This document shows positions 1-64,000 of a stretch of DNA of 64,000 nucleotides, piece after piece. The stretch covers positions 4,096,001 through 4,160,000 of the forward strand of contig CBDCWI010000002.1 of NCBI GenBank assembly GCA_965223325.1, written 5' to 3'. This stretch comes from Candidatus Multivoradales bacterium. GTDB taxonomy: Bacteria > Acidobacteriota > Thermoanaerobaculia > Multivoradales > Multivoraceae. The translations under genes and the position numbers were made by a program. How positions within the stretch are numbered: the first letter of the stretch is position 1; each line of letters opens with the position of its first letter. The notes beneath the pieces were generated by a model. It made no database searches. It was not told where the DNA came from and was given only the letters and a program-made list of their open reading frames with translations.

Positions 1-2
1 GC

Positions 3-752
3 TATCTCAGACTCGTGCTCCAGGTCGAGCGCCGCGATGCGGTGCTGCCGACCGTGCGCCAGCTGCGCTATCTGGTGCGGCACGATGCCGAAATCCTCGA
101 CGAATTCCGCGCTACCGAACGCCAATTGGCCACTGCTCGCGATGCCGCCCTCGACAGACAGCGGGAGATCGAGAGCTGGGTCGACCGGGAGGCCGAGCAG
201 CAGGCCGTTGTCGACCAAACGCGAGCGCAGTTCGCCAGTCGTTTCAGCGCCGCCGAGCGCCACCAACGCGCACTCGAACAGCGAGCGCGCGATCTGGAGC
301 AGCGCGAGCGCGGAATGGCCGAGCTCATGGCCGCACTTTCTGAGGGTCGTGCGGCAGAGCTCGCCGGTCGGCCGATTACGGACTTCCGCGGTGCCCTCGA
401 CTGGCCGCTGTGGGGCCGCGTCACCGTCCCGTTCGGGCCACGTCGAGATCCGGTCTACGGCACGATGGTGCCCAACAACGGTATCGAGATCGCGAGCGCA
501 GAAGGGGTGCCGGTGACGGCCGTCTTCGGTGGCCAGGTTCTGTTCGCCGCCCCCTTCCAGGACTACGGTTTCACCGTCGTCATGCAGCACGCCGGGGGCG
601 GCATCACTCTCTATGCCGGTCTCCAGGAGCTCAGAACCGAGAGGGGAGTTGTGCTAGATTTGGGGGATATCGTGGGTGTTTCCACGGCGCGGCTCTACTT
701 CGAGATACGCAGCGAGAACCGCCCGCAAGACCCTGCTCTCTGGCTCAGGTAG
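3..752 (+). CDS. envC: Murein hydrolase activator EnvC-like (coiled coil + degenerate M23/LytM), 5' end outside window
   Basis: Coiled coil followed by LDWPLWG...FG, NNGIEI, V.AVFGGQV.FA, YG..VV..H and LYFEIR..NRPQDP; the Zn-ligand histidines are absent, as in EnvC; lies upstream of S41 and yibQ genes. Confidence 0.85.
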   Translation, partial: YLRLVLQVERRDAVLPTVRQLRYLVRHDAEILDEFRATERQLATARDAALDRQREIESWVDREAEQQAVVDQTRAQFASRFSAAERHQRALEQRARDLEQRERGMAELMAALSEGRAAELAGRPITDFRGALDWPLWGRVTVPFGPRRDPVYGTMVPNNGIEIASAEGVPVTAVFGGQVLFAAPFQDYGFTVVMQHAGGGITLYAGLQELRTERGVVLDLGDIVGVSTARLYFEIRSENRPQDPALWLR

Positions 753-904
753 CGGCCTTCGCGCACGCGAGATCGGCTACCAGGCCCTGACCCCTTCAAG
801 GCTGCCGACGTGGTCGGAATCAAAGGTGGCCGCCAGGGTTTTTCGGGTGGGGTTGATTCGTTCCTGCCCAACCGTCGACTGCCTGAGGACCACTACTCTC
901 AATC

Positions 905-2089
905 ATGCAAACCAAGCGCACGAACCGGAGCCGCGTCGCCTTCTTCACGCTGTCGATCGCGCTCGTTGCCCCCCTTCTCACCAGCACTCTGTCGACCGCT
1001 TCGGCACAGCGTGGCGAGGGGCGTGACTCGCTCTACAAGTATTTGAGCGTCTTCACCGAGGTCCTGCGGCTGGTGCGGCAGGTCTACGTCGAAGAGACCG
1101 ACATTCAGAGTCTGATGGCAGGCGCCCTCGATGGCGCAACCGATGCGCTCGATCCGTTCTCGGTCTACGTTCCGGCCGAGCGCATCGATGAGTATCGCCA
1201 AACGCGGGCCATCGGAACCAGCCGCAGTGGCATTCTGGTCCTCAAGGAGCGTGGCGTGGCCTACGTCGCCGCGGTAGCAGAGGGCAGCCCCGCCAGGCAG
1301 GCGGGCGTCGAAGCAGCCGACATCATCTCCGAGATCCGTGGCGTGTCGACGCGCGACATGCCGCTCTGGCAGCTGCGCGGCCTGCTTGCTGGCGACGTGG
1401 GCGACGAGATCGCACTCGAGATCATTCGCCGCGGGTCGAACGAAACGATCGACCTGGTGCTTGGTGACTTCACCCCGCTTCCGGTCGCAGCCGAGGACGT
1501 GCGCGGCATTCAGGTGGTTCGCATCCCGCACATTACCGCGGCGACTCCGGCACAGCTCGACTCGGTCCTGGCGAAGCTCGGTGACCAGCACCTCTTGATC
1601 GATCTCCGCGGCTCGTCCGGTGGTCAACCAGAGATCGCCTATGAAGTCGCCGAGCGGTTCGTGACGGGTGAGCTCGGTAGCTTGCGCACCCGCAACGAGG
1701 TTCTCGAGAGCTACTCGTCGACCGGCACGCCAGCTTGGGATGGTGAAGTTTCCCTCCTCGTCGATCGCGGTTCGCAGGGAGCCTCTGAGGTTCTGGCCGA
1801 GATTCTGCGCGGCAGCGGTCACCGCTTGATGGGCGAGACCACGTTCGGTCATGCCGGTCGCAACTCCTTGATCGAGCTCGCCTCCGGTGGGTATCTGGAC
1901 ATCACCGACGGGTTCTTCACCGGGCCCGACGGCGAGCCGTTGGCCGAAGGCCTCGAACCAGACCTCGAGCTCGACGTTCGCGGCGCGCGCTGGGCCGATG
2001 ACGCCGAGGGCGACCCGGTGCTCGAAGAAGCCATCGAGGCCATCCTGGGCGGCCTCGAGGCCGAAGAAGAGCTACGCGACGTCGCATGA
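905..2089 (+). CDS. S41 (CtpA-like) C-terminal protease homolog with PDZ domain, probably inactive
   Basis: Signal peptide, VYVEE, LDPFSVY, PDZ (GSPARQAGVEAADII), IDLRGSSGG, SQGASE, GETTFGH, GL.PD. Confidence 0.85.
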   Translation: MQTKRTNRSRVAFFTLSIALVAPLLTSTLSTASAQRGEGRDSLYKYLSVFTEVLRLVRQVYVEETDIQSLMAGALDGATDALDPFSVYVPAERIDEYRQTRAIGTSRSGILVLKERGVAYVAAVAEGSPARQAGVEAADIISEIRGVSTRDMPLWQLRGLLAGDVGDEIALEIIRRGSNETIDLVLGDFTPLPVAAEDVRGIQVVRIPHITAATPAQLDSVLAKLGDQHLLIDLRGSSGGQPEIAYEVAERFVTGELGSLRTRNEVLESYSSTGTPAWDGEVSLLVDRGSQGASEVLAEILRGSGHRLMGETTFGHAGRNSLIELASGGYLDITDGFFTGPDGEPLAEGLEPDLELDVRGARWADDAEGDPVLEEAIEAILGGLEAEEELRDVA

Positions 2090-2129
2090 CCCCCAGGGTG
2101 GGGTCTGAGCGACAACGCCGCGCGCGACT

Positions 2130-3143
2130 ATGAACCCCTCGTCGCGCCGCCGTTGGCTGGTGGCTCTCTCGGGGGGGATCATAGTCTTCGCGCTCGGTCT
2201 CTGGCTGCGAAACCACCAGCTGGCTGACCCCGCTTCGAGGTCAGAGCCAGCGACCGGAACGCAGGCCGAGGGCTCGAGGTCATCGACCGATCCTCCTTCG
2301 CCCGACACTTCTGCGGCAGACAGTGCGCCAGGCCCACTCGACTCCTCCCCGTCTCGAGAGCCAGGAGCGGTGTCCGCAGAACTGCCTCCAGGCGAAGAAG
2401 ACCGGGACCGGCTGGGCGCCGCGAGGGAGTCAGACGCACTGGGCGAGAGTGCGCCCCGGTGGAGCGAGCAGGAGTCGACAAGATGGGGTGAGGGGCGCCT
2501 GGCGTTGGTGATCGACGACCTCGGCCGCGACGTGCGCGACGTCGAGCGCTTCGGGGCCATCGCTCCGATGACCTTTGCCGTCCTACCGTTCGAGCGCCGA
2601 ACCGAGCAGGTGGTCGCGGCACTCGAAAGCGCCGGCGCGGGCTTCCTCTGTCATCTACCAATGGAGGGTGCCAGCGGGGCAGACCCGGGCCCGGGGGCGC
2701 TGCTCCTGGGAATGTCGGCCGAGGAGTTGCGGGAGAAGACCCAAGCCGCCCTGCTCGCCGTGCCGGGTGCAATGGGTGTCAACAACCACATGGGATCCGC
2801 TCTGACGGCCGACCAGGATGCGATGCAGGTCGTCCTCGACGTCGTCCGGCAGCATGACCTCTTCTTCCTCGACTCACGCACTGGTGCCGACACGGTGGGC
2901 TTCAAGCTCGCGCGCGAGCAGGGTCTGCCCGCCGCAGAGCGCCACGTCTTCCTGGATGGCGAGCGCGATGAAGAAGCGATTCGCGAGCGCTTCTGGCAAG
3001 CGGTGAGCATCGCCCGGAGCCGCGGGTTCGCAGTCGCGATCGGTCACCCCTACGGCGAAACCCTGTACGTCCTACGAAGCGAAGTGCCGCGCGCACGCGA
3101 GCTGGGCATCGAGCCGGTCGGGCTCTTGGAGCTTGTCGAGTAG
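2130..3143 (+). CDS. Divergent polysaccharide deacetylase family protein (YibQ-like)
   Basis: N-terminal TM helix; LALVIDDLG, HLPME, GVNNHMGS, FLDSRT, VFLD and AIGHP motifs. Confidence 0.9.
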   Translation: MNPSSRRRWLVALSGGIIVFALGLWLRNHQLADPASRSEPATGTQAEGSRSSTDPPSPDTSAADSAPGPLDSSPSREPGAVSAELPPGEEDRDRLGAARESDALGESAPRWSEQESTRWGEGRLALVIDDLGRDVRDVERFGAIAPMTFAVLPFERRTEQVVAALESAGAGFLCHLPMEGASGADPGPGALLLGMSAEELREKTQAALLAVPGAMGVNNHMGSALTADQDAMQVVLDVVRQHDLFFLDSRTGADTVGFKLAREQGLPAAERHVFLDGERDEEAIRERFWQAVSIARSRGFAVAIGHPYGETLYVLRSEVPRARELGIEPVGLLELVE

Positions 3144-3210
3144 TCGAGTATGAGACAGCGCGCTGGGTCGCTGGGCACTGGCGGGGGCATCCGGGACCGC
3201 CCAGAGCCTT

Positions 3211-3242
3211 CATGCAGGCACAATCATGATAGCATGCAGGCA
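3211..3242 (+). promoter_or_regulatory. Putative vapBC promoter/operator
   Basis: CATGCAGGCA direct repeat (3211-3220, 3233-3242), ATCATGAT palindrome, TGATAGCA half-site, and -10-like TAGCAT 6 nt before the ATG. Confidence 0.45.
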
Positions 3243-3481
3243 TGAAGCAGCTGACCATTCGAAACCTTCCGGATGATGTGGCGAAGCGGCTGAAGGTGCT
3301 GAGCGAGGAAAGGGAGATGAGTGTCAACGCCACAGTCGTCTCGATCCTTGCAAACGCGGTCGGTATCGAGGGCCGGCGGAAGCGAATCGAGCGATACATC
3401 ACCTGGACGGATACTGATCTCGCCAGGTTCGAAGCTGACCTCGAGGTCCAGAGGGTTGTAGATGACGAGCTCTGGCGTTGA
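3242..3481 (+). CDS. vapB: Antitoxin, FitA/VapB-like ribbon-helix-helix
   Basis: MKQLTIRNLPDDV..RLK...S.N RHH signature; overlaps the downstream PIN gene. Confidence 0.85.
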   Translation: MKQLTIRNLPDDVAKRLKVLSEEREMSVNATVVSILANAVGIEGRRKRIERYITWTDTDLARFEADLEVQRVVDDELWR

Positions 3482-3884
3482 ACCAGTAGCGCGCCTCGTT
3501 CTCGATACATCGGCCTACGCACACTTGCGACATGGCCACGAGGCCGTTCTGGATCACGTCGCTGCTGCAGGAATCGTCCTGTTGCCCATGATCGTGCTGG
3601 GTGAGCTGGAAGCCGGGTTTGAACTCGGGACCAGGCACCGGGAGAATCGACTCATGCTCGAGGAGTTCCTCGATGAACCCTTCGTATCGATCTTGCCGCT
3701 CAACCGCTCGTCGACGCGTAGATACGGGCGCGTGTTCGCTCAGCTCCGCACAGCGGGAACACCAATACCGATCAATGACGTATGGATTGCGGCGGCAACG
3801 ATTGATGCCGCCGCCCACCTGCTGACCTTCGACTCGGATTTCGGGCACATCGACTCGCTGGACTGCACCGTCCTGAACCGGTAG
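3462..3884 (+). CDS. vapC: VapC PIN-domain toxin
   Basis: LVLDTSA, IVLGELEAGF, PIPINDVWIAA and LLTFDSDF PIN motifs. Confidence 0.92.
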   Translation: MTSSGVEPVARLVLDTSAYAHLRHGHEAVLDHVAAAGIVLLPMIVLGELEAGFELGTRHRENRLMLEEFLDEPFVSILPLNRSSTRRYGRVFAQLRTAGTPIPINDVWIAAATIDAAAHLLTFDSDFGHIDSLDCTVLNR

Positions 3885-4097
3885 GTGCGAGTGGCGCCGA
3901 GCTTGCCCACCTTGATCACCGTCACCCACCAGAGTTCTGGGCGCAGCGCGAGTCGCGAGCCTCCTGATCGAACGCAGCGAAGACCCGGCGACTGAACCAA
4001 CGACGCGATCGAACCGACGGAGGGTACTTCGGTCTCTCGAAGGCGACATGCTTCCAGGCGAGATTCGAGCCCTCATCGACCGTCTGGAGTGAGCAGC

Positions 4098-4931
4098 TCA
4101 GGACTCCTGCTCCACCCCTCCGAGAGCCAGGTCCTGGTCCTTTGCCTCGTTCCACCACGCTTCGAGCCTCTCGAGGTCACGCGTGCCGCCCGCTTCTCGC
4201 TGCTGACGCTCGACCCAGGCGAAGCGGCGACGGAACTTCTGGTTGGCGCCGGCCAGAGCGCCTTCGGCATCGATGCCGTGGTGGCGGGCGAGCGAGGCGA
4301 CGGCGAAGAGCAGGTCGCCGATCTCTTCGCTGACCGCCGTGCGTGAAGCTTCGGTCTGCGCGCCGGCTGCTCGCACCTCAGCGAGCTCCTCGCGGACCTT
4401 CTCGAAGACTCCCTCCGTGTCGGGCCAGTCGAAGCCAAGCCCCGCCGCCTTTTCCGCCAGGCGGTGCGCCGCGACCAGGGCTGGCAGGGTTTCGGGCACG
4501 CCCTCGAGCGCCGATCTCTCTGGGCGCTCCTTTCGCTTTTGCTCCTGCCACAGTTGTTTGACCTCAGCCGCGGAGCGCGCGGTGGCTTCCCCGAAGACGT
4601 GTGGATGGCGTTCCACCATCTTGTCGACGACGCCGTTCAAGACCTCCTTGAAGCCGAACCAGCCGCGGTCCTCAGCAAGATCGGCCAGGAAAACCACCTG
4701 GAAGCTCAGGTCGCCGAGTTCCTCGCCCATCCGGTTGCGGTCGTTGTGGTCGATCGCAGCGGCGGTCTCATGCGCCTCTTCGAGCAGGTTCGAGCGGCAG
4801 CTGGCGAGGGTCTGTTCCTGGTCCCATGGGCATCCGTCCGGCCCGCGGAGGTGGCGAATCAGTCCCTGGAGGCGATCAAGGGCCGAGCCGGCGGAGTTTC
4901 TGACCTCGAAGGGGTCACGATCAGCACCCAT
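4098..4931 (-). CDS. mazG: Nucleoside triphosphate pyrophosphohydrolase MazG
   Basis: LRGPDGCPWDQEQT, EELGDL, RHPHVFG, GFDWP, EEIGDLLF, ANQKFRRRF. Confidence 0.95.
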   Translation of the reverse strand: MGADRDPFEVRNSAGSALDRLQGLIRHLRGPDGCPWDQEQTLASCRSNLLEEAHETAAAIDHNDRNRMGEELGDLSFQVVFLADLAEDRGWFGFKEVLNGVVDKMVERHPHVFGEATARSAAEVKQLWQEQKRKERPERSALEGVPETLPALVAAHRLAEKAAGLGFDWPDTEGVFEKVREELAEVRAAGAQTEASRTAVSEEIGDLLFAVASLARHHGIDAEGALAGANQKFRRRFAWVERQQREAGGTRDLERLEAWWNEAKDQDLALGGVEQES

Positions 4932-5171
4932 GGTGATATCTCCAGATTCTCGCTTGCCGCGTTTCCCTAGTGCTTGCTAGGATATTCGATCGTGTGCGTG
5001 TTGGCCGTTAGAACACGTGCAACTCCTGCCAATGGAGCAATTTGCCGCAGAAGCGCGGTGGTGTCAAAGGCGCCCCGTGTTGTGCGGAGCGCCTGCGGCT
5101 TCTGGCAGCGCTGAGAATGCTCCGGTGCGACCGAGTCATGGTGAGACCGAGGGCTGACCTCCGAGGACTGA

Positions 5172-5684
5172 ATGAGCGATCAGATCAAGGTTACCGACAA
5201 CCGGATATTCGATGAAGACGGTGAATTGCGAGAAGAGTTCCGCCATCTCGAGGCGGAACAGCAAGCCGAGTCGAGAGCGCCGAAGGCGCCCGAGCCAGCT
5301 GCGACTGGCGAGCCAGTGGTGACCGGGCCGCCCGTTGAAGAGGCACCGTCCGTCGCCTCCCAGGCCGCCGCTGGCCCTGCGCCTGCTACTGAGGCGCCAC
5401 CCTCGCGAGCGGACACCGTCGATATGCCGAGTGGCTCTGGCCAGCAGGTGCAGTTTCTCGACCTCTTGGCGGTCCTGGTGGAGCCGACCTATTTGTTTCT
5501 CGGTGAGGCTAGCCTCCCCGATGGCTCGTCGGCAGAGGATCTGGATAGAGCCCGCCTCTACATCGATCTTCTCGGCGTTCTGCAGGAGAAGTCGAGTGGC
5601 AATCTAGACGCCCAGGAGGCGGCGGTACTCGACGACCTGCTGTACCGCCTGCGCCTTGCCTACGTGGAGAAGACGGGCGCCTAG
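5172..5684 (+). CDS. DUF1844-domain protein
   Basis: C-terminal DL..AR..IDLL.VLQEK..GNL...E...L..LL..LRL.YV pattern; GAGG Shine-Dalgarno. Confidence 0.8.
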   Translation: MSDQIKVTDNRIFDEDGELREEFRHLEAEQQAESRAPKAPEPAATGEPVVTGPPVEEAPSVASQAAAGPAPATEAPPSRADTVDMPSGSGQQVQFLDLLAVLVEPTYLFLGEASLPDGSSAEDLDRARLYIDLLGVLQEKSSGNLDAQEAAVLDDLLYRLRLAYVEKTGA

Positions 5685-5706
5685 CGGCGCTGTGTCCACT
5701 TCTGTG

Positions 5707-7473
5707 ATGCCTTTTGGCTTTGCACCGAGCGCGCCCGCCTCAAGCGGGCGAGCGGGCTTGAGAACTGGCTCTGTGCTCCTGCAGTGGAGCCTGTTCTTCG
5801 TGCTGCTCATCGTTGGTGCCCTGCCGGTCCACGGTGCAGAAGGTGAGTCCGACAACACCGTTCCGCTGTCGGTCGAACTGCAAGAGAAGCTCGCCCGACT
5901 GAACGATCAATGGTTGGTGTGGAACACCGCGTTCCTGCAGGGCAATCAGGCGACGGCCGGAGTGGCAGTTCGCGACATGATGTATTCGGTCGATGATCTC
6001 GGCATGGAAACCTTGCCGGATTTGACGCTCGGGATGATTTCGCGGGCCGTCAACGCGGCCCGCGAGGGTGAGACGGCGAAGGCGGTCTGGGGGCTGGAAA
6101 TGGCCGAGCGCATGGACCCGGATCGTCCCGAGACTGCCCTGGGTCGCAGTCGCGTCGCGGCTCTCGACAAGGACTGGGTGTCGGCGGCAGGGCACTGGGT
6201 CGAGGCCCAGGTGCGGTTGCTCGAGAGTCGCCAGACCCGCTTTCTGGTCCTCAGCAACGTACTGTTGTGGTTGTTGTCGGCGCTGATGTTGGCCGGGCTG
6301 CTGTACGTGGCACTCCTCTTTGCGACTCGTGGCGGCAGGGTCGTCCGGGCGCTGGCAGGAAAGCTCGGCATTCTTCCTACGCCGCTCGCCTACGCCCTGA
6401 TTCTCGTGGTGCTTGTTGGGCCGATGTTCTTGCCCCGCGGCTTCATCTGGGTGGCTCTCTTGTGGATGGTGCTCCTGTGGAGTGCGTGCGAAATCAACGA
6501 ACGTTGGGTCCTGGGTGGTGTGTGCCTGCTCCTCGGTCTGGCGCCGGTGGTGGTTCTTCAGCAGCAGCGTGGCGTTGAGGTGGCGGTCTCCCACCAGCTG
6601 CGCGCAGTGGACAGTGCGATCGAAGGGCGCCTTAATGGCCAGCTACTGAACGACCTGGACCGCCTGCGTTGGACCCTTCCGACCAGCGTGGCTGTGACCC
6701 AGCTGATTGCCGACGCACACATGCGTCTCGGCCAGGATCAGGTGGCCCGACCGCTCTACCGGCAGGTGGCCGAGGAAGAACCTGACAACGCTTCCGCCTT
6801 CATCAATCTGGGGATTTTCCACAGCCGTCGGGCCGAGCACTTCCAGGCGATTCCCTTCTACGAGCGCGCGGTCGAAGTTGCCGATGCTCCGTTGGTCGCC
6901 TACTACAACCTGGCGCAGGCCTATCGAGAGTTGCTCGAGTTCGAGCGCGCCGACGAAAACCTCGAGAAGGCCCGCGCGGCCGACGCCGCGACGCTCAGTC
7001 GCTGGATCAAGGAGTCGCGGACGGCCCAACCTCTGTTTGGCGGTTTCGAACGTCGCGATGTGATTCGTGACGAACTCGAAGCGACCTGGGACGGTGCTTC
7101 GCGCAGTGCCGCGGATCAGTTGCTCTCCAACGCGTCGTCCGCACCGCTGGCACTCCTGGTGCCAATCCTCGGCATGATGGTTGGGCGTGGTCTGCACACT
7201 CCGCCTGGACCTCCGGCAGCCAAAACCGGCTTTCTCGACCGGGCCCTCCAGTTCATCGTTCCGGGCTTGCCGTCGGCCGAAGATGGTCGCGGCGTGCGGG
7301 CCTACCTGGCCGCCCTCATGCCGATCCTTGCCGTCACGCTACCGTTGATTGGCTACATCGGTTACCGAGTGCCTCTTGGTTATGACCCCGGGCAGGCGGT
7401 GACCTCGGTGGTCGGCATCGGGATGCTGGCACTGTTTTATCTGTTTCGGCTTCCGATGCTGTTTCGCGCCTAG
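5707..7473 (+). CDS. Polytopic membrane protein with TPR repeats
   Basis: Several hydrophobic helices plus TPR-like repeats (PDNASAFINLG, AYYNLAQAY); start uncertain (ORF opens at 5656). Confidence 0.75.
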   Translation: MPFGFAPSAPASSGRAGLRTGSVLLQWSLFFVLLIVGALPVHGAEGESDNTVPLSVELQEKLARLNDQWLVWNTAFLQGNQATAGVAVRDMMYSVDDLGMETLPDLTLGMISRAVNAAREGETAKAVWGLEMAERMDPDRPETALGRSRVAALDKDWVSAAGHWVEAQVRLLESRQTRFLVLSNVLLWLLSALMLAGLLYVALLFATRGGRVVRALAGKLGILPTPLAYALILVVLVGPMFLPRGFIWVALLWMVLLWSACEINERWVLGGVCLLLGLAPVVVLQQQRGVEVAVSHQLRAVDSAIEGRLNGQLLNDLDRLRWTLPTSVAVTQLIADAHMRLGQDQVARPLYRQVAEEEPDNASAFINLGIFHSRRAEHFQAIPFYERAVEVADAPLVAYYNLAQAYRELLEFERADENLEKARAADAATLSRWIKESRTAQPLFGGFERRDVIRDELEATWDGASRSAADQLLSNASSAPLALLVPILGMMVGRGLHTPPGPPAAKTGFLDRALQFIVPGLPSAEDGRGVRAYLAALMPILAVTLPLIGYIGYRVPLGYDPGQAVTSVVGIGMLALFYLFRLPMLFRA

Positions 7474-7487
7474 GTAAGAGGTTCGCT

Positions 7488-9023
7488 TTGCAACTAGAAG
7501 GATCTCTCAACGAAATCGCGGTCGCACCGCTACTCGAGCGGGTCGGTGCCCTGGGCAAAACCGGCATCCTCACGATTCACAGTGAAAGCGACATCATCGC
7601 GGTCACCTTCCTGGATGGGCGAATCGTGGCAGCCGATGCGCTCAACGAACCGATCGACGAAGGTCTCGGCCAGGTTCTGATCAGCCAGGGCCTGCTTACC
7701 GAAGAGCGCTTCACGGGCATGCTCGAGGACGCTCGCGGGGCGAGTCGCCGCCTGTCGCATCACCTGGTGGAGCGGGCAGTGGTGGGTCGCGACCAGGTCC
7801 TCGAGGCGGTGCGCCTGCAGACGTATCGCCTGTTGCTTCGCCTGCTGCGCTGGAACGAAGGCGAGTGGAACATCTTTGTCGGCGACGAGATCTCCTACGA
7901 GGACGGCATCCGCCCGATTGCGGTGGAAGAGGTGCTCGTTCGGGCGCAGGGGGACCTGGGTGACGAATCACCCGTTGATGGCGTCCTGCCGGAACTCGAA
8001 ACCACCTGGGAGCGTAGCCCCGACACCCGCACCATCAAGATCCTCGGTATCGACGGAGATACTCCGAGTGGCGATGAGACCGAGGTGTGGGTCACGGCGG
8101 CTCAGCACGCCCTGTTGCGCGAGAGCGAAGGCGGCTGCTTCGGCACCTCGCTGCTCACCCGTGCTGGGCTCGATGAGTACGAGGTGCGTTGGGGTCTCTC
8201 GCAGCTGCGCAACCTCGGCATGGTCAACGAACGCCAGCAAACGGAGCTCGAGGTCGGCGAGCACACTCTCGGTGGAGGGGGTCTCGGCAGTCTCGACGAC
8301 CAGGTTCGCGATCCGCTGCGCGAAACCGGCAGCCACTCGTTCCTCGGCGACACCGACGCTTCGCTGGGAGAGCTGCTCTCCGGGGCCCCGGTCGAAGCCG
8401 AAGCTGATTTCCTTCGCGACACTGGCTCATTCGGCGGGCTGGTGCCGCCGCCACCCACCGGCCAGCGACCAGTTTCAGCCGGCCAGACCGGTGTCCACGA
8501 GAAGGTCACGCCGCCTCCCAAGTCCGCGGCTCCTAGCCGTCACAAGGCGCGGTCGATTCTGCGGGACTTCGTCGATGTCTGGTTGGGGCGCACCATGGCG
8601 CTCGGCTTCTTCCTGGTCGTCGTGCTGGCCTTTGCGCTCATGCCGGACCGCAACGGGTTGTTCTTCCCCTACCCTTGGCAGGAACGTCAACGTGAGGCAT
8701 TCGAGAGCGCCCAGCGTGCTTCTCAGGCCGCCAAGCTCGATCGCGCGGTGCGTTCCTACTACCTGCTCTATGGGCGCTTCCCCGAACGTCTCGGAGCCCT
8801 CTCGGCTCTCGAGCTCTTGAGTCCCAACGATCAGGTCGACAGCCGGGGTCGGCAGCTGCAGTACTCCTCAGCCAAGACTAGCTACACCCTGCAGCCGCTT
8901 CGCGATGGCCAGCCGGTGCCGGGTCTCGAACGCACCTACGACGTGGCGGAAGACTTCCTGCTCAGCCCGGAGTTCGTGCGGGTGCAGAGAAACGAGCGCA
9001 GCCCGGTGGTTCTTCTGGATTGA
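7488..9023 (+). CDS. DUF4388 (PatA-N-like) domain membrane protein with C-terminal pseudopilin-like segment
   Basis: LEGSL...LL..V...GKTGILTI...F.DG.IVAA and LL.W.EG motifs; one TM helix; YYLLYGRFPERL..L....D..GR...Y. Confidence 0.75.
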   Translation: MQLEGSLNEIAVAPLLERVGALGKTGILTIHSESDIIAVTFLDGRIVAADALNEPIDEGLGQVLISQGLLTEERFTGMLEDARGASRRLSHHLVERAVVGRDQVLEAVRLQTYRLLLRLLRWNEGEWNIFVGDEISYEDGIRPIAVEEVLVRAQGDLGDESPVDGVLPELETTWERSPDTRTIKILGIDGDTPSGDETEVWVTAAQHALLRESEGGCFGTSLLTRAGLDEYEVRWGLSQLRNLGMVNERQQTELEVGEHTLGGGGLGSLDDQVRDPLRETGSHSFLGDTDASLGELLSGAPVEAEADFLRDTGSFGGLVPPPPTGQRPVSAGQTGVHEKVTPPPKSAAPSRHKARSILRDFVDVWLGRTMALGFFLVVVLAFALMPDRNGLFFPYPWQERQREAFESAQRASQAAKLDRAVRSYYLLYGRFPERLGALSALELLSPNDQVDSRGRQLQYSSAKTSYTLQPLRDGQPVPGLERTYDVAEDFLLSPEFVRVQRNERSPVVLLD

Positions 9024-10110
9024 TTGAGGCGGGCGTGGTTGGTCGCGGTTGTAGCGCGGGCCGGCGTTTCTTTCTTTGTTGGTGGATGGGGTGGCCGGTT
9101 GACGGTGCGAGGTGGTTACCACGCCCGCCTCAACCGGTCTTCTCCCCCCTTGGGATTGAGGCGGGCGTGGTTGGTCGCGGTTGTGGCGCGGGCCGGCGTT
9201 TCTTTCTTTGTTGGTGGATGGGGTGGCCGGTTGGCTTTGTGAGGTGGTTACCACGCCCGCCTCAATCGGTCTTCTCCCCCCTTGGGATTGAGGCGGGCGT
9301 GGTTGGTCGCGGTTGTAGCGCGGGCCGGCGTTTCTTTCTTTGTTGGTGGATGGGGTGGCCGGTTGACGGTGCGAGGTTGGTTACCACGCCCGCCTCAACC
9401 GGTCTTCTCCCCCCCTTGGTATCCCCCCAGGGGGACGGCGCAAGCGGTCCGTGGCGCTGGCCTTCTTTGTGGGGCCCTGGTTCCCTGCACTTGCGGCGTC
9501 GGCCTTCGTTTCGCTTGTCGCGCGCCTTTGCCGGACTTCGGGACTGAAGCGCGAGGTGCCTTCCGCGCTGGTTAGCGCGGGCCGGCGTTTCTTTCTTTGT
9601 TGGTGGATGGGGTGGCCGGTTGGCTTTGTGAGGTGGTTACCACGCCCGCCTCAATCGGTCTTCTCCCCCCTTGGCATCCCCCCAGGGGGACGGCGCAAGC
9701 GGTCCGTGGCGCTGGCCTTCTTTGTGGGGCCTGGTTCCCTGCACTTGCGGCGTCGGCCTTCGTTTCGCTTGTCGCGCGCCTTGCCGGACTTCGGGACTGA
9801 AGCGGCGGTGGTTTCGTGGCGGTTTGTAGCGCGGGCCGGCGTTTCTTTCTTTGTTGGTGGATGGGGTGGCCGGTTGGCTTTGTGAGGTGGTTACCACGCC
9901 CGCCTCAACCGGTCTTCTCCCCCCTTGGTATCCCCCCAGGGGGACGGCGCAAGCGGTCCGTGGCGCTGGCCTTCTTTGTGGGGCCTGGTTCCCTGCACTT
10001 GCGGCGTCGGCCTTCGTTTCGCTTGTCGCGCGCCTTTGCCGGACTTCGGGACTGAAGCGCGAGGTGCCTTCCGCGCTGGTTAGCGCGGGCCGGCGTTTCT
10101 TTCTTTGTTG
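9023..10110 (+). repeat. Tandem array 1: three 132-bp stem-loop units followed by about 255-bp composite units
   Basis: ATTGAGGCGGGCGTGGT at 9023, 9155 and 9287 (period 132); GCAAGCGGTCCG at 9440, 9695 and 9949 (periods 255/254); inverted arms 9024-9039 / 9118-9133. Confidence 0.95.
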
Positions 10111-10235
10111 CCTACGTCCAAACGGGGTCCGGAGGGGCCTCTGTCCCTGGTCGGAGCCCTCGAAGCTCCGGCTTTCCTCTGGGCCCTCGGGAATAAATCT
10201 TAGTCTCTTTCTGTCATATAGGTTGTTCGTGGCGA

Positions 10236-10266
10236 TTTGACAGTGATGGGCTCAGGAGTGTACGCT
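10236..10266 (+). promoter_or_regulatory. Sigma70-type dnaK promoter with overlapping HAIR-like operator
   Basis: TTGACA(10237-10242)-N18-TACGCT; TTTGACA-N7-GCTCAGG resembles the HspR site CTTGAGT-N7-ACTCAAG. Confidence 0.5.
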
Positions 10267-10423
10267 TCGGCCTGCTGCGAGGGTTGGGGCACGGTGAGCC
10301 CTGGTCTGCGGCTGTCGGGCGCTGTCGAGCGCGCCGGGGTGCTTTGTGCTCCAAGAGCGAGTCCAGAACTCACCCGAACCAAACCAGAACTTTTCGAAAC
10401 CTATCGGGACGGAGAACAAAGAG

Positions 10424-12340
10424 ATGAGCAAGATCATTGGTATCGACCTGGGAACGACCAACAGTGTCGTTGCGGTCATGGAAGGAGCGGAGCCCAAGGT
10501 GGTTCCCAATAGCGAAGGCGGTCGAACGACGCCTTCGATCGTGGCGTTTGCCAAGAACGGTGAGCGACTGGTTGGGCAGGTTGCCAAGCGCCAGGCGGTG
10601 ACCAACCCCGAGAACACGGTGTTCTCGATCAAGCGCTTCATGGGTCGTCGTAAAGACGAGGTCAGCGACGAGATGAGCATGGTTCCCTACACCATCGAGG
10701 CGTCGGGACAGGACGTGGTGGTCAAGGCGAATGGCAAGAGCTACACGCCGCCCGAGATCTCCGCGATGATTCTCCAGAAGCTCAGGCAGGCAGCGGAGGA
10801 CTATCTCGGTCAGCCGGTGAGCAAGGCAGTGATCACGGTTCCCGCCTACTTCAACGACGCCCAGCGCCAGGCGACCAAAGACGCCGGCAAAATCGCCGGC
10901 CTCGAGGTTGAGCGCCTCGTCAACGAGCCCACCGCGGCCGCCCTCGCCTACGGTCTCGACCAGAAGGGCGACACGACGATTGCGGTCTACGACTTCGGAG
11001 GCGGTACGTTCGACATCTCGATTCTCGAAGTCGGCGAAGGTGTTGTCGAAGTCAAGTCGACGAACGGTGACACCCACCTCGGTGGCGACAACATCGACCA
11101 GCGGGTCATCGAGTGGATCCTCGAGGAGTTCAAGAAGGACCAGGGGATCGACCTGTCGGCCGACCCGATGGCCATGCAGCGCCTCAAGGAAGCCGCCGAG
11201 AAGGCGAAGATCGAGCTCTCGACCGCCCAGGAGAGTGAAATCAACCTGCCCTTCGTCACTGCCGACGCCTCGGGCCCCAAGCACCTGAACCTGTCGCTGA
11301 CCCGCTCGAAGCTCGAGCAACTGGTCGGCGATCTGGTCAAGCGTTCGCTCGAGCCCTGCCAGAAGGCGCTCGACGACGCTGGCGTCAAGCCGGCGGACAT
11401 CGACGAGGTGGTCCTGGTCGGTGGCCAGACCCGCATGCCTGCCATTCAGGAGGCAGTTTCTGAGTTCTTCGCGCGGGAAGCGCACAAGGGCGTCAACCCG
11501 GACGAGGTCGTTGCCCTCGGTGCGGCGATTCAGGGCGGGGTGCTTGCCGGTGACGTCAAAGACGTTCTGCTGCTCGACGTGACGCCCCTGTCGCTCGGCA
11601 TCGAGACCATGGGCGGCGTGGCACACAAGCTGATTGAGCGCAACACCACCATCCCGGCGCGCAAGAGCGAAGTCTTCTCGACCGCCAGCGACAACCAGAA
11701 CCAGGTCGAGGTGCACGTGTTGCAGGGTGAGCGCGAGATGGCGATCGACAACCGCACCCTCGGCAAGTTCAATCTGGTGGGCATCCCCCCGGCGCCGCGC
11801 GGCGTGCCGCAGATCGAGGTCACCTTCGACATCGACGCCAACGGCATCACCCACGTCTCCGCCAAGGACCTGGGAACCAGCAAGGAGCAGAAGATCACCA
11901 TCTCTGGTTCGAGCGGTCTCTCTGACGAGGACATCGAGCGTATGGTCAACGACGCCCAGGCGCACGCTGGCGACGACAAGAAGCGTCGCGAGACAGCCGA
12001 GGCTCGCAACCAGCTCGACTCGCTGGTCTACTCAACCCAGAAGACCCTCGACGAGCACGGCGATAAGCTCGACGCTCCGTCGAAGACGGCCATCGAGGAA
12101 GCCCTCGAGGAAGGCAAGAAGGCCCTCGAGGGCGAGGATACCGAGGCGATGACCGCGGCAGTCTCCAAGATCTCGGAGGTCTCCCACAAAATGGCCGAGG
12201 CGATGTACCAGGCGGCGGGTGCCGAAGGCGCCACACCTGGTGCCGATGCCGCTCCAGGCACCGAGACTGCCGACGCTGGCGAGGCCGACGACGAGGTCAT
12301 CGATGCCGAGTACGTGGACGTCAACGACAAGGCGAGCTGA
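10424..12340 (+). CDS. dnaK: Chaperone DnaK (Hsp70)
   Basis: [59 protein letters not shown]; true start is ATG 10424 after GGAG. Confidence 0.99.
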
Positions 12341-12355
12341 TAGCCTTCGCCTCCC

Positions 12356-12760
12356 ATGGAGAAACGCGAAAGCTACCTTCACGAGCTATCCCGGATCCGG
12401 GGAGAGATCAACCGACTGTTCGAGACGGCGCTTTCGAGCGCCGGTCTCGACAGCGGTAGTCCGCTTCCCCCGGGGGCCTGGCTTCCACCCATGGACGTCC
12501 TCGAGGAGGACGACCACTACGAGTTTCACGTCGAGCTGCCGGGAGTCGACCCGGGCGGCATCCACTGTTCCATCGACGACGGGGTGCTCCAGATTTCGGG
12601 CCAGCGCTCCATGCCACTGGAGGAAGGTTCGAGCTTTCGCCGCATGGAGAGGATCTACGGCCCGTTCCGGCGCATGGTCGAGCTACGTGGGCCGGTCGCT
12701 TCGGAGCCTCAGGTGGACTTTCGCGACGGGATTCTCACGGTCCGCGTCGATCGCAAGTAA
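12356..12760 (+). CDS. Small heat-shock protein Hsp20
   Basis: W.PPMDVLE, VELPGV, L.ISGQR, RRMERIYG.FRR, F.DGILTV. Confidence 0.93.
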   Translation: MEKRESYLHELSRIRGEINRLFETALSSAGLDSGSPLPPGAWLPPMDVLEEDDHYEFHVELPGVDPGGIHCSIDDGVLQISGQRSMPLEEGSSFRRMERIYGPFRRMVELRGPVASEPQVDFRDGILTVRVDRK

Positions 12761-12814
12761 GAGGCGACCGAACGGCTCGGCCGCCTCACCAGGGAACAAA
12801 CCGAGAGAAGCACC

Positions 12815-13192
12815 ATGGCGCGCGCCAAGCGATACGTGATGATCAGCGTCGTCGCTGAACGGTACGGTATCCATCCGCAGACGCTCCGTTTGTACGAGCG
12901 CGAAGGTCTGATCGAGCCCCATCGCAGCGAGGGCAACACACGTCTCTACGATGAAGAGTCGATCGCGCGCCTCGAGGCGATTCTCGCCCTGACGCGCGAT
13001 ATGGGCGTCAACCTCGCAGGCGTGGAGGTCATCCTCCGTCTCAAGGCGCATTTGCAGGAGCTCGAAGAAGAGAATCTTCGTCTCCGTCGGGCGCTCGAGA
13101 TGGAGCGTCGCGATCGCCGGAGTGGCGTCGAGCGGCAACGGGCACTGGTCAAGTTCGAGAGCGCGGCCCTCCTGCGTCTCGAGGACGAGTAG
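12815..13192 (+). CDS. hspR: Heat-shock repressor HspR (MerR family)
   Basis: ISVVAE.YGIHPQTLRLYEREGLI.P.RS.GNTRLY and GVNLAGV; located in the dnaK operon. Confidence 0.9.
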   Translation: MARAKRYVMISVVAERYGIHPQTLRLYEREGLIEPHRSEGNTRLYDEESIARLEAILALTRDMGVNLAGVEVILRLKAHLQELEEENLRLRRALEMERRDRRSGVERQRALVKFESAALLRLEDE

Positions 13193-13372
13193 GGACGAGT
13201 AGGTCGGAGAGCGCGCAGCGCACCGGGTGTCTGCCTTGGGCTGCTAGGCTTACGGTTCGCCCGCCGCACCGTCCTCCTCCTGAGGTACGGTCCCTCCGGT
13301 GTTCTGGTGACACTCCGTGCGGCACCGCATGGCGGTGTGACCCCCGCCCCTCCAGTTTACAAAGTGAGGCCG

Positions 13373-14161
13373 ATGTCAGCCCCTCTCGATTTCCCGGTTC
13401 CGCCCGCTTGCTCGGTGTGCTCTGGGCGACGCTGGATTGTTGAAGAGGGGCGTGCTCGTCGCTGCGAATGCGCCCAAAGCATTCCAGGGTCGAACCTGAT
13501 CGAGAGGGCGGGGTTGCCTCCGCGCTATCGCGATTGCCGGCTGGAGACGTTCAAACCCGAAGTCGCCAGCGGTTCTGCCCGTGAGCAGCTGGCGCGCGCG
13601 CGCAGCATCTGCCGGCAGTACATCGATGAGTTTCTCGAAGCCGATGGGCTCTTTCGCGAGACCGGGCTGATCTTCATTGGCCCCCCGGGGGTCGGTAAGA
13701 CGCATCTGGCGGCGGCGGTTCTGCGAGAGTTGATCGAGCAGTACCGAGTCGATGGGCGGTTCGTCGACTTCACCAGCTTGTTGCACGAGATCCAGGCGAC
13801 CTTCGACTCGTCGTCGCCGATCACCAAGAACGCAGTGCTCCGCCCGGTCACCAATGCAGAAGTCCTGGTACTCGATGAGCTCGGAGCACAGAAGCCGACC
13901 CCCTGGGTCTCCGAGATGCTCTACCTGATCATGAACGCGCGCTACTCTCGGCGCCTACCGACCCTCTTCACCACCAACTTTCGGCTCGACCCGGAGGCCG
14001 AGGAGCAGGGCCTGGACCGCGGCGCCGATCAAACCGCGTCGCTCCATCGACGCATTCCGGCACCGCTTCTCAGTCGTCTCTACGAAATGGCTCGTCCCGT
14101 CGTGCTTGACGGTGCGCCCGATTTTCGGCGCCAGATTCAGGTCCACCAGCACGGCATCTGA
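13373..14161 (+). CDS. DnaC/IstB-like AAA+ ATPase with N-terminal Zn-finger
   Basis: CSVC...CEC, Walker A GPPGVGKT, Walker B LVLDELG, TLFTTN, SRLYEM; no istA transposase nearby. Confidence 0.88.
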   Translation: MSAPLDFPVPPACSVCSGRRWIVEEGRARRCECAQSIPGSNLIERAGLPPRYRDCRLETFKPEVASGSAREQLARARSICRQYIDEFLEADGLFRETGLIFIGPPGVGKTHLAAAVLRELIEQYRVDGRFVDFTSLLHEIQATFDSSSPITKNAVLRPVTNAEVLVLDELGAQKPTPWVSEMLYLIMNARYSRRLPTLFTTNFRLDPEAEEQGLDRGADQTASLHRRIPAPLLSRLYEMARPVVLDGAPDFRRQIQVHQHGI

Positions 14162-14186
14162 TCGCCGCTATCGATCTCGAGAAGAC

Positions 14187-16421
14187 GTGAAGCTGAGCAG
14201 CTCGAGAGGGAGGCCCCTGGCATCCCAGTGCAGGCAGGGAGACTCCGGCCACCGTCCGCTGGCGTGGGTGGTCGCAGCGCTCGTTCTTGCTGTGTTGTCG
14301 TGTAGTGCACCGCAGCCGGTCTCGTCGCCTCCGCCCCTACTCGACCTTTCCGAAGAGTGGATGGTGCCGGGTGACGTGGTGCCCACGTCGCCACCTGCAG
14401 CAACTCCTTCCGCCACCGCCGACAGGCCCGCCAGAGCGCCCGCGCCAGCGCCGGAAGTATGGCTCCCGGTGCGTGTGCGTGTGGGCCTCGACACCGACCA
14501 TCCGAGCTACGCTCTGCCATGCTGTCAAGACGAGTACCTGATCTACATCGAGGGCGAAAGAACCGGTTTCCGCATCCGCGCCGGCTCGCCGCAGGTCGTG
14601 ATTCGACCGGCCGCCCGTAGTGTGACCACTGGAGTGTTCAGACTGCAGGCCGCTGCCCTCAAAGACGAACGGCAGGCGGTCGGTCTCGCGCGTCGCCTGG
14701 GTGGTTTGCTCGACCAACCAGCCGACGCCGTGTTCGATGCCGGAACAGACCTCTATCGGGTGCGCGTCGGCGCCTACCGCGATCGCGCTGAAGCAGAGCG
14801 CGCAGCACGCCAACTCGAAGCTGCCGGGGTGAGTGGCGCTTGGATCGCTCAGGAGGGCGGTACGCTCGAGGGCGCGGGCTTCACGCTCGAGCAGGGTGGT
14901 AAGTCGCGTCGCGTTGACGGGCGCAGCCTGGTCGTGTCGTCTCCGTCGGGAGTTGTGGCGTTCGAGAAGCGCACCTTTCGTGGTGCCCTCGGGCTGTTTC
15001 TCAACGGTCGTGGGTCGTTGAACATCGTCAATCACGTGTCGCTCGACGACTACCTGCGCGGCGTCTTGCCGATGGAAATGGGTCCGGCGCTGTTTCCCGA
15101 GCCAGAGGCGCTCGCAGCCCAGACGATCGCCGCTAGAACCTACGTCGTTCGCCACATGGGCGAGTTCCAGGCCGAGGGCTACGACATCTGCGCGACCCCC
15201 CGTTGCCAGGTCTACGGTGGCATGGGTGCCGAACATCCGATGTCTGACCGTGCGGTCGCAACAACCAGTGGCCAGATCCTGGTCGCCGACGGCGGAGCCG
15301 CCAACGCGATGTACAGCGCCACCTGTGGTGGCCACACCGAAGACGTGAGCGCCGTCTTCCCGCAGCAGGACGAGTGGTACCTCGAGGGCATCGCGTGCTG
15401 GGAGCGCGGCGTAGACGAGGTGCGGGGCTACCGAACCAACGGGGCCTTCGAGCGTGAACTGCTCGACCGCTTGCTCGGGCCGGTGCGCCGGAAGTCGAGC
15501 CTCGACGCGCGTCTCGAGCAAGTTGCGGCCCGGATCGACGTTCCTTCACCACCACCCATGCCGGTTTCGCGTGCACGCAGCGAGATCGCTCTTGCCATCA
15601 GACAGAACTTCGACCTGCGTCTCGAGCCCGGGCTCTTGCAGGGTGCGCACAACGAGGAGCTGAGTCCCGCTGGAAGAGCGCTCACCAGGTTCTTCGGGCG
15701 TCGTGGGAGAAACCTGACCGCGCCAGAAGAAGACGAGCTGGTCCTTCTCCTCATGCGCGAGTTCGGACTGCTGCGCAGGGTGCGTGGCGGCTTTCTGACC
15801 CGTTCAGGCGATCGGCTGAGAGTTCGTGTCGAACGGTCACGCCTCGACCTCGTCGTTGGGCCCGATCTTCTGCTGGCACCTGAGAGGGGTGTTCAAAGAG
15901 CCGGTCAAGGGACGCTCTCGTTGCGTCCTGGTGATCCCCTCGAGATCTACTACGACGCATCAGGCGCGCGCGCCATCATTCCTCGCTTTGCGCTTGCTCA
16001 TCGGGCAGGGCCCAGGATTCCGGGGCCGTGGCGGAAGTTCAGGTCGGATCGGGAGCTGGCCCGCCTGGTGGAGGCGCGCTACCCAGGTTTTCAGATGATC
16101 GATCTGGAGGTCCTTCGTACGGGTCGCTCAGGGCGAGTTGCTGAAGTCCTGCTGCGTGACGCCACCGGTCGCGAGTTGACGATCGAAGGTCTCGCCATCC
16201 GCTGGACGTTCGACCTACCCGACGTGCGCTTCACCGTGTCTCGAGAGACCAGCGGACGTCGAGGTTGGCTGTTCAGGGGCCAAGGGCACGGCCATGGTGT
16301 CGGTCTCTGCCAGCGCGGCGCGGTAGGTATGGCGGCGCGGGGTCACGACCGAGCGACGATTCTCGAGCACTACTATGGCGGCCTACGCCCGATGCAGGTG
16401 ACGCAGGCGACTGGCGGCTAG
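14187..16421 (+). CDS. SpoIID/LytB-domain lipoprotein with SPOR domain
   Basis: Lipobox LAVLSC, SPOR (YRVRVGAY), YLRGVLP.EM, AQTIAARTY, CQVYGG, GHGHGVGLCQRGA; start uncertain. Confidence 0.88.
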   Translation: MKLSSSRGRPLASQCRQGDSGHRPLAWVVAALVLAVLSCSAPQPVSSPPPLLDLSEEWMVPGDVVPTSPPAATPSATADRPARAPAPAPEVWLPVRVRVGLDTDHPSYALPCCQDEYLIYIEGERTGFRIRAGSPQVVIRPAARSVTTGVFRLQAAALKDERQAVGLARRLGGLLDQPADAVFDAGTDLYRVRVGAYRDRAEAERAARQLEAAGVSGAWIAQEGGTLEGAGFTLEQGGKSRRVDGRSLVVSSPSGVVAFEKRTFRGALGLFLNGRGSLNIVNHVSLDDYLRGVLPMEMGPALFPEPEALAAQTIAARTYVVRHMGEFQAEGYDICATPRCQVYGGMGAEHPMSDRAVATTSGQILVADGGAANAMYSATCGGHTEDVSAVFPQQDEWYLEGIACWERGVDEVRGYRTNGAFERELLDRLLGPVRRKSSLDARLEQVAARIDVPSPPPMPVSRARSEIALAIRQNFDLRLEPGLLQGAHNEELSPAGRALTRFFGRRGRNLTAPEEDELVLLLMREFGLLRRVRGGFLTRSGDRLRVRVERSRLDLVVGPDLLLAPERGVQRAGQGTLSLRPGDPLEIYYDASGARAIIPRFALAHRAGPRIPGPWRKFRSDRELARLVEARYPGFQMIDLEVLRTGRSGRVAEVLLRDATGRELTIEGLAIRWTFDLPDVRFTVSRETSGRRGWLFRGQGHGHGVGLCQRGAVGMAARGHDRATILEHYYGGLRPMQVTQATGG

Positions 16422-16429
16422 GAGCGCAC

Positions 16430-16771
16430 CTACGAAGGTAGGACTTGGTCATTCGGCTCGCTTCCCTGCCCGACGAACTGCTGAACCGATATCCCAACGC
16501 GGCGCTCGAAGCGTTGGCAGTAGCTTTCGACATCGCCGACCTGCTCGTCGAGAAAGACGCGTTCGACCCGCGAAATCGGAACGAACATCGTCGCCAGGCC
16601 GAGCGAGGGCTTCTCGCCGCTAGCGGCCTCGGCCATCCAGTCGTCGAAGGTCGACACGTTGAGGCCCATGAGCACGAGACCGACGGCGTCGAGGCGCTGC
16701 AAAACTCCCCAGAACTTCTCGGAGGGTTGCGCCAGGTGAGTGATGACGATGGAACCTGGTTCCATCATCAC
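16430..16771 (-). CDS. Hypothetical protein, translationally coupled to mce
   Basis: 4-nt overlap with the mce stop codon; globular composition. Confidence 0.7.
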   Translation of the reverse strand: MMMEPGSIVITHLAQPSEKFWGVLQRLDAVGLVLMGLNVSTFDDWMAEAASGEKPSLGLATMFVPISRVERVFLDEQVGDVESYCQRFERRVGISVQQFVGQGSEPNDQVLPS

Positions 16772-17178
16772 GCAGTACCCTTCCGCGGTTCCGACAGCTC
16801 GACCAGCACCCCACCAGCGCTCTTTGGATGGATGAACTGAACCAGAGCGCCCTCGGCGCCAACCGACGGCGTATCGCGAATCAGACGGAAGCCATCGCCA
16901 CGAAGCTTTGCGTCCTCCCCGTGCACGTCGTCCGTCGCCATACAGATGTGATGAATCCCGGGCCCGCCGCGCTCGAGAAAGCGCGCAATCGCGGACTCGT
17001 CTGAAGTCGGTTCGATGAGTTCGATGCGCGTGTTGCCGCAGGGGATCATTGCCACCCGGACGTGCTCTCGAGGTACCTCTTCGATGTGTTCGATCGACAA
17101 ACCGAGGGCCTCGTAGAAGCCGCGCGACTCCTGGATGGAAGAAACCGCAATACCAATGTGGTCAAGACCTTCGATCAT
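16768..17178 (-). CDS. mce: Methylmalonyl-CoA epimerase (VOC fold)
   Basis: DHIGIAV, IELIEP, GPGIHHIC, FIHPKSAGGVLVEL. Confidence 0.93.
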   Translation of the reverse strand: MIEGLDHIGIAVSSIQESRGFYEALGLSIEHIEEVPREHVRVAMIPCGNTRIELIEPTSDESAIARFLERGGPGIHHICMATDDVHGEDAKLRGDGFRLIRDTPSVGAEGALVQFIHPKSAGGVLVELSEPRKGTA

Positions 17179-17277
17179 GGCCGGGGCCCTCGTGGAGATG
17201 AATCAGAGATGAAAGTGCTGCCGGAGAGATGAAGCAGAGTACACGGTGACCAGCGTCCGTCCGAACTCGGTGGAAGA

Positions 17278-18210
17278 AGTCGGCAAACGCCACGGAGCGC
17301 TTGCGCCGACGCCCCGCTTTGTGCAGGCCAGGGGAGAGGCATCGTTGGGAGGGGGTGTGGTTTGGAGGAGTAGCAACCGCGAGGTCGCCGCCAACCTCGG
17401 GACGGTCCACCAGGCGTGAACACCAAGACTGCACCCAGCGACGCGCAGTCCGTGGGGTTAGCGCGTCCGGAGAGGCGCGCGACGATCCCTCGTCTACGAC
17501 GATCGCTGCTGCAGGGGTACGGCTTCTGCAGTCGGCAAACGCCACGGAGCGCTTGCGCCGACGCCCCGCTTTGTGCAGGCCAGGGGAGAGGCATCGTTGG
17601 GCGGGGGTGTGGTTTGGAGGAGTAGCAACCGCGAGGTCGCCGCCAACCTCGGGACGGTCCACCAGGCGTGAACACCAAGACTGCACCCAGCGACGCGCAG
17701 TCCGTGGGGTTAGCGCGTCCGGAGAGGCGCGCGACGGTCCCTCGTCTACGACGATCGCTGCTGCAGGGGTATGGCTTCCGCAGTCGGCAAACGCCACGGA
17801 GCGCTTGCGCCGACGCCCCGCTTTGTGCAGGCCAGGGGAGAGGCATCGTTGGGAGGGGGTGTGGTTTGGAGGAGTAGCAACCGCGAGGTCGCCGCCAACC
17901 TCGGGACGGTCCACCAGGCGTGAACACCAAGACTGCACCCAGCGACGCGCAGTCCGTGGGGTTAGCGCGTCCGGAGAGGCGCGCGACGGTCCCTCGCCCA
18001 CGACGATCGCTGCTGCAGGGGTATGGCTTCCGCAGTCGGCAAACGCCACGGACCGCTTGCGCCGACGCCCCCCTTGGGGGACCCGGGGGGAGAAAGACGT
18101 TGATTCTGGGTGTGGTAACGACGTCTTCCATGCACGAGGTCGCCCCCGCAACCAAATCACTCCACAATCAACGGCACTCCCATCATCGACAAGACCACAC
18201 CCAGAATCAA
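17278..18210 (-). repeat. Tandem array 2: three near-identical 252-bp units plus a divergent terminal copy with a perfect 17-bp stem
   Basis: GTCGGCAAACGCCACGGA at 17279, 17531, 17783 and 18035; inverted arms 18100-18116 / 18194-18210. Confidence 0.95.
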
Positions 18211-18981
18211 TCAGAACTGAACCTTCTGGACAAAGAAGTCGGAGGGAGAGACTTTGCCTTCAGCCAAGGCCTTCGCGTCGGCCGGCCCGATGAGGAACTG
18301 GCCAGAGCGTTCGTTGCTCCGGTCGACCATGAGGACTTCGAAGGCCGCGAGCTGGCGATGGGCTGGTTTCACTTCGAGGAAACCGTGGGCGACAGCTTCG
18401 AGAGCCTCGAACACTTCTTTGGCTCCCGGTGCCTGCAGGTGAATCACCGCGCGGTCGGCGCTCGTGCCCTGAAAGACTTCTGGCCGGCGGATGCCGCGGT
18501 TCTCGAGCGCCTTGACAATGGCCTCGGCGAGCCCCGCGTCGGGGAGCCGCTCGCGACGGAGGACCTGCAGATCTGGATAGCCGGCTCGGGTCTTGCGGAT
18601 CTGAGGCCCAGAGTTGCTGCGGCCTGTGCTGAGCCGTCGACTGCCGATCGCGGCCCCGGGTGTCTGGTTGTTTCGGTTGACGTCGCTCGTGGTGAGCGGC
18701 CTGGCGCCGTCGTCGCCCAGGACCCTTGTGCTGTTGCCGAGGTTGTTGGTGTTGAAGCTCTTGGTCTTCTCGACGTCGACCTCAGATAGCGGGATCGAGG
18801 TCTGTGAGCCATTCGTGCGGGTGAAGAAGGCGCGGTCCCCGCGCACCTCGTAGGGGCCCTGGGCGTCGATCTGTTGACCGGTCTTGAGCACAATCGTGTA
18901 GGCCGAGGCGAGAGCGGCGAAGAAACTCGAGATCACAAAGACGATGAGAACGACGCGGACAGGGAAGAGAAGACGAGACAT
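18211..18981 (-). CDS. Hypothetical exported protein
   Basis: Signal peptide ending ALASA; typical GC3 codon usage. Confidence 0.75.
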   Translation of the reverse strand: MSRLLFPVRVVLIVFVISSFFAALASAYTIVLKTGQQIDAQGPYEVRGDRAFFTRTNGSQTSIPLSEVDVEKTKSFNTNNLGNSTRVLGDDGARPLTTSDVNRNNQTPGAAIGSRRLSTGRSNSGPQIRKTRAGYPDLQVLRRERLPDAGLAEAIVKALENRGIRRPEVFQGTSADRAVIHLQAPGAKEVFEALEAVAHGFLEVKPAHRQLAAFEVLMVDRSNERSGQFLIGPADAKALAEGKVSPSDFFVQKVQF

Positions 18982-19219
18982 AGGAGTGGGCCCTCGGAGT
19001 GACAGCGGCGGGAAGGAGTCAGGAGGCGGGTTCGGGGCGCTCGGAGAGCGGTACGACCTTTGATTCTACCCTTTCCGGGCTTCCCGAGAAAACACCAGGC
19101 GTCGCTACCGAACGTTGCGGGGCGCAGCCACCTGATCCATCCACCACGGACTGCTAATGTCCGGTCCGGCAGACGCTTCTCCAGATCGCTTCACTCAACC
19201 TTCCCGGCGGGTTTTCTCC

Positions 19220-20353
19220 ATGAACCAGAGCAATGCTTTTCTCCTCCTGGAGGACGGGAGTTTGTTTCCCGGGCGAGCGGTGTCTCCAGGAACACGGTTT
19301 GGCGAAGTGGTCTTCAATACCGCCATGGCTGGCTACCAGGAGATCGTGACCGACCCCTCTTATCGAGGCCAGATCGTCGTCATGACCCAGCCTCACATCG
19401 GCAACTATGGAACCGCGGAGTTGGCTGAGGAATCGGGGCGCCCATGGGTCGAGGGCTTTATTGCTCGGCAGTTTGCGGCCGCGCCGTCGGGCACTGTTGG
19501 AGTCGACGGTTCGACCGGCGCGGGTAGTGAAGGTCTAGGCGACTACCTGGTTCGGCACGGCGTGCCGGCGGTCGAGGTCTACGACACGCGCGCGCTGGTC
19601 CGGCGGCTGCGGGAACACGGGTCCCTACGCGGGGTCCTGACGACGGAGCGCGACGATCGCGATGCGCTGCTCGAAGAGCTGCTGGCTTTTCCAGAGATGA
19701 TCGGTCGCGCTCTGGTCGACGAGGTAACCACCGCCGAACGCTACACAGTCGAGGCACTCGGCGAGGAGCGCTTCCATCTGGCTCTCTACGACTTTGGTGT
19801 CAAGACCAACATCGTGCGCTGTCTTGCCGAGCTGGGCGCGCGCGTAACGGTGCTACCGGCGCGCACACCGGCGGGGGAGTGCCTGGCACTCGAGCCCGAC
19901 GGGATCGTTCTTTCCAACGGACCAGGCGACCCCGAGGCGCTCGCTGGCATCGTCGACGAGGTTCGCAATCTGCTCGATAGAGGGATTCCTGTTCTGGGCA
20001 TCTGCCTCGGGCACCAGCTCCTCGGGCTCGCCCTTGGTGGAAGAACCTTCAAGCTCAAGTTTGGCCACCACGGCGGCAATCAACCGGTGCGTGACGAGGT
20101 CACCCAGCAGGTAGCGATCACCAGCCAGAACCACGGCTTCGCCCTCGACCCGGAGAGTCTGCCGGCAGAGTGCCGGGTGACCGGCATCAATCTGAACGAC
20201 GGGACGGTCGAATCCTTCGAAGTCCAGGGCCGACCGATCTTCTCGGTGCAGTACCACCCCGAAGCGGCTCCCGGTCCGCACGATGCGGCGCGGGTCTTTG
20301 GTGATTTTCTGGGGGCGGTCGCCGATCGCCGCCCCTTGCCAGCGGGAGTGTGA
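19220..20353 (+). CDS. carA: Carbamoyl-phosphate synthase small subunit
   Basis: [49 protein letters not shown]. Confidence 0.97.
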
Positions 20354-21654
20354 GCTCGGTCTCTCTCAGCCAGGGTTCAAGGCGGGCCGCTGGTTCGAGG
20401 CCACGGGCTCGCGGTGCGACGGCGGATCTCGCGCGACGCTATCTTTTCGGGGCGCGCAGCCGATTGCTCACCGGTACAACGCGAGCAGCCCTGGGTTCGA
20501 CCGGACTCGGAGTGACCGCCATGGTCGTGGCGATGGCACTGATGACCGGCTACACCGCGGAGCTCAAGCGCAAGCTCGGAGAGGTCGGCGCGATTCAGGT
20601 GACCTCGCAGCTGCCTCCTGGTTTCGGCGAGGAGGCGCTCGGCCCGGGTGATGCGCGTCCAGAGGACCTGCTCGAGCTCGCTCGGGTGCACTCGGTCCAG
20701 AAGGTGGTCTTTGGCCAGGGGGCGATTTCGACCCGCGGTGGCAAGAGCCTCGATGTCGTTCTGCGAGGTGTCGAGGAGGGTTCAAAGAACTTCGGAGTGG
20801 ACTTGGAAGCCAATCCTGAACTGCTGACCGGCGGTGCCGGCATGGCCGGTTCGCCCGGTGAGAGGGTGATTCCGGGGGTCCTTCTCGGCCAGGAGCTGGC
20901 CCGCCGACTCGGTGCTTCTCTAGGAGACCGGCTCGAGCTGGTGGCTGTGGGGCTCGACAACGGGGTGCCGCGTTTCCGCTACCGCACCCTCGAGTTCACC
21001 GGTACGTTTGCGACCGGCTTTGCTGAGTTCGACCAGGGCTACGCGATGCTGGGCGCCGATCAGCTGGCACTGCTTGGCGGCGGGCTGACGGTCTACGAAG
21101 TTGCGGTCGACGACTTTGATCGGGTTGTCGAGGTCTCCGACGAAGCGCAGCGCTTGCTCGGGGATCACTGGTTCGTCTCCGACTGGCTGCGCCAGAACCC
21201 CGGCCTGTTCACTGCCCTCCGGCTTCAGAAGCTGCTCTTGTTCCTCACCCTCAGTTTGATCGTCGTCGTTTCAACCTTCAACGTGGCCTCGACTCTGGTT
21301 GTGCTGGTGCGGGAGAAGATGCGCGATATTGGCATCTTGACCGCGTTGGGAATGCGCCCGCGCCAGATCGAGATTCTCTTCCTGGCCTGCGGAGGTTTTC
21401 TCGGAATGACAGGAACCGCGATTGGTCTCCTGGTCGGCTCTACCATCGCCTGGCTGCTGACAACCTTCCGGGTGATCCGCTTCAACTCCAGTGTCGCCAA
21501 GATCTACTTCATCGACTGGGTGCCGTTCGAGGTGCGAGTGCTCGACTTGGCGGCCATCGCGTTCTTCGCGACCGTCGTCACTCTTCTGGCCAGCTGGATC
21601 CCCGCCCGCCGCGCGGCACGAATCGATCCAGCGCAAGCGCTTCGCTATGAGTAG
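20350..21654 (+). CDS. LolC/E-like ABC transporter permease
   Basis: MacB/FtsX architecture; V.EK.RDIGIL.ALG and [17 protein letters not shown]. Confidence 0.88.
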
Positions 21655-21992
21655 ACCCTCTGCGAAGGTGGTCTGGTCAGGGGCCAATCACGACCACCTC
21701 GAGGCGGCGTCGGAGTGAACATTCAACGCTCGGCAGACGTAAGAAAGAATGCACGACGGCAATCAACCGTCGTCCCGCCGAGCTCCAGCCGACCACCGTC
21801 CGGTGCCCGGATTTGAGGCTCACGAGACGACCCCAGCCCAACGGGGCGGGTCGTTCCTCCCTCCCAACCCAACACCACCGCGACGCCGCCGACCTGGCGG
21901 CCCGCGCGTCCATCGAATGGCCGGCCGGAGCGATCCGACCGGCCCTTCCCTCGTGGCCCTCTGAGGCAGAGGACGCTCCTGAGCAACCTTCG

Positions 21993-22154
21993 TTGAAGCC
22001 ACTTGCGACCGAACCGGGACTCTGTGCCCGCTGCCTGCACGCGCGTCTGGTGCACGCGCGGTATCCGCAGCTGCCGGTGGCCGCTCGTCGTGGCTTCCGA
22101 GAGCGCGACGAGGAGGGGCCGATTCCAGAGTTTCGGTCGCCCGCCGAACGCTAG
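21993..22154 (+). pseudogene. Probable remnant of a small Cys-rich protein
   Basis: GLCARCLHAR...RYPQLPV resembles a recalled small family GLCxxCxHxR..(~20 aa)..KYPRLPVxxC; the middle is missing at a TGCACGCGCG direct repeat. Confidence 0.4.
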
Positions 22155-22262
22155 AACGGCCGCACCTGGTCGCGGCTCAGACCGCTCTGCCGTGCCGTCG
22201 CCGAAGAAACCTGAAGTTCGTCCGTTCGCGAGCCGCTGTGGCTGTTATATTCCCGCACCGAT

Positions 22263-25484
<3,222 letters not shown>

Positions 25485-25529
25485 CCCGAATCGGCCCGAG
25501 CTCAGCCGCTCTTTCTACGGAGACCAAAG

Positions 25530-26918
25530 ATGGCGACACGCATTGAGAACGACAGCCTCGGCGAGATCGAGGTTCCGAGTGATGTCTACTACGGCGCGCA
25601 GACAGAGCGCGCTCGACAGAACTTTCCGATCAGCGGCATCGGGATGCCGCCGCGTTTTATCAAGGCTCACACGCTGATCAAGCGCGAGGCGGCGCGCGTC
25701 AACGCTGACATCGGGGTGATTCCCGAAGAGATCGCCGAAGCCATCATCCAGGCCGCAGACGAAGTGCTCGACGGCCAGCACGGTAACAACTTTCCCGTCG
25801 ATGTCTTCCAGACCGGGTCAGGAACGTCGAGCAACATGAACGTCAACGAGGTGCTGGCGAACCGCGCGATCGAGATCCTCGGCGGCGAGATGGGTTCGAA
25901 GAGTCCCGTTCATCCGAACGACCACGTCAACCAGGGCCAGTCCTCGAACGACTCGGTGCCGACGTCGATTCATATTGCCGCCTACCAGGCAGTCGAAGAA
26001 GAGCTCCGCCCCGGGCTCGAGCGCCTGCAAGCGTCACTGGCTGCCAAGGCCGAAGAGTTCGACAAGGTCGTCAAGATCGGGCGTACTCATCTTCAAGATG
26101 CCGTGCCGGTTCGCCTGGGTCAGGAGTTCTCCGGTTATGCACAGCAGGTCACCAACGGGCTGGCGCGCGTCGACGCTTGCCTGCCTCGCATCGCGGAGCT
26201 CGCGCTCGGTGGCACCGCGGTTGGTACTGGTCTCAATGCGCGACCTGGGTTCGCCGAAGACGTTATCGCCGGGATTGCAAGGTCGACCGGTTTGCCGTTC
26301 GTCTCGGCGCCGAACAAGTTCGAGGCGCTGGCAGCCAAAGATGCGGCGGTCGAGCTCTCGGGCGTCCTAAAGACCATTGCGGCATCGCTGACCAAGATCG
26401 CCAACGATGTGCGGTGGCTTGGCTCTGGACCCCGTTGTGGTCTGGGCGAGATGATGCTGCCCAGTCTGCAGCCAGGCAGCTCCATCATGCCCGGCAAGGT
26501 CAACCCCGTCATTCCCGAGGCGGTGCTCATGGTGTGTGCGCAGGTGATTGGCAACGACGTCAGCGTGACGACCGGCGGCATGGCGGGGAACTTCGAGCTC
26601 AACGTCATGATGCCGGTGGTCGCCCACAATCTCCTGCAGTCGATCGAGATCACCGGCCGAGCGGCTCTGCTGCTCGCGGAGCGATGCATCGATGGCCTGG
26701 AGGCCAACGAAGACCGCGTCGAAGAAATGGTCGAGAGGTCGCTTGCCATGTGCACCGCTCTGGCGCCCGTCATCGGTTACGACCAGGCGGCGGCAATTGC
26801 TAAAGAGGCGTTCGCGACGGGTCGCACGGTGCGCGAAGTGGCGTTGGCCAAGGAGGCCCTGCCGGCCGACGAACTGGCCGAGCTACTCGACCCCTTCAGC
26901 CAGACCGAGCCCGGGTAG
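25530..26918 (+). CDS. fumC: Class II fumarate hydratase
   Basis: QTGSGTSSNMN, HPNDHVN..QSSND, GRTHLQDA, GSSIMPGKVNP. Confidence 0.95.
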   Translation: MATRIENDSLGEIEVPSDVYYGAQTERARQNFPISGIGMPPRFIKAHTLIKREAARVNADIGVIPEEIAEAIIQAADEVLDGQHGNNFPVDVFQTGSGTSSNMNVNEVLANRAIEILGGEMGSKSPVHPNDHVNQGQSSNDSVPTSIHIAAYQAVEEELRPGLERLQASLAAKAEEFDKVVKIGRTHLQDAVPVRLGQEFSGYAQQVTNGLARVDACLPRIAELALGGTAVGTGLNARPGFAEDVIAGIARSTGLPFVSAPNKFEALAAKDAAVELSGVLKTIAASLTKIANDVRWLGSGPRCGLGEMMLPSLQPGSSIMPGKVNPVIPEAVLMVCAQVIGNDVSVTTGGMAGNFELNVMMPVVAHNLLQSIEITGRAALLLAERCIDGLEANEDRVEEMVERSLAMCTALAPVIGYDQAAAIAKEAFATGRTVREVALAKEALPADELAELLDPFSQTEPG

Positions 26919-28022
26919 GAAGAGCTGCGGATCGTCGCGGCTGGTTTCGGTGTGGAACTTCGACAGGCCGATCCCGAGAAGTCGAACCGCACGCTCCCCG
27001 GCGCTGGTCTTCTGCAGCAGGTCGCGCCCTATGCGGGCGAGCTCAGAAGCGTCGCGAACTGGCCGTTCGAGCGTGCGTGAGCGGGTCACCGTGGTGAAGT
27101 CCTCGTAGCGCACCTTGAGGGTGACGGAAGAGCCATGCAGGTCGCGCTTCTCGAGCCCTCGGGTCACGCGCGCGGCGAGGCGCTCGATCTCCTGCTCCAT
27201 CTGCTCGAGCTCGACCAGATCGGTGGTGTAGGTCGTCTCGGCGCTCAGGCTCTTGCGCTCGCGGGTCGTCTGCACCGGTCGGTCGTCGATACCCCGAGCG
27301 TAGCGCCAGAGCACGCTACCGTAGCGACCGAGGCGTGCCGTCAAGCGGGGGAGTTCGATCTCTCGCAGCTCGGCGATCTTGTGAACCCGGAACTCCTCAT
27401 GAAGAATGCGCTCGGTCGCCGGGCCGACGCCCATCAGCACGCGGACGTCGAGGGGTGCCAGGAAATCGAGAACGCGTCCCGGTCGAACGACGGTCAGGCC
27501 ATCAGGTTTGTTGAAGTCAGAGGCGATCTTTGCCACCAGCCGGTTAGGGGCAACACCTACGCTCACCGTCAGATTGACCACCCGACGAACCTCCTCGCGA
27601 ATCGCCTCCGCGACGCCGGTGGCAGAACCGTAGGGCCGCCAGCAGTCGGTCACGTCGAGGTAGGCCTCGTCGATCGAAACCGGCTGGATGACGTCGGTCA
27701 CGCCTCGGAAGATGTCGAAGACCCGCTCCGACTCCCTCTGGTAGCGCTCGAAGTCGGGGCGCAGGATGGTGGCGTGTGGGCACAGGCGAACGGCTTGCGA
27801 GCACGGCATGGCGGAGTGCACGCCGAAGCGGCGCACCTCGTAGTTGGCGGCAGCGACGACGCCCCGGCCGCTGGGACTGCCGCCGATGATCAGGGGCTTA
27901 CCGGCCAGCGACGGATCGTCGCGCATGTGGACGGCGGCGTAGAAGCAGTCCATGTCGCAGTGGAGAATGCGACGGTCGGGGAACGGGTCACCGACCGTTC
28001 TGTCGGCCTTCGTTGTTGTCAC
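26883..28022 (-). CDS. dinB: DNA polymerase IV
   Basis: HCDMDCFYAAV, SIDEAYLD, AKIASD.NKPDG; C-terminal QLFLPGL clamp-like motif. Confidence 0.96.
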   Translation of the reverse strand: MTTTKADRTVGDPFPDRRILHCDMDCFYAAVHMRDDPSLAGKPLIIGGSPSGRGVVAAANYEVRRFGVHSAMPCSQAVRLCPHATILRPDFERYQRESERVFDIFRGVTDVIQPVSIDEAYLDVTDCWRPYGSATGVAEAIREEVRRVVNLTVSVGVAPNRLVAKIASDFNKPDGLTVVRPGRVLDFLAPLDVRVLMGVGPATERILHEEFRVHKIAELREIELPRLTARLGRYGSVLWRYARGIDDRPVQTTRERKSLSAETTYTTDLVELEQMEQEIERLAARVTRGLEKRDLHGSSVTLKVRYEDFTTVTRSRTLERPVRDASELARIGRDLLQKTSAGERAVRLLGIGLSKFHTETSRDDPQLFLPGLGLAEGVE

Positions 28023-28396
28023 TTGTCTCGCAGCTTGTCGATCAGGCGACGTTCACGCTTGGTTGGGCGCCCGGCTCCTGGCTCACGCTTTGCGGGAGTC
28101 TTTCGCAGCTCTCGTTTCCATGGATCTGCGGGTGGGCGCGGGCCGGTGAGGTCTTCGAAGATCTCTCGAGCTGCGGCCTTTGCCATGGGACGGTCGGCCA
28201 GCTTGCGCACGACCAGCCGCCTTGTCCATTCGCGGTCCTTGCGGATCTCGAGCTGATCGCCGACTTTGACCGGTCGATGCGCCTTGGCGCGTTGTTCGTT
28301 GACCCTGACGCGTCCTAGCGAACACGCCCGAGTTGCTTGGCTTCTTGTCTTATAGACGCGCGCCGCGTGCAGCCAGCGGTCGAGCCGGACGGGCAC
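28019..28396 (-). CDS. hslR: S4-domain ribosome-associated heat shock protein Hsp15
   Basis: VRLDRWL..AR.YKTRS.A and GRPTKRERR. Confidence 0.9.
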   Translation of the reverse strand: MPVRLDRWLHAARVYKTRSQATRACSLGRVRVNEQRAKAHRPVKVGDQLEIRKDREWTRRLVVRKLADRPMAKAAAREIFEDLTGPRPPADPWKRELRKTPAKREPGAGRPTKRERRLIDKLRDK

Positions 28397-28680
28397 TAGC
28401 TCTCGCGCAGGTTCTCGAGGTCGCGGTCTCGCTTCGACTCGACGCGGTCGATCTCGACTCGTAGTTCCTGATCGAGGGCGGGTGAATTGGCCGGGTCATC
28501 GGCCTTCGCCTTCTCGTTCATGATGCGCAGCTCGGCGATGCGTGCCTCGGCGCGCTGACGAATGTCTTCCATCGCCTCGCGCGTCTTGTCGTCGTAGGCT
28601 TCGTCCCGGGGCCGGTCGATGCCCTGCTCGTCGAGGCGCTCGAGAGCGGTTTCCCATGCTGATTTGATGCCGTCACTCAT
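28396..28680 (-). CDS. Hypothetical helical protein
   Basis: KSAWE.ALERL N-terminus; stop overlaps the hslR start. Confidence 0.7.
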   Translation of the reverse strand: MSDGIKSAWETALERLDEQGIDRPRDEAYDDKTREAMEDIRQRAEARIAELRIMNEKAKADDPANSPALDQELRVEIDRVESKRDRDLENLRES

Positions 28681-28851
28681 TTCTTTCCACGCCTCTTCCG
28701 GGCCCGTTCACGAGACGCGAGGATACCATCGTAAGTCCCCCCTATCATGGGTGCCAACGGCGGCCTGGACGCAGGAACGCGAGCGCGATTGGTGGCGTCA
28801 CGACGCTCGCGGCGTCCCGATCTGCCTGCTTCGCCGCTTGGGAGTGAACGA

Positions 28852-29898
28852 ATGGTCTCACGCTACGGAGTCCAACCACTAGAAAGACGGCCGAGCAGCG
28901 CAGAGTCGGCCGCGCGGGTGCTTCTCCTCTTCATCGACGGGATCGGGCTGGCGGCTAAAGCTCCAGCCAACCCGTTCTCGACGGTCGCCATGCCGACGCT
29001 CGAGAGTCTGCTGGGGGGGCCATTGACTGTTGAGACGGTCGAGCCGGCGACTGCGCTGCCAGATCCACGGGTCGTCGAGGTCGATGGCCAGACGCTTTCC
29101 GTTCTCGCGACCGGTATCGATGCGAACTTGGGTGTCGATGGGTTGCCGCAGAGTGCGACCGGGCAAACGACACTCTTCACAGGGGTGAATGCCGCCCGCG
29201 TGATGGGGCGGCACGTCACCGCCTTCCCGGGCCCACGACTGCGCGAGGTCCTGGAGCAACACTCGATCTTTCTTCAGCTGGCACGCGCGGGCAAGAAGAG
29301 CACTTTCGCCAACCTTTTCTCAGACCTCTACTTCGAACGCCTTCGCGCTCGTCGGTTGCGTATGTCAGCCAGTGTCCTGGCGGTGCGCGCCGGCTCGTTG
29401 CGCCTGCGGGACCTTAACGACCTGCGGCGTGACCGAGCCGTCACCTGGGATATCAAGCGCTGCTACGTCCAGCCCAGTGAGAGGGAGGCAGAGGCATTCG
29501 GGACCTTCGGGGCCATCACTTCAAGACTTGCGGGCCGGCACCTGAATCGCTTGGCCCAGGATCATCACTTCACGCTCTGGGAGACCTTTGCGACCGACCT
29601 CGCCGGTCACGGGCGAGGCAGCATCGCCGTTCCCGAGCTCCTGGCCGACATCGACTGCCTCATCGCGGGTGTCCTGGCGGAGGGCATGTCCGAACTGACG
29701 GTGGTGATCACGAGTGACCATGGCAACCTCGAAGATCTGAGTCACGGCAAACACACCAGGAACTGTGTGCCATTGATCGCCATCGGGAAGGATGCCAACG
29801 CGTTTGCGGAGGTGCGATCTCTGACGGATGTGACGGCGGCGATTCTGCGGGTTCTCTATGAGTCCAATGTTCGGGCGCGAGAGCAAGGCACAACCTAG
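28852..29898 (+). CDS. Alkaline-phosphatase-superfamily metalloenzyme (phosphoglycerate mutase/phosphopentomutase-like)
   Basis: FIDGIG, PQSATGQT, TDLAGH, TSDHGN and HTRN metal-binding motifs. Confidence 0.82.
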   Translation: MVSRYGVQPLERRPSSAESAARVLLLFIDGIGLAAKAPANPFSTVAMPTLESLLGGPLTVETVEPATALPDPRVVEVDGQTLSVLATGIDANLGVDGLPQSATGQTTLFTGVNAARVMGRHVTAFPGPRLREVLEQHSIFLQLARAGKKSTFANLFSDLYFERLRARRLRMSASVLAVRAGSLRLRDLNDLRRDRAVTWDIKRCYVQPSEREAEAFGTFGAITSRLAGRHLNRLAQDHHFTLWETFATDLAGHGRGSIAVPELLADIDCLIAGVLAEGMSELTVVITSDHGNLEDLSHGKHTRNCVPLIAIGKDANAFAEVRSLTDVTAAILRVLYESNVRAREQGTT

Positions 29899-30022
29899 AA
29901 AGCGCGTTCTCAGGCGCGAAGCGCACGATGTGTTCAAGCGAAGATTCGCCACGCAACCGCAACCAGTGGTGGTGTCTGAGCGTCGCGACCGCTACATGTT
30001 GAGGAAGTGGTGTTGGGTACGC

Positions 30023-30052
30023 TTGACATTCAATTTGAAATGTCTGTAAGTT
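30023..30052 (+). promoter_or_regulatory. Putative sigma70 promoter far upstream of the H1-like gene
   Basis: TTGACA-N18-TAAGTT in an AT-rich patch. Confidence 0.5.
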
Positions 30053-30555
30053 TCGTTTGTGACGAGGATTCGTTGACTCACAATGATTCGTTCACGATCG
30101 TGCGACGCTCCGATAAACGATGAACCGACAAGGTCATCGCGAACGCTTCAACACACCGATTCCCGTCACTCTGGAGTCCAGCGTCGCGCAAGACGAGGGA
30201 GAAATCGCAAGGACAGACCGAGCGAACATTCTTAGCGACCGTCCGACCTTCAGCACAGGTTCAGCAACTGCCGGATCTGAAGCAGAGGAAGGAGTCCGAC
30301 CTTTCCCATCGTGGGTCAGGGCGGGCAGCGGCCGCGATCCTCAGCAGGCCAGAAGCCCCGCGCCAACGGGGGCTCGAGGCCGTGATCGATGAACTCCCAA
30401 CCCCAGCAGAGCGCACTTGAGACCCCCTTCAGCCGCCCCGGCTCGTCGGGTGGTGTCGTCGTGCTTGCAGCTCTCAAACGCAGGAAGCAATCAAGCTTCG
30501 CTGCAGAAGCCCGTTGCCGAGGCTAGGCCCGGCTGACGGCGGAGGACTTCGTCAA

Positions 30556-31395
30556 ATGGCGACTAGAAAGAAAGCGAAACGCAAGAAGGCGAAACGCAAG
30601 ACCGCGAAACGCAAGACCGCGAAGAGGCGGACCACGAGGAAGAAGGCAACACGCAAGAAGGCCAAGCGCAAGACCAAGAAGAAGGCAACACGCAAGAAGG
30701 CCAAGCGCAAGACCAAGAAGAAGGCCAAGCGCAAGACGGCGAAGCGCAAGACCAGGAAGAAGGCCAAGCGCAAGACGGCAAAGCGTAAGACCAGGAAGAA
30801 GGCCAAGCGCAAGACGGCGAAGCGTAAGACCAGGAAGAAGGCCAAGCGCAAGACGGCGAAGCGTAAGACCAAGAAGAAGGCCAAGCGCAAGACGGCGAAG
30901 CGTAAGACCAGGAAGAAGGCCAAGCGCAAGACGGCGAAGCGTAAGACCAGGAAGAAGGCCAAGCGCAAGACGGCGAAGCGTAAGACCAGGAAGAAGGCCA
31001 AGCGCAAGACGGCGAAGCGTAAGACCAGGAAGAAGGCCAAGCGCAAGACGGCGAAGCGTAAGACCAGGAAGAAGGCCAAGCGCAAGACAGCGAAGCGTAA
31101 GACCAAGAAGAAGGCCAAGCGCAAGACGGCGAAGCGTAAGACCAGGAAGAAGGCCAAGCGCAAGACGGCAAAGCGTAAGACCAGGAAGAAGGCCAAGCGC
31201 AAGACGGCAAAGCGTAAGACCAGGAAGAAGGCTACGCGTAAGAAGGCCAAGCGTAAGACCAAGAAGAAGGCTACGCGTAAGAAGGCCAAGCGTCGGACCA
31301 AGAAGAAGGCTACGCGTAAGAAGGCCAAGCGTCGGACCAAGAAGAAGGCCACGCGCAAGAAGGCCAAGCGCAGGACGACCCGCAGAAGGCGCTAG
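30556..31395 (+). CDS. Histone H1-like (Hc2/AlgP-like) K/R/T/A repeat protein, 279 aa
   Basis: GGAGGA SD at 30541, ATG 30556, synonymous variation among repeats, downstream terminator. Confidence 0.85.
   Translation: MATRKKAKRKKAKRKTAKRKTAKRRTTRKKATRKKAKRKTKKKATRKKAKRKTKKKAKRKTAKRKTRKKAKRKTAKRKTRKKAKRKTAKRKTRKKAKRKTAKRKTKKKAKRKTAKRKTRKKAKRKTAKRKTRKKAKRKTAKRKTRKKAKRKTAKRKTRKKAKRKTAKRKTRKKAKRKTAKRKTKKKAKRKTAKRKTRKKAKRKTAKRKTRKKAKRKTAKRKTRKKATRKKAKRKTKKKATRKKAKRRTKKKATRKKAKRRTKKKATRKKAKRRTTRRRR
30721..31227 (+). repeat. 13 x 39-bp coding repeat (KAKRKTAKRKT[R/K]K)
   Basis: AAGGCCAAGCGCAAGACGGC.AAGCG.AAGACCA.GAAG recurs every 39 nt. Confidence 0.95.
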
Positions 31396-31421
31396 CGCGC
31401 TGTTCTGACGGAAACGTCAAC

Positions 31422-31461
31422 GGGCCCGGGTCCGGTACTCTTACCGGCTCCGGGCCTTTTT
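31422..31461 (+). terminator. Rho-independent terminator
   Basis: GGCCCGG..CCGGTA-ctct-TACCGG..CCGGGCC hairpin followed by TTTTT. Confidence 0.85.
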
Positions 31462-32122
31462 GCGTGCGAGAAGAGGCTCGCCATCCATTGGCACCAGACG
31501 TCGAAGGAGTTCCCCGCTGACTCAGTCCCCAGATCTCCGCCCCGAGCGAACGCCACCTTCTGACGACGGTTCGAAGGTCGAGAACTGGCCGGCCGCGGCC
31601 GCCGTGGCACTCGGCCTGGCATTGTTGACGATCGGGGCAGGCCTGCTTGGCTGGCGCCTCGGTGGTGACCTCATGACTCCTGTGGGACGCGACGCTGGCT
31701 TTCTCTCAGGGTTTCGTTTCCCAACCCTCGACGGCGAGCGCTTGGGTCCACCCGACTTCAAAGGCCAGGTCGTCGTGCTCGACTTCTGGGCGACCTGGTG
31801 CACTCCCTGTCGTGCGCAAGCGCGAATCCTCGAGCAAGTGCGCAGCGAGTACCCTCCCGAGGACGTTTCGTTCCTCGCCATCAGCGTCAACGAGGAGCGC
31901 GAAACCGTCGCTGGTTTTCTGCGCAAGAACCCGGGTGCCTACACCTATCCCGTCGTCGTCGATACCGACGGCGCCTCCAGCTCGCGCGGTGGTGTTCACG
32001 TCCTGCCAACCGTTCTGGTGCTGGATCTCGAGGGTGAGGTTGTTTTTGAGTCGCCTGGCGTCGCGGGTGCAGATGAGATTCGTGACACGATTGATGACCT
32101 GCTGGCGGCGCCAAGGCGCTGA
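31460..32122 (+). CDS. TlpA/ResA-like thiol-disulfide reductase
   Basis: TM anchor and VVLDFWATWCTPC; true start is probably downstream of 31460. Confidence 0.85.
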   Translation: MRARRGSPSIGTRRRRSSPLTQSPDLRPERTPPSDDGSKVENWPAAAAVALGLALLTIGAGLLGWRLGGDLMTPVGRDAGFLSGFRFPTLDGERLGPPDFKGQVVVLDFWATWCTPCRAQARILEQVRSEYPPEDVSFLAISVNEERETVAGFLRKNPGAYTYPVVVDTDGASSSRGGVHVLPTVLVLDLEGEVVFESPGVAGADEIRDTIDDLLAAPRR

Positions 32123-32220
32123 CGACAGGCCTTCGTCGCCGACGGCAAGATCCATGCTCCGGCGCCCCGCCAGGCCTGGTGTGCCCGCTCGAGAACCGTA
32201 ACGACTGCCTTTCTTCGACC

Positions 32221-32252
32221 AAAGAGAAAGGCCGGAGGGACTCCCTCCGGCC
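32221..32252 (-). terminator. Terminator downstream of the ompA-like gene
   Basis: GGCCGGAGGGA-TCCCTCCGGCC hairpin followed by TTTCTCTTT on the minus strand. Confidence 0.7.
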
Positions 32253-32299
32253 GGTTCTCCTCGTCTCGGGTCAGCGTCCGAGATGCCTTCGAGGCCTCC

Positions 32300-32929
32300 T
32301 TACTGCAGCACGACGAGGACGACGCGACGATTCTGTTCGCGGCCTTCCTTGGTGCTGTTGTCGGCGATGGGCTCGCTCTCGCCGTAGGAGATCACCGCCA
32401 TGCGATGCAATGGAATGCCCTGCTTGCTGAGGTGGCGACGGACGGCTTCGGCCCGCTCGAGGCCCAACTCTTCGTTGTAGGTGTCGGTTCCTGTGGCGTC
32501 GGTGTGGCCCTGGATCTCGACGTAAACGTTCTTGTTTTCGCCCTTGAGCCGGGTCACGAAGCCGTTGAGTACGCCGGCCGCCGAGTCGTCGATCTCGGCC
32601 TTCTCACTGTCGAAGCGAACGTCGGCGTTGGTGAGCACGGTTTCGTACAACAGCTTGCCCTCGGCGAGCTTCCCGGCTTCGACCGCACGATCCAGGGCGT
32701 CCTGGGCGGTCTTCGAGACCTCGGCGATCTCCTTCTCGTTGCTTTCGATGCGCATCTGATTGTTCTCGATCTGGCCTTCGAGATCGTCGACCTGCTGGTC
32801 GACGCGCTCGGTGACCCGAGCCTCGGCGGTTGCGATCTCGGCACGGGTGTACTTCTTCGTGGCGCAGCCCTGGGCGATCAGGCCACAGACTGCGACAGCG
32901 ACGAGCACCGTGTACTTGCGATTCTTCAT
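32300..32929 (-). CDS. OmpA-family lipoprotein
   Basis: MKNRKY...AQGC lipobox, IQGHTD, NEELGLERAEAV, ISYGESEP, NRRV; AAGGAG SD. Confidence 0.92.
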   Translation of the reverse strand: MKNRKYTVLVAVAVCGLIAQGCATKKYTRAEIATAEARVTERVDQQVDDLEGQIENNQMRIESNEKEIAEVSKTAQDALDRAVEAGKLAEGKLLYETVLTNADVRFDSEKAEIDDSAAGVLNGFVTRLKGENKNVYVEIQGHTDATGTDTYNEELGLERAEAVRRHLSKQGIPLHRMAVISYGESEPIADNSTKEGREQNRRVVLVVLQ

Positions 32930-33020
32930 ACGAATGTTCTCCTTGGTTTCTTTCCCCGTTGTTGGGGAGTTGATTTCTTGAACTCGGAAACTGAAATCTG
33001 TTGGTGCTGCTTGCCTCGCC

Positions 33021-34043
33021 TCAGTCGGGAGCACCGGCCGGTGGTGGCCCAAAGTACCGCGGCCGGTGTCTTGGCTGGCGCTTCCTCCCACGCACTTCGA
33101 TCTCGACGCTGTGAGAGCTCGAAGCACGCGAGCTATCGGCGGCGAAACCGAGCACGTACTGGCGCCGCAGTTCACGCGCGATTTCGGCGGTGACCAGTGC
33201 CAGCTGAGTCGGCGTTCGTGGTCGGTAGTAGCGGCCACCGGTGCCCTTCGCCAAGAGCTCGAGGACGCCAAGTGGCTTATCGCTGGCCGGGGGAGGAGCG
33301 CCAGACGGGTTGAAACGGCTGAGGTCAATGACGTAGACCGGCAGCTCAGTCGAACGTACGTGACGCTCGGCATCTTCGGGGTGGATCACGCTGGCGTTGT
33401 CTTGACCGTCGGTGATGACGACCGCTGCCCGCCGGGTGCGACTGCCGTCGAGAGACACCTCGGGGAGCCAGGTCACGGCGTCGTAGAGCGCTGTGGTGCC
33501 GTGTGCTGTCCAATCGTGACTCAACGTCTGGAGGTCTTCGAGTCGGGCAGTGAAGGGTGCTGCGACGGTCACCTTTTCGCCAGTAAAGGTCACCAGGGAG
33601 ACCTCGTCTTGGGTTCCCATCGCCTTCATGAACCGGGCGAGGGTCTCCTGGCTGGCTTCGATCTTCTCTCTGAGCGCCATGCTTCCCGAGAGGTCTTGGA
33701 GATAGACCACGCTGACCGGCGCATCGAGGCGATTCTCGAAGGTCTCGATGGCGACCGGTCGGCCGTCGACCCGCAGGTTGAAGTCGCGAACATCGAGGCC
33801 ATCGGCGAGCTGGGTTCCCTGGAGAACCACGGTGGGAATCAACACCCAGCGGACCGCGATCGTGTCGTTGAAAACGTAGCGGGGATCAATTCCCGGCGCG
33901 TCTTCCTGGGCGGCGGCCGAGGCTGCGGCAAGCACCAGCAACGTGAAAACCGGGCCCAGAAGGCTCTGGTAGCCTGCCCTTCTGGCCGCTGGGCTCGGCT
34001 CTCTCAAGCAGGTCAGGCTGGCAGAGGGGTGCCGTTTTGCCAC
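33021..34043 (-). CDS. VWA-domain protein (acidobacterial VWFA-related type)
   Basis: Signal peptide, MIDAS DLSGSM, TALYDA, ITDGQDN, LA..TGG, ELRRQY.LGF; start uncertain. Confidence 0.85.
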   Translation of the reverse strand: MAKRHPSASLTCLREPSPAARRAGYQSLLGPVFTLLVLAAASAAAQEDAPGIDPRYVFNDTIAVRWVLIPTVVLQGTQLADGLDVRDFNLRVDGRPVAIETFENRLDAPVSVVYLQDLSGSMALREKIEASQETLARFMKAMGTQDEVSLVTFTGEKVTVAAPFTARLEDLQTLSHDWTAHGTTALYDAVTWLPEVSLDGSRTRRAAVVITDGQDNASVIHPEDAERHVRSTELPVYVIDLSRFNPSGAPPPASDKPLGVLELLAKGTGGRYYRPRTPTQLALVTAEIARELRRQYVLGFAADSSRASSSHSVEIEVRGRKRQPRHRPRYFGPPPAGAPD

Positions 34044-34107
34044 CTTGACCGACCGGTCGGTAGCTTTGTTTGATCCCCCCACTGGGCCCGAAGTACTGAG
34101 GCGTGAG

Positions 34108-34368
34108 ATGCCCGAAGAGTCCATGATCAACATCCGCAACCTATCGATCAAGTGCGGTCATTGCGACACGTACCAGACACTCTGCGGTTTTCGTAGATTA
34201 GAGGATTGGAACGTGTATGTGTATGAATGCGAGAATGATGCCTGCGATCCAGCCGTAACGAGGACCCTGCTCGAAGTCCCCGTCAGTATGGACGAGTTTG
34301 CCACTCGCGACCCGAACTGGAAAGGCGGCGGGCGGCACGGTGCCGAGGGTCGCTCTGAGGGCACGTGA
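34108..34368 (+). CDS. Small Cys-rich putative Zn-binding protein
   Basis: CGHC....C...YECENDAC; start at 34108 or 34123. Confidence 0.65.
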   Translation: MPEESMINIRNLSIKCGHCDTYQTLCGFRRLEDWNVYVYECENDACDPAVTRTLLEVPVSMDEFATRDPNWKGGGRHGAEGRSEGT

Positions 34369-34462
34369 CGGTCTCTGTCACCTGCTGGCGGGGCTACGCA
34401 TGGCGCTCGTGGTGCTCGGTTGCGTGTGTTAGCTTCGCGCCGTCCAAAGGAGCTCCATTGTT

Positions 34463-35530
34463 TTGAAGAACATCGTCCACGTAGTAGGTACCGGCACCAT
34501 CGGCGAGCCGCTCATCGGCCTATTCACCGACTTCGCTGACAAGATGAACATTGATGAGGTGACGTTTCACAAACGGACGCCGCTTCACACCGACAAGTCC
34601 CGCCTCGAGCATTTGATGGGGCGCGGCGCACGCCTGGCAGTCGGCGACGACGTCCGCAAAGACTTCGAGGACCTCGGCCACAAAGTCTCGCTGAGTTCGG
34701 AAGAGGCGCTCGAGCGTGCCACCGTAGTCATCGACTGCACGCCGGCCGGGAATCAGAACAAAGAGCGGTTCTACTCGCAGCTCGATGGCCCGCGCGGCTT
34801 TCTCGCCCAGGGTAGCGAGTTCGGCTTTGGCAAACCCTATGCGCGAGGAATCAACGACGATGTCCTCGTCCCCGGAGAAGACCGGTTCCTGCAGATCGTT
34901 TCCTGCAACACGCACAACATCACGACGCTGGTCAAGACGGTTTGCTGCAGTGGTGACGATGGCGCCTTTTCTCTCGACCGCGCGCGTTTCGTTTGCATTC
35001 GCCGGGCGAACGACATCACCCAGTCAAACTCGTTCATTCCGTCGCCTCAGGTCGGCAAGCACGGAGACCCCCGCTTCGGTACTCATCACGCGCGCGACGC
35101 GGCTGCGGTCTTTGAAACCATCGGTGCCAACCTCGACCTGTTCTCGAGTGCTCTCAAGGTGAACACGCAGTACATGCATTCGATCTGGTTCAACCTCGAG
35201 ACCAACGAGCCCGACCTCGATACCGTCGAAGTCATCCGTCGCCTGCAGGCCAATGCGCGGGTGGCGCTGACCCAGAAACTCGACGCCAACCTGATCTTCA
35301 GCTTCGGGCGCGATCATGGTTACTACGGGCGAATCCTTTCGCAAACTGTCGTTGCTGAACCAACGCTCACGGTTCGAGACGGAGAGATCTTCGGGTTCTG
35401 TTTCACGCCGCAAGACGGCAACTCCCTCCTGTCGTCGGTTGCCGCGGCGTTGTGGTTGATCGATCCCGACCGGGACAGCGTGCGCGAGCGCCTGTCACCG
35501 CTCAGACGCTGGCTCTATACCGAGATCTGA
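34463..35530 (+). CDS. Class II (archaeal-type) GAPDH-like dehydrogenase
   Basis: VVGTGTIG, VIDCTP, AQGSE, IVSCNTH, RRAND, THHARD, MH; AAGGAG SD with TTG start. Confidence 0.75.
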   Translation: MKNIVHVVGTGTIGEPLIGLFTDFADKMNIDEVTFHKRTPLHTDKSRLEHLMGRGARLAVGDDVRKDFEDLGHKVSLSSEEALERATVVIDCTPAGNQNKERFYSQLDGPRGFLAQGSEFGFGKPYARGINDDVLVPGEDRFLQIVSCNTHNITTLVKTVCCSGDDGAFSLDRARFVCIRRANDITQSNSFIPSPQVGKHGDPRFGTHHARDAAAVFETIGANLDLFSSALKVNTQYMHSIWFNLETNEPDLDTVEVIRRLQANARVALTQKLDANLIFSFGRDHGYYGRILSQTVVAEPTLTVRDGEIFGFCFTPQDGNSLLSSVAAALWLIDPDRDSVRERLSPLRRWLYTEI

Positions 35531-35621
35531 GTCCCGACGACTCGGGTGGAGGGCGAACCGCCCGGCCGGCGAGTGACAGCGGGTGAGACGGGAGCGTAAG
35601 GAACCACCCGAGAAACCCGCC

Positions 35622-36866
35622 ATGACATCGCAACAGCCGGAAAACCCCGATCAAGCCGCAGGCGAGACCGCTCAGCAGCTTGCGTCGCTCGAAGAAGCCG
35701 AGCTGACGATTGAGAAGATCGTCGCTGGTGGAGAGGGGCTGGCGCGTTGGTTCGGTGCTGCGATCCTGGTGCGCGGCGTCGCCGCGGGTGACCGGGTACG
35801 GGTCAGAGTCAGGGAGCGTCATCCCACCTGGGCGCGCGCCGAGTTGCTCGAGGTGATCGAGAGAGGTCCCGGGCGCCGTGCTGCTCCTTGCCCGTACTAC
35901 GACCGTTGCGGCGGTTGCGACATGCAGCATCTCGATGAAGAAACGCAGGTTCAGGCCAAGGTCGACGCCGCGCGCGAGGCTATCGAACGCCTCGGCGGAA
36001 TCGAGATCAAAGACTGCCAGGTCATCAAGGGCGATCGCTGGGCATTCAGACGTCGTGCGCAGTTTCAGATCGCCCCTTCTGAGGACGGCCCGCCGCGCGT
36101 TGGTTACTACGCTCGGGGAACTCACGAAGTCGTGCCTGTAGACCGGTGCCCGATCCTGGTGCCGGAGCTCGACGAGTTACTCGAACGCCTACCAGTTCTC
36201 TTGCCCGAGAATCCACCCCGGCGCCTCGACGTCGCCGCTGCTGACGACGGTCGCGTGGCCTGTGCGCCGCTCGTCGGTGACCTTCCCGGTGGCGAACTCT
36301 CGTTGGCGGCGAGTGGCAACCTGTTGCGCTTCGATGCTCGCTGTTTTACCCAGGGTCATCGTCAACTGACGCCAGAGCTGGTGCGCGTCGCCGTCCCCGA
36401 TCGAGCCGAGGGAGAACCTCCGTACGAGGTGGCCTACGATCTCTTTGCGGGCGTGGGTCTCTTCGCTTCTGCGCTGGCTCCTCAGACCAAGCGGTTGATT
36501 GCGGTCGAGGGTGACCGGGTCGCGGCGACGTGGGCCAGGCGTAACCTCAAGCGCCATCGGCACGCGACGGTGGTTCACCAGCGTGCCGAGCGCTACGCCA
36601 AGCAACTCGAGGCCGGTGCCGACCTGGTGCTCGTCGACCCGCCGCGATCCGGCCTGCCCCGGCCGCTACGTCGTGCTTTGCGCTCGCGGTCACCCCGGCA
36701 CCTGACCTACGTGTCCTGCCATGCGGCGACCCTGGCGCGTGACCTGAAGGAATTCGGCGACCGATTCCGGGTGCTTTCGGTGACCTTCCTCGATCTCTTT
36801 CCCCAGACCTCGCACCTCGAGACCGTTGTTCACCTGGAACGGGTTCAGAGACTGGCGGTTGAATAG
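35622..36866 (+). CDS. rlmD: RlmD/TrmA-family RNA m5U methyltransferase with TRAM domain
   Basis: CPYYDRCGGC [4Fe-4S] motif, DLFAGVG, DPPRSG, YVSC...TLARD, FPQTSHLE. Confidence 0.88.
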   Translation: MTSQQPENPDQAAGETAQQLASLEEAELTIEKIVAGGEGLARWFGAAILVRGVAAGDRVRVRVRERHPTWARAELLEVIERGPGRRAAPCPYYDRCGGCDMQHLDEETQVQAKVDAAREAIERLGGIEIKDCQVIKGDRWAFRRRAQFQIAPSEDGPPRVGYYARGTHEVVPVDRCPILVPELDELLERLPVLLPENPPRRLDVAAADDGRVACAPLVGDLPGGELSLAASGNLLRFDARCFTQGHRQLTPELVRVAVPDRAEGEPPYEVAYDLFAGVGLFASALAPQTKRLIAVEGDRVAATWARRNLKRHRHATVVHQRAERYAKQLEAGADLVLVDPPRSGLPRPLRRALRSRSPRHLTYVSCHAATLARDLKEFGDRFRVLSVTFLDLFPQTSHLETVVHLERVQRLAVE

Positions 36867-36892
36867 ACTGGAACGCGGAGGAACGCCCGCTC

Positions 36893-37378
36893 ATGTCCAG
36901 TTACCACATCGTGCTTGCCAAGGAGAACTTCAAGTTCTCAGCCGGACACTTCACAGTGTTCTCGAACGAGCATGCCGAGTTGCTGCACGGTCACAACTAC
37001 AAGGTCCAGGTCGAGCTGCACAGCGAAGAGCTCGATGGACTCGGTTTCGTCGTCGACTTCGCCGGCGTCAAACAACGCGTGCGCGAAGTCTGTGCACAGC
37101 TGGACGAACGCATCCTGCTACCCGAGCAGTGCCGTCACCTCGAAACCAGTCGCGATGGATCACAGATCGAGGTGGCCTTTGGCGACCGTCGGTACCAGTT
37201 GCCGTTCGAGGACGTCGTGCTCCTTCCGCTGGTGAATACGACCGTCGAACTCTTGGCCCAATGGCTGTGGGAGCAGATCGTACCCGCCGTCGTGGGAACC
37301 TCCGTTGAGGTCATGTCGGTCGACGTCGAGGAGACCGCTGGCCAGCGCGCCGGCTTCAGGGCCGCCGTGCCTTCGTAG
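36893..37378 (+). CDS. 6-pyruvoyltetrahydropterin synthase family (PTPS-III-like)
   Basis: FSAGHF, ELLHGHNY, VVDF, NTTVELLA, VEET. Confidence 0.85.
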   Translation: MSSYHIVLAKENFKFSAGHFTVFSNEHAELLHGHNYKVQVELHSEELDGLGFVVDFAGVKQRVREVCAQLDERILLPEQCRHLETSRDGSQIEVAFGDRRYQLPFEDVVLLPLVNTTVELLAQWLWEQIVPAVVGTSVEVMSVDVEETAGQRAGFRAAVPS

Positions 37379-37383
37379 CTTCT

Positions 37384-38031
37384 CTAGCGATAGGGGCGCG
37401 GGATACCGCGTTGCTGCTCGATGCGGCGGCGCGCGTCGCGGCGACGGTCGGGCTGGAAGAAGATCGTCTCGTCGCCCTCCCTGGTGAAGCGATAGTGCTT
37501 GTTCGGTTTGCGACCGGTAAGACCCGCTGAGCTTGTCTTGGGGTAACTCCACAAGGCCACGTCGCCATCGAGGACATTGCGGTTCTCCTCCCAGTCCTTT
37601 TCCTCGGGCTCACCAAAGAGAACGAAGATCGTTCCGCGGTCGCTGCGATGGCCAGTCGAGGTTCCTTCCCGGAAGAGCTTGTCGGCTTCTTCGCGACGCT
37701 CATCGTATGTCGCACGAACGTCAGAGTTTTTCTTCCAGAAATCCTCGATGAACCGTTCCGCTTCCTCGTCGGTGACCAGTTTGAGGTAGCTGTTGATGCC
37801 CTTTTCGCCCAACATCCAGGAAATCGGCCCGACCATCCAACGCGCATGTTTCGGGCTGAGGAGTGGGTTGGTCAGGTCGCCGGGCTCGATATGGCGTGGG
37901 TTCTTAGGGTTGGGAACCCAGTCATCTCCAGCTCCAGCACTGGTAGCGGCGAGCGCGACCAGAACGAGAGCAGCGAGGAGCGAGTGGGAGAGGGACATCA
38001 GGGTTCTCGGGACCTTGCGAGTGCTCTTCAT
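37384..38031 (-). CDS. GWxTD-like domain exported protein
   Basis: Signal peptide; FIEDFW...R..EAD.LF...GHRSDRG.IF.LFGEP. Confidence 0.8.
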   Translation of the reverse strand: MKSTRKVPRTLMSLSHSLLAALVLVALAATSAGAGDDWVPNPKNPRHIEPGDLTNPLLSPKHARWMVGPISWMLGEKGINSYLKLVTDEEAERFIEDFWKKNSDVRATYDERREEADKLFREGTSTGHRSDRGTIFVLFGEPEEKDWEENRNVLDGDVALWSYPKTSSAGLTGRKPNKHYRFTREGDETIFFQPDRRRDARRRIEQQRGIPRPYR

Positions 38032-38164
38032 GAGGACCTTCTTGGCGGTGGTCGGTAGGGGGCATCGACTCGAACACCGAAAGGCTCCGAGATAGTTCCG
38101 AACGCAAGACGTTCAGCGCTCCGAAGCCAGATTCTAGTCAAGGACTCGAAAGGGTCGAACAGAA

Positions 38165-39048
38165 CGTTTCATGGAAGCACGGATCCGCGGTGCGCGAGGG
38201 CTTATCGCAGTCGAAGAAGGCAAGTGCAGTTCGGCAGTCGAAGACGGTCGGCGCAGCCAGGTGGAGTCGGGCGGACCGTCGCAGTCCAGGAACTCAACCG
38301 CAGGTGGCAGGTCGAATCCGGGATGGACTCGACCCCCTTCAAGCTGTCGCCGCAATCCCGATCCGAAGACAACCGTTTCATGGAAGCACGGATCCGCGGT
38401 GCGCGACGGGCCATCGCAGCCTAAGAAGGCAAGTGCAGTTCGGCAGTCGAAGACGGTCGGCGCAGCCAGGTGGAGTCGGGCGGACCGTCGCAGTCCAGGA
38501 ACTCAACCGCAGGTGGCAGGTCGAATCCGGGATGGACTCGACCCCCTTCAAGCTGTCGCCGCAATCCCGATCCGAAGACAACCGTTTCATGGAAGCACGG
38601 ATCCGCGGGGCGCGACGGGCCATCGCAGTCGAAGAAGGCAAGTGCAGTTCGGCAGTCGAAGACGGTCGGCGCAGCCAGGTGGAGTCGGGCGGACCGTCGC
38701 AGTCCAGGAACTCAACCGCAGGTGGCAGGTCGAATCCGGGATGGACTCGACCCCCTTCAAGCTGTCGCCGCAATCCCGATCCGAAGACAACCGTTTCATG
38801 GAAGCACGGATCCGCGGGGCGCGACGGGCCATCGCAGTCGAAGAAGGCAAGTGCAGTTCGGCAGTCGAAGACGGTCGGCGCAGTCAGGTGGAGTCGGGCG
38901 GACCCTCGCAGTCCAGGAACTCAACCGCAGGTGGCAGGTCGAATCCGGGATGGACTCGACCCCCTTCAAGGTGTCGCCGCAATCCCGATCCGAAGACAAC
39001 CGTTTCATGGAAGCACGGATCCGCGGGGCGCGACGGGCCATCGCAGTC
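38165..39048. repeat. Tandem array 3: 4.2 copies of a 209-bp unit
   Basis: CGTTTCATGGAAGCACGG at 38165, 38374, 38583, 38792 and 39001. Confidence 0.95.
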
Positions 39049-39235
39049 TAAGTACGCAACTGCAGGGCGGCCGCTGGTGAATCCGGCCCGCCCCCCGGAC
39101 CGCTTGCCCCGCAAGAGTGACTCTAGCGACGGTCGTGGTAACCACCCACCGCCGAAGCCAAACAGAAACCCGCTCCCACCGCCCGACCCAACGCCACGAC
39201 GACCCAAAAGCCGACAAACCACGGCCGTCGCTAGA
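39028..39235 (-). other. Terminal copy of the shared stem-loop element
   Basis: Inverted arms 39122-39139 / 39218-39235 around a 78-nt loop; CGGACCGCTTGC at 39096-39107. Confidence 0.85.
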
Positions 39236-40244
39236 TCTTGGGAGCCGTCTGGTAGCGGATCTCCTCGATCAGCTTGCTGGTCATGGCCTTCCATTGACCG
39301 GGTGGAAACGCGGTGGGTGGCGCGGTCATCTCGACGATGCCGTGGGGACCGTCGTTGGTCACCTTGAGCCGTAGGTCACCCCAGATAATCGCCCAGCTCG
39401 GGGTCACCTCAATGTGTGGGCTGAACGGTAGCTGCAGTTCGTTCAGCGAATCGACCACCGCACCCAGCAAACCACCGGAGCCTGGTTCGTAGGCGACGGT
39501 GAACTGGGCCCGAGTGGCGTGTGATCCCGGCTGAGGCTTCCAGGTGTCGCTGTTGACAAGCTGTTGGTATTCGGGTCGCAGGCCGATGCCGTCGAAGTTC
39601 GAGTCGGCCTTGGCCCGCAAGCGGACGCGCTCGTCGACCGCGATGGCCTGGCCGAGATGTTCGATGGCGAGAGCGGCATAACCTGCGAGGGCGTAGTTGG
39701 TGGCGACGAGGTAGAGCGCGTCGGCCTTCTCTGGCGCGCGTTGAATATGGGTGTTGAAACGCTCCGTGGCCTCCTTGAGGTTGCCCAAGAGGAGCTCCGC
39801 GGCACCGAGGTTGAGATCGCCGTCGACCGACTGCGGGTCGAGGTCGCGCGCCTTGGCGAAGGCATCCCGCGCCTGTTGGTAGCGCTCCGCTGCCATCTCG
39901 ATTGCGCCGAGGGTCATCCAGGCTTGACGCAGAGACGGGTCGATTTCGGTCGCCTGGCGCAGATCGAGAGCGCCGCCGTCGTTGTCGCCAAGGAGAATGC
40001 GCGCCGTACTTCGTAGCAGGTAGGCGTCTGCTGAGATGTTCTTCTTGCCTTTGGCGATCACCCCGTCAAGGGTAGCGAGCGCGCCCTCGTAGTCACCCGA
40101 CTCGAGCGATTGTTGAGCCGCCGCCAGCGGACCACTCGTTTGCGCCGGCAGGTGGCCGGGCGGGAAGACCAGAGCGAGGGTCAAAAACGCAGACATTGCG
40201 AAGGTCGACGTTCTCTTGCGTTTCCCCATGGCTACGGTTCCCAT
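39231..40244 (-). CDS. Exported TPR protein
   Basis: Signal peptide and multiple TPRs (AWMTLG, DLNLG, ALYLVA). Confidence 0.82.
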   Translation of the reverse strand: MGTVAMGKRKRTSTFAMSAFLTLALVFPPGHLPAQTSGPLAAAQQSLESGDYEGALATLDGVIAKGKKNISADAYLLRSTARILLGDNDGGALDLRQATEIDPSLRQAWMTLGAIEMAAERYQQARDAFAKARDLDPQSVDGDLNLGAAELLLGNLKEATERFNTHIQRAPEKADALYLVATNYALAGYAALAIEHLGQAIAVDERVRLRAKADSNFDGIGLRPEYQQLVNSDTWKPQPGSHATRAQFTVAYEPGSGGLLGAVVDSLNELQLPFSPHIEVTPSWAIIWGDLRLKVTNDGPHGIVEMTAPPTAFPPGQWKAMTSKLIEEIRYQTAPKI

Positions 40245-40248
40245 GAGC

Positions 40249-41343
40249 TCAGGCTCCCGCCCGGGTTCGTGCGTTGGGGTCGAGTGCGGCTTCGATTTCA
40301 GCGACATCGATCATCAATGCCTCGGACTGTATCTGGCCCTCAGGATCGAACTCATAGTCGCGAATCACGCGCCGGAAGACTTCTTTGAGCGCCCGTGCTC
40401 CGAGACGCTTCTGCACTGCGGCGTGTTCGGCGATGCGCTGGACGGCTGCCGGTGACAAGGCGAGGTCGATTCCCTGCCTGGCGAAAAACTGGCGCGCCTG
40501 AAGATACGAAGACTCCTTCGAGCGCAAGAAGATGTCGATCAGTTGGGGGATGCCGAGGGTCTCGAGCAACACGATCGAATCGAAACGTGACAAGAACTGC
40601 GGGCTCATGCCGTAGTCAAAGAGGTCCTGCGAGCGCAACCAGTCGCGTAGCTTGAACGGTAGCTCCTCGCGCACCTGGCCGTTCTCGACCACGGTGACGG
40701 GCTTGAGAGCGCCACGATCGTCTCCGACGGTCACGCGGTCGAACACCGCGTCGTACAGACCTTCGAAGGCGCCTGCACAGACGAAGAGCAGGTTGCTCGA
40801 ATCAATCGTCGCTACGCCACCGCCAGCCCATGACGGCAATTCGAAGGTGACCGCCTCGTTCTCGATCAGGGTCAGGAGCGCTTCTTGGGCGCGGATACCG
40901 GTGGTGTTGGCCTCGCCCTCAACGTGTGAGCGGATCTTGTCGACCTCGTCGACGAAAACCAGGCCCTGGCTTGCCTGCGCGATCAGCTTCTCGACCGGAG
41001 TGTCAGGGCCGAACTGATCGCGGGCGCGCTCGAGGAGGCGTTGGATCAAAACCTCGCCCGGGTGCCCCGACAGCGCCTCTTCGCCGAGGATGTTGGCGTG
41101 GATGCGCACCACGGTCGACCGGCTGGCCAGCTGCGCGTTGCTCGCCAACATGGTCTCCACGGCGCGCATCAGCGTCGTTTTGCCAGAGCCGGACGAGCCG
41201 ATCAAGAGGATGTTGCCGGTTGGCAGGCCAGCGAGCTTCTTGGCCAGCGCCACCGACATCTCGCGGACGGCCTCCTGTTGCCCCAGGACCGTCTTTTCGA
41301 GAGCCTCTGCGATGCGCCGGGGCGCCAGTGGAAGACCTGACAT
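40249..41343 (-). CDS. ClpX-like AAA+ ATPase lacking ZBD and IGF loop
   Basis: VLGQ..A, NILLIGSSGSGKT, VFVDEVDKI, QEALLTLIE, NLLFVCAGAF, LGARAL. Confidence 0.82.
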   Translation of the reverse strand: MSGLPLAPRRIAEALEKTVLGQQEAVREMSVALAKKLAGLPTGNILLIGSSGSGKTTLMRAVETMLASNAQLASRSTVVRIHANILGEEALSGHPGEVLIQRLLERARDQFGPDTPVEKLIAQASQGLVFVDEVDKIRSHVEGEANTTGIRAQEALLTLIENEAVTFELPSWAGGGVATIDSSNLLFVCAGAFEGLYDAVFDRVTVGDDRGALKPVTVVENGQVREELPFKLRDWLRSQDLFDYGMSPQFLSRFDSIVLLETLGIPQLIDIFLRSKESSYLQARQFFARQGIDLALSPAAVQRIAEHAAVQKRLGARALKEVFRRVIRDYEFDPEGQIQSEALMIDVAEIEAALDPNARTRAGA

Positions 41344-41391
41344 ACGAGGAATACTATGACATCGAACGGGCGCTCTGCTCGCCAGTGGGCT

Positions 41392-42120
41392 CTACTCTGC
41401 GGCCTCGGCCGGCGCACGGTCTCGGCGGCTGATGATCCACTGCGGCACAAAGGTCAGACACGCCATCAGGATGGCCGCGATGGCCAGATTGCGCACGATG
41501 ACGGAGCGTTCGCCCTCGCCGACGCTGACCATGGCCGAGGCGAAGTAGCTCCACACCGGTGTCACCGCCACGTAGGCGATGGCCGTGGCGGTCCAGAAGG
41601 TCCGCCAGGTGACTCCGAGAAGAGCGGCACCGTAGTTGGTCACCGCGAACGGCACGGGAACGAAGCGCAGCCGCAGGAGCGCCCAGAAGCTGCGCTTCTC
41701 GAGCAGCTTCTCGAGCTTCTCGCGGCGAGAACCGAACAGTCGCGCAACCAGATCATGACCGAAGGTGCGGCCGACCCAGTAGCTCGAGAAGGCGCCCAGG
41801 AGGGTGCCGGCATAGTTGATGAGCGACCCGTAGAGCGCGCCAAAGACGGCGCCGCCGGCGATCACCATCGGCGTCACCGGCGCGCCGGCGACGGAACAAA
41901 CCACGAAGGCGGCGACCAGAACCAGCGGGCTCGCGGGATGATCGCGAATCGCCTGCAGGGAGGCGTAGGCGCGCTCGAGCTCGAGCCAGTCGCGCAGTGG
42001 CGTTGCCATCACCAGCCAGATTCCGAAGCCGGCGATGCTCACGAGCACCAGGAAGCGCAGGATGGCGCCGCCTAGACTTCGTGGAGGCGCTTCCAGCTCG
42101 CGCAACGGTGCGTCATTCAA
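41392..42120 (-). CDS. TVP38/TMEM64 (DedA/VTT) membrane protein
   Basis: P.TP..IAGGAVFG...G and LRFVPVPF..TNY.A. Confidence 0.88.
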   Translation of the reverse strand: MNDAPLRELEAPPRSLGGAILRFLVLVSIAGFGIWLVMATPLRDWLELERAYASLQAIRDHPASPLVLVAAFVVCSVAGAPVTPMVIAGGAVFGALYGSLINYAGTLLGAFSSYWVGRTFGHDLVARLFGSRREKLEKLLEKRSFWALLRLRFVPVPFAVTNYGAALLGVTWRTFWTATAIAYVAVTPVWSYFASAMVSVGEGERSVIVRNLAIAAILMACLTFVPQWIISRRDRAPAEAAE

Positions 42121-42130
42121 CTCCCCTCCC

Positions 42131-43063
42131 TCAGACCAGGGTCTTGAAGTACTCGACCGTCAGCCGCAGGCCCTCGTCGAGTGACACCTCGGGCTGCCAA
42201 CCGAGCTTTTCCTTGGCGCGCGAGATGTCCGGACGCCTGGTCTTCGGGTCGTCGACGGGAAGGTCGCAGAAGACGATCTTGCTCTTTGAGCCAGTGAAGT
42301 CGCGAATGCGCTCGGCGAACTGCAGGATCGTCATCTCACCGGGGTTACCGATGTTGACTGGGCTGTTGAGGTTTGACAGGAGCAGGCGGTAGATCCCTTC
42401 GACAAGATCGCTGACGAAACAGAACGATCGCGTTTGGCTGCCGTCGCCGTAGACCGTCAGGTCCTCCCCGCGCAACGCCTGCAACATGAAGTTCGGAACG
42501 ACGCGACCGTCGCGTGGTCGCATGCGCGGCCCGAAGGTGTTGAAGATCCGCACAATCTTTGCGTCCACTTCGTGGACTCGGTGGTAGGCAGTCGTCATCG
42601 CTTCGGCGAAACGCTTGGCTTCGTCATAGACACCGCGCGGACCAACAGGATTGACATTGCCCCAATAGCTCTCGGGCTGCGGGTGAACCAACGGGTCGCC
42701 ATAGACCTCGGAAGTCGAAGCCAGAAGGTAACGGGCCTTGTGCTCTTTGGCGATACCCAGGCTGTTGTGAGTTCCGAGCGAGCCGACCTTCAGGGTTTGG
42801 ATTGGAAGCTCGAGGTAGTCGATCGGGCTTGCCGGCGATGCGAAGTGTAGGACGTTGTCGATCGGCGTCGCGATATGAAGTGGCTCGCTGATGTCGTGCT
42901 CGATGAAATGAAAGTCATCGCGCTCCATCAGGCCGGCGATGTTCTGCGGTCTTCCGGTGATGAAGTTGTCGACGCAAACGACACCGTGTCCCTCCGCCAG
43001 CAGGCGTTCGCAAAGGTGGCTGCCGAGAAAGCCGGCGCCGCCGGTTACGAGAGTGGTCGTCAT
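42131..43063 (-). CDS. UDP-glucuronate decarboxylase-like SDR
   Basis: [43 protein letters not shown]...DGRVV. Confidence 0.93.
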
Positions 43064-43134
43064 GCGTGCACATCCTTCGCCAGTAGGGGTGGAGGCGTTA
43101 CGAGTCAAAGTACCTTCGCCAGTCAATGTACCGC

Positions 43135-44499
43135 TCACCCGGCCTCGGAGACGGCGCGCAACTTCGGCGTGGCGGAACCCTCTGCCGGTCGTCCGATCGA
43201 GGTGTAGTGAAACCCGGCGGACTGTACCTGGGACTGATCGTAGATGTTGCGCAGGTCGATGATGACCGGCTTGGCCATCAGCTTCTCGAGCCGCGGGAAC
43301 TCGAGCTTGCGGAACAGGTTCCACTCGGTGACGATCACCAGGGCATCGGCCTCTTCGGCCACGGCGTAGGCGTCGTTCGCATAGTGCAGGTTGTCCAGGT
43401 GCTGCATTCCTTCGACTTCGACCTGGAAGGTCTCCATCGCCGCGGGGTCGAACGCATGGACGGTTGCACCGCGCGAGAGCAGGTTCTCGACGATGGGAAT
43501 CGCCGGCGACTCACGCACATCGTCGGTGTCGGGCTTGAACGCCAGGCCGAGCACGCCAATGCGCTTACCCTCGAGGTCGCCGACGACTTTCTGGATCTTG
43601 TCGACCATGCGCAGTTTGGTGCGCTCGTTGACACTCAAGACCGCTTCGACGATTTCGAAGGTCATGCCCTCTTGCTTGGCGATGTGAGCGATCGACTGCG
43701 TGTCCTTGGGGAAGCACGACCCTCCAAAGCCCGGGCCGGGATGCAGGAAGCGGGGCCCGATGCGGTTGTCGAGGCCCATGCCTTTGGCGACCACCTCGAC
43801 ATCGGCGCCGACGGCTTCACAGAGCTCGGCCGTCTCGTTGATGAAGGAGATCTTGGTAGCAAGGAAGGCATTCGAGGCGTACTTGATCATCTCGGCCGAC
43901 TCGACGTTGGTGACGACGAACTGAACGTCAGCAACCCGCAGCGGCGAGTAGATGTCGAGCATAAGGTCAGCTGCGCGCGGGTCGCGCGTTCCGATGACGA
44001 CCCGATCAGGGTGCAGGAAGTCGTCGATGGCAGAGCCTTCGCGTAGGAACTCGGGGTTCGATACAACGGCGAAGTCCTTGCTTCCCGAAGCTTCGCTGAC
44101 GATGCCTTCGATCATGCGGCCGGTCCCGATGGGAACGGTGCTCTTGGTGACAATGATCTTGAAGCCGTTGAGATTCTCGCCAATGGACTGCGCTACCTGA
44201 CGCACGAACTCGAGATTGGCCGAGCCGTCTTCGGCTGGGGGCGTGCCGACCGCGATGAACACCGCAACGGCCTCCTGGATCGAAGCATTGACGTCAGTGG
44301 AGAAGTCGAGCCGCCCTTCGGCGCGGTTCTTGTCGACAATCTCTTTGAGACCGGGTTCATAGATGGGGATCTCGCCGCGGTTGAGACGCTCGATCTTGGA
44401 TGCGTCTTTATCGACGCAGACGACATGGGTACCGAAGTCGGCCAAGCAGGCTCCGGTGACGAGGCCGACGTAACCACTACCAACAACACAGATCTTCAT
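43135..44499 (-). CDS. ugd: UDP-glucose 6-dehydrogenase
   Basis: [44 protein letters not shown]. Confidence 0.95.
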
Positions 44500-44886
44500 G
44501 GGCTGGACTCACATTGGTGGAAGGAAGGGAAAAACCCCTCCAATGAACTGGAAGGTAGTCACCGGCGGCGATCGCATCGCCTTTGGTCCGGTAGACCGTG
44601 TCGAGGTGCCCGGGTGGAACTTGGGCTACCTGCGCCCCCGTGCAGGGTTCTGGGACGTTTCGCGACGCTCGAGGAGTGAGATCAGGTGGGGTGCGCTGGC
44701 CCCGGCAGCTACCCGTTCCTGGCATGCACTTCGAGGTGCGGAACCGTTGAAAGATAGCGAATCGGCGATTCCCCGACAAGGTGTCGGTTGCCGAAGTACC
44801 GCGACAGTGGGGTTCTACACACGGCGGGCGCAAGCTTTGATAAGCCTGGACGGTGCAGCCGGCAGGTCAACCAAGGCCACCGGCTC

Positions 44887-46053
44887 TTAGAGGCCGTCGG
44901 CTTCGATGTCCTTGGGAATGGGTTCGATCTCGCCTGCCTTGACGGCATCCGCGTAGCGCTTCTTGATGCCCTTCTTCTGCCGGTTGCGGATCATCCAGCG
45001 CAGCAGCCGTGACTCATTGATGCCGATGACGACGTCGTTGAGTGCCTCGAAGACGGCGGGGTCGTTGATCAGCCGGGCGGCAGTGCCGTCACCCTCAGAG
45101 ACCTTGGCAGAGAGATCATCGAGGCGTTCGAGCAGGCTCTGAATCTCGTCGGTGATCGCCTGGCCGTACTCGTCGTCATGGATCAGCTTGGGAAGCAGTC
45201 CGTCGCCAGAACGCATCTCCTCCGCCAGCACGCTCAGGTCTGCCATGGCGGAGTCGAAGTTCTCGAGGCTCTGGGCGAGGCTGGCGCTGGCGTCCTTGTC
45301 GTCGAGGAGCGTGCCGAGAATTCCTTCCCCGGTCTCAACGCGATCGGCGACGCTCTTGAGCGTCGCCACGGTGTTCGAGAGGTCGTCGGCCAGTTGCTGA
45401 TCCGAGAACAGGCGCCCCACGGTGCCTTCTCCAGACTCGATGCGGCCGACGACCGCATCGACCGACTCGAGGGTCGACACCAGGCTCTCGGTGACGCGCT
45501 CGCCTTCGCGTTCGGTGATCAATTCGCCGAGAAGCCCTTCGCCGTCCTCCATGCGAGTCAGGATGTTCGAAAGGGAGCTTGCAGCGATGACGATGTTGTC
45601 GAGAACGTCACCGCCGCTGGCGATCAGCTTGTCGACGTCGGTAGGGGCTGCCGCCGGTATTTGTTGGCCGGCCTCGACTTCGGCAAAGCCTGGACTGCCC
45701 GAAGTGATGTCGACGTATTTATCACCGAGCAAGCCGAGGCTCTTGATTCGCGCCACCGAGTCCTGGCGCACACGCGAGGCGTAGCGCCTTTCGACGCTCA
45801 CCCACACCTGCAGGAGTTCGGTGTCGATGTTCTCGGGCAAGATGATGTCGTCGATCTTGCCGACCACGACGCCGGAGAGCTGCACCGGGTTTCCTTCGGC
45901 GAGCCCGGCAACCGTGGGGAAGAGTACGAAGTACTTGTTGGTCTTGGTAAACAGAAAGTTCTGCTCGCCGACCAGGAGCACTACCGCTGCAACAACCAGT
46001 AGCGCGGTGAGTACGGTCAGTCCAATTCGTCCGAGACGTGCGTCACGCCGCAT
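44887..46053 (-). CDS. mlaD: MlaD/MCE-family protein
   Basis: TM anchor, GL..G..V...GV.VG.I, GLLGDKYV.I; long helical repeats (G.GT.G.L). Confidence 0.88.
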   Translation of the reverse strand: MRRDARLGRIGLTVLTALLVVAAVVLLVGEQNFLFTKTNKYFVLFPTVAGLAEGNPVQLSGVVVGKIDDIILPENIDTELLQVWVSVERRYASRVRQDSVARIKSLGLLGDKYVDITSGSPGFAEVEAGQQIPAAAPTDVDKLIASGGDVLDNIVIAASSLSNILTRMEDGEGLLGELITEREGERVTESLVSTLESVDAVVGRIESGEGTVGRLFSDQQLADDLSNTVATLKSVADRVETGEGILGTLLDDKDASASLAQSLENFDSAMADLSVLAEEMRSGDGLLPKLIHDDEYGQAITDEIQSLLERLDDLSAKVSEGDGTAARLINDPAVFEALNDVVIGINESRLLRWMIRNRQKKGIKKRYADAVKAGEIEPIPKDIEADGL

Positions 46054-46834
46054 CGATGTCCTCCTTGCCGGTCAGGAACGCTGCCAGGGAACGGTCCTCA
46101 CTGCGATCGGCTTCTTCCCATGTTCCCAGAAAAGCAAAGCGCCCGTCCCGCAGGAAGGCGAGTCGATCGCCAACGGTGCGCGCCAGCGCCAGGTCGTGGG
46201 TGACGACGACGGCGGTGACTCCGAGATTGTTGCGAATGTCGTTGATCAGTGAGCCAATGGTTGCCGAAGTGATCGGGTCGAGCCCCGTCGTAGGTTCGTC
46301 GAACAGCACGACCTCGGGATCGAGCATCAAGGACCGCGCCAGGGCGACACGTTTCTTCATGCCGCCCGAGAGCGCTGCCGGCATGCGGTCCTCGATGCCC
46401 GGCATACGAACCATCTCGAGACGGTCCGCAATGCGATCTTCGATCTCTGCCTCTTCCATTTCGGTGTGCTCGCGGAGCGGAAAGGCGAGGTTTTCGTAGA
46501 CCGTCAGTGAGTCGAAGAGGGCACCGCCCTGGAAGAGCATCGCGACCCGTCGCCGGATCGGGTAGAGGTCCTTCTCGGTCAGTTCGCCGAGGTCGATGTC
46601 ACCGAAGAAGACCTTTCCTTCGTCGGGTGCCTCGAGGCCGTTGAGTTGCCGGAGGGTGACGCTCTTGCCGGTTCCTGAACGCCCCAGGATGATCAAACAT
46701 TCGCCGCGGTGAACGTCAAAGGACACGCCATCGAGGATGGTGCGCCGTCCGTATCGCTTGACCAGATCCCGTACACGGTAGACGACCTTGCCGTCGGTCC
46801 CGGGCACAAGCGAGAGCTCTTCAGAACCCGACAC
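46043..46834 (-). CDS. mlaF: MlaF-like ABC ATPase
   Basis: GRSGTGKS, FQGGALFDSL, LSGGMKKRV.LAR, DEPTTGLDP. Confidence 0.92.
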   Translation of the reverse strand: MSGSEELSLVPGTDGKVVYRVRDLVKRYGRRTILDGVSFDVHRGECLIILGRSGTGKSVTLRQLNGLEAPDEGKVFFGDIDLGELTEKDLYPIRRRVAMLFQGGALFDSLTVYENLAFPLREHTEMEEAEIEDRIADRLEMVRMPGIEDRMPAALSGGMKKRVALARSLMLDPEVVLFDEPTTGLDPITSATIGSLINDIRNNLGVTAVVVTHDLALARTVGDRLAFLRDGRFAFLGTWEEADRSEDRSLAAFLTGKEDIDAA

Positions 46835-46837
46835 GTC

Positions 46838-47659
46838 TCAGATGCTCCCGATCATGTAGAAGAGCTTGGTGAGAAAGAAGTCACTCACCAGAATCACGAT
46901 CGACGCCCAGACTACGGTGTTGGTCGTTGCGCGGCCAACGCCGTCAGCGCCGCCGGTGACCTGCAGCCCGTTGTAGCAGCCGATGATGGCGATGGCGTAT
47001 CCAAAGAAGAACGACTTGCCGACACCACTGAAGACGTCTCCCATCGTCAACGACGACAACACGTCGTTGACGTAGAGGCCGAGCTGCAGGTCGAGTTGGT
47101 AGACGGCAATCAATCCGCCTCCGAGAATGCCCAGGGCGTCGCCAATGATGGTGAGTGCCGGCAACATGATGAGCGTTGCGCCGAGGCGAGGCACGACCAA
47201 CTTGCGGGTTGGCGAGGCCGCCATCGAGCGCAGGGCGTCGATCTGTTCGGTGACCTTCATCGTGCCGAGCTCGGCGGTCATTCCGGCACCAATGCGGCCA
47301 CCGACGATGAGAGCCACCAGAACCGGCCCGAGCTCTCGACTGAGCGATTTCGAGACGACGGTGCCGATGTAGTACTTGACACCCAGTTCCGGCAGCGAAT
47401 ACGCCGTCTGGAGCGCCAGAACCATGCCGGTGAAAATGGTCGTGATGCCGGCCACGGCAAACGAGCGAACGCCGAGCTGGTCCATCTGCTGCAGCCAGAG
47501 ACTGGCCTCGAGCGGCAGTTTGAACATTCCCAAGAGCGCGCGCCAGGTGAGCACTGCGATGCCGCCAATGTGGTGCAACCCGCGCTGCGCAGGAGCGAGC
47601 ATCAGCTCGAGCGTGCTCTGCTCGAGATCGTCTCCCAGGCCCGGCTCGAGAAGGCTCAC
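46838..47659 (-). CDS. mlaE: MlaE-like ABC permease
   Basis: RELGPVL, AELGTMKVTEQIDAL, GGADGVGRATT. Confidence 0.93.
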   Translation of the reverse strand: MSLLEPGLGDDLEQSTLELMLAPAQRGLHHIGGIAVLTWRALLGMFKLPLEASLWLQQMDQLGVRSFAVAGITTIFTGMVLALQTAYSLPELGVKYYIGTVVSKSLSRELGPVLVALIVGGRIGAGMTAELGTMKVTEQIDALRSMAASPTRKLVVPRLGATLIMLPALTIIGDALGILGGGLIAVYQLDLQLGLYVNDVLSSLTMGDVFSGVGKSFFFGYAIAIIGCYNGLQVTGGADGVGRATTNTVVWASIVILVSDFFLTKLFYMIGSI

Positions 47660-47891
47660 GACGACAGCCCAGGCACGTTACAGCCCGTGGATTCTGAGGT
47701 GGATCGGTTGATTGGCATGCAGAGAGAAGGGCTCGGCGAGGTGCCGCGTTCTCCTGGAATCTCTTCTGAGATCTCGGCGGCGCGATCCTGGTGATGGGCG
47801 GGCGGTGCCGGGGGTACCTGAGGCCTCGAACGAGTGAGCAAACTCTAGCAGTCCCGCGTGGCTCTCCCTCGCCCGGAGCGGCGACGTGGCC

Positions 47892-49391
47892 TTAGCGGTA
47901 GCGCCTCAGGTCGTCCCAGATCGCGGCACTCGGCTGGAGCGGTTCATAGACGACGAACAGGGGCGCGCCCGCCTCATCGTTGTCGACGCCCCAGGGGTTC
48001 GAAATAACGCCGACTCGACGCCAACGCCGCCAGTAGCGCTCGACCGCTTGGCGGCTGTAGCCAACAACCAGAGCGGCGTCGAGCGCTGCGTCGCGGCTCC
48101 AGAACCAATAGCTGTTGTGGGGACTCGTCACCCTGGCGGCCTGTTTCCCGAAGAGCTCTATTGCCGCTGCGTTGCCGTAGTTTGATGCCAGCACGACCTC
48201 GATCTCTCCCTCGAGGGCCCGCAGTTGTTCGTCGACCTGCGCGGCGAGTTCCGGCCAACCCACCATCTCGGCGACGTCGTTGTTGGGCACCTTGCTCTGT
48301 CGCGCTGGCCAGTCCTCGACCGGAATGAGTGGCAAAAAGAAGCTCGCGACAGCCAGGTTGGCGACCGCCGCTGCGATGACCGCCGGCACCAGCGCTCGAC
48401 TTGTGCCCGCTGCGCGCTTCGGATCGTTTCCCCAGCGACCGACAGCCGCTCCTCCGGCCGCGAAGACCAGCGGATAGAGCGGTGCAACGTAGTAGGGCTT
48501 GCCGGCCAAAACAAGGAACAGGAAGAACGTGATGACGCCTGCGATGGCCAGGGGGCGGTGTCTGTGGTGGCGCTTCCACCAGGAGGCAGCAAAGAAAAGG
48601 AGTGGCAACCAGAAAAGGCCCAGAAAGGGCAGCTGAAGACCGAGAAACTCGGATCTCGTGGTCACCTTGTAGCTGGCGAACTCAACGAACGGAACGTCGT
48701 GCCGGATGAGCCACCAGAGATTGGGTGAGAAGACCACCATCGCCAGGAGCCCGGCCAACCAGGGCCATGGCGTCACGAGATGTTTGCGAGCGCTGGTGAG
48801 AACGAAGGCGAGGAGGATCGCCAAGCCAAAGCCCGCTACTGTGTACTTGATCAACAGCCCTACGCCGAGGACGCCGCCGAGGAGCAGCCAGGCAGAGCGG
48901 GCACTGCGGGACCCCGGTTCGGCATCGAGAACTGCGGTGAGCAGAATGATCGCCAACAGCCAGATGACCTGATCGAAGGGGTTGACCTGGAACATCCCCT
49001 GGGTGATGACGAAGATCAGGCAACTCGCGGTGGCGAGAGCTGCGATTCGATGGCCCCGTTGGGAGGCGCCCAGGCGGTTCGCCAGAATAGCCGTCAGCAC
49101 AACCAGCAGCCCGGCGACCAGTGCCGGCCAAAGCCGAAGGCCGACCACCGAGGGGCCGAAGACCTTGTGTGAGAGGCCGGCGAGCCAGGGCACCAGGGGT
49201 GGATGGTCGACGTAGCCGAAGTCGAGGCGCAGGCCGCCGGTCATGTAGTAGAGCTCGTCGCGATGGAAGCCGTAGCCCTGGTGCACAGCGATCCAGGCAA
49301 CGAGGAGCTGGCCGAGGATGGCAAGGGCACCCAGCAGGAGAACGACGGGGTCCTTTTGGGGAGTGCGCTCGAGCGTCGGGTCAGCGGGCAT
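47892..49391 (-). CDS. GT39/ArnT-like membrane glycosyltransferase
   Basis: FHRDELYY, GYVDHPPL, KYT; many TM helices. Confidence 0.88.
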   Translation of the reverse strand: MPADPTLERTPQKDPVVLLLGALAILGQLLVAWIAVHQGYGFHRDELYYMTGGLRLDFGYVDHPPLVPWLAGLSHKVFGPSVVGLRLWPALVAGLLVVLTAILANRLGASQRGHRIAALATASCLIFVITQGMFQVNPFDQVIWLLAIILLTAVLDAEPGSRSARSAWLLLGGVLGVGLLIKYTVAGFGLAILLAFVLTSARKHLVTPWPWLAGLLAMVVFSPNLWWLIRHDVPFVEFASYKVTTRSEFLGLQLPFLGLFWLPLLFFAASWWKRHHRHRPLAIAGVITFFLFLVLAGKPYYVAPLYPLVFAAGGAAVGRWGNDPKRAAGTSRALVPAVIAAAVANLAVASFFLPLIPVEDWPARQSKVPNNDVAEMVGWPELAAQVDEQLRALEGEIEVVLASNYGNAAAIELFGKQAARVTSPHNSYWFWSRDAALDAALVVGYSRQAVERYWRRWRRVGVISNPWGVDNDEAGAPLFVVYEPLQPSAAIWDDLRRYR

Positions 49392-49575
49392 GGTGGTGAG
49401 ACCTACGGGTGGCCGACGCTGCTGTTTCAGCCGCGGGTTGTGCGCACGACACCAAAGGCAGTCCTAGACCTGCCGAGGCGGGGCGCCGCTTCTTCTTTGA
49501 CATCTGAAAGACTGCCCTCATACCGGCCTACCCCTTGTCGGAACGTTTCCCGGTCATCTCGTCCGAGCAGAACCC

Positions 49576-50373
49576 TTGAGCAGCACAAGCGCATCCCACA
49601 ACCCGAGTGACAGGCAGAGCACGAGCGCTCCCGCCGAGCATCCCAGTTGGTTCGCTGTGACTCGGGCGACGGTAGGCTTTCTCTTGTTCATCGTTTTCGG
49701 TAGCTTCGTCTTCTCGATTCTCTCGGGGCTGGCCGGTTGGATCCCCCCGCGCGGCAATCACATGTTCCGTTTCGCGCGCTGGTGGGGTCGTGGCCTGCTG
49801 TGGGCGAGCGCCTGCGAATTGCGCGTTGAAGGTGCCTCTTTAGAGGACACTCCGGCCGTTTTCGTAGCCAACCATCAGAGCATCTTCGACGTGCCGGCAC
49901 TGCTCGCCTCAGTCCCCGGGCAGGCGCGCTTCATGGCCAAGCGAGAGTTGTTTCGGATCCCCCTCTTTGGTTGGGCCCTGTGGATCGCCGGTTTCGTGCC
50001 GGTCGATCGTCGTGACCGGAGTCGCGCCGCTGAGACCTTCAACCAGGCCTCACAGCGCCTGCGCGCAGGAGCTTCGGTGGTGGTCTATCCGGAAGAGACT
50101 CGCTCCCACGACGGGCGGCTCAGGCCCTTCAAGCGGGGGGGAATCCTGCTGGCGCTCAAGACCGGTGCTCCCATCGTGCCGGTGGGTGTTGCGGGCAGCT
50201 TCTATGCCAAGCCCCGGCACCGCTTCACCGTGTGGCCGGGACCGATTACGGTGCGTTACGGCGAGGCGGTCGACCCGCGCGGCGCTGGTCTGCGCAAGAA
50301 GGGGGCGCTGGTCGAGCATCTCGAGGCGACGGTAGCGGAGCTTGCAGATGTCGAACGCGGTGGTCTGGAATAA
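49576..50373 (+). CDS. plsC: 1-acyl-sn-glycerol-3-phosphate acyltransferase
   Basis: NHQSIFD, FMAKREL, YPEETRS, FKRGG; start uncertain. Confidence 0.9.
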   Translation: MSSTSASHNPSDRQSTSAPAEHPSWFAVTRATVGFLLFIVFGSFVFSILSGLAGWIPPRGNHMFRFARWWGRGLLWASACELRVEGASLEDTPAVFVANHQSIFDVPALLASVPGQARFMAKRELFRIPLFGWALWIAGFVPVDRRDRSRAAETFNQASQRLRAGASVVVYPEETRSHDGRLRPFKRGGILLALKTGAPIVPVGVAGSFYAKPRHRFTVWPGPITVRYGEAVDPRGAGLRKKGALVEHLEATVAELADVERGGLE

Positions 50374-50568
50374 GGCGTGAGACCGCCCCAGCGGACGCGA
50401 TCGGAGCGAGGCCGAGTGAAGACCAGCGACCGTTCGTCCACGCGTCAGCGTTGCTAGACTCGCCGCTCTCTTTGGGCACAAGCGATTGACCCGCCGGCCT
50501 GGCCGCACCGGCGGCAGTCAGGCGCCCACTCCCACTACAACTCTCACTCCAGAAGGCAATCTCTTCCC

Positions 50569-51729
50569 GTGACTGAATCGGACCACGGCTCACAGCCGCC
50601 CAGTAGCGCTAACGGAAAGGAAGGCGCCAACGGAAAAGAACGGAGCGACTTCGAGAAAGGCCTCTGGGGGGCGCTGGCTACGGTGACCTTTCCAGGTATG
50701 AGTCGCGACGTGGTGTCGTTCGGCTTCGTCAAGAAGGTGACCGCCGAGCCCGACGGATCGGTAGCGGTGGAGCTCGAGGTGCCGACCCACAATCCCGGTT
50801 CAGGTGAGGCGATCCGTACCGAAGTCGAGAGAGTCTTGACCGAGCTCGAAGGCGTTCGTGAGGCCAAAGTCGGCCTGCGGGTCGTGACACCCCGCACCCA
50901 GGCACCGCCGGCGCAGCGAGGCGTGATGAACGACCCGTCGTTGCTCGAGGGGGTGCGCTCGGTGGTAGCGGTCGCCAGCGGGAAGGGTGGTGTCGGCAAG
51001 TCGACGGTCTCGGTCAACCTCGCGGTGCAGCTCGCCCAGGCGGGTCATCGGGTCGGTCTGCTCGACTGCGACATCTATGGGCCTTCCATTCCCACCATGC
51101 TGGGAATCACCGACCGCCCGGCGGTCGCGCGCAAGAAGCTGGTGCCGTTCGAGAAGTACGGTGTGCGCTCGATGTCGCTCGGGTTCGTCGTCGAGCAAGA
51201 CACACCAGTCATCTGGCGCGGGCCAATGGTGCAGAAAGCCATCGAGCAGTTGCTCGGTGACGTCCTCTGGGGCGAGCTCGACCAGCTCATTATCGACCTG
51301 CCACCGGGCACAGGCGATGCCCAGCTCACGCTGGCGCAGAAGGTGCCGCTCTCGGGCGCCGTCATCGTTTCGACCCCGCAGGACGTGGCCTTGATCGACG
51401 CCAGGAAGGGCCTTGCGATGTTCGAGAAGGTCAAGGTGCCGGTGCTCGGCTTCGTCGAGAACATGTCGTACTTCGAATGCCCGTCGTGTGGTGATCGCAC
51501 TGACGTCTTCAAGCACGGTGGCGCCGAGCGCGCCGCCAGAGAACTAGGCGTTCGCTTCCTTGGCGCGATACCGCTCGACTCCGCCGTAGTGCACGGTGGC
51601 GATGACGGTGTGCCTGTGGTTGCTGCTGACCCCGAAGGGTCCTTCGCCCAGGCCTTCTCTGAGATCGCTGGGGGCGTCGTGGAGGCTCTCAAAGAAGAAC
51701 GCCGCGCCCGACCGCTGACGATTCTCTGA
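50569..51729 (+). CDS. mrp: Mrp/ApbC Fe-S carrier ATPase
   Basis: SGKGGVGKST, DCDIYGPS, WRGPM, DLPPGTGD, ENMS.F.CPSC. Confidence 0.95.
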   Translation: MTESDHGSQPPSSANGKEGANGKERSDFEKGLWGALATVTFPGMSRDVVSFGFVKKVTAEPDGSVAVELEVPTHNPGSGEAIRTEVERVLTELEGVREAKVGLRVVTPRTQAPPAQRGVMNDPSLLEGVRSVVAVASGKGGVGKSTVSVNLAVQLAQAGHRVGLLDCDIYGPSIPTMLGITDRPAVARKKLVPFEKYGVRSMSLGFVVEQDTPVIWRGPMVQKAIEQLLGDVLWGELDQLIIDLPPGTGDAQLTLAQKVPLSGAVIVSTPQDVALIDARKGLAMFEKVKVPVLGFVENMSYFECPSCGDRTDVFKHGGAERAARELGVRFLGAIPLDSAVVHGGDDGVPVVAADPEGSFAQAFSEIAGGVVEALKEERRARPLTIL

Positions 51730-51739
51730 GCGCGGTGGC

Positions 51740-52447
51740 GTGAAGACAGCGTTTCTGGCCGACGCACACCTGGGCGGGCCCGGTGGCCCGGCCGAGCCGC
51801 TGATCGCTCAGCTCGATGAGCTTCAGTCTCGAGGTTGCGAGCATCTCGTCTTGATGGGCGATCTCTTTCACGTTTGGGTCGGACACCGCCAGTTCGAAAC
51901 ACCTGAAATTGCCGCGGTCATGGTGGCGCTCGACCGCTTGCGCGCTGCCGGCGTGCGGGTGAGCTACATCGAGGGCAACCGCGACTTCTTCCTGCGCGAT
52001 GGTCCCTACAGAGATCACTTCGACGAGGTAGCAGTCGAGCTACCGATCGAGATTGGGAACGAGCGCGTGTTGTGTGTTCATGGTGACGGGCTCAACGATC
52101 GCGACTGGCAGTACCGTGGGTGGCGTTGGTTGTCGAAGTCGCCCCCGGCGCGCTTCTTCGTTCGCCATCTCCCAGGCGGTCTCGCGCGGCGGATCGTGCA
52201 CGGTACCGAGGAGCGGCTAGCGCGCACCAACTTCAAGCACAAGAACCGCATTCCCGAAGAGCCCATTGCGACCTGGGGGGCCAGGCGCCTGATACAGGGT
52301 GAGTTCGATCGCATCGTCCTTGGTCACTTCCATGAACCGCGCTTGATCGCCACCCAACACGGCAAGATTCATATTCTCGACGCATGGTTTCGCAGCCATC
52401 GAATCGAAAGCCTCGACGGGCTCGACGTGGAACAGGCGTCGTCATGA
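51740..52447 (+). CDS. lpxH: UDP-2,3-diacylglucosamine hydrolase LpxH-like
   Basis: DAH, MGDLF, GNRDF, HGD and GHFH metallophosphoesterase motifs. Confidence 0.82.
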   Translation: MKTAFLADAHLGGPGGPAEPLIAQLDELQSRGCEHLVLMGDLFHVWVGHRQFETPEIAAVMVALDRLRAAGVRVSYIEGNRDFFLRDGPYRDHFDEVAVELPIEIGNERVLCVHGDGLNDRDWQYRGWRWLSKSPPARFFVRHLPGGLARRIVHGTEERLARTNFKHKNRIPEEPIATWGARRLIQGEFDRIVLGHFHEPRLIATQHGKIHILDAWFRSHRIESLDGLDVEQASS

Positions 52448-53259
52448 AAGCGCAGGGCATCATGCTCGGAAGTGGTACCTCGACCGGTGTTCCGGTGATC
52501 GGATGCGATTGTGAAACCTGCACCTCTGATGACCCCCGCAACCGTCGTTCACGCACCAGCATGTGGTTTCGAATCCAAGACCGCCCGGCCGATCCCGAAA
52601 GGCCCTTTTTCGGCCTATTGATCGATACCTCGACAGACTTTCGCGAGCAGGCTCTGCGCGAGAAGATTCCGCGCATCGACGCCGTTTTGTACACGCACGC
52701 CCACGCCGATCACATCTTCGGCCTCGACGATCTGCGCATCTACAACTTCCGACAGCGGCAGTCCATCCCGACCTACGGCAGCGCTCTGACGCTGAGGCGG
52801 ATCCGCCACGCCTTTTCGTACATCTTCGAGGATGGGCAGGAAGGCGGTGGCAAACCGAACGTTACTCTCGAGACAGTTGAAGGGTCATTCAAACTGTCGA
52901 ACTTCGAGGTCACTCCGATTCCGGTCATGCACGGCGAGCTGGCGATCTTCGGCTATCGGCTCGGCGACTTCGCCTATATCACCGACTGCAGCCACATTCC
53001 TGAAGACAGCATGAGGCAGCTCGAAGGCGTCGATCAGTTGGTGCTTGGCGCGTTGCGCTATCGAGAGCACCCGACCCACTTCAACATCGACCAGGCAACC
53101 GCAGTGGCCGAGCGCGTTGGCGCCAGGCGCACGGTGCTCACCCACCTGGCCTGTGACATCGAGCACGTGCGTGACGATGCGAAACTTCCGAAGGGCGTCG
53201 AACTCGGCTACGACGGAATGCTGTTCGACTTCGAGATGACGAGTGGAGCGGGGCAGTGA
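52444..53259 (+). CDS. MBL-fold hydrolase (PhnP/YycJ-like)
   Basis: GSGTSTGVP.IGCDCETC, THAHADHI.GLDDLR, H.THF; ATGA overlap with lpxH. Confidence 0.9.
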   Translation: MKAQGIMLGSGTSTGVPVIGCDCETCTSDDPRNRRSRTSMWFRIQDRPADPERPFFGLLIDTSTDFREQALREKIPRIDAVLYTHAHADHIFGLDDLRIYNFRQRQSIPTYGSALTLRRIRHAFSYIFEDGQEGGGKPNVTLETVEGSFKLSNFEVTPIPVMHGELAIFGYRLGDFAYITDCSHIPEDSMRQLEGVDQLVLGALRYREHPTHFNIDQATAVAERVGARRTVLTHLACDIEHVRDDAKLPKGVELGYDGMLFDFEMTSGAGQ

Positions 53260-53271
53260 GAAGGTCGAAAA

Positions 53272-54645
53272 ATGTCTAGTGCACCTACTCCTGGCGCAGG
53301 GCGGGCCCCTGACGCGGCGCGGCCCGTGCCGAGCGGCAGAGTGGTACGCGGCGCGGTTGTGCTGCCGCCGTCGAAGAGTGTTTCTCACCGCTACCTGAAC
53401 CTTGCGCTGCTCGCAGGCGAGAGAGCCCGGGTGGGTCGAGTGCTCGAGGCAGAAGACACAGGGCTCTTCCTCGCCGGGCTTTCTGAGATGGGGTGGGGGG
53501 TATCAAAGAGCGCCGCCGGCGATGGTGCGTGGGACGTCGAGCTCGAGCCCCCCGGTTCGTCGGGTTGGAGTAAAGAACCCGAAGTCTTCTGTGGCAACGC
53601 CGGCACCTTCTTTCGCTTTCTGGTCGCCACTGCTTCGGTGTTGCCGACCGAGAAAATGCGCATCGATGGAACACCGCGCCTCTGTGAGCGCCCGATCGGC
53701 GCCTTGACCAGCACCCTCGGGGCGCTTGGTGCGCGCGTGGCCTTCGACGACCGCGACGGGTACGCGCCGCTCTTCGTTGAGGGCGCCACACTGGCCGGTG
53801 GTGCGGCGACGCTCGATGCTTCTGAATCGAGCCAATACCTTTCGGCGATTCTGATGGCCGGTCTTCGCGCTCCGCGGGCCATTGACCTCGAGGTCGAGGC
53901 GTTGGCCTCAGCCCCCTACATCGGCATTACCTTGCAGGCCATCGAGCGCTTCGGGGGCAGAGGCGCGGTGACCCACAACGACGCAACCGACCGCTACCGC
54001 ATCGAGCCCGTCGGTGCTCTTGGAGCAGCTGACCCGGTGGTCGAGGGCGATTGGTCAGCCGCCGGTTATCCGGCTGCGGCAGCGCTTCTCACCGGCGGCG
54101 AGGTCACCCTCCATGGTCTACGTCGCGATTCGGCACAGGGAGATCGTCGCATCCTGGAGCTTCTCGCTGCCGCTGGCGCGAGAGTCGAATGGCAGGAAGA
54201 CGTCTGCCATGTCGGGGCAGGGCCGTTACGGCCGCTCGGTGAAGTCGACCTCGGTGACGTGCCCGATCAGGTGCCGACAGTGGCTGCGGTTGCGGCGTTT
54301 CTGCCGGGCACCACGCGCATCGTCGGAGTGCCGCACCTGCGCATCAAGGAAAGCGACCGCTTAGCGGCGATGGCCAAAGAGCTCGCCCGAGGCGGTGCAT
54401 CGATCGAAGAACTACCCGCCGGGTTGGTGATCACGGGCGACCCTCAGTTCGGTGACGAGAATCGCGGCCAGGAGAAGAGCACCGTCGTCTGTGACAGTTG
54501 GGACGACCACCGGATTGCCATGGCCATGGCGCTCGTCGGACTGCGCCGTGGCGGCGTGTCGGTGGCGCATCCGGAGGTGGTCGGCAAGTCCTACCCGCAC
54601 TTCTGGGACCATCTCGACGAGCTGACGGGCGGGCGCAGCGTGTAA
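53272..54645 (+). CDS. aroA: 3-phosphoshikimate 1-carboxyvinyltransferase
   Basis: PPSKS.SHR, GNAGT, SSQY.SA, LRIKESDR, DHRIAMA, KSYP.F. Confidence 0.95.
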   Translation: MSSAPTPGAGRAPDAARPVPSGRVVRGAVVLPPSKSVSHRYLNLALLAGERARVGRVLEAEDTGLFLAGLSEMGWGVSKSAAGDGAWDVELEPPGSSGWSKEPEVFCGNAGTFFRFLVATASVLPTEKMRIDGTPRLCERPIGALTSTLGALGARVAFDDRDGYAPLFVEGATLAGGAATLDASESSQYLSAILMAGLRAPRAIDLEVEALASAPYIGITLQAIERFGGRGAVTHNDATDRYRIEPVGALGAADPVVEGDWSAAGYPAAAALLTGGEVTLHGLRRDSAQGDRRILELLAAAGARVEWQEDVCHVGAGPLRPLGEVDLGDVPDQVPTVAAVAAFLPGTTRIVGVPHLRIKESDRLAAMAKELARGGASIEELPAGLVITGDPQFGDENRGQEKSTVVCDSWDDHRIAMAMALVGLRRGGVSVAHPEVVGKSYPHFWDHLDELTGGRSV

Positions 54646-54678
54646 CGCTTGCCACGCGAGTCGGAAGAAGAGTGGGTC

Positions 54679-57600
54679 ATGCCCCCTCCTCTGGCTCATC
54701 TAGCGCTGCGGGATCAGGTATCGGTCCTGCGGGCGCGGGCAGGTCCACGATCTGCCGGAAGACTGCCCGAACGCTCGCGGGCCAGCGATCGTATGCGCGT
54801 CGCCGGGCTTCTCGAAGTCGCGGCGGCCCTCGCGCATGCAGAACGCGCCAGTTTCAGTCTCACCGGGTTCGATGAGCTCCTGCTCGATGACGAGGGGCGT
54901 CCGCTGGGGCTTTCGATCGCTGTTCAGCCAACGAGAGTGCCAACTCAAGAGCTGCTGACGCAGGCTGCCTACCGTCTGTTCGGTTCGAACAGCGACGCGG
55001 GTTCCGCTCTAGCGTTCGGTGGCGGTGAGGCCAAAGCCGCCGTCGCCTCGCTCCTCGAACGCTGGCGTCAATGCCTCACGCCGCTCTCTCCAGTCGACGC
55101 GGTCGACGGTATCTTGCGTGCCGCGCCGTTTCTCTGGTGGATGAAGAAAAGGGACCACCTCGCTGCGCTTGCGCTGGCGGTCGAAGATGACGTGTGGTTC
55201 GCCGCACCGACAGGCGCCCGCCGCCGGTTGTTTGACCGCGGGAGGGTGCCAGAGGACCTCGAGAAGACCTTCACCGTTCTGAAAGGGCCGACTGCCCAGG
55301 CTGCCTGGCTCGGTATTGCCGCGAGTACCCTCGAGCCAGGGCCACCCGAGCAGGCTCTGGCCAAGGCACGTGAGCTGGAGCGCGCCGGGCACCTTTTCCT
55401 TGCCCGTCGGGTGCTCGCCTCCCAGCAGAATCCCGATGCACTTCTCCTACGCGCGCGGATCGAGCTCGCGCTTGGTGAGGTCGGAACGGCCGCGCACGGG
55501 CTGCGGGCGCTTCGCCGCCGTGAACCGCCTCTTGCGACCCAGATCGATTCGATCGAGCTTGCCCTCCGGCTGTCGAAGCGTTGCCTCGACTCGGGGGCTC
55601 TCGCCGCCGAAGCGGTCTTTGCCGAACATCTGCTGGAAGCGGCTGCCCAGGCAGGCGACGAGGTGGTGCTGGGGCGCGCACAGCTTGCGGGGGCATGGGC
55701 AGCCCTAGACAACGGCGATCTGACGCTTGCGGCGGAACTGCTCGATCAAGCGGAGGAGGCTCGAGAGCCGGATCGTGAGCGCCTTGCACGACGGCATCAG
55801 GCGGCTGCTCAGCTCGCTTTCGTCCGGGGTCAGTGGCAAGACGCGGAGTCCCATCTCGGGCGGGCCCTGGGCGCGGTCACTCTGCGCCCGCGTCCCCGTG
55901 CATTGGTGGGCGGGCTGTGGAATGAGATGGCCCTCGCGAGAGCCGCCGGGGGTGACCTCCGCGGCGCGGAGCGTGCACTTCGCCATGCTCTCCGTCACCT
56001 GCGTGCCTGCGACGGTCCGAGTCACCTGGCTCTCGCCACGAGCAATCTCGCAGAGATCGCAGTCCGGCGCGGTCGAGTCTCGGGCGTCGAAGCGGTGCTC
56101 GATGCCTGCCTCGAGTTTCCGGAGACGTCGCGCAACCGGGCGGCGCGGGCGGCGGAAGAGGCACTCGCGGTGCGCCTTCTGATGGTCCGCGGCGCGCTCG
56201 AAGATGCGCTTCGTCTTTGTCGGCCTGCGTTGGAGGACGCCACCGGTTCTATGGACAAAGAGCGCCTGGCCCTTGCCGCACGCTGCCTCGCCTGGTCGGG
56301 GCGCGTGGCCGAGGCGGCCGAACTTCTCGAGCAGCTGGCAGACCATGATCTGGACCATCTCGAACCGGAGGAGCGTCTGGCAGTCCTCCTTCAAGCCGGT
56401 CAGAAGGAGCGGGCGCAGCAGCTCAATGCGCGACTGCCTGCACCGCTTCGTAGGTTCTGGAGTCCAATCGTGGCGCACCAGCCGGCTCTAGAGGTCAGTC
56501 TGCCAGCCATCGATGCCCTGAGGCTCGAGCCCTACCGCGCCGCGCGCCTGGTGCTCGACCTCCTACAGCTCGGTGTACCGGTTGCGCCTCCACTCGCAAC
56601 GCGAAGTGCCCGGGTCATGAGGGACCTCGGGGCTCGGGCCTTCGCCGGTCGAATCGAGGACGCCTCTGACCCGTGGAGTGCGCTCGCCGAGCTCCTGGTG
56701 CCGGAAGAGAACACGAAGAGGCTTGGCCTGACGGAGCGGATCGAGAGGTTATTCGCATCGCTTTCGTGCGCGCGTGGCGGTGTCTCGATCGGCGACGAAA
56801 CGGCTCCTCTTCGGAAGCTGGTCTTGCGGCCCGCCCCGACCGACGCGGTGACTGTCTCGCTGGTCGCGTTGAACCGGCGGGTTGAGTTGGCGCTGGTGGC
56901 GCAGGATTTCGAGCGGCTCGGGCGTAGCCGGGTGCGGGTTCTCGCCTGGGCGATTGCCTGCGCGGCATGGGAGTCGACCCTGGCCGAGGAGCGACCGGGA
57001 CGGGGGCACGAGCCGCTCTTTGTTGCGGAAGATGTTGCCGAAGATGTAGCCGACAATGTTGCTGAAGATGATGTGGGAGCGAAGGCGTGCGACGGGCTAC
57101 GCCGGTCAGAAACGGCAGAGCCGAACGATGGCATCGTTGGCCGTTCTGCGCCCCTTCTCGAGGCGCTCGAGAATGTCTCCCGGCTGGCGCCCGCTGCGAT
57201 CCCGGTGCTGGTGCTTGGCGAAACCGGAACCGGTAAGGAGCTCATCGCCAGGCGCCTACACGCCTTGAGCCGTCGCGCCGAGAAGCGTTTTCTGGCCGTC
57301 AACTGTGCGACCCTGCAGAACGAGAATCTGGTCTTGGCCGAGCTCTTTGGGCACGCCAAGGGCGCCTTCACCGGGGCGCACGCGGCGCGCCCGGGTGTCT
57401 TCGAGTCGGCGCACGAGGGGACAGTCTTTCTCGACGAGATTGGCGACCTGCCCGAGAACGCGCAAGGCATGTTGCTGCGAGTGCTGCAAGAGGGTGAAGT
57501 GCGCCGCCTGGGTGAACTGCGCGACCGATCGGTCGACGTACGCATCGTCGCGGCGACTCACAACGACCTCGCTCTGTTGGTGCGCGAGGGGCGTTTCAGG

Positions 57601-58068
57601 CAGGACTTGTATTTTCGCCTGGCGGGGGCGTTGGTGGAGCTGCCGCCGCTTAGAGAGCGCGGCTCGGATGCTGAACTACTGGCCGCGTTTTTCCTCGAGC
57701 GCCTGGACCCGTGGGCGCGGTTGGCCGACTGCGCCTTGCGTGCGATTCGCGAGCACACCTGGCCCGGAAACGTTCGCCAACTGCAGAACGCGCTGGCCGT
57801 GGCAGTGACCTTTGGAGCCGTCCAGCAGCAAGAGCCCTGGGTCCTCACGGCAGAACATCTCGGCCTGGGCTCTAGCCCGCAAGAGAGCCCGGAGCACGCC
57901 GCGCCATCAGAAACCGCCACCTACAGGGAGTGCGTCTTCAACTATCGTCGCCAGCTGATTGCCGATGCCCTCGAGCGCTCCGGCGGCAACCAGGCAGCGG
58001 CTGCCCGCCAGCTCGGCCTCAAGCGGCAGTCGCTGCGCTACAACATGAAAGCGCTCGGTCTCTTGTGA
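54679..58068 (+). CDS. Large sigma54-dependent activator (pseudokinase-like N-terminus, TPR-like repeats, AAA+, Fis HTH)
   Basis: GETGTGKE, ELFGHAKGAFTGA, FLDEIG, FRQDLYFRL, WPGNVRQL, GNQAAAARQLG. Confidence 0.9.
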   Translation: MPPPLAHLALRDQVSVLRARAGPRSAGRLPERSRASDRMRVAGLLEVAAALAHAERASFSLTGFDELLLDDEGRPLGLSIAVQPTRVPTQELLTQAAYRLFGSNSDAGSALAFGGGEAKAAVASLLERWRQCLTPLSPVDAVDGILRAAPFLWWMKKRDHLAALALAVEDDVWFAAPTGARRRLFDRGRVPEDLEKTFTVLKGPTAQAAWLGIAASTLEPGPPEQALAKARELERAGHLFLARRVLASQQNPDALLLRARIELALGEVGTAAHGLRALRRREPPLATQIDSIELALRLSKRCLDSGALAAEAVFAEHLLEAAAQAGDEVVLGRAQLAGAWAALDNGDLTLAAELLDQAEEAREPDRERLARRHQAAAQLAFVRGQWQDAESHLGRALGAVTLRPRPRALVGGLWNEMALARAAGGDLRGAERALRHALRHLRACDGPSHLALATSNLAEIAVRRGRVSGVEAVLDACLEFPETSRNRAARAAEEALAVRLLMVRGALEDALRLCRPALEDATGSMDKERLALAARCLAWSGRVAEAAELLEQLADHDLDHLEPEERLAVLLQAGQKERAQQLNARLPAPLRRFWSPIVAHQPALEVSLPAIDALRLEPYRAARLVLDLLQLGVPVAPPLATRSARVMRDLGARAFAGRIEDASDPWSALAELLVPEENTKRLGLTERIERLFASLSCARGGVSIGDETAPLRKLVLRPAPTDAVTVSLVALNRRVELALVAQDFERLGRSRVRVLAWAIACAAWESTLAEERPGRGHEPLFVAEDVAEDVADNVAEDDVGAKACDGLRRSETAEPNDGIVGRSAPLLEALENVSRLAPAAIPVLVLGETGTGKELIARRLHALSRRAEKRFLAVNCATLQNENLVLAELFGHAKGAFTGAHAARPGVFESAHEGTVFLDEIGDLPENAQGMLLRVLQEGEVRRLGELRDRSVDVRIVAATHNDLALLVREGRFRQDLYFRLAGALVELPPLRERGSDAELLAAFFLERLDPWARLADCALRAIREHTWPGNVRQLQNALAVAVTFGAVQQQEPWVLTAEHLGLGSSPQESPEHAAPSETATYRECVFNYRRQLIADALERSGGNQAAAARQLGLKRQSLRYNMKALGLL

Positions 58069-58071
58069 CGT

Positions 58072-60675
58072 TCAGAGCATCTCTGCGAGCTTCTCGAGCG
58101 CTGCCAACAGGTCGGGCTCATCTTCGAGCACCCCGGCGAGCGGATCACTCTTCTGGCGTTTGAGGCGCTTGGGGACGCTCCTGATGTTCCACTGCTCGAT
58201 GGTGAGCTTGTTGGTGACTTCGCGCCAACGAAGCGGCGTGGAAACGGGCGCCTGCAGTTTAGGGCGCACGCTGAACGGCGCGACCAGCAAGCGGCCGCGA
58301 CCGTTCTGTACGTAGTCGACGTAGACCCGGCCATCGCGCTTGGCCGGGTTGCGAATCACGGTGGCGATGTCGTCGTGTTGCTGCGCAATCACCGTTGCCA
58401 AAAGCTGCGCCAGAGTGCGCGACTGTTGGTAGTCGAACGCGCCTCCCAGCGGCAAGAGAACGTGGATGCCACTCGAGCCGCTGGTCTTGGCGTAGGACGG
58501 CAGGCCGATCTCGTCGCAGACCTTTTTGATGGCCTTGGCCAGCTTGACGACATCGGTGAACGGTGCTTCCTTCGGGTCGAGGTCGAGGATGCACCAGTCG
58601 GGTCGGTCGAGGGTCGTCAGCCGACTCGACCAGACGTGCAGGACAATCGCGCCCAGGTTGGCGAGGTAGAGGAGCGTTTCTTCGTCGTTGACGACGAAGT
58701 ATTCGATGTCTCGTTCGCCGCCCCCGGAGGAAATGGTCTCGGTGTGCACCCAGTCGGGTGCGAAGTCGGGGGCGTTCTTCTGGAAGAAGGACTTGCCGTG
58801 GATGCCGTCGGGGTAGCGAGTGAGTACGACGGGGCGATCCTCGAGGTAGCGCAGCATGGTTGGCGCCGCCTGGCGATAGAACTCGATCATGTCGCCCTTG
58901 GTGTAGCCGTCTTCGGGCCAGAAGATCTTGTCGAGGTTCGAGAAGGTGGGCTTCGGGCGCTCCGGGGCTTCGACCTGCGGGGCGGGCGGCTCATCGTCGC
59001 CGGCCGCGTGCGCTCGGCTGCGGCCGCGCCCCGTTGCTTCGAACGGTGGCTTGTCCGGTCGCAGGTGGAGATAGACCGGGTGTCGCAGCATGTGGAGATG
59101 CGTCCACTCCTTGTAGCGCACCTCACACACCAGCTCGGGTTCTGCCCACAGGTGTTTCCCGGTCGCGGGCAGTTCGGTGTCCGGCGCGGCACGGCAAGGC
59201 GGGTCGGGTCGTTCGAGGGCGCGCAGCTGCTCCGACAATGTGCGCAGCTTGTGCTCGTCAAAGCCTGTACCCACCCGCCCGGCATAGATCAGGTCGAGTT
59301 CTTCCTCGCCGGCGTTTTCGGGTGCTTGAATCGCAAGATGAAGTGCACCGAAGCCTGTCCGGTTCTTGCCCTTCTCCGGCAGGGTCATGCCGACGATCAC
59401 GAAGTCGCCGGTTTGCTCGTAACGGTACTTGAGCCAGTCCGTTGAGCGCCGCCCGACGTAGGCCGCGGCGCCGTCTTTAGCCACCATGCCTTCGAGTCCC
59501 ATGCCGCCGATGTGTGCGAAGAGCTCCTTGCCGCGTTCTTCGATGTGATCGCAAAAGCGCAGCGGACCGGCAGGCGGTACGACTTCCTGCAGGAGGCCCT
59601 TGCGCTCCACCGTCTTAAGGGCGCGCAGATCGTAGCCGCAGAACGAAAGCATGTCGAAAGCGAACAGGGTCGCGGGGTGCTCGAGAGTGGCACGCTCGAT
59701 GTCGACCGTCTTGGTGAGCATGGCGCGCCTCTGCAGGCGATTGAACGACGGGTGGCCTTCCGCGTCGAGAACCACGACCTCGCCGTCGAGCACCAGGTCG
59801 TCGACCGGCCAGCGCTCGAGCGCGCGCGCGATCTCGGGGAAGAGCGCCGTGGCGTCGTGCCCGTTGCGATAGCGCAGATACGGCTTGCCGTCGACCTTGG
59901 CGGCGATCAGCCGGTAGCCGTCGTACTTGAGCTCGTAGATCCACCCTTTCCGAGAGCGTGGCTCGTCATCGAGGGTCGCCAGCATGGGTTTCACCTTCTG
60001 CGGCGAGACTTTCTTTTTCGGTGCTCCGAGTTCCTTCGCCGACTCGAGCACTGCTTCCATGCGCGTACTGCCGCTCGCCAGTTCTTCGACCGTCAGCCCC
60101 GAGATCACCGAGGTCTCTGGAAAGTACTCTCCTCCTTTGCGGGCCGCTCCGTCGGGCTTCTTCATCAGCAGCCAGGACTTGTCTTCGTCGCGGCTCTTGC
60201 CGCGCTGAGCGACGGGCGGCTTGATGCGAAAGATCGTCCAGACCCCGTGTAGCTTGTAGCCCCGCAGCTCGAAGAGCAGCTTGCCCTTCTCCCATCCCTC
60301 GAACGGGTCTTCGAGTGGAATCCATCGCCCGCGATCCCAGACGATCATGGCGCCGGCGCCGTAGTTCCCTTCGGGGATCACCCCCTCGAAGTCGCCGTAC
60401 TCGAAGGGATGGTCTTCGGTTTCGGCGGCGAAACGCTTCTCTTCCGGGTCGAGTGAGAAGCCCTTCGGTACTGCCCACGACTTGAGCACTCCGCAGTGTT
60501 CGAGCCGCAGGTCGTAGTGCAGGCGGGTGGCGGCATGCTTCTGCACCACGAAGAGGCCGCCAACCTTACGCGATTCTGCGTCGCCGACCTCGCCGCCGAA
60601 GGGCTCCGGCGTCGCGTCGCCGGAGCGCATTTCGCGGTACTTGCGAAGCGAGTCAAGATCGTACTTTCGGGGCAT
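58072..60675 (-). CDS. ligD: NHEJ DNA ligase D (phosphoesterase-ligase-polymerase)
   Basis: QKHAATRLHYDLRLE, ELKYDGYR, EGMVAK, RYPDG, DLDP, KTSG..G.H. Confidence 0.96.
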   Translation of the reverse strand: MPRKYDLDSLRKYREMRSGDATPEPFGGEVGDAESRKVGGLFVVQKHAATRLHYDLRLEHCGVLKSWAVPKGFSLDPEEKRFAAETEDHPFEYGDFEGVIPEGNYGAGAMIVWDRGRWIPLEDPFEGWEKGKLLFELRGYKLHGVWTIFRIKPPVAQRGKSRDEDKSWLLMKKPDGAARKGGEYFPETSVISGLTVEELASGSTRMEAVLESAKELGAPKKKVSPQKVKPMLATLDDEPRSRKGWIYELKYDGYRLIAAKVDGKPYLRYRNGHDATALFPEIARALERWPVDDLVLDGEVVVLDAEGHPSFNRLQRRAMLTKTVDIERATLEHPATLFAFDMLSFCGYDLRALKTVERKGLLQEVVPPAGPLRFCDHIEERGKELFAHIGGMGLEGMVAKDGAAAYVGRRSTDWLKYRYEQTGDFVIVGMTLPEKGKNRTGFGALHLAIQAPENAGEEELDLIYAGRVGTGFDEHKLRTLSEQLRALERPDPPCRAAPDTELPATGKHLWAEPELVCEVRYKEWTHLHMLRHPVYLHLRPDKPPFEATGRGRSRAHAAGDDEPPAPQVEAPERPKPTFSNLDKIFWPEDGYTKGDMIEFYRQAAPTMLRYLEDRPVVLTRYPDGIHGKSFFQKNAPDFAPDWVHTETISSGGGERDIEYFVVNDEETLLYLANLGAIVLHVWSSRLTTLDRPDWCILDLDPKEAPFTDVVKLAKAIKKVCDEIGLPSYAKTSGSSGIHVLLPLGGAFDYQQSRTLAQLLATVIAQQHDDIATVIRNPAKRDGRVYVDYVQNGRGRLLVAPFSVRPKLQAPVSTPLRWREVTNKLTIEQWNIRSVPKRLKRQKSDPLAGVLEDEPDLLAALEKLAEML

Positions 60676-60746
60676 TGAAGGACCATCTTAGCCAGTGGTT
60701 ACTGGCGCTACGTCAGGCCGCGGATCGTAGCCTGGGCGTCGCCCCG

Positions 60747-60755
60747 TGGTAATCT
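60747..60755 (+). promoter_or_regulatory. Extended -10 promoter for leaderless ku
   Basis: TG-G-TAATCT followed by 6 nt and the ku ATG; no SD. Confidence 0.55.
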
Positions 60756-60761
60756 CGCAAG

Positions 60762-61634
60762 ATGCCTGCTCGTCCAATCAGCTCGGGAAACATCTCGTTC
60801 GGGCTCGTCTCGATTCCGGTCAAGATGTACCCCACGACCGACCACAGCGCCTCCATTCGCTTCAACATGCTCGACCCCAGCGACGGTACGCGGGTCAAGC
60901 AGCAGTACATCAACCCCGGAACCGGCGAGATCGTCAAGCGCAACCAGATGGTGAAGGGCTACGAGTTCTCGAAGGGGCAGTACGTCACCTTCACCAATGA
61001 AGAGATCGCCGACCTCGCACAGAAAGCGTCTCCGTCGATCGCCATCACCGAGTTCGTGCCCATGGAAGAAGTCGAGCCGATCTTCTACGACAACGCCTAC
61101 TTCCTCGGCCCGGAGACCGGCGGTGAGCGCGCCTACAAACTGCTCTCCGTTGCCATGCGCGAGACCGAACGCTGCGCATTGGCCCGCTATGCGGCGCGGG
61201 GCAAGCAGTACCTGGTGATGATTCGCCCCTTCGAAGACGGCGTCATCATGCAGCAAATGCACTACGCCGACGAGGTGCGTTCTTTTTCCGAAGTCCCACT
61301 TGGTGAAGACGAGATCGAGATTGAGGAGGCTGAGCTCAACCTGGCCAAGCAGCTCATCGAGCAGATCGCCAGTGACGCCTTCGAGCCCGGGAAGTACGAA
61401 GACGAAGTGCGCAAGCGTCTGTGGGAAGCCATTCAGGCCAAGGTGGCGGGTAAAGAAGTCACCATCGAAGAAGAGGCACCCAAGGCCAAGATCATCGACC
61501 TCATGGAGGCTCTCAAGAAGAGCCTTGCAGACGACGACGCCGGTTCCGACGCCAAGCCAGCCAAGAAGAGGGCCAAGGCCAAGAAAAAGTCCAGCAAGAA
61601 GGCGTCTCGCAAGAAGAAGACTGCAACCGGGTGA
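60762..61634 (+). CDS. ku: Ku protein (NHEJ)
   Basis: ISFGLVSIPVK, VKGYE, Y.L.P, YEDE, IIDLMEALKKSL; basic C-terminal tail. Confidence 0.96.
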   Translation: MPARPISSGNISFGLVSIPVKMYPTTDHSASIRFNMLDPSDGTRVKQQYINPGTGEIVKRNQMVKGYEFSKGQYVTFTNEEIADLAQKASPSIAITEFVPMEEVEPIFYDNAYFLGPETGGERAYKLLSVAMRETERCALARYAARGKQYLVMIRPFEDGVIMQQMHYADEVRSFSEVPLGEDEIEIEEAELNLAKQLIEQIASDAFEPGKYEDEVRKRLWEAIQAKVAGKEVTIEEEAPKAKIIDLMEALKKSLADDDAGSDAKPAKKRAKAKKKSSKKASRKKKTATG

Positions 61635-61671
61635 CCAGTTTCCTGCGACGCTGCTTGCGGCCCGAGCCTCG

Positions 61672-62286
61672 ATGACCGACGACAAGTCCAAGGGCTCCGG
61701 GAGTCATGACCGTTCGCGGCGTCGAGCGGCCCGTATCGAACCGGTAGGCGGCCAGTTGCCACTTCCGCTGTGGGAGCCCAGTGAGGAGGGTTACCAGGGT
61801 GCTCGCGTTCTCTCGTGGCGTCCCGCCGAGCCGAAAGAAGATGAGCTGCCCGTTGTGTCAGAAGCGTCGCTCAAGGGGTACGACGATCGAGAGGCCGCTG
61901 CAGGTTCGGTTGACGAAGAGGACTCCAGCGAACCCGAAGCCCTCGAGCAAGAGGCATTCGAAGGCGCGGCCGCAGCCTATGAAGCAGGTGACCTCGCGTT
62001 GGCCATACGTCTTTACCGGTTGGTCGTAAGGAGCACTCCCGGGGATGCGACCGCCTGGTTCAACCTCGGCGTTGCACTCGAAGAACAGGGTTCTGACGAG
62101 CATGCTCAGGCCGCCTACGCCAAGGTAACCGAAGTCGACCCCGGGTTTGCCGACGCCTGGTGGAACGCCGCCCGGCTGCATGAGAAGCACGGCCGCAAGT
62201 CGCTCGCCATCCAGTGCTTCAAGGAGTACAAGGCCTGCGGGTCAACGCTTTTAGAACACCCCGAAGATCCCGAGACCGCGACATGA
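61672..62286 (+). CDS. TPR protein downstream of ku
   Basis: AWFNLGVALEEQG and FADAWWNAARLHEK TPR repeats. Confidence 0.8.
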   Translation: MTDDKSKGSGSHDRSRRRAARIEPVGGQLPLPLWEPSEEGYQGARVLSWRPAEPKEDELPVVSEASLKGYDDREAAAGSVDEEDSSEPEALEQEAFEGAAAAYEAGDLALAIRLYRLVVRSTPGDATAWFNLGVALEEQGSDEHAQAAYAKVTEVDPGFADAWWNAARLHEKHGRKSLAIQCFKEYKACGSTLLEHPEDPETAT

Positions 62287-62550
62287 CGGCCAGGCGCTCG
62301 AGCATCGAGTGCGCCACGGGACGGGCCAGTTCACCGCTCGGACCCCCTGGAAAGTGCGTAGGGCGGGAATTTTCTGGGCTTACTAGCCTGTTTTTCTGGT
62401 GCGATCGATGGATCGCGGCGGGCTTCGGCCTGCTACAGTTCCGGTCCCGAAAGCCGACCTTGGCCGAGGAGCGTGATCGCCATCACGCAGTTCCGCCAGG
62501 GCGCTAGCGCGAGATCGGGCGCACCGCAAATCAACATAAGGAGAGAACTG

Positions 62551-63072
62551 ATCGCAAAGTACGACCGGGGACCACGAACCAACAACCGCATTCGAAAGAG
62601 TCCCGTAAGGCTGATCGACGCCGATGGAACCAACTACCCCTCCATCTCGCTCGATGAAGCCAAAGAAAAGGCCCAGGCACAGTCCCTCGATCTCGTCGAG
62701 GTTGGCCCTGAGGCCGATCCACCAGTCGTCAAAATCATGGACTGGGGGAAAGTCAAGTTCGAGCGTGACAAAAAAGCCCGTGAGTCACGCAAGAAGACCA
62801 CCACCGTCGAGGTCAAAGAGGTCAAGTACCGTCCGACGATCGAGTCGCACGACTTTGACATCAAGACCAAGCGCGCCCGCCGCTTCCTCACCGAAGGCAA
62901 ACGCGTCAAGGTAACGATCTTCTTCCGCTACCGGCAGCTCCGCCGTCCGGAGCTCGGTATCCAGATTCTCGACAAGGTCCAGGAAGAGCTGGCAGACGTC
63001 GCCGAGATCGAGACCCGCACAGGACTCGAAGGCCGGCAGATGCTCATGCTGCTCAACCCCAAGCCGAACTAA
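62551..63072 (+). CDS. infC: Translation initiation factor IF-3 (non-canonical AUC start)
   Basis: N.RI...VRLID, LDLVEV, PPVVKIMD.GK, VKEVK.RP.I..HD; AAGGAG SD 7 nt before in-frame ATC 62551. Confidence 0.93.
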   Translation: MAKYDRGPRTNNRIRKSPVRLIDADGTNYPSISLDEAKEKAQAQSLDLVEVGPEADPPVVKIMDWGKVKFERDKKARESRKKTTTVEVKEVKYRPTIESHDFDIKTKRARRFLTEGKRVKVTIFFRYRQLRRPELGIQILDKVQEELADVAEIETRTGLEGRQMLMLLNPKPN

Positions 63073-63496
63073 GCCAAGGCCTCGGCCAGCAGCGCAACGC
63101 CTGCGAGGATCGTTGACGAACCGCGCGGCTCTCCTGAGCCGCGTGGACGTTCACGTGGGTGCCAGTCCATGAGAAGCAGGCCCTACGAGGCCGCAAGCCC
63201 TCAGTCGCAGCGGCCCTCCCAAAGAAGTCGGAGCCCGATCCCCTTCGCGAGCCGGGTTGGGTTATATGGAACTCGTGTTCCACATTGACCCAGCCACCCG
63301 ATCAACAAACGCCCAGGATTCCGCGGCCCGCGCCAGGGCGCGCGCGAACTACACCGCGCCAGCGCGCCGCCTTTCAGACCTCCGTCCAGCAAAGACGGAC
63401 GAGATGGTCCGCCTTTCCAACCGCCGGAATGTCGAACCCAGGACCCGAAGTGCAATGTCACCGGGTGCCCAAGGGATCATCGCCAGACGCCAGCGG

Positions 63497-63561
63497 TACA
63501 ATTATGTGGACGCGAGCGGCGGTGTTCGCTGTTTTCGTTCCATTGAATAACACTGTTCGGC
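63497..63561 (+). other. Putative integron attI-like site with upstream Pc-like -10
   Basis: TACAAT at 63497-63502; TGAATAACACT|GTTCGGC (GTT at 63555) resembles attI1 TAAAACAAA|GTTAGGC. Confidence 0.45.
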
Positions 63562-63596
63562 GGCTTTGGGGAACGTAAGCCGGGAGGCGATTGGCT

Positions 63597-64000
63597 TTGG
63601 CCACGCTGTTCGACATCGTCACTGAGAGGGTCAATGGGGCTCCTTTCGGCCACCCGCCTGAGCCCTGGTCTCGACCTTCGACCATTGCAGTAGGAGGCCT
63701 GTTGTCGATTGGATTTGCTCCGTCCACAGAACTCCTCCTGGTCACATCGCACGATGGCCGAGGACTCATCGATTGCGGGAGCGGTCGCCTAGTTGAGCGG
63801 AACCGAAACGTGACCGAGGCGTTCGAGGATCCATACTTGCTCGAGGCCGAGGGTATTGGCCCTCTAGCTGGGACGTCCGTCCGCATGGCCGGCTTCTACG
63901 GAGGAGGGCTGCCTCGGACTACTCGAGACGGCTGGTCTGTCGAGGTACTGCCCATCGACTGGCCAAGCGACACCCTCGTGCTCGTCCATCCCGGTTCTTG
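63597..64000 (+). CDS. Hypothetical protein, runs off the window (possible gene cassette); absent from the ORF track
   Basis: GGAGG SD at 63583 and TTG start; open to the window end: ...PEPW...IAVGGLLSIGF...LLLVTSHDGRGLIDC...AEGIGPLAG..VRMAG.YGGGLP..T.DGW. Confidence 0.75.
   Translation, partial: MATLFDIVTERVNGAPFGHPPEPWSRPSTIAVGGLLSIGFAPSTELLLVTSHDGRGLIDCGSGRLVERNRNVTEAFEDPYLLEAEGIGPLAGTSVRMAGFYGGGLPRTTRDGWSVEVLPIDWPSDTLVLVHPGS

Follow-up and report, generated by a model that had tools for sequence, protein, structure and literature searches.

Three tandem arrays at gene ends

The window analyzed here, a 64,000-nucleotide stretch of the genome of a Candidatus Multivoradales bacterium, contains three tandem arrays, all of which begin on the stop codon of the gene upstream (Table 1). 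TRF places them at 9022-10110 (periods 132 and 254), 17278-18075 (period 252) and 38165-39065 (period 209). An initial annotation had proposed that these arrays share one architecture, and a check of the sequence found every feature it described. Read in gene sense, the loops of the three hairpins are 70-83% G+T. The 12-mer GCAAGCGGTCCG occurs five times, at 9440, 9695, 9949, 18049-18060(-) and 39096-39107(-), against a chance expectation of 0.01. Segments 17981-18060 and 39028-39107 align without gaps at 53 of 80 identical positions; 20,000 draws of random window pairs gave a mean of 21.5 identities (sd 4.2) and a maximum of 38. The spacing of the CCCTGCA and GTCGCGC motifs is likewise conserved on alignment.

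The elements consist of four modules. H is a palindrome of 17-18 bp, almost purely Watson-Crick, with the constant top CGTGGT/ACCACG and an outer end, N-TAG...CTA-N, that overlaps the stop of the gene preceding it. L is the G/T-rich filler of the hairpin loop, 60-82 nt long and found in nearly all copies of this species. M, which is optional, comprises a C-rich tract and a mini-hairpin, and C is a core of ~140 nt with a closing helix of 7-10 bp (GCGGCGC/GCGCCGC). At locus 1, the hairpin units (C2 4105024-4105398 in genome coordinates) have arms of 16-18 bp with the inner motif CGTGGT/ACCACG, and G/T-rich loops of 78-79 nt. The core hits of nhmmer at this locus span C2 4105433-4106036. Each 254-255-nt unit there contains an M module with a CCCCC/GGGGG mini-hairpin, the core, in the form GCAAGCGGTCCG..CCCTGCA..GTCGCGCGCC..CCGGAC, and a partial loop with the right arm. 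The type A core of locus 3 starts with GTCACTCTTGC-GGGGCAAGCGGTCCG (R2 hit C2 4134989-4135128, 130 bits), and the 209-nt units lack the 5' third of the core (their nhmmer hits cover model positions 55-174) and carry a locus-specific tail.

Table 1. Genes and repeat features at the three loci, in window positions.
Feature	Position	Strand	Basis
Locus 1 upstream gene, DUF4388 protein	7488..9023	+	ORF list, Pfam PF14332
Locus 1 stop TGA, adjoins first hairpin arm	9021-9023	+	position -18 from arm's inner end
Locus 1 hairpin units (H+L), three in tandem; first with 16-bp arms, 78-nt loop	9024-9133, 9154-9267, 9288-9398	+	hairpin scan, TRF period 132 x3
Locus 1 core-bearing units, three of 254-255 nt, type B form	9399..10110	+	TRF period 254 x3.1
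Locus 2 upstream gene, no Pfam family	18211..18981	-	ORF list, Pfam search
Locus 2 stop TGA, adjoins hairpin arm	18211-18213	-	sequence
Locus 2 hairpin, 17-bp arms TTGATTCTGGGTGTGGT, 77-nt loop	18100..18210 (C2 4114100-4114210)	-	hairpin scan
Locus 2 M module	18061-18099	-	gene-sense layout of sequence
Locus 2 array, after M module: three full core units of 252 nt	within 17276..18099	-	TRF, nhmmer
Locus 2 fourth core, truncated	17276-17343	-	nhmmer, gene-sense layout
Locus 3 upstream gene, TPR protein	39231..40307	-	ORF list, Pfam, sequence
Locus 3 stop TAG, positions 3-5 of 18-nt left arm	39231-39233	-	sequence
Locus 3 hairpin, 18-bp arms TCTAGCGACGGCCGTGGT, one C-A mismatch, 78-nt loop (83% G+T)	39122..39235	-	hairpin scan
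Locus 3 array: one full type A core, then four 209-nt units	38165..39121	-	TRF period 209 x4.3, nhmmer

The arrays belong to a genome-wide family

The earlier observation is real, and understated. It had been limited to three loci, a scope that proved too small: a genome-wide nhmmer search returned 175 core copies at 65 loci, and the three arrays belong to one family. A hairpin scan identified 57 family hairpins, of which 49 are independent. At the gyrB stop, H and M occur with neither L nor C, and at C1:1559021 H and C occur without L. L is never found without the right arm; its 57 hits comprise 23 full hairpins and 34 internal array units, with none elsewhere. Because these 34 internal units have lost the outer left arm, most units are unable to form the hairpin. 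The family overlaps 39 of the 74 long-period arrays in the genome, and the units have boundaries that vary between loci and carry locus-specific tails. Dispersed copies are 70-83% identical; with none above 83%, nothing points to recent transposition. When copies from separate loci were paired by likeness, the sequences upstream of the top 25 pairs showed no similarity, and the upstream genes are functionally unrelated (kinase, BamA, TonB receptor, RecA, IMPDH, ArgG, a tRNA synthetase and others).

The genome also contains 14 copies of a group II intron, matching Rfam group-II-D1D4-6, of which 13 sit antisense in the core. The insertion point is fixed in sequence and falls inside the 5' strand of this core's helix, with the intron on the antisense strand.

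Placement at stop codons

At 44 of the 49 independent loci (44 of 58 counting all hairpins scanned), the palindrome starts 1-2 nt ahead of the upstream stop, and a high-GC3 ORF of 100 aa or more terminates in or at the left arm. The stop lies exactly 15 nt before the inner end of the arm in 32 of these 44 cases. It is TAG in 35, versus 42% of 2173 crude ORFs (p=7e-7), and in most copies this TAG is supplied by (C/G)TAG at the hairpin foot. The orientation of the elements is strictly gene-sense. TAG is not rare in this genome (30,238 per strand), and thus sequence targeting alone fails to account for the near-exclusive placement on stop codons and the strict orientation. The hairpins show no replication-strand bias (27 leading, 22 lagging), unlike IS200/IS605 elements, which target the lagging strand according to the section of PMC6006769 cited here.

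Covariation and folding

As the initial annotation held, the arms differ between loci and yet remain paired: among 43 copies, double changes are seen at 14 of 18 stem pairs. Of 833 stem positions, 818 are Watson-Crick, 2 are G-T and 8 are A-C. The edge of the palindrome is sharp, with pairing in 47 of 49 hairpins at position 17, 30 of 49 at position 18 and 4 of 49 at position 19. The core helix has double changes at 4 of 10 pairs (e.g., G-C in 22 copies versus C-G in 9). Relative to shuffles, the hairpin loop has no structure (z -0.19); the core has a mean z of -0.64 in sense (5 of 32 below -2) and -0.01 in antisense (1 of 32). The support for a structured RNA, as the elements had been called, consists of two long-range helices only, which covary almost wholly by Watson-Crick swaps, and loop and core show no gain in folding over shuffles. 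Because G-U pairs are nearly absent, the covariation is no proof of an RNA. Homogenization of the arms at the DNA level accounts for it equally well; such homogenization by template switching is described in parts of PMC8604942 and PMC7202029.

Relatives and the search for a mobilizing enzyme

No Rfam family matches the elements, even at E<=1, and the core was found in this genome only, with no copy in the 190 other genomes searched. The hairpin top recurs in sister genera with a loop of 3-5 nt, likewise on stop codons: CGTGGT-N3-5-ACCACG occurs 98, 74, 69 and 49 times in G010, G015, G014 and G002, and a reversed-motif control 5, 1, 2 and 2 times, respectively. Seven of eight TAG-pattern sites in sister genera, and six of seven hairpin loci sampled in G010, end a long ORF; G010 also has tandem arrays of ~95 bp. 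In G001, the orthologue of the locus 2 gene has the same ..EF end, followed by TGA, and lacks the element, and that of the locus 3 gene ends in ..PKIPE*, versus ..PKI* in the window. Comparison with the sole same-genus genome (protein identity just 38-51%) showed no empty site.

That the window holds no transposase or RT was borne out for the intron, Y1_Tnp, IS110 and TIGR02249 integrase models, whose 14, 28, 4 and 13 hits all lie outside its coordinates. None of the 28 Y1_Tnp genes in the genome is flanked by the element; the one within 200 bp belongs to an IS copy whose hairpins differ from those of the family. Around 11 transposase or integrase genes checked with hairpin model R1, the best E-value was 0.18, with two weak hits of 9.9 and 8.6 bits. 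Y1_Tnp is found in 47 of 61 relatives and does not track the hairpins: G002 and G009 have hairpins and zero Y1 hits (MAGs 90-91% complete). No target-site duplication was seen in the 14 single copies examined.

Interpretation

The elements are best read as a non-autonomous repeat. We consider it probable that the arrays represent a modular palindromic repeat of REP/REPIN-like type, specific to this lineage and situated in the 3' untranslated regions of ordinary genes. In the past it may have spread as non-autonomous DNA, moved in trans by a putative enzyme that would recognize the constant top of the hairpin together with its (C/G)TAG foot. Arm complementarity would be kept by intrastrand template switching at the DNA level, or by a requirement for a perfect duplex, and the arrays may have formed locally, by tandem duplication of element and flank. 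Co-transcribed with the upstream gene, the hairpin could act as a 3'-end barrier or processing site. Several points count against the REP/REPIN-like reading. A mobilizing enzyme is not found in the Y1_Tnp, transposase and integrase loci checked, and Y1_Tnp does not track the hairpins in relatives. Dispersed copies bear no mark of recent movement, the single copies examined have no target-site duplication, and the same-genus comparison gave no empty site. The middle of the stem is variable, while REP/REPIN ends are conserved. The even split between leading and lagging strands and the failure of TAG targeting alone to explain the placement weigh on the same side.

A less likely alternative, though one to be taken seriously and compatible with a repeat origin, is a selected cis-acting RNA device of the 3' UTR, with the core as an RNA domain. 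A ribosome footprint extends ~12-15 nt beyond the A site, and a ribosome terminating at the stop would melt the whole left arm, which would link the end of translation to terminator or RNase processing, or to the stability of the mRNA. The strict gene-sense orientation, the fixed -15 register, the equal placement in sister genera, the pairing retained as dispersed copies diverged, and the slightly better folding of the core in sense would all fit; REPs are also said to work as RNA elements 3' of genes in the part of PMC3733652 cited here. Against such a device are the counts of G-T and A-C in the stem, which do not favor G-U pairs, the loop without structure beyond shuffles, the internal units without an outer left arm, the restriction of the core to one species and the lack of a common functional theme among the host genes. 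It is very unlikely that the arrays are tandem genes encoding a structured small RNA of ~250 nt that acts in trans, or an RNA that processes itself: although conserved sequence blocks in loop and core, the two covarying helices and the tandem multicopy layout would suit them, no Rfam family is matched, unit boundaries depend on the locus and include its tails, the elements adjoin stop codons rather than standing free, the thermodynamic signal is weak, and the relatives searched lack the core.

Other readings fare worse. The arrays have no unique spacers of the CRISPR type, in line with what had been stated. The same earlier rejection of attC sites holds, their features being absent, and integron-type attC sites, or some other substrate of site-specific recombination, are largely refuted and highly improbable. 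attC sites follow cassette ORFs, vary in sequence while keeping their fold, and serve class C group II introns as targets; their core sites are GTTRRRY/RYYYAAC. The elements resemble them in lying at gene ends, in a conserved palindrome of variable sequence and in their antisense introns, and the genome has an integron-integrase-like gene (422 bits). Yet the hosts are housekeeping genes scattered over 65 loci with no cassette array, units within arrays are near-identical and without ORFs, the core-site motif is unreadable at the arm ends, and the IntI-like gene adjoins tRNA-end repeats with no hairpin-model hit. Class C introns use terminator and attC motifs, according to the part of Zimmerly & Semper 2015 (PMC4424553) cited here. 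That the G/T-rich loop is coding, either for an extension made by read-through of the stop codon or for a small hydrophobic peptide, is scarcely credible. At locus 3 an open frame of 36 codons, rich in V, G, F, L and W, does run from the left-arm TAG to the right-arm TAG, but such A-poor sequence stays open in any frame, neither of the array periods 209 and 254 is divisible by three, and the distribution of loop lengths (60, 73-83 nt), likewise not multiples of three, refutes this reading.

The REP/REPIN-like reading has clear precedents. In the parts cited here, Di Nocera et al. 2013 (PMC3733652) describe GTAG REP termini that give a TAG stop and REP clusters reiterated with flanking DNA, and Bertels & Rainey 2011 (PMC3116915) describe REPIN hairpins with compensatory changes and 16 tandem clusters that include flanks; both systems, of the REP/BIME class, are mobilized by RAYT Y1 transposases. 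The present family shares with them abundant extragenic palindromes 3' of genes, a ~110-nt hairpin formed by two inverted ends and a spacer with compensatory stem changes, an xTAG tag at the foot that is the TAG stop of the flanking ORF, tandem clusters that take in flanking DNA, and lineage-specificity. The earlier view that the elements do not fit GTAG-REPs is thus doubtful, and 'undescribed' applies to the sequence family, not to its kind, GTAG-tagged REPs and tandem REPIN clusters having already been published. Compared with those accounts, the family has a variable stem middle and a conserved loop, the reverse of REPINs, and its tag, itself base-paired, reads CTAG in more cases than GTAG. 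It also adds the 140-nt core and optional modules, flanks no RAYT-like gene and has old dispersed copies.

Correia (NEMIS) and ERIC hairpin MITEs are 100-150-nt hairpin-forming repeats co-transcribed with neighboring genes, and those of Correia are processed by RNase III. Both kinds carry terminal inverted repeats that are conserved, along with TA duplications, whereas the present family has variable arms and no duplication in the single copies examined. For pneumococcal BOX, enterobacterial BIMEs and SPRITE we know of no reported fixed register with the stop codon. As presented in the part of Croucher et al. 2011 (PMC3049150) cited here, these likewise consist of separable modules in varying combinations and copy numbers, and are found close to gene ends in intergenic regions that are transcribed, SPRITE being terminator-like; their sequences are unrelated to the present family and lack a long variable perfect stem.

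Abundant and harmless, the cores have become a homing site for the group II intron. The likeness to class C introns, as portrayed in the cited part of PMC4424553, lies in an En-less RT intron for which a repeated, structured, gene-distal motif serves as a safe landing site; the intron here inserts at its fixed sequence in the core helix, and matches group-II-D1D4-6.

A genome-wide family of hairpin repeats

Each of the three arrays in the window begins at the stop codon of its upstream gene, which encodes a DUF4388 protein at locus 1, an unknown protein at locus 2 and a TPR protein at locus 3. The initial annotation assigned one architecture to all three, and every feature it listed was found again when the arrays, the hairpins, a shared 12-mer (GCAAGCGGTCCG) and an ungapped alignment were re-checked. 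The 12-mer occurs five times in the window, against 0.01 expected, and the hand count of 53 identities in 80 aligned positions is exact; random pairs reached at most 38 in 20,000 draws. Read in the sense of the upstream gene, the three loops consist of 70-83% G+T.

To look beyond the window, we used an nhmmer profile seeded with seven window cores. This search gave 144 matches at first and, after four rounds, 175 core matches at 65 loci on both contigs (C1 and C2) of the 6.69-Mb genome; the further copies on which the initial claim of a family depended are thus present. At 42 of the 67 core loci, counted by strand, at least two cores lie in tandem, and the family overlaps 39 of the 74 long-period tandem arrays of the genome, 33 kb in total. 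A scan for hairpins with arms of at least 14 bp, at most one mismatch and the end GTG[GAC]T returned 58, of which 57 are family members, at 49 independent loci. Rfam 15 gave no match at gathering score in the window, and none at E<=1 in 20 elements.

In gene sense, the full element starts with a left arm, N-TAG-C-N6-7-CGTGGT, followed by a G/T-rich loop of 60-82 nt with the conserved blocks TTnCGGCC, GGCGGTGCnGTTGGAG, GCGACCT and GTCGTT, and then by a right arm, ACCACG-N-GCTA-N. Two forms of linker lead from there to the core: type A is GTCACnnTTGC, and type B, found at window loci 1 and 2, is a C-rich tract with a CCCCC/GGGGG mini-hairpin. The core of about 140 nt has the layout GGCGCAAGCGGTCCG .. 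CGCCCTGCA .. GTCGCGCGCC-GCGGATTC .. CTTCGATGGAAC, and the array units carry locus-specific tails. The usual internal unit has a loop, a right arm and a core, its left arm being reduced to a stump (34 units); most units are therefore unable to form the hairpin. A site-specific array junction was considered and rejected, as the left boundary of internal units ranges from the full arm to within the loop.

Principal features of the hairpin repeats and of the associated intron (window positions unless a contig is named)
Feature	Position	Strand	Details	Basis
Tandem arrays	9022-10110; 17278-18075; 38165-39065			TRF
Hairpin, locus 1	9024-9133		arms 16 bp, loop 77-78 nt	hairpin scan
Hairpin, locus 2	18100-18210		arms 17 bp, loop 77-78 nt	hairpin scan
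Hairpin, locus 3	39122-39235		arms 18 bp with one mismatch, loop 77-78 nt	hairpin scan
Group II intron	C2:510979-512902 (extracted stretch L001:580-2503)	minus	13 other sites, none in window	Rfam and RVT_1

The hairpin incorporates the stop codon

Among all 58 scanned hairpins (49 independent), 44 loci have a left arm that contains or adjoins the stop of a long ORF (100 aa or more, high GC3). At 32 of them, the first base of the stop precedes the last base of the arm by exactly 15 nt. TAG is the stop at 35 loci, TGA at 7 and TAA at 2, compared with 42%, 52% and 6%, respectively, of 2173 crude ORFs, so that TAG is in excess at family loci (p=7e-7). For the 32 stops in the 15-nt register, which include 2 TGA and 2 TAA, last-codon counts give C 20, G 10 and T 3 as the preceding base. 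The TAG at the hairpin foot pairs with CTA-N across the stem; at window loci 1 and 2 the foot reads TTGA in its place. A TAA or TGA stop is matched by TTA or TCA in the right arm. The stop codon therefore belongs to the palindrome. Position 18 is still paired in 30 of 49 hairpins and position 19 in only 4, and this edge, together with the stop register, places the start of the palindrome 1-2 nt inside the last sense codon.

The proteins encoded upstream are functionally unrelated. Of the 44, 18 end in F, Y or W, against a baseline of 6.5%. In the same-genus genome, G001, the orthologue of one window gene is also F-terminal, which makes the aromatic bias look like a preference for a TTC-stop sequence and not like an alteration by the element. 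Insertion into pre-existing short hairpins was rejected, since only 3 of the 2173 crude ORFs have at their stop a perfect hairpin with a short loop and 10 bp or more. Downstream genes are co-directional in 19 cases and convergent in 19, by a crude ORF call that is unreliable, at least one window locus being mis-called.

Arm covariation is nearly always Watson-Crick to Watson-Crick

The initial annotation took arms that differ between loci and still pair as covariation, and proposed a non-autonomous mobile element or a structured RNA. The covariation is genuine, but it does not prove a structured RNA, because it is almost entirely an exchange of one Watson-Crick pair for another. In 43 hairpin units, RNAalifold recovered the 18-bp stem only, with double changes in 14 of its pairs; one-sided changes number 0-4 per pair. 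At stem positions 1-17, in hairpins pre-selected for near-perfect stems, 818 of 833 positions are Watson-Crick, the others being 2 G-T, 8 A-C and 5 other mismatches. In an RNA under selection, G-U intermediates should appear on the strand that is transcribed. Template switching between the arms of inverted repeats is known to render the arms identical (PMC8604942, PMC7202029). By our analysis, that process alone would yield exactly the observed pattern, without any RNA. Covariation in elements of this kind is thus not to be read as proof of structured RNA, and gene callers and RNA-motif screens will go on flagging them.

Elsewhere in the element, RNAalifold found a 10-pair closing helix in 32 type A cores, 4 of its pairs showing double changes. 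Loop and core do not fold beyond dinucleotide shuffles (mean z: sense loop -0.19, sense core -0.64, antisense core -0.01), and a coding loop is ruled out by the loop lengths. An intrinsic (Rho-independent) terminator combines a GC-rich stem, a short loop and a 3' U-tract; the elements do have a stem, but their loop measures 60-82 nt, versus 3-5 nt in sister genera, and 3' of the stem there is only a weak T-rich stretch, GTCACTTTTGC.

The core was found in one species only, the hairpin also in sister genera

In the source genome, the core model (R2) scores 87-138 bits at at least 79 sites. Scoring was limited in each genome to the top 79 or 21 candidates, and among these it found no core in 40 relatives, including the sole same-genus genome, or in 150 genomes across the phylum. 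A 19-mer scan of a genome contig collection gave 50 single matches, which are attributable to chance, as they score at most 21 bits with R2 versus at least 87 for the family; a two-block core pattern gave no matches in metagenome contigs.

The hairpin model (R1) gave two weak matches in relatives; both are short-loop hairpins that lie on stop codons and have tandem modules after them. In two sister genera the top motif, CGTGGT-N3-5-ACCACG, is 15-70 times commoner than its reversed control (98/5, 74/1, 69/2 and 49/2). Elsewhere it is at background, with 1/1 in the source genome, whose copies have the long loop. A long ORF ends at 7 of 8 TAG-pattern sites and at 6 of 7 sampled loci of the sister-genus genome G010, which also has tandem arrays of about 95 bp; Rfam gave only 3 sub-threshold chance matches on sister-genus hairpin loci. 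Within the source genome, the gyrB stop carries a hairpin with the family's arms and top but a loop of 3 nt, and then the type B C-rich module, without core, and a second short-loop copy has a type A core. These mixed combinations, together with the short-loop hairpins of the sister genera, indicate that the family is modular. Judged by this distribution, the hairpin is older than the core, and an old stop-hugging hairpin gained its loop filler and core in the source species only.

In another sister-genus genome, a single short-loop hairpin (L149, G014:C7:6701-6736) appears to give TAG stops to a convergent pair of long ORFs on opposite strands (open frames of 418 and 500 aa).

A group II intron resides in the cores

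An intron of about 1.91 kb is present in 14 copies that are 99-100% identical. The Rfam model group-II-D1D4-6 scores it at 180.6 bits, and RVT_1 is the sole match of its RT ORF. Thirteen of the copies lie antisense in family cores at one fixed site, directly after GGACCGCTTG, the complement of the 12-mer; the 14th has CGCTTG upstream in common with the others. This placement parallels that of class C introns, which use terminators or attC (PMC4424553).

Mobility and relation to known repeat systems

Elements at different loci are 68-83% identical and their upstream sequences are unrelated, whereas tandem copies are 93-98% identical. No target-site duplication is visible in 14 single copies. 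GC skew suggests that the two contigs form one chromosome with its origin near C2:3.5 Mb; relative to this origin there is no replication-strand bias (27 leading vs 22 lagging), and element orientation tracks the gene instead. The G001 orthologues of the three window genes lack the element and are followed by ordinary intergenic DNA; at 38-51% identity, they are too diverged for insertion junctions to be read. Candidate mobilisers in the genome are 28 Y1_Tnp genes, 4 IS110 genes and one integron-integrase-like gene; none of these is flanked by or linked to an element. Only 1 of the 28 Y1_Tnp genes lies within 200 bp of an element, as an IS copy with other hairpins, and R1 found nothing better than E=0.18 around 6 Y1 loci (two matches, below 10 bits). 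In relatives, Y1_Tnp is widespread regardless of the presence of the hairpin.

The initial annotation had set the elements apart from CRISPR, attC, classical GTAG-tagged REPs and fixed-TIR MITEs, and the first, second and last of these distinctions are borne out. MITEs are marked by conserved terminal inverted repeats, target-site duplication and a related autonomous IS; here the arms vary, the single copies are without duplication, and no IS with the same ends occurs among the Y1, IS110 and IntI families. An integron attC has R''/R' core sites in a cassette array adjoining intI, while these 65 loci are dispersed behind housekeeping genes and their aligned arms are without the attC core-site motif. 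CRISPR would require short identical repeats with unique spacers, and here units of 209-254 nt repeat whole, at 93-98% identity and with no unique spacers between them.

The closest likeness is to REP/REPIN-RAYT systems. Shared with these are high-copy short extragenic palindromes mostly downstream of genes (here 57 hairpins, 44 at gene ends) and tandem clusters that include flanking DNA (here the 42 of 67 loci). REPIN hairpins have two inverted ends and a spacer, with frequent compensatory changes and 16 tandem clusters with flanks (Bertels and Rainey, PMC3116915). These features of published REPs and REPINs, from Di Nocera et al. and from Bertels and Rainey, are all found in the family too. 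The differences are that REPs and REPINs have invariant 16-mers at the hairpin ends, whereas here the middle 7 stem positions vary freely and conservation is limited to the top, CGTGGT/ACCACG, and the foot, TAG/CTA; and that a RAYT (Y1 HUH) gene is flanked by their repeats, unlike any of the 28 Y1_Tnp genes. GTAG-tagged REPs carry GTAG at one unit end; at the foot of this family both CTAG and GTAG occur, CTAG being commoner, and the tag is base-paired. Features beyond REP/REPIN are a stem that is variable yet perfect, a loop that is conserved, a large core and the fixed stop-codon register. Since the family lacks conserved ends and a RAYT of its own, both of them defining features, and has these extras, we file the family as REP/REPIN-like, seemingly working as such repeats do, and not as a proven member. 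The family is real, large and sharply patterned, and is a variant of REP/REPIN-type repeats not described before: no prior description for Acidobacteria was found in the literature searched, although supplements of REP papers may list acidobacterial REP families.

One reading, which we think improbable, is that hairpin repeats anchored at stops form a class of their own across phyla, with translation termination itself, and not DNA sequence targeting, fixing where they sit; in the source species the class would have gained a 78-nt loop and a 140-nt core, the core now being a dedicated homing site for the group II intron. Under the termination-set reading, a terminating ribosome might have to melt the hairpin, which would then govern 3'-end formation; or insertion could take place at the RNA level, with element copies being joined to mRNAs that have been cleaved at their stop codon. 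A family that occupies at least 33 kb of one acidobacterial genome without an Rfam match, and sits on the stops of essential genes such as recA, guaB, argG and bamA, is a natural data set on how palindromes stay perfect while their sequence drifts, on why stop codons attract such repeats, and on a group II intron taking a repeat as a safe harbour.

Other repeats and mobile-element genes

The integron-integrase-like gene (C2:3807261-3808190, L145) scores 422 bits on TIGR02249 (cut-off 265) and adjoins 134-bp tandem copies resembling the 3' end of a tRNA gene; it has no link to the hairpin family and no R1 match nearby. A single-copy Y1_Tnp gene at C1:1305963-1306784 (L115) has on both sides, in direct orientation, a (CCCGGGCGYTT)n repeat of about 95 nt that is not the family repeat. 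Paralogous clusters of Y1_Tnp-domain genes (320-350 aa), among the 28 genome-wide, are found at contig ends, at C1:2.126-2.144 Mb and C2:4.455-4.487 Mb. The other 35 long-period (80-800 nt) arrays are without a family match, e.g., C1:444079-446240 and C2:2170323-2172428; other repeat families or coding repeats may be represented among them. In the window, positions 30637-31370 hold a tandem repeat with a 39-nt period (18.8 copies, 96% identity) and AAG/GCC/CGC-type codons; with a period divisible by three, it is probably a lysine/alanine/arginine-rich coding repeat.
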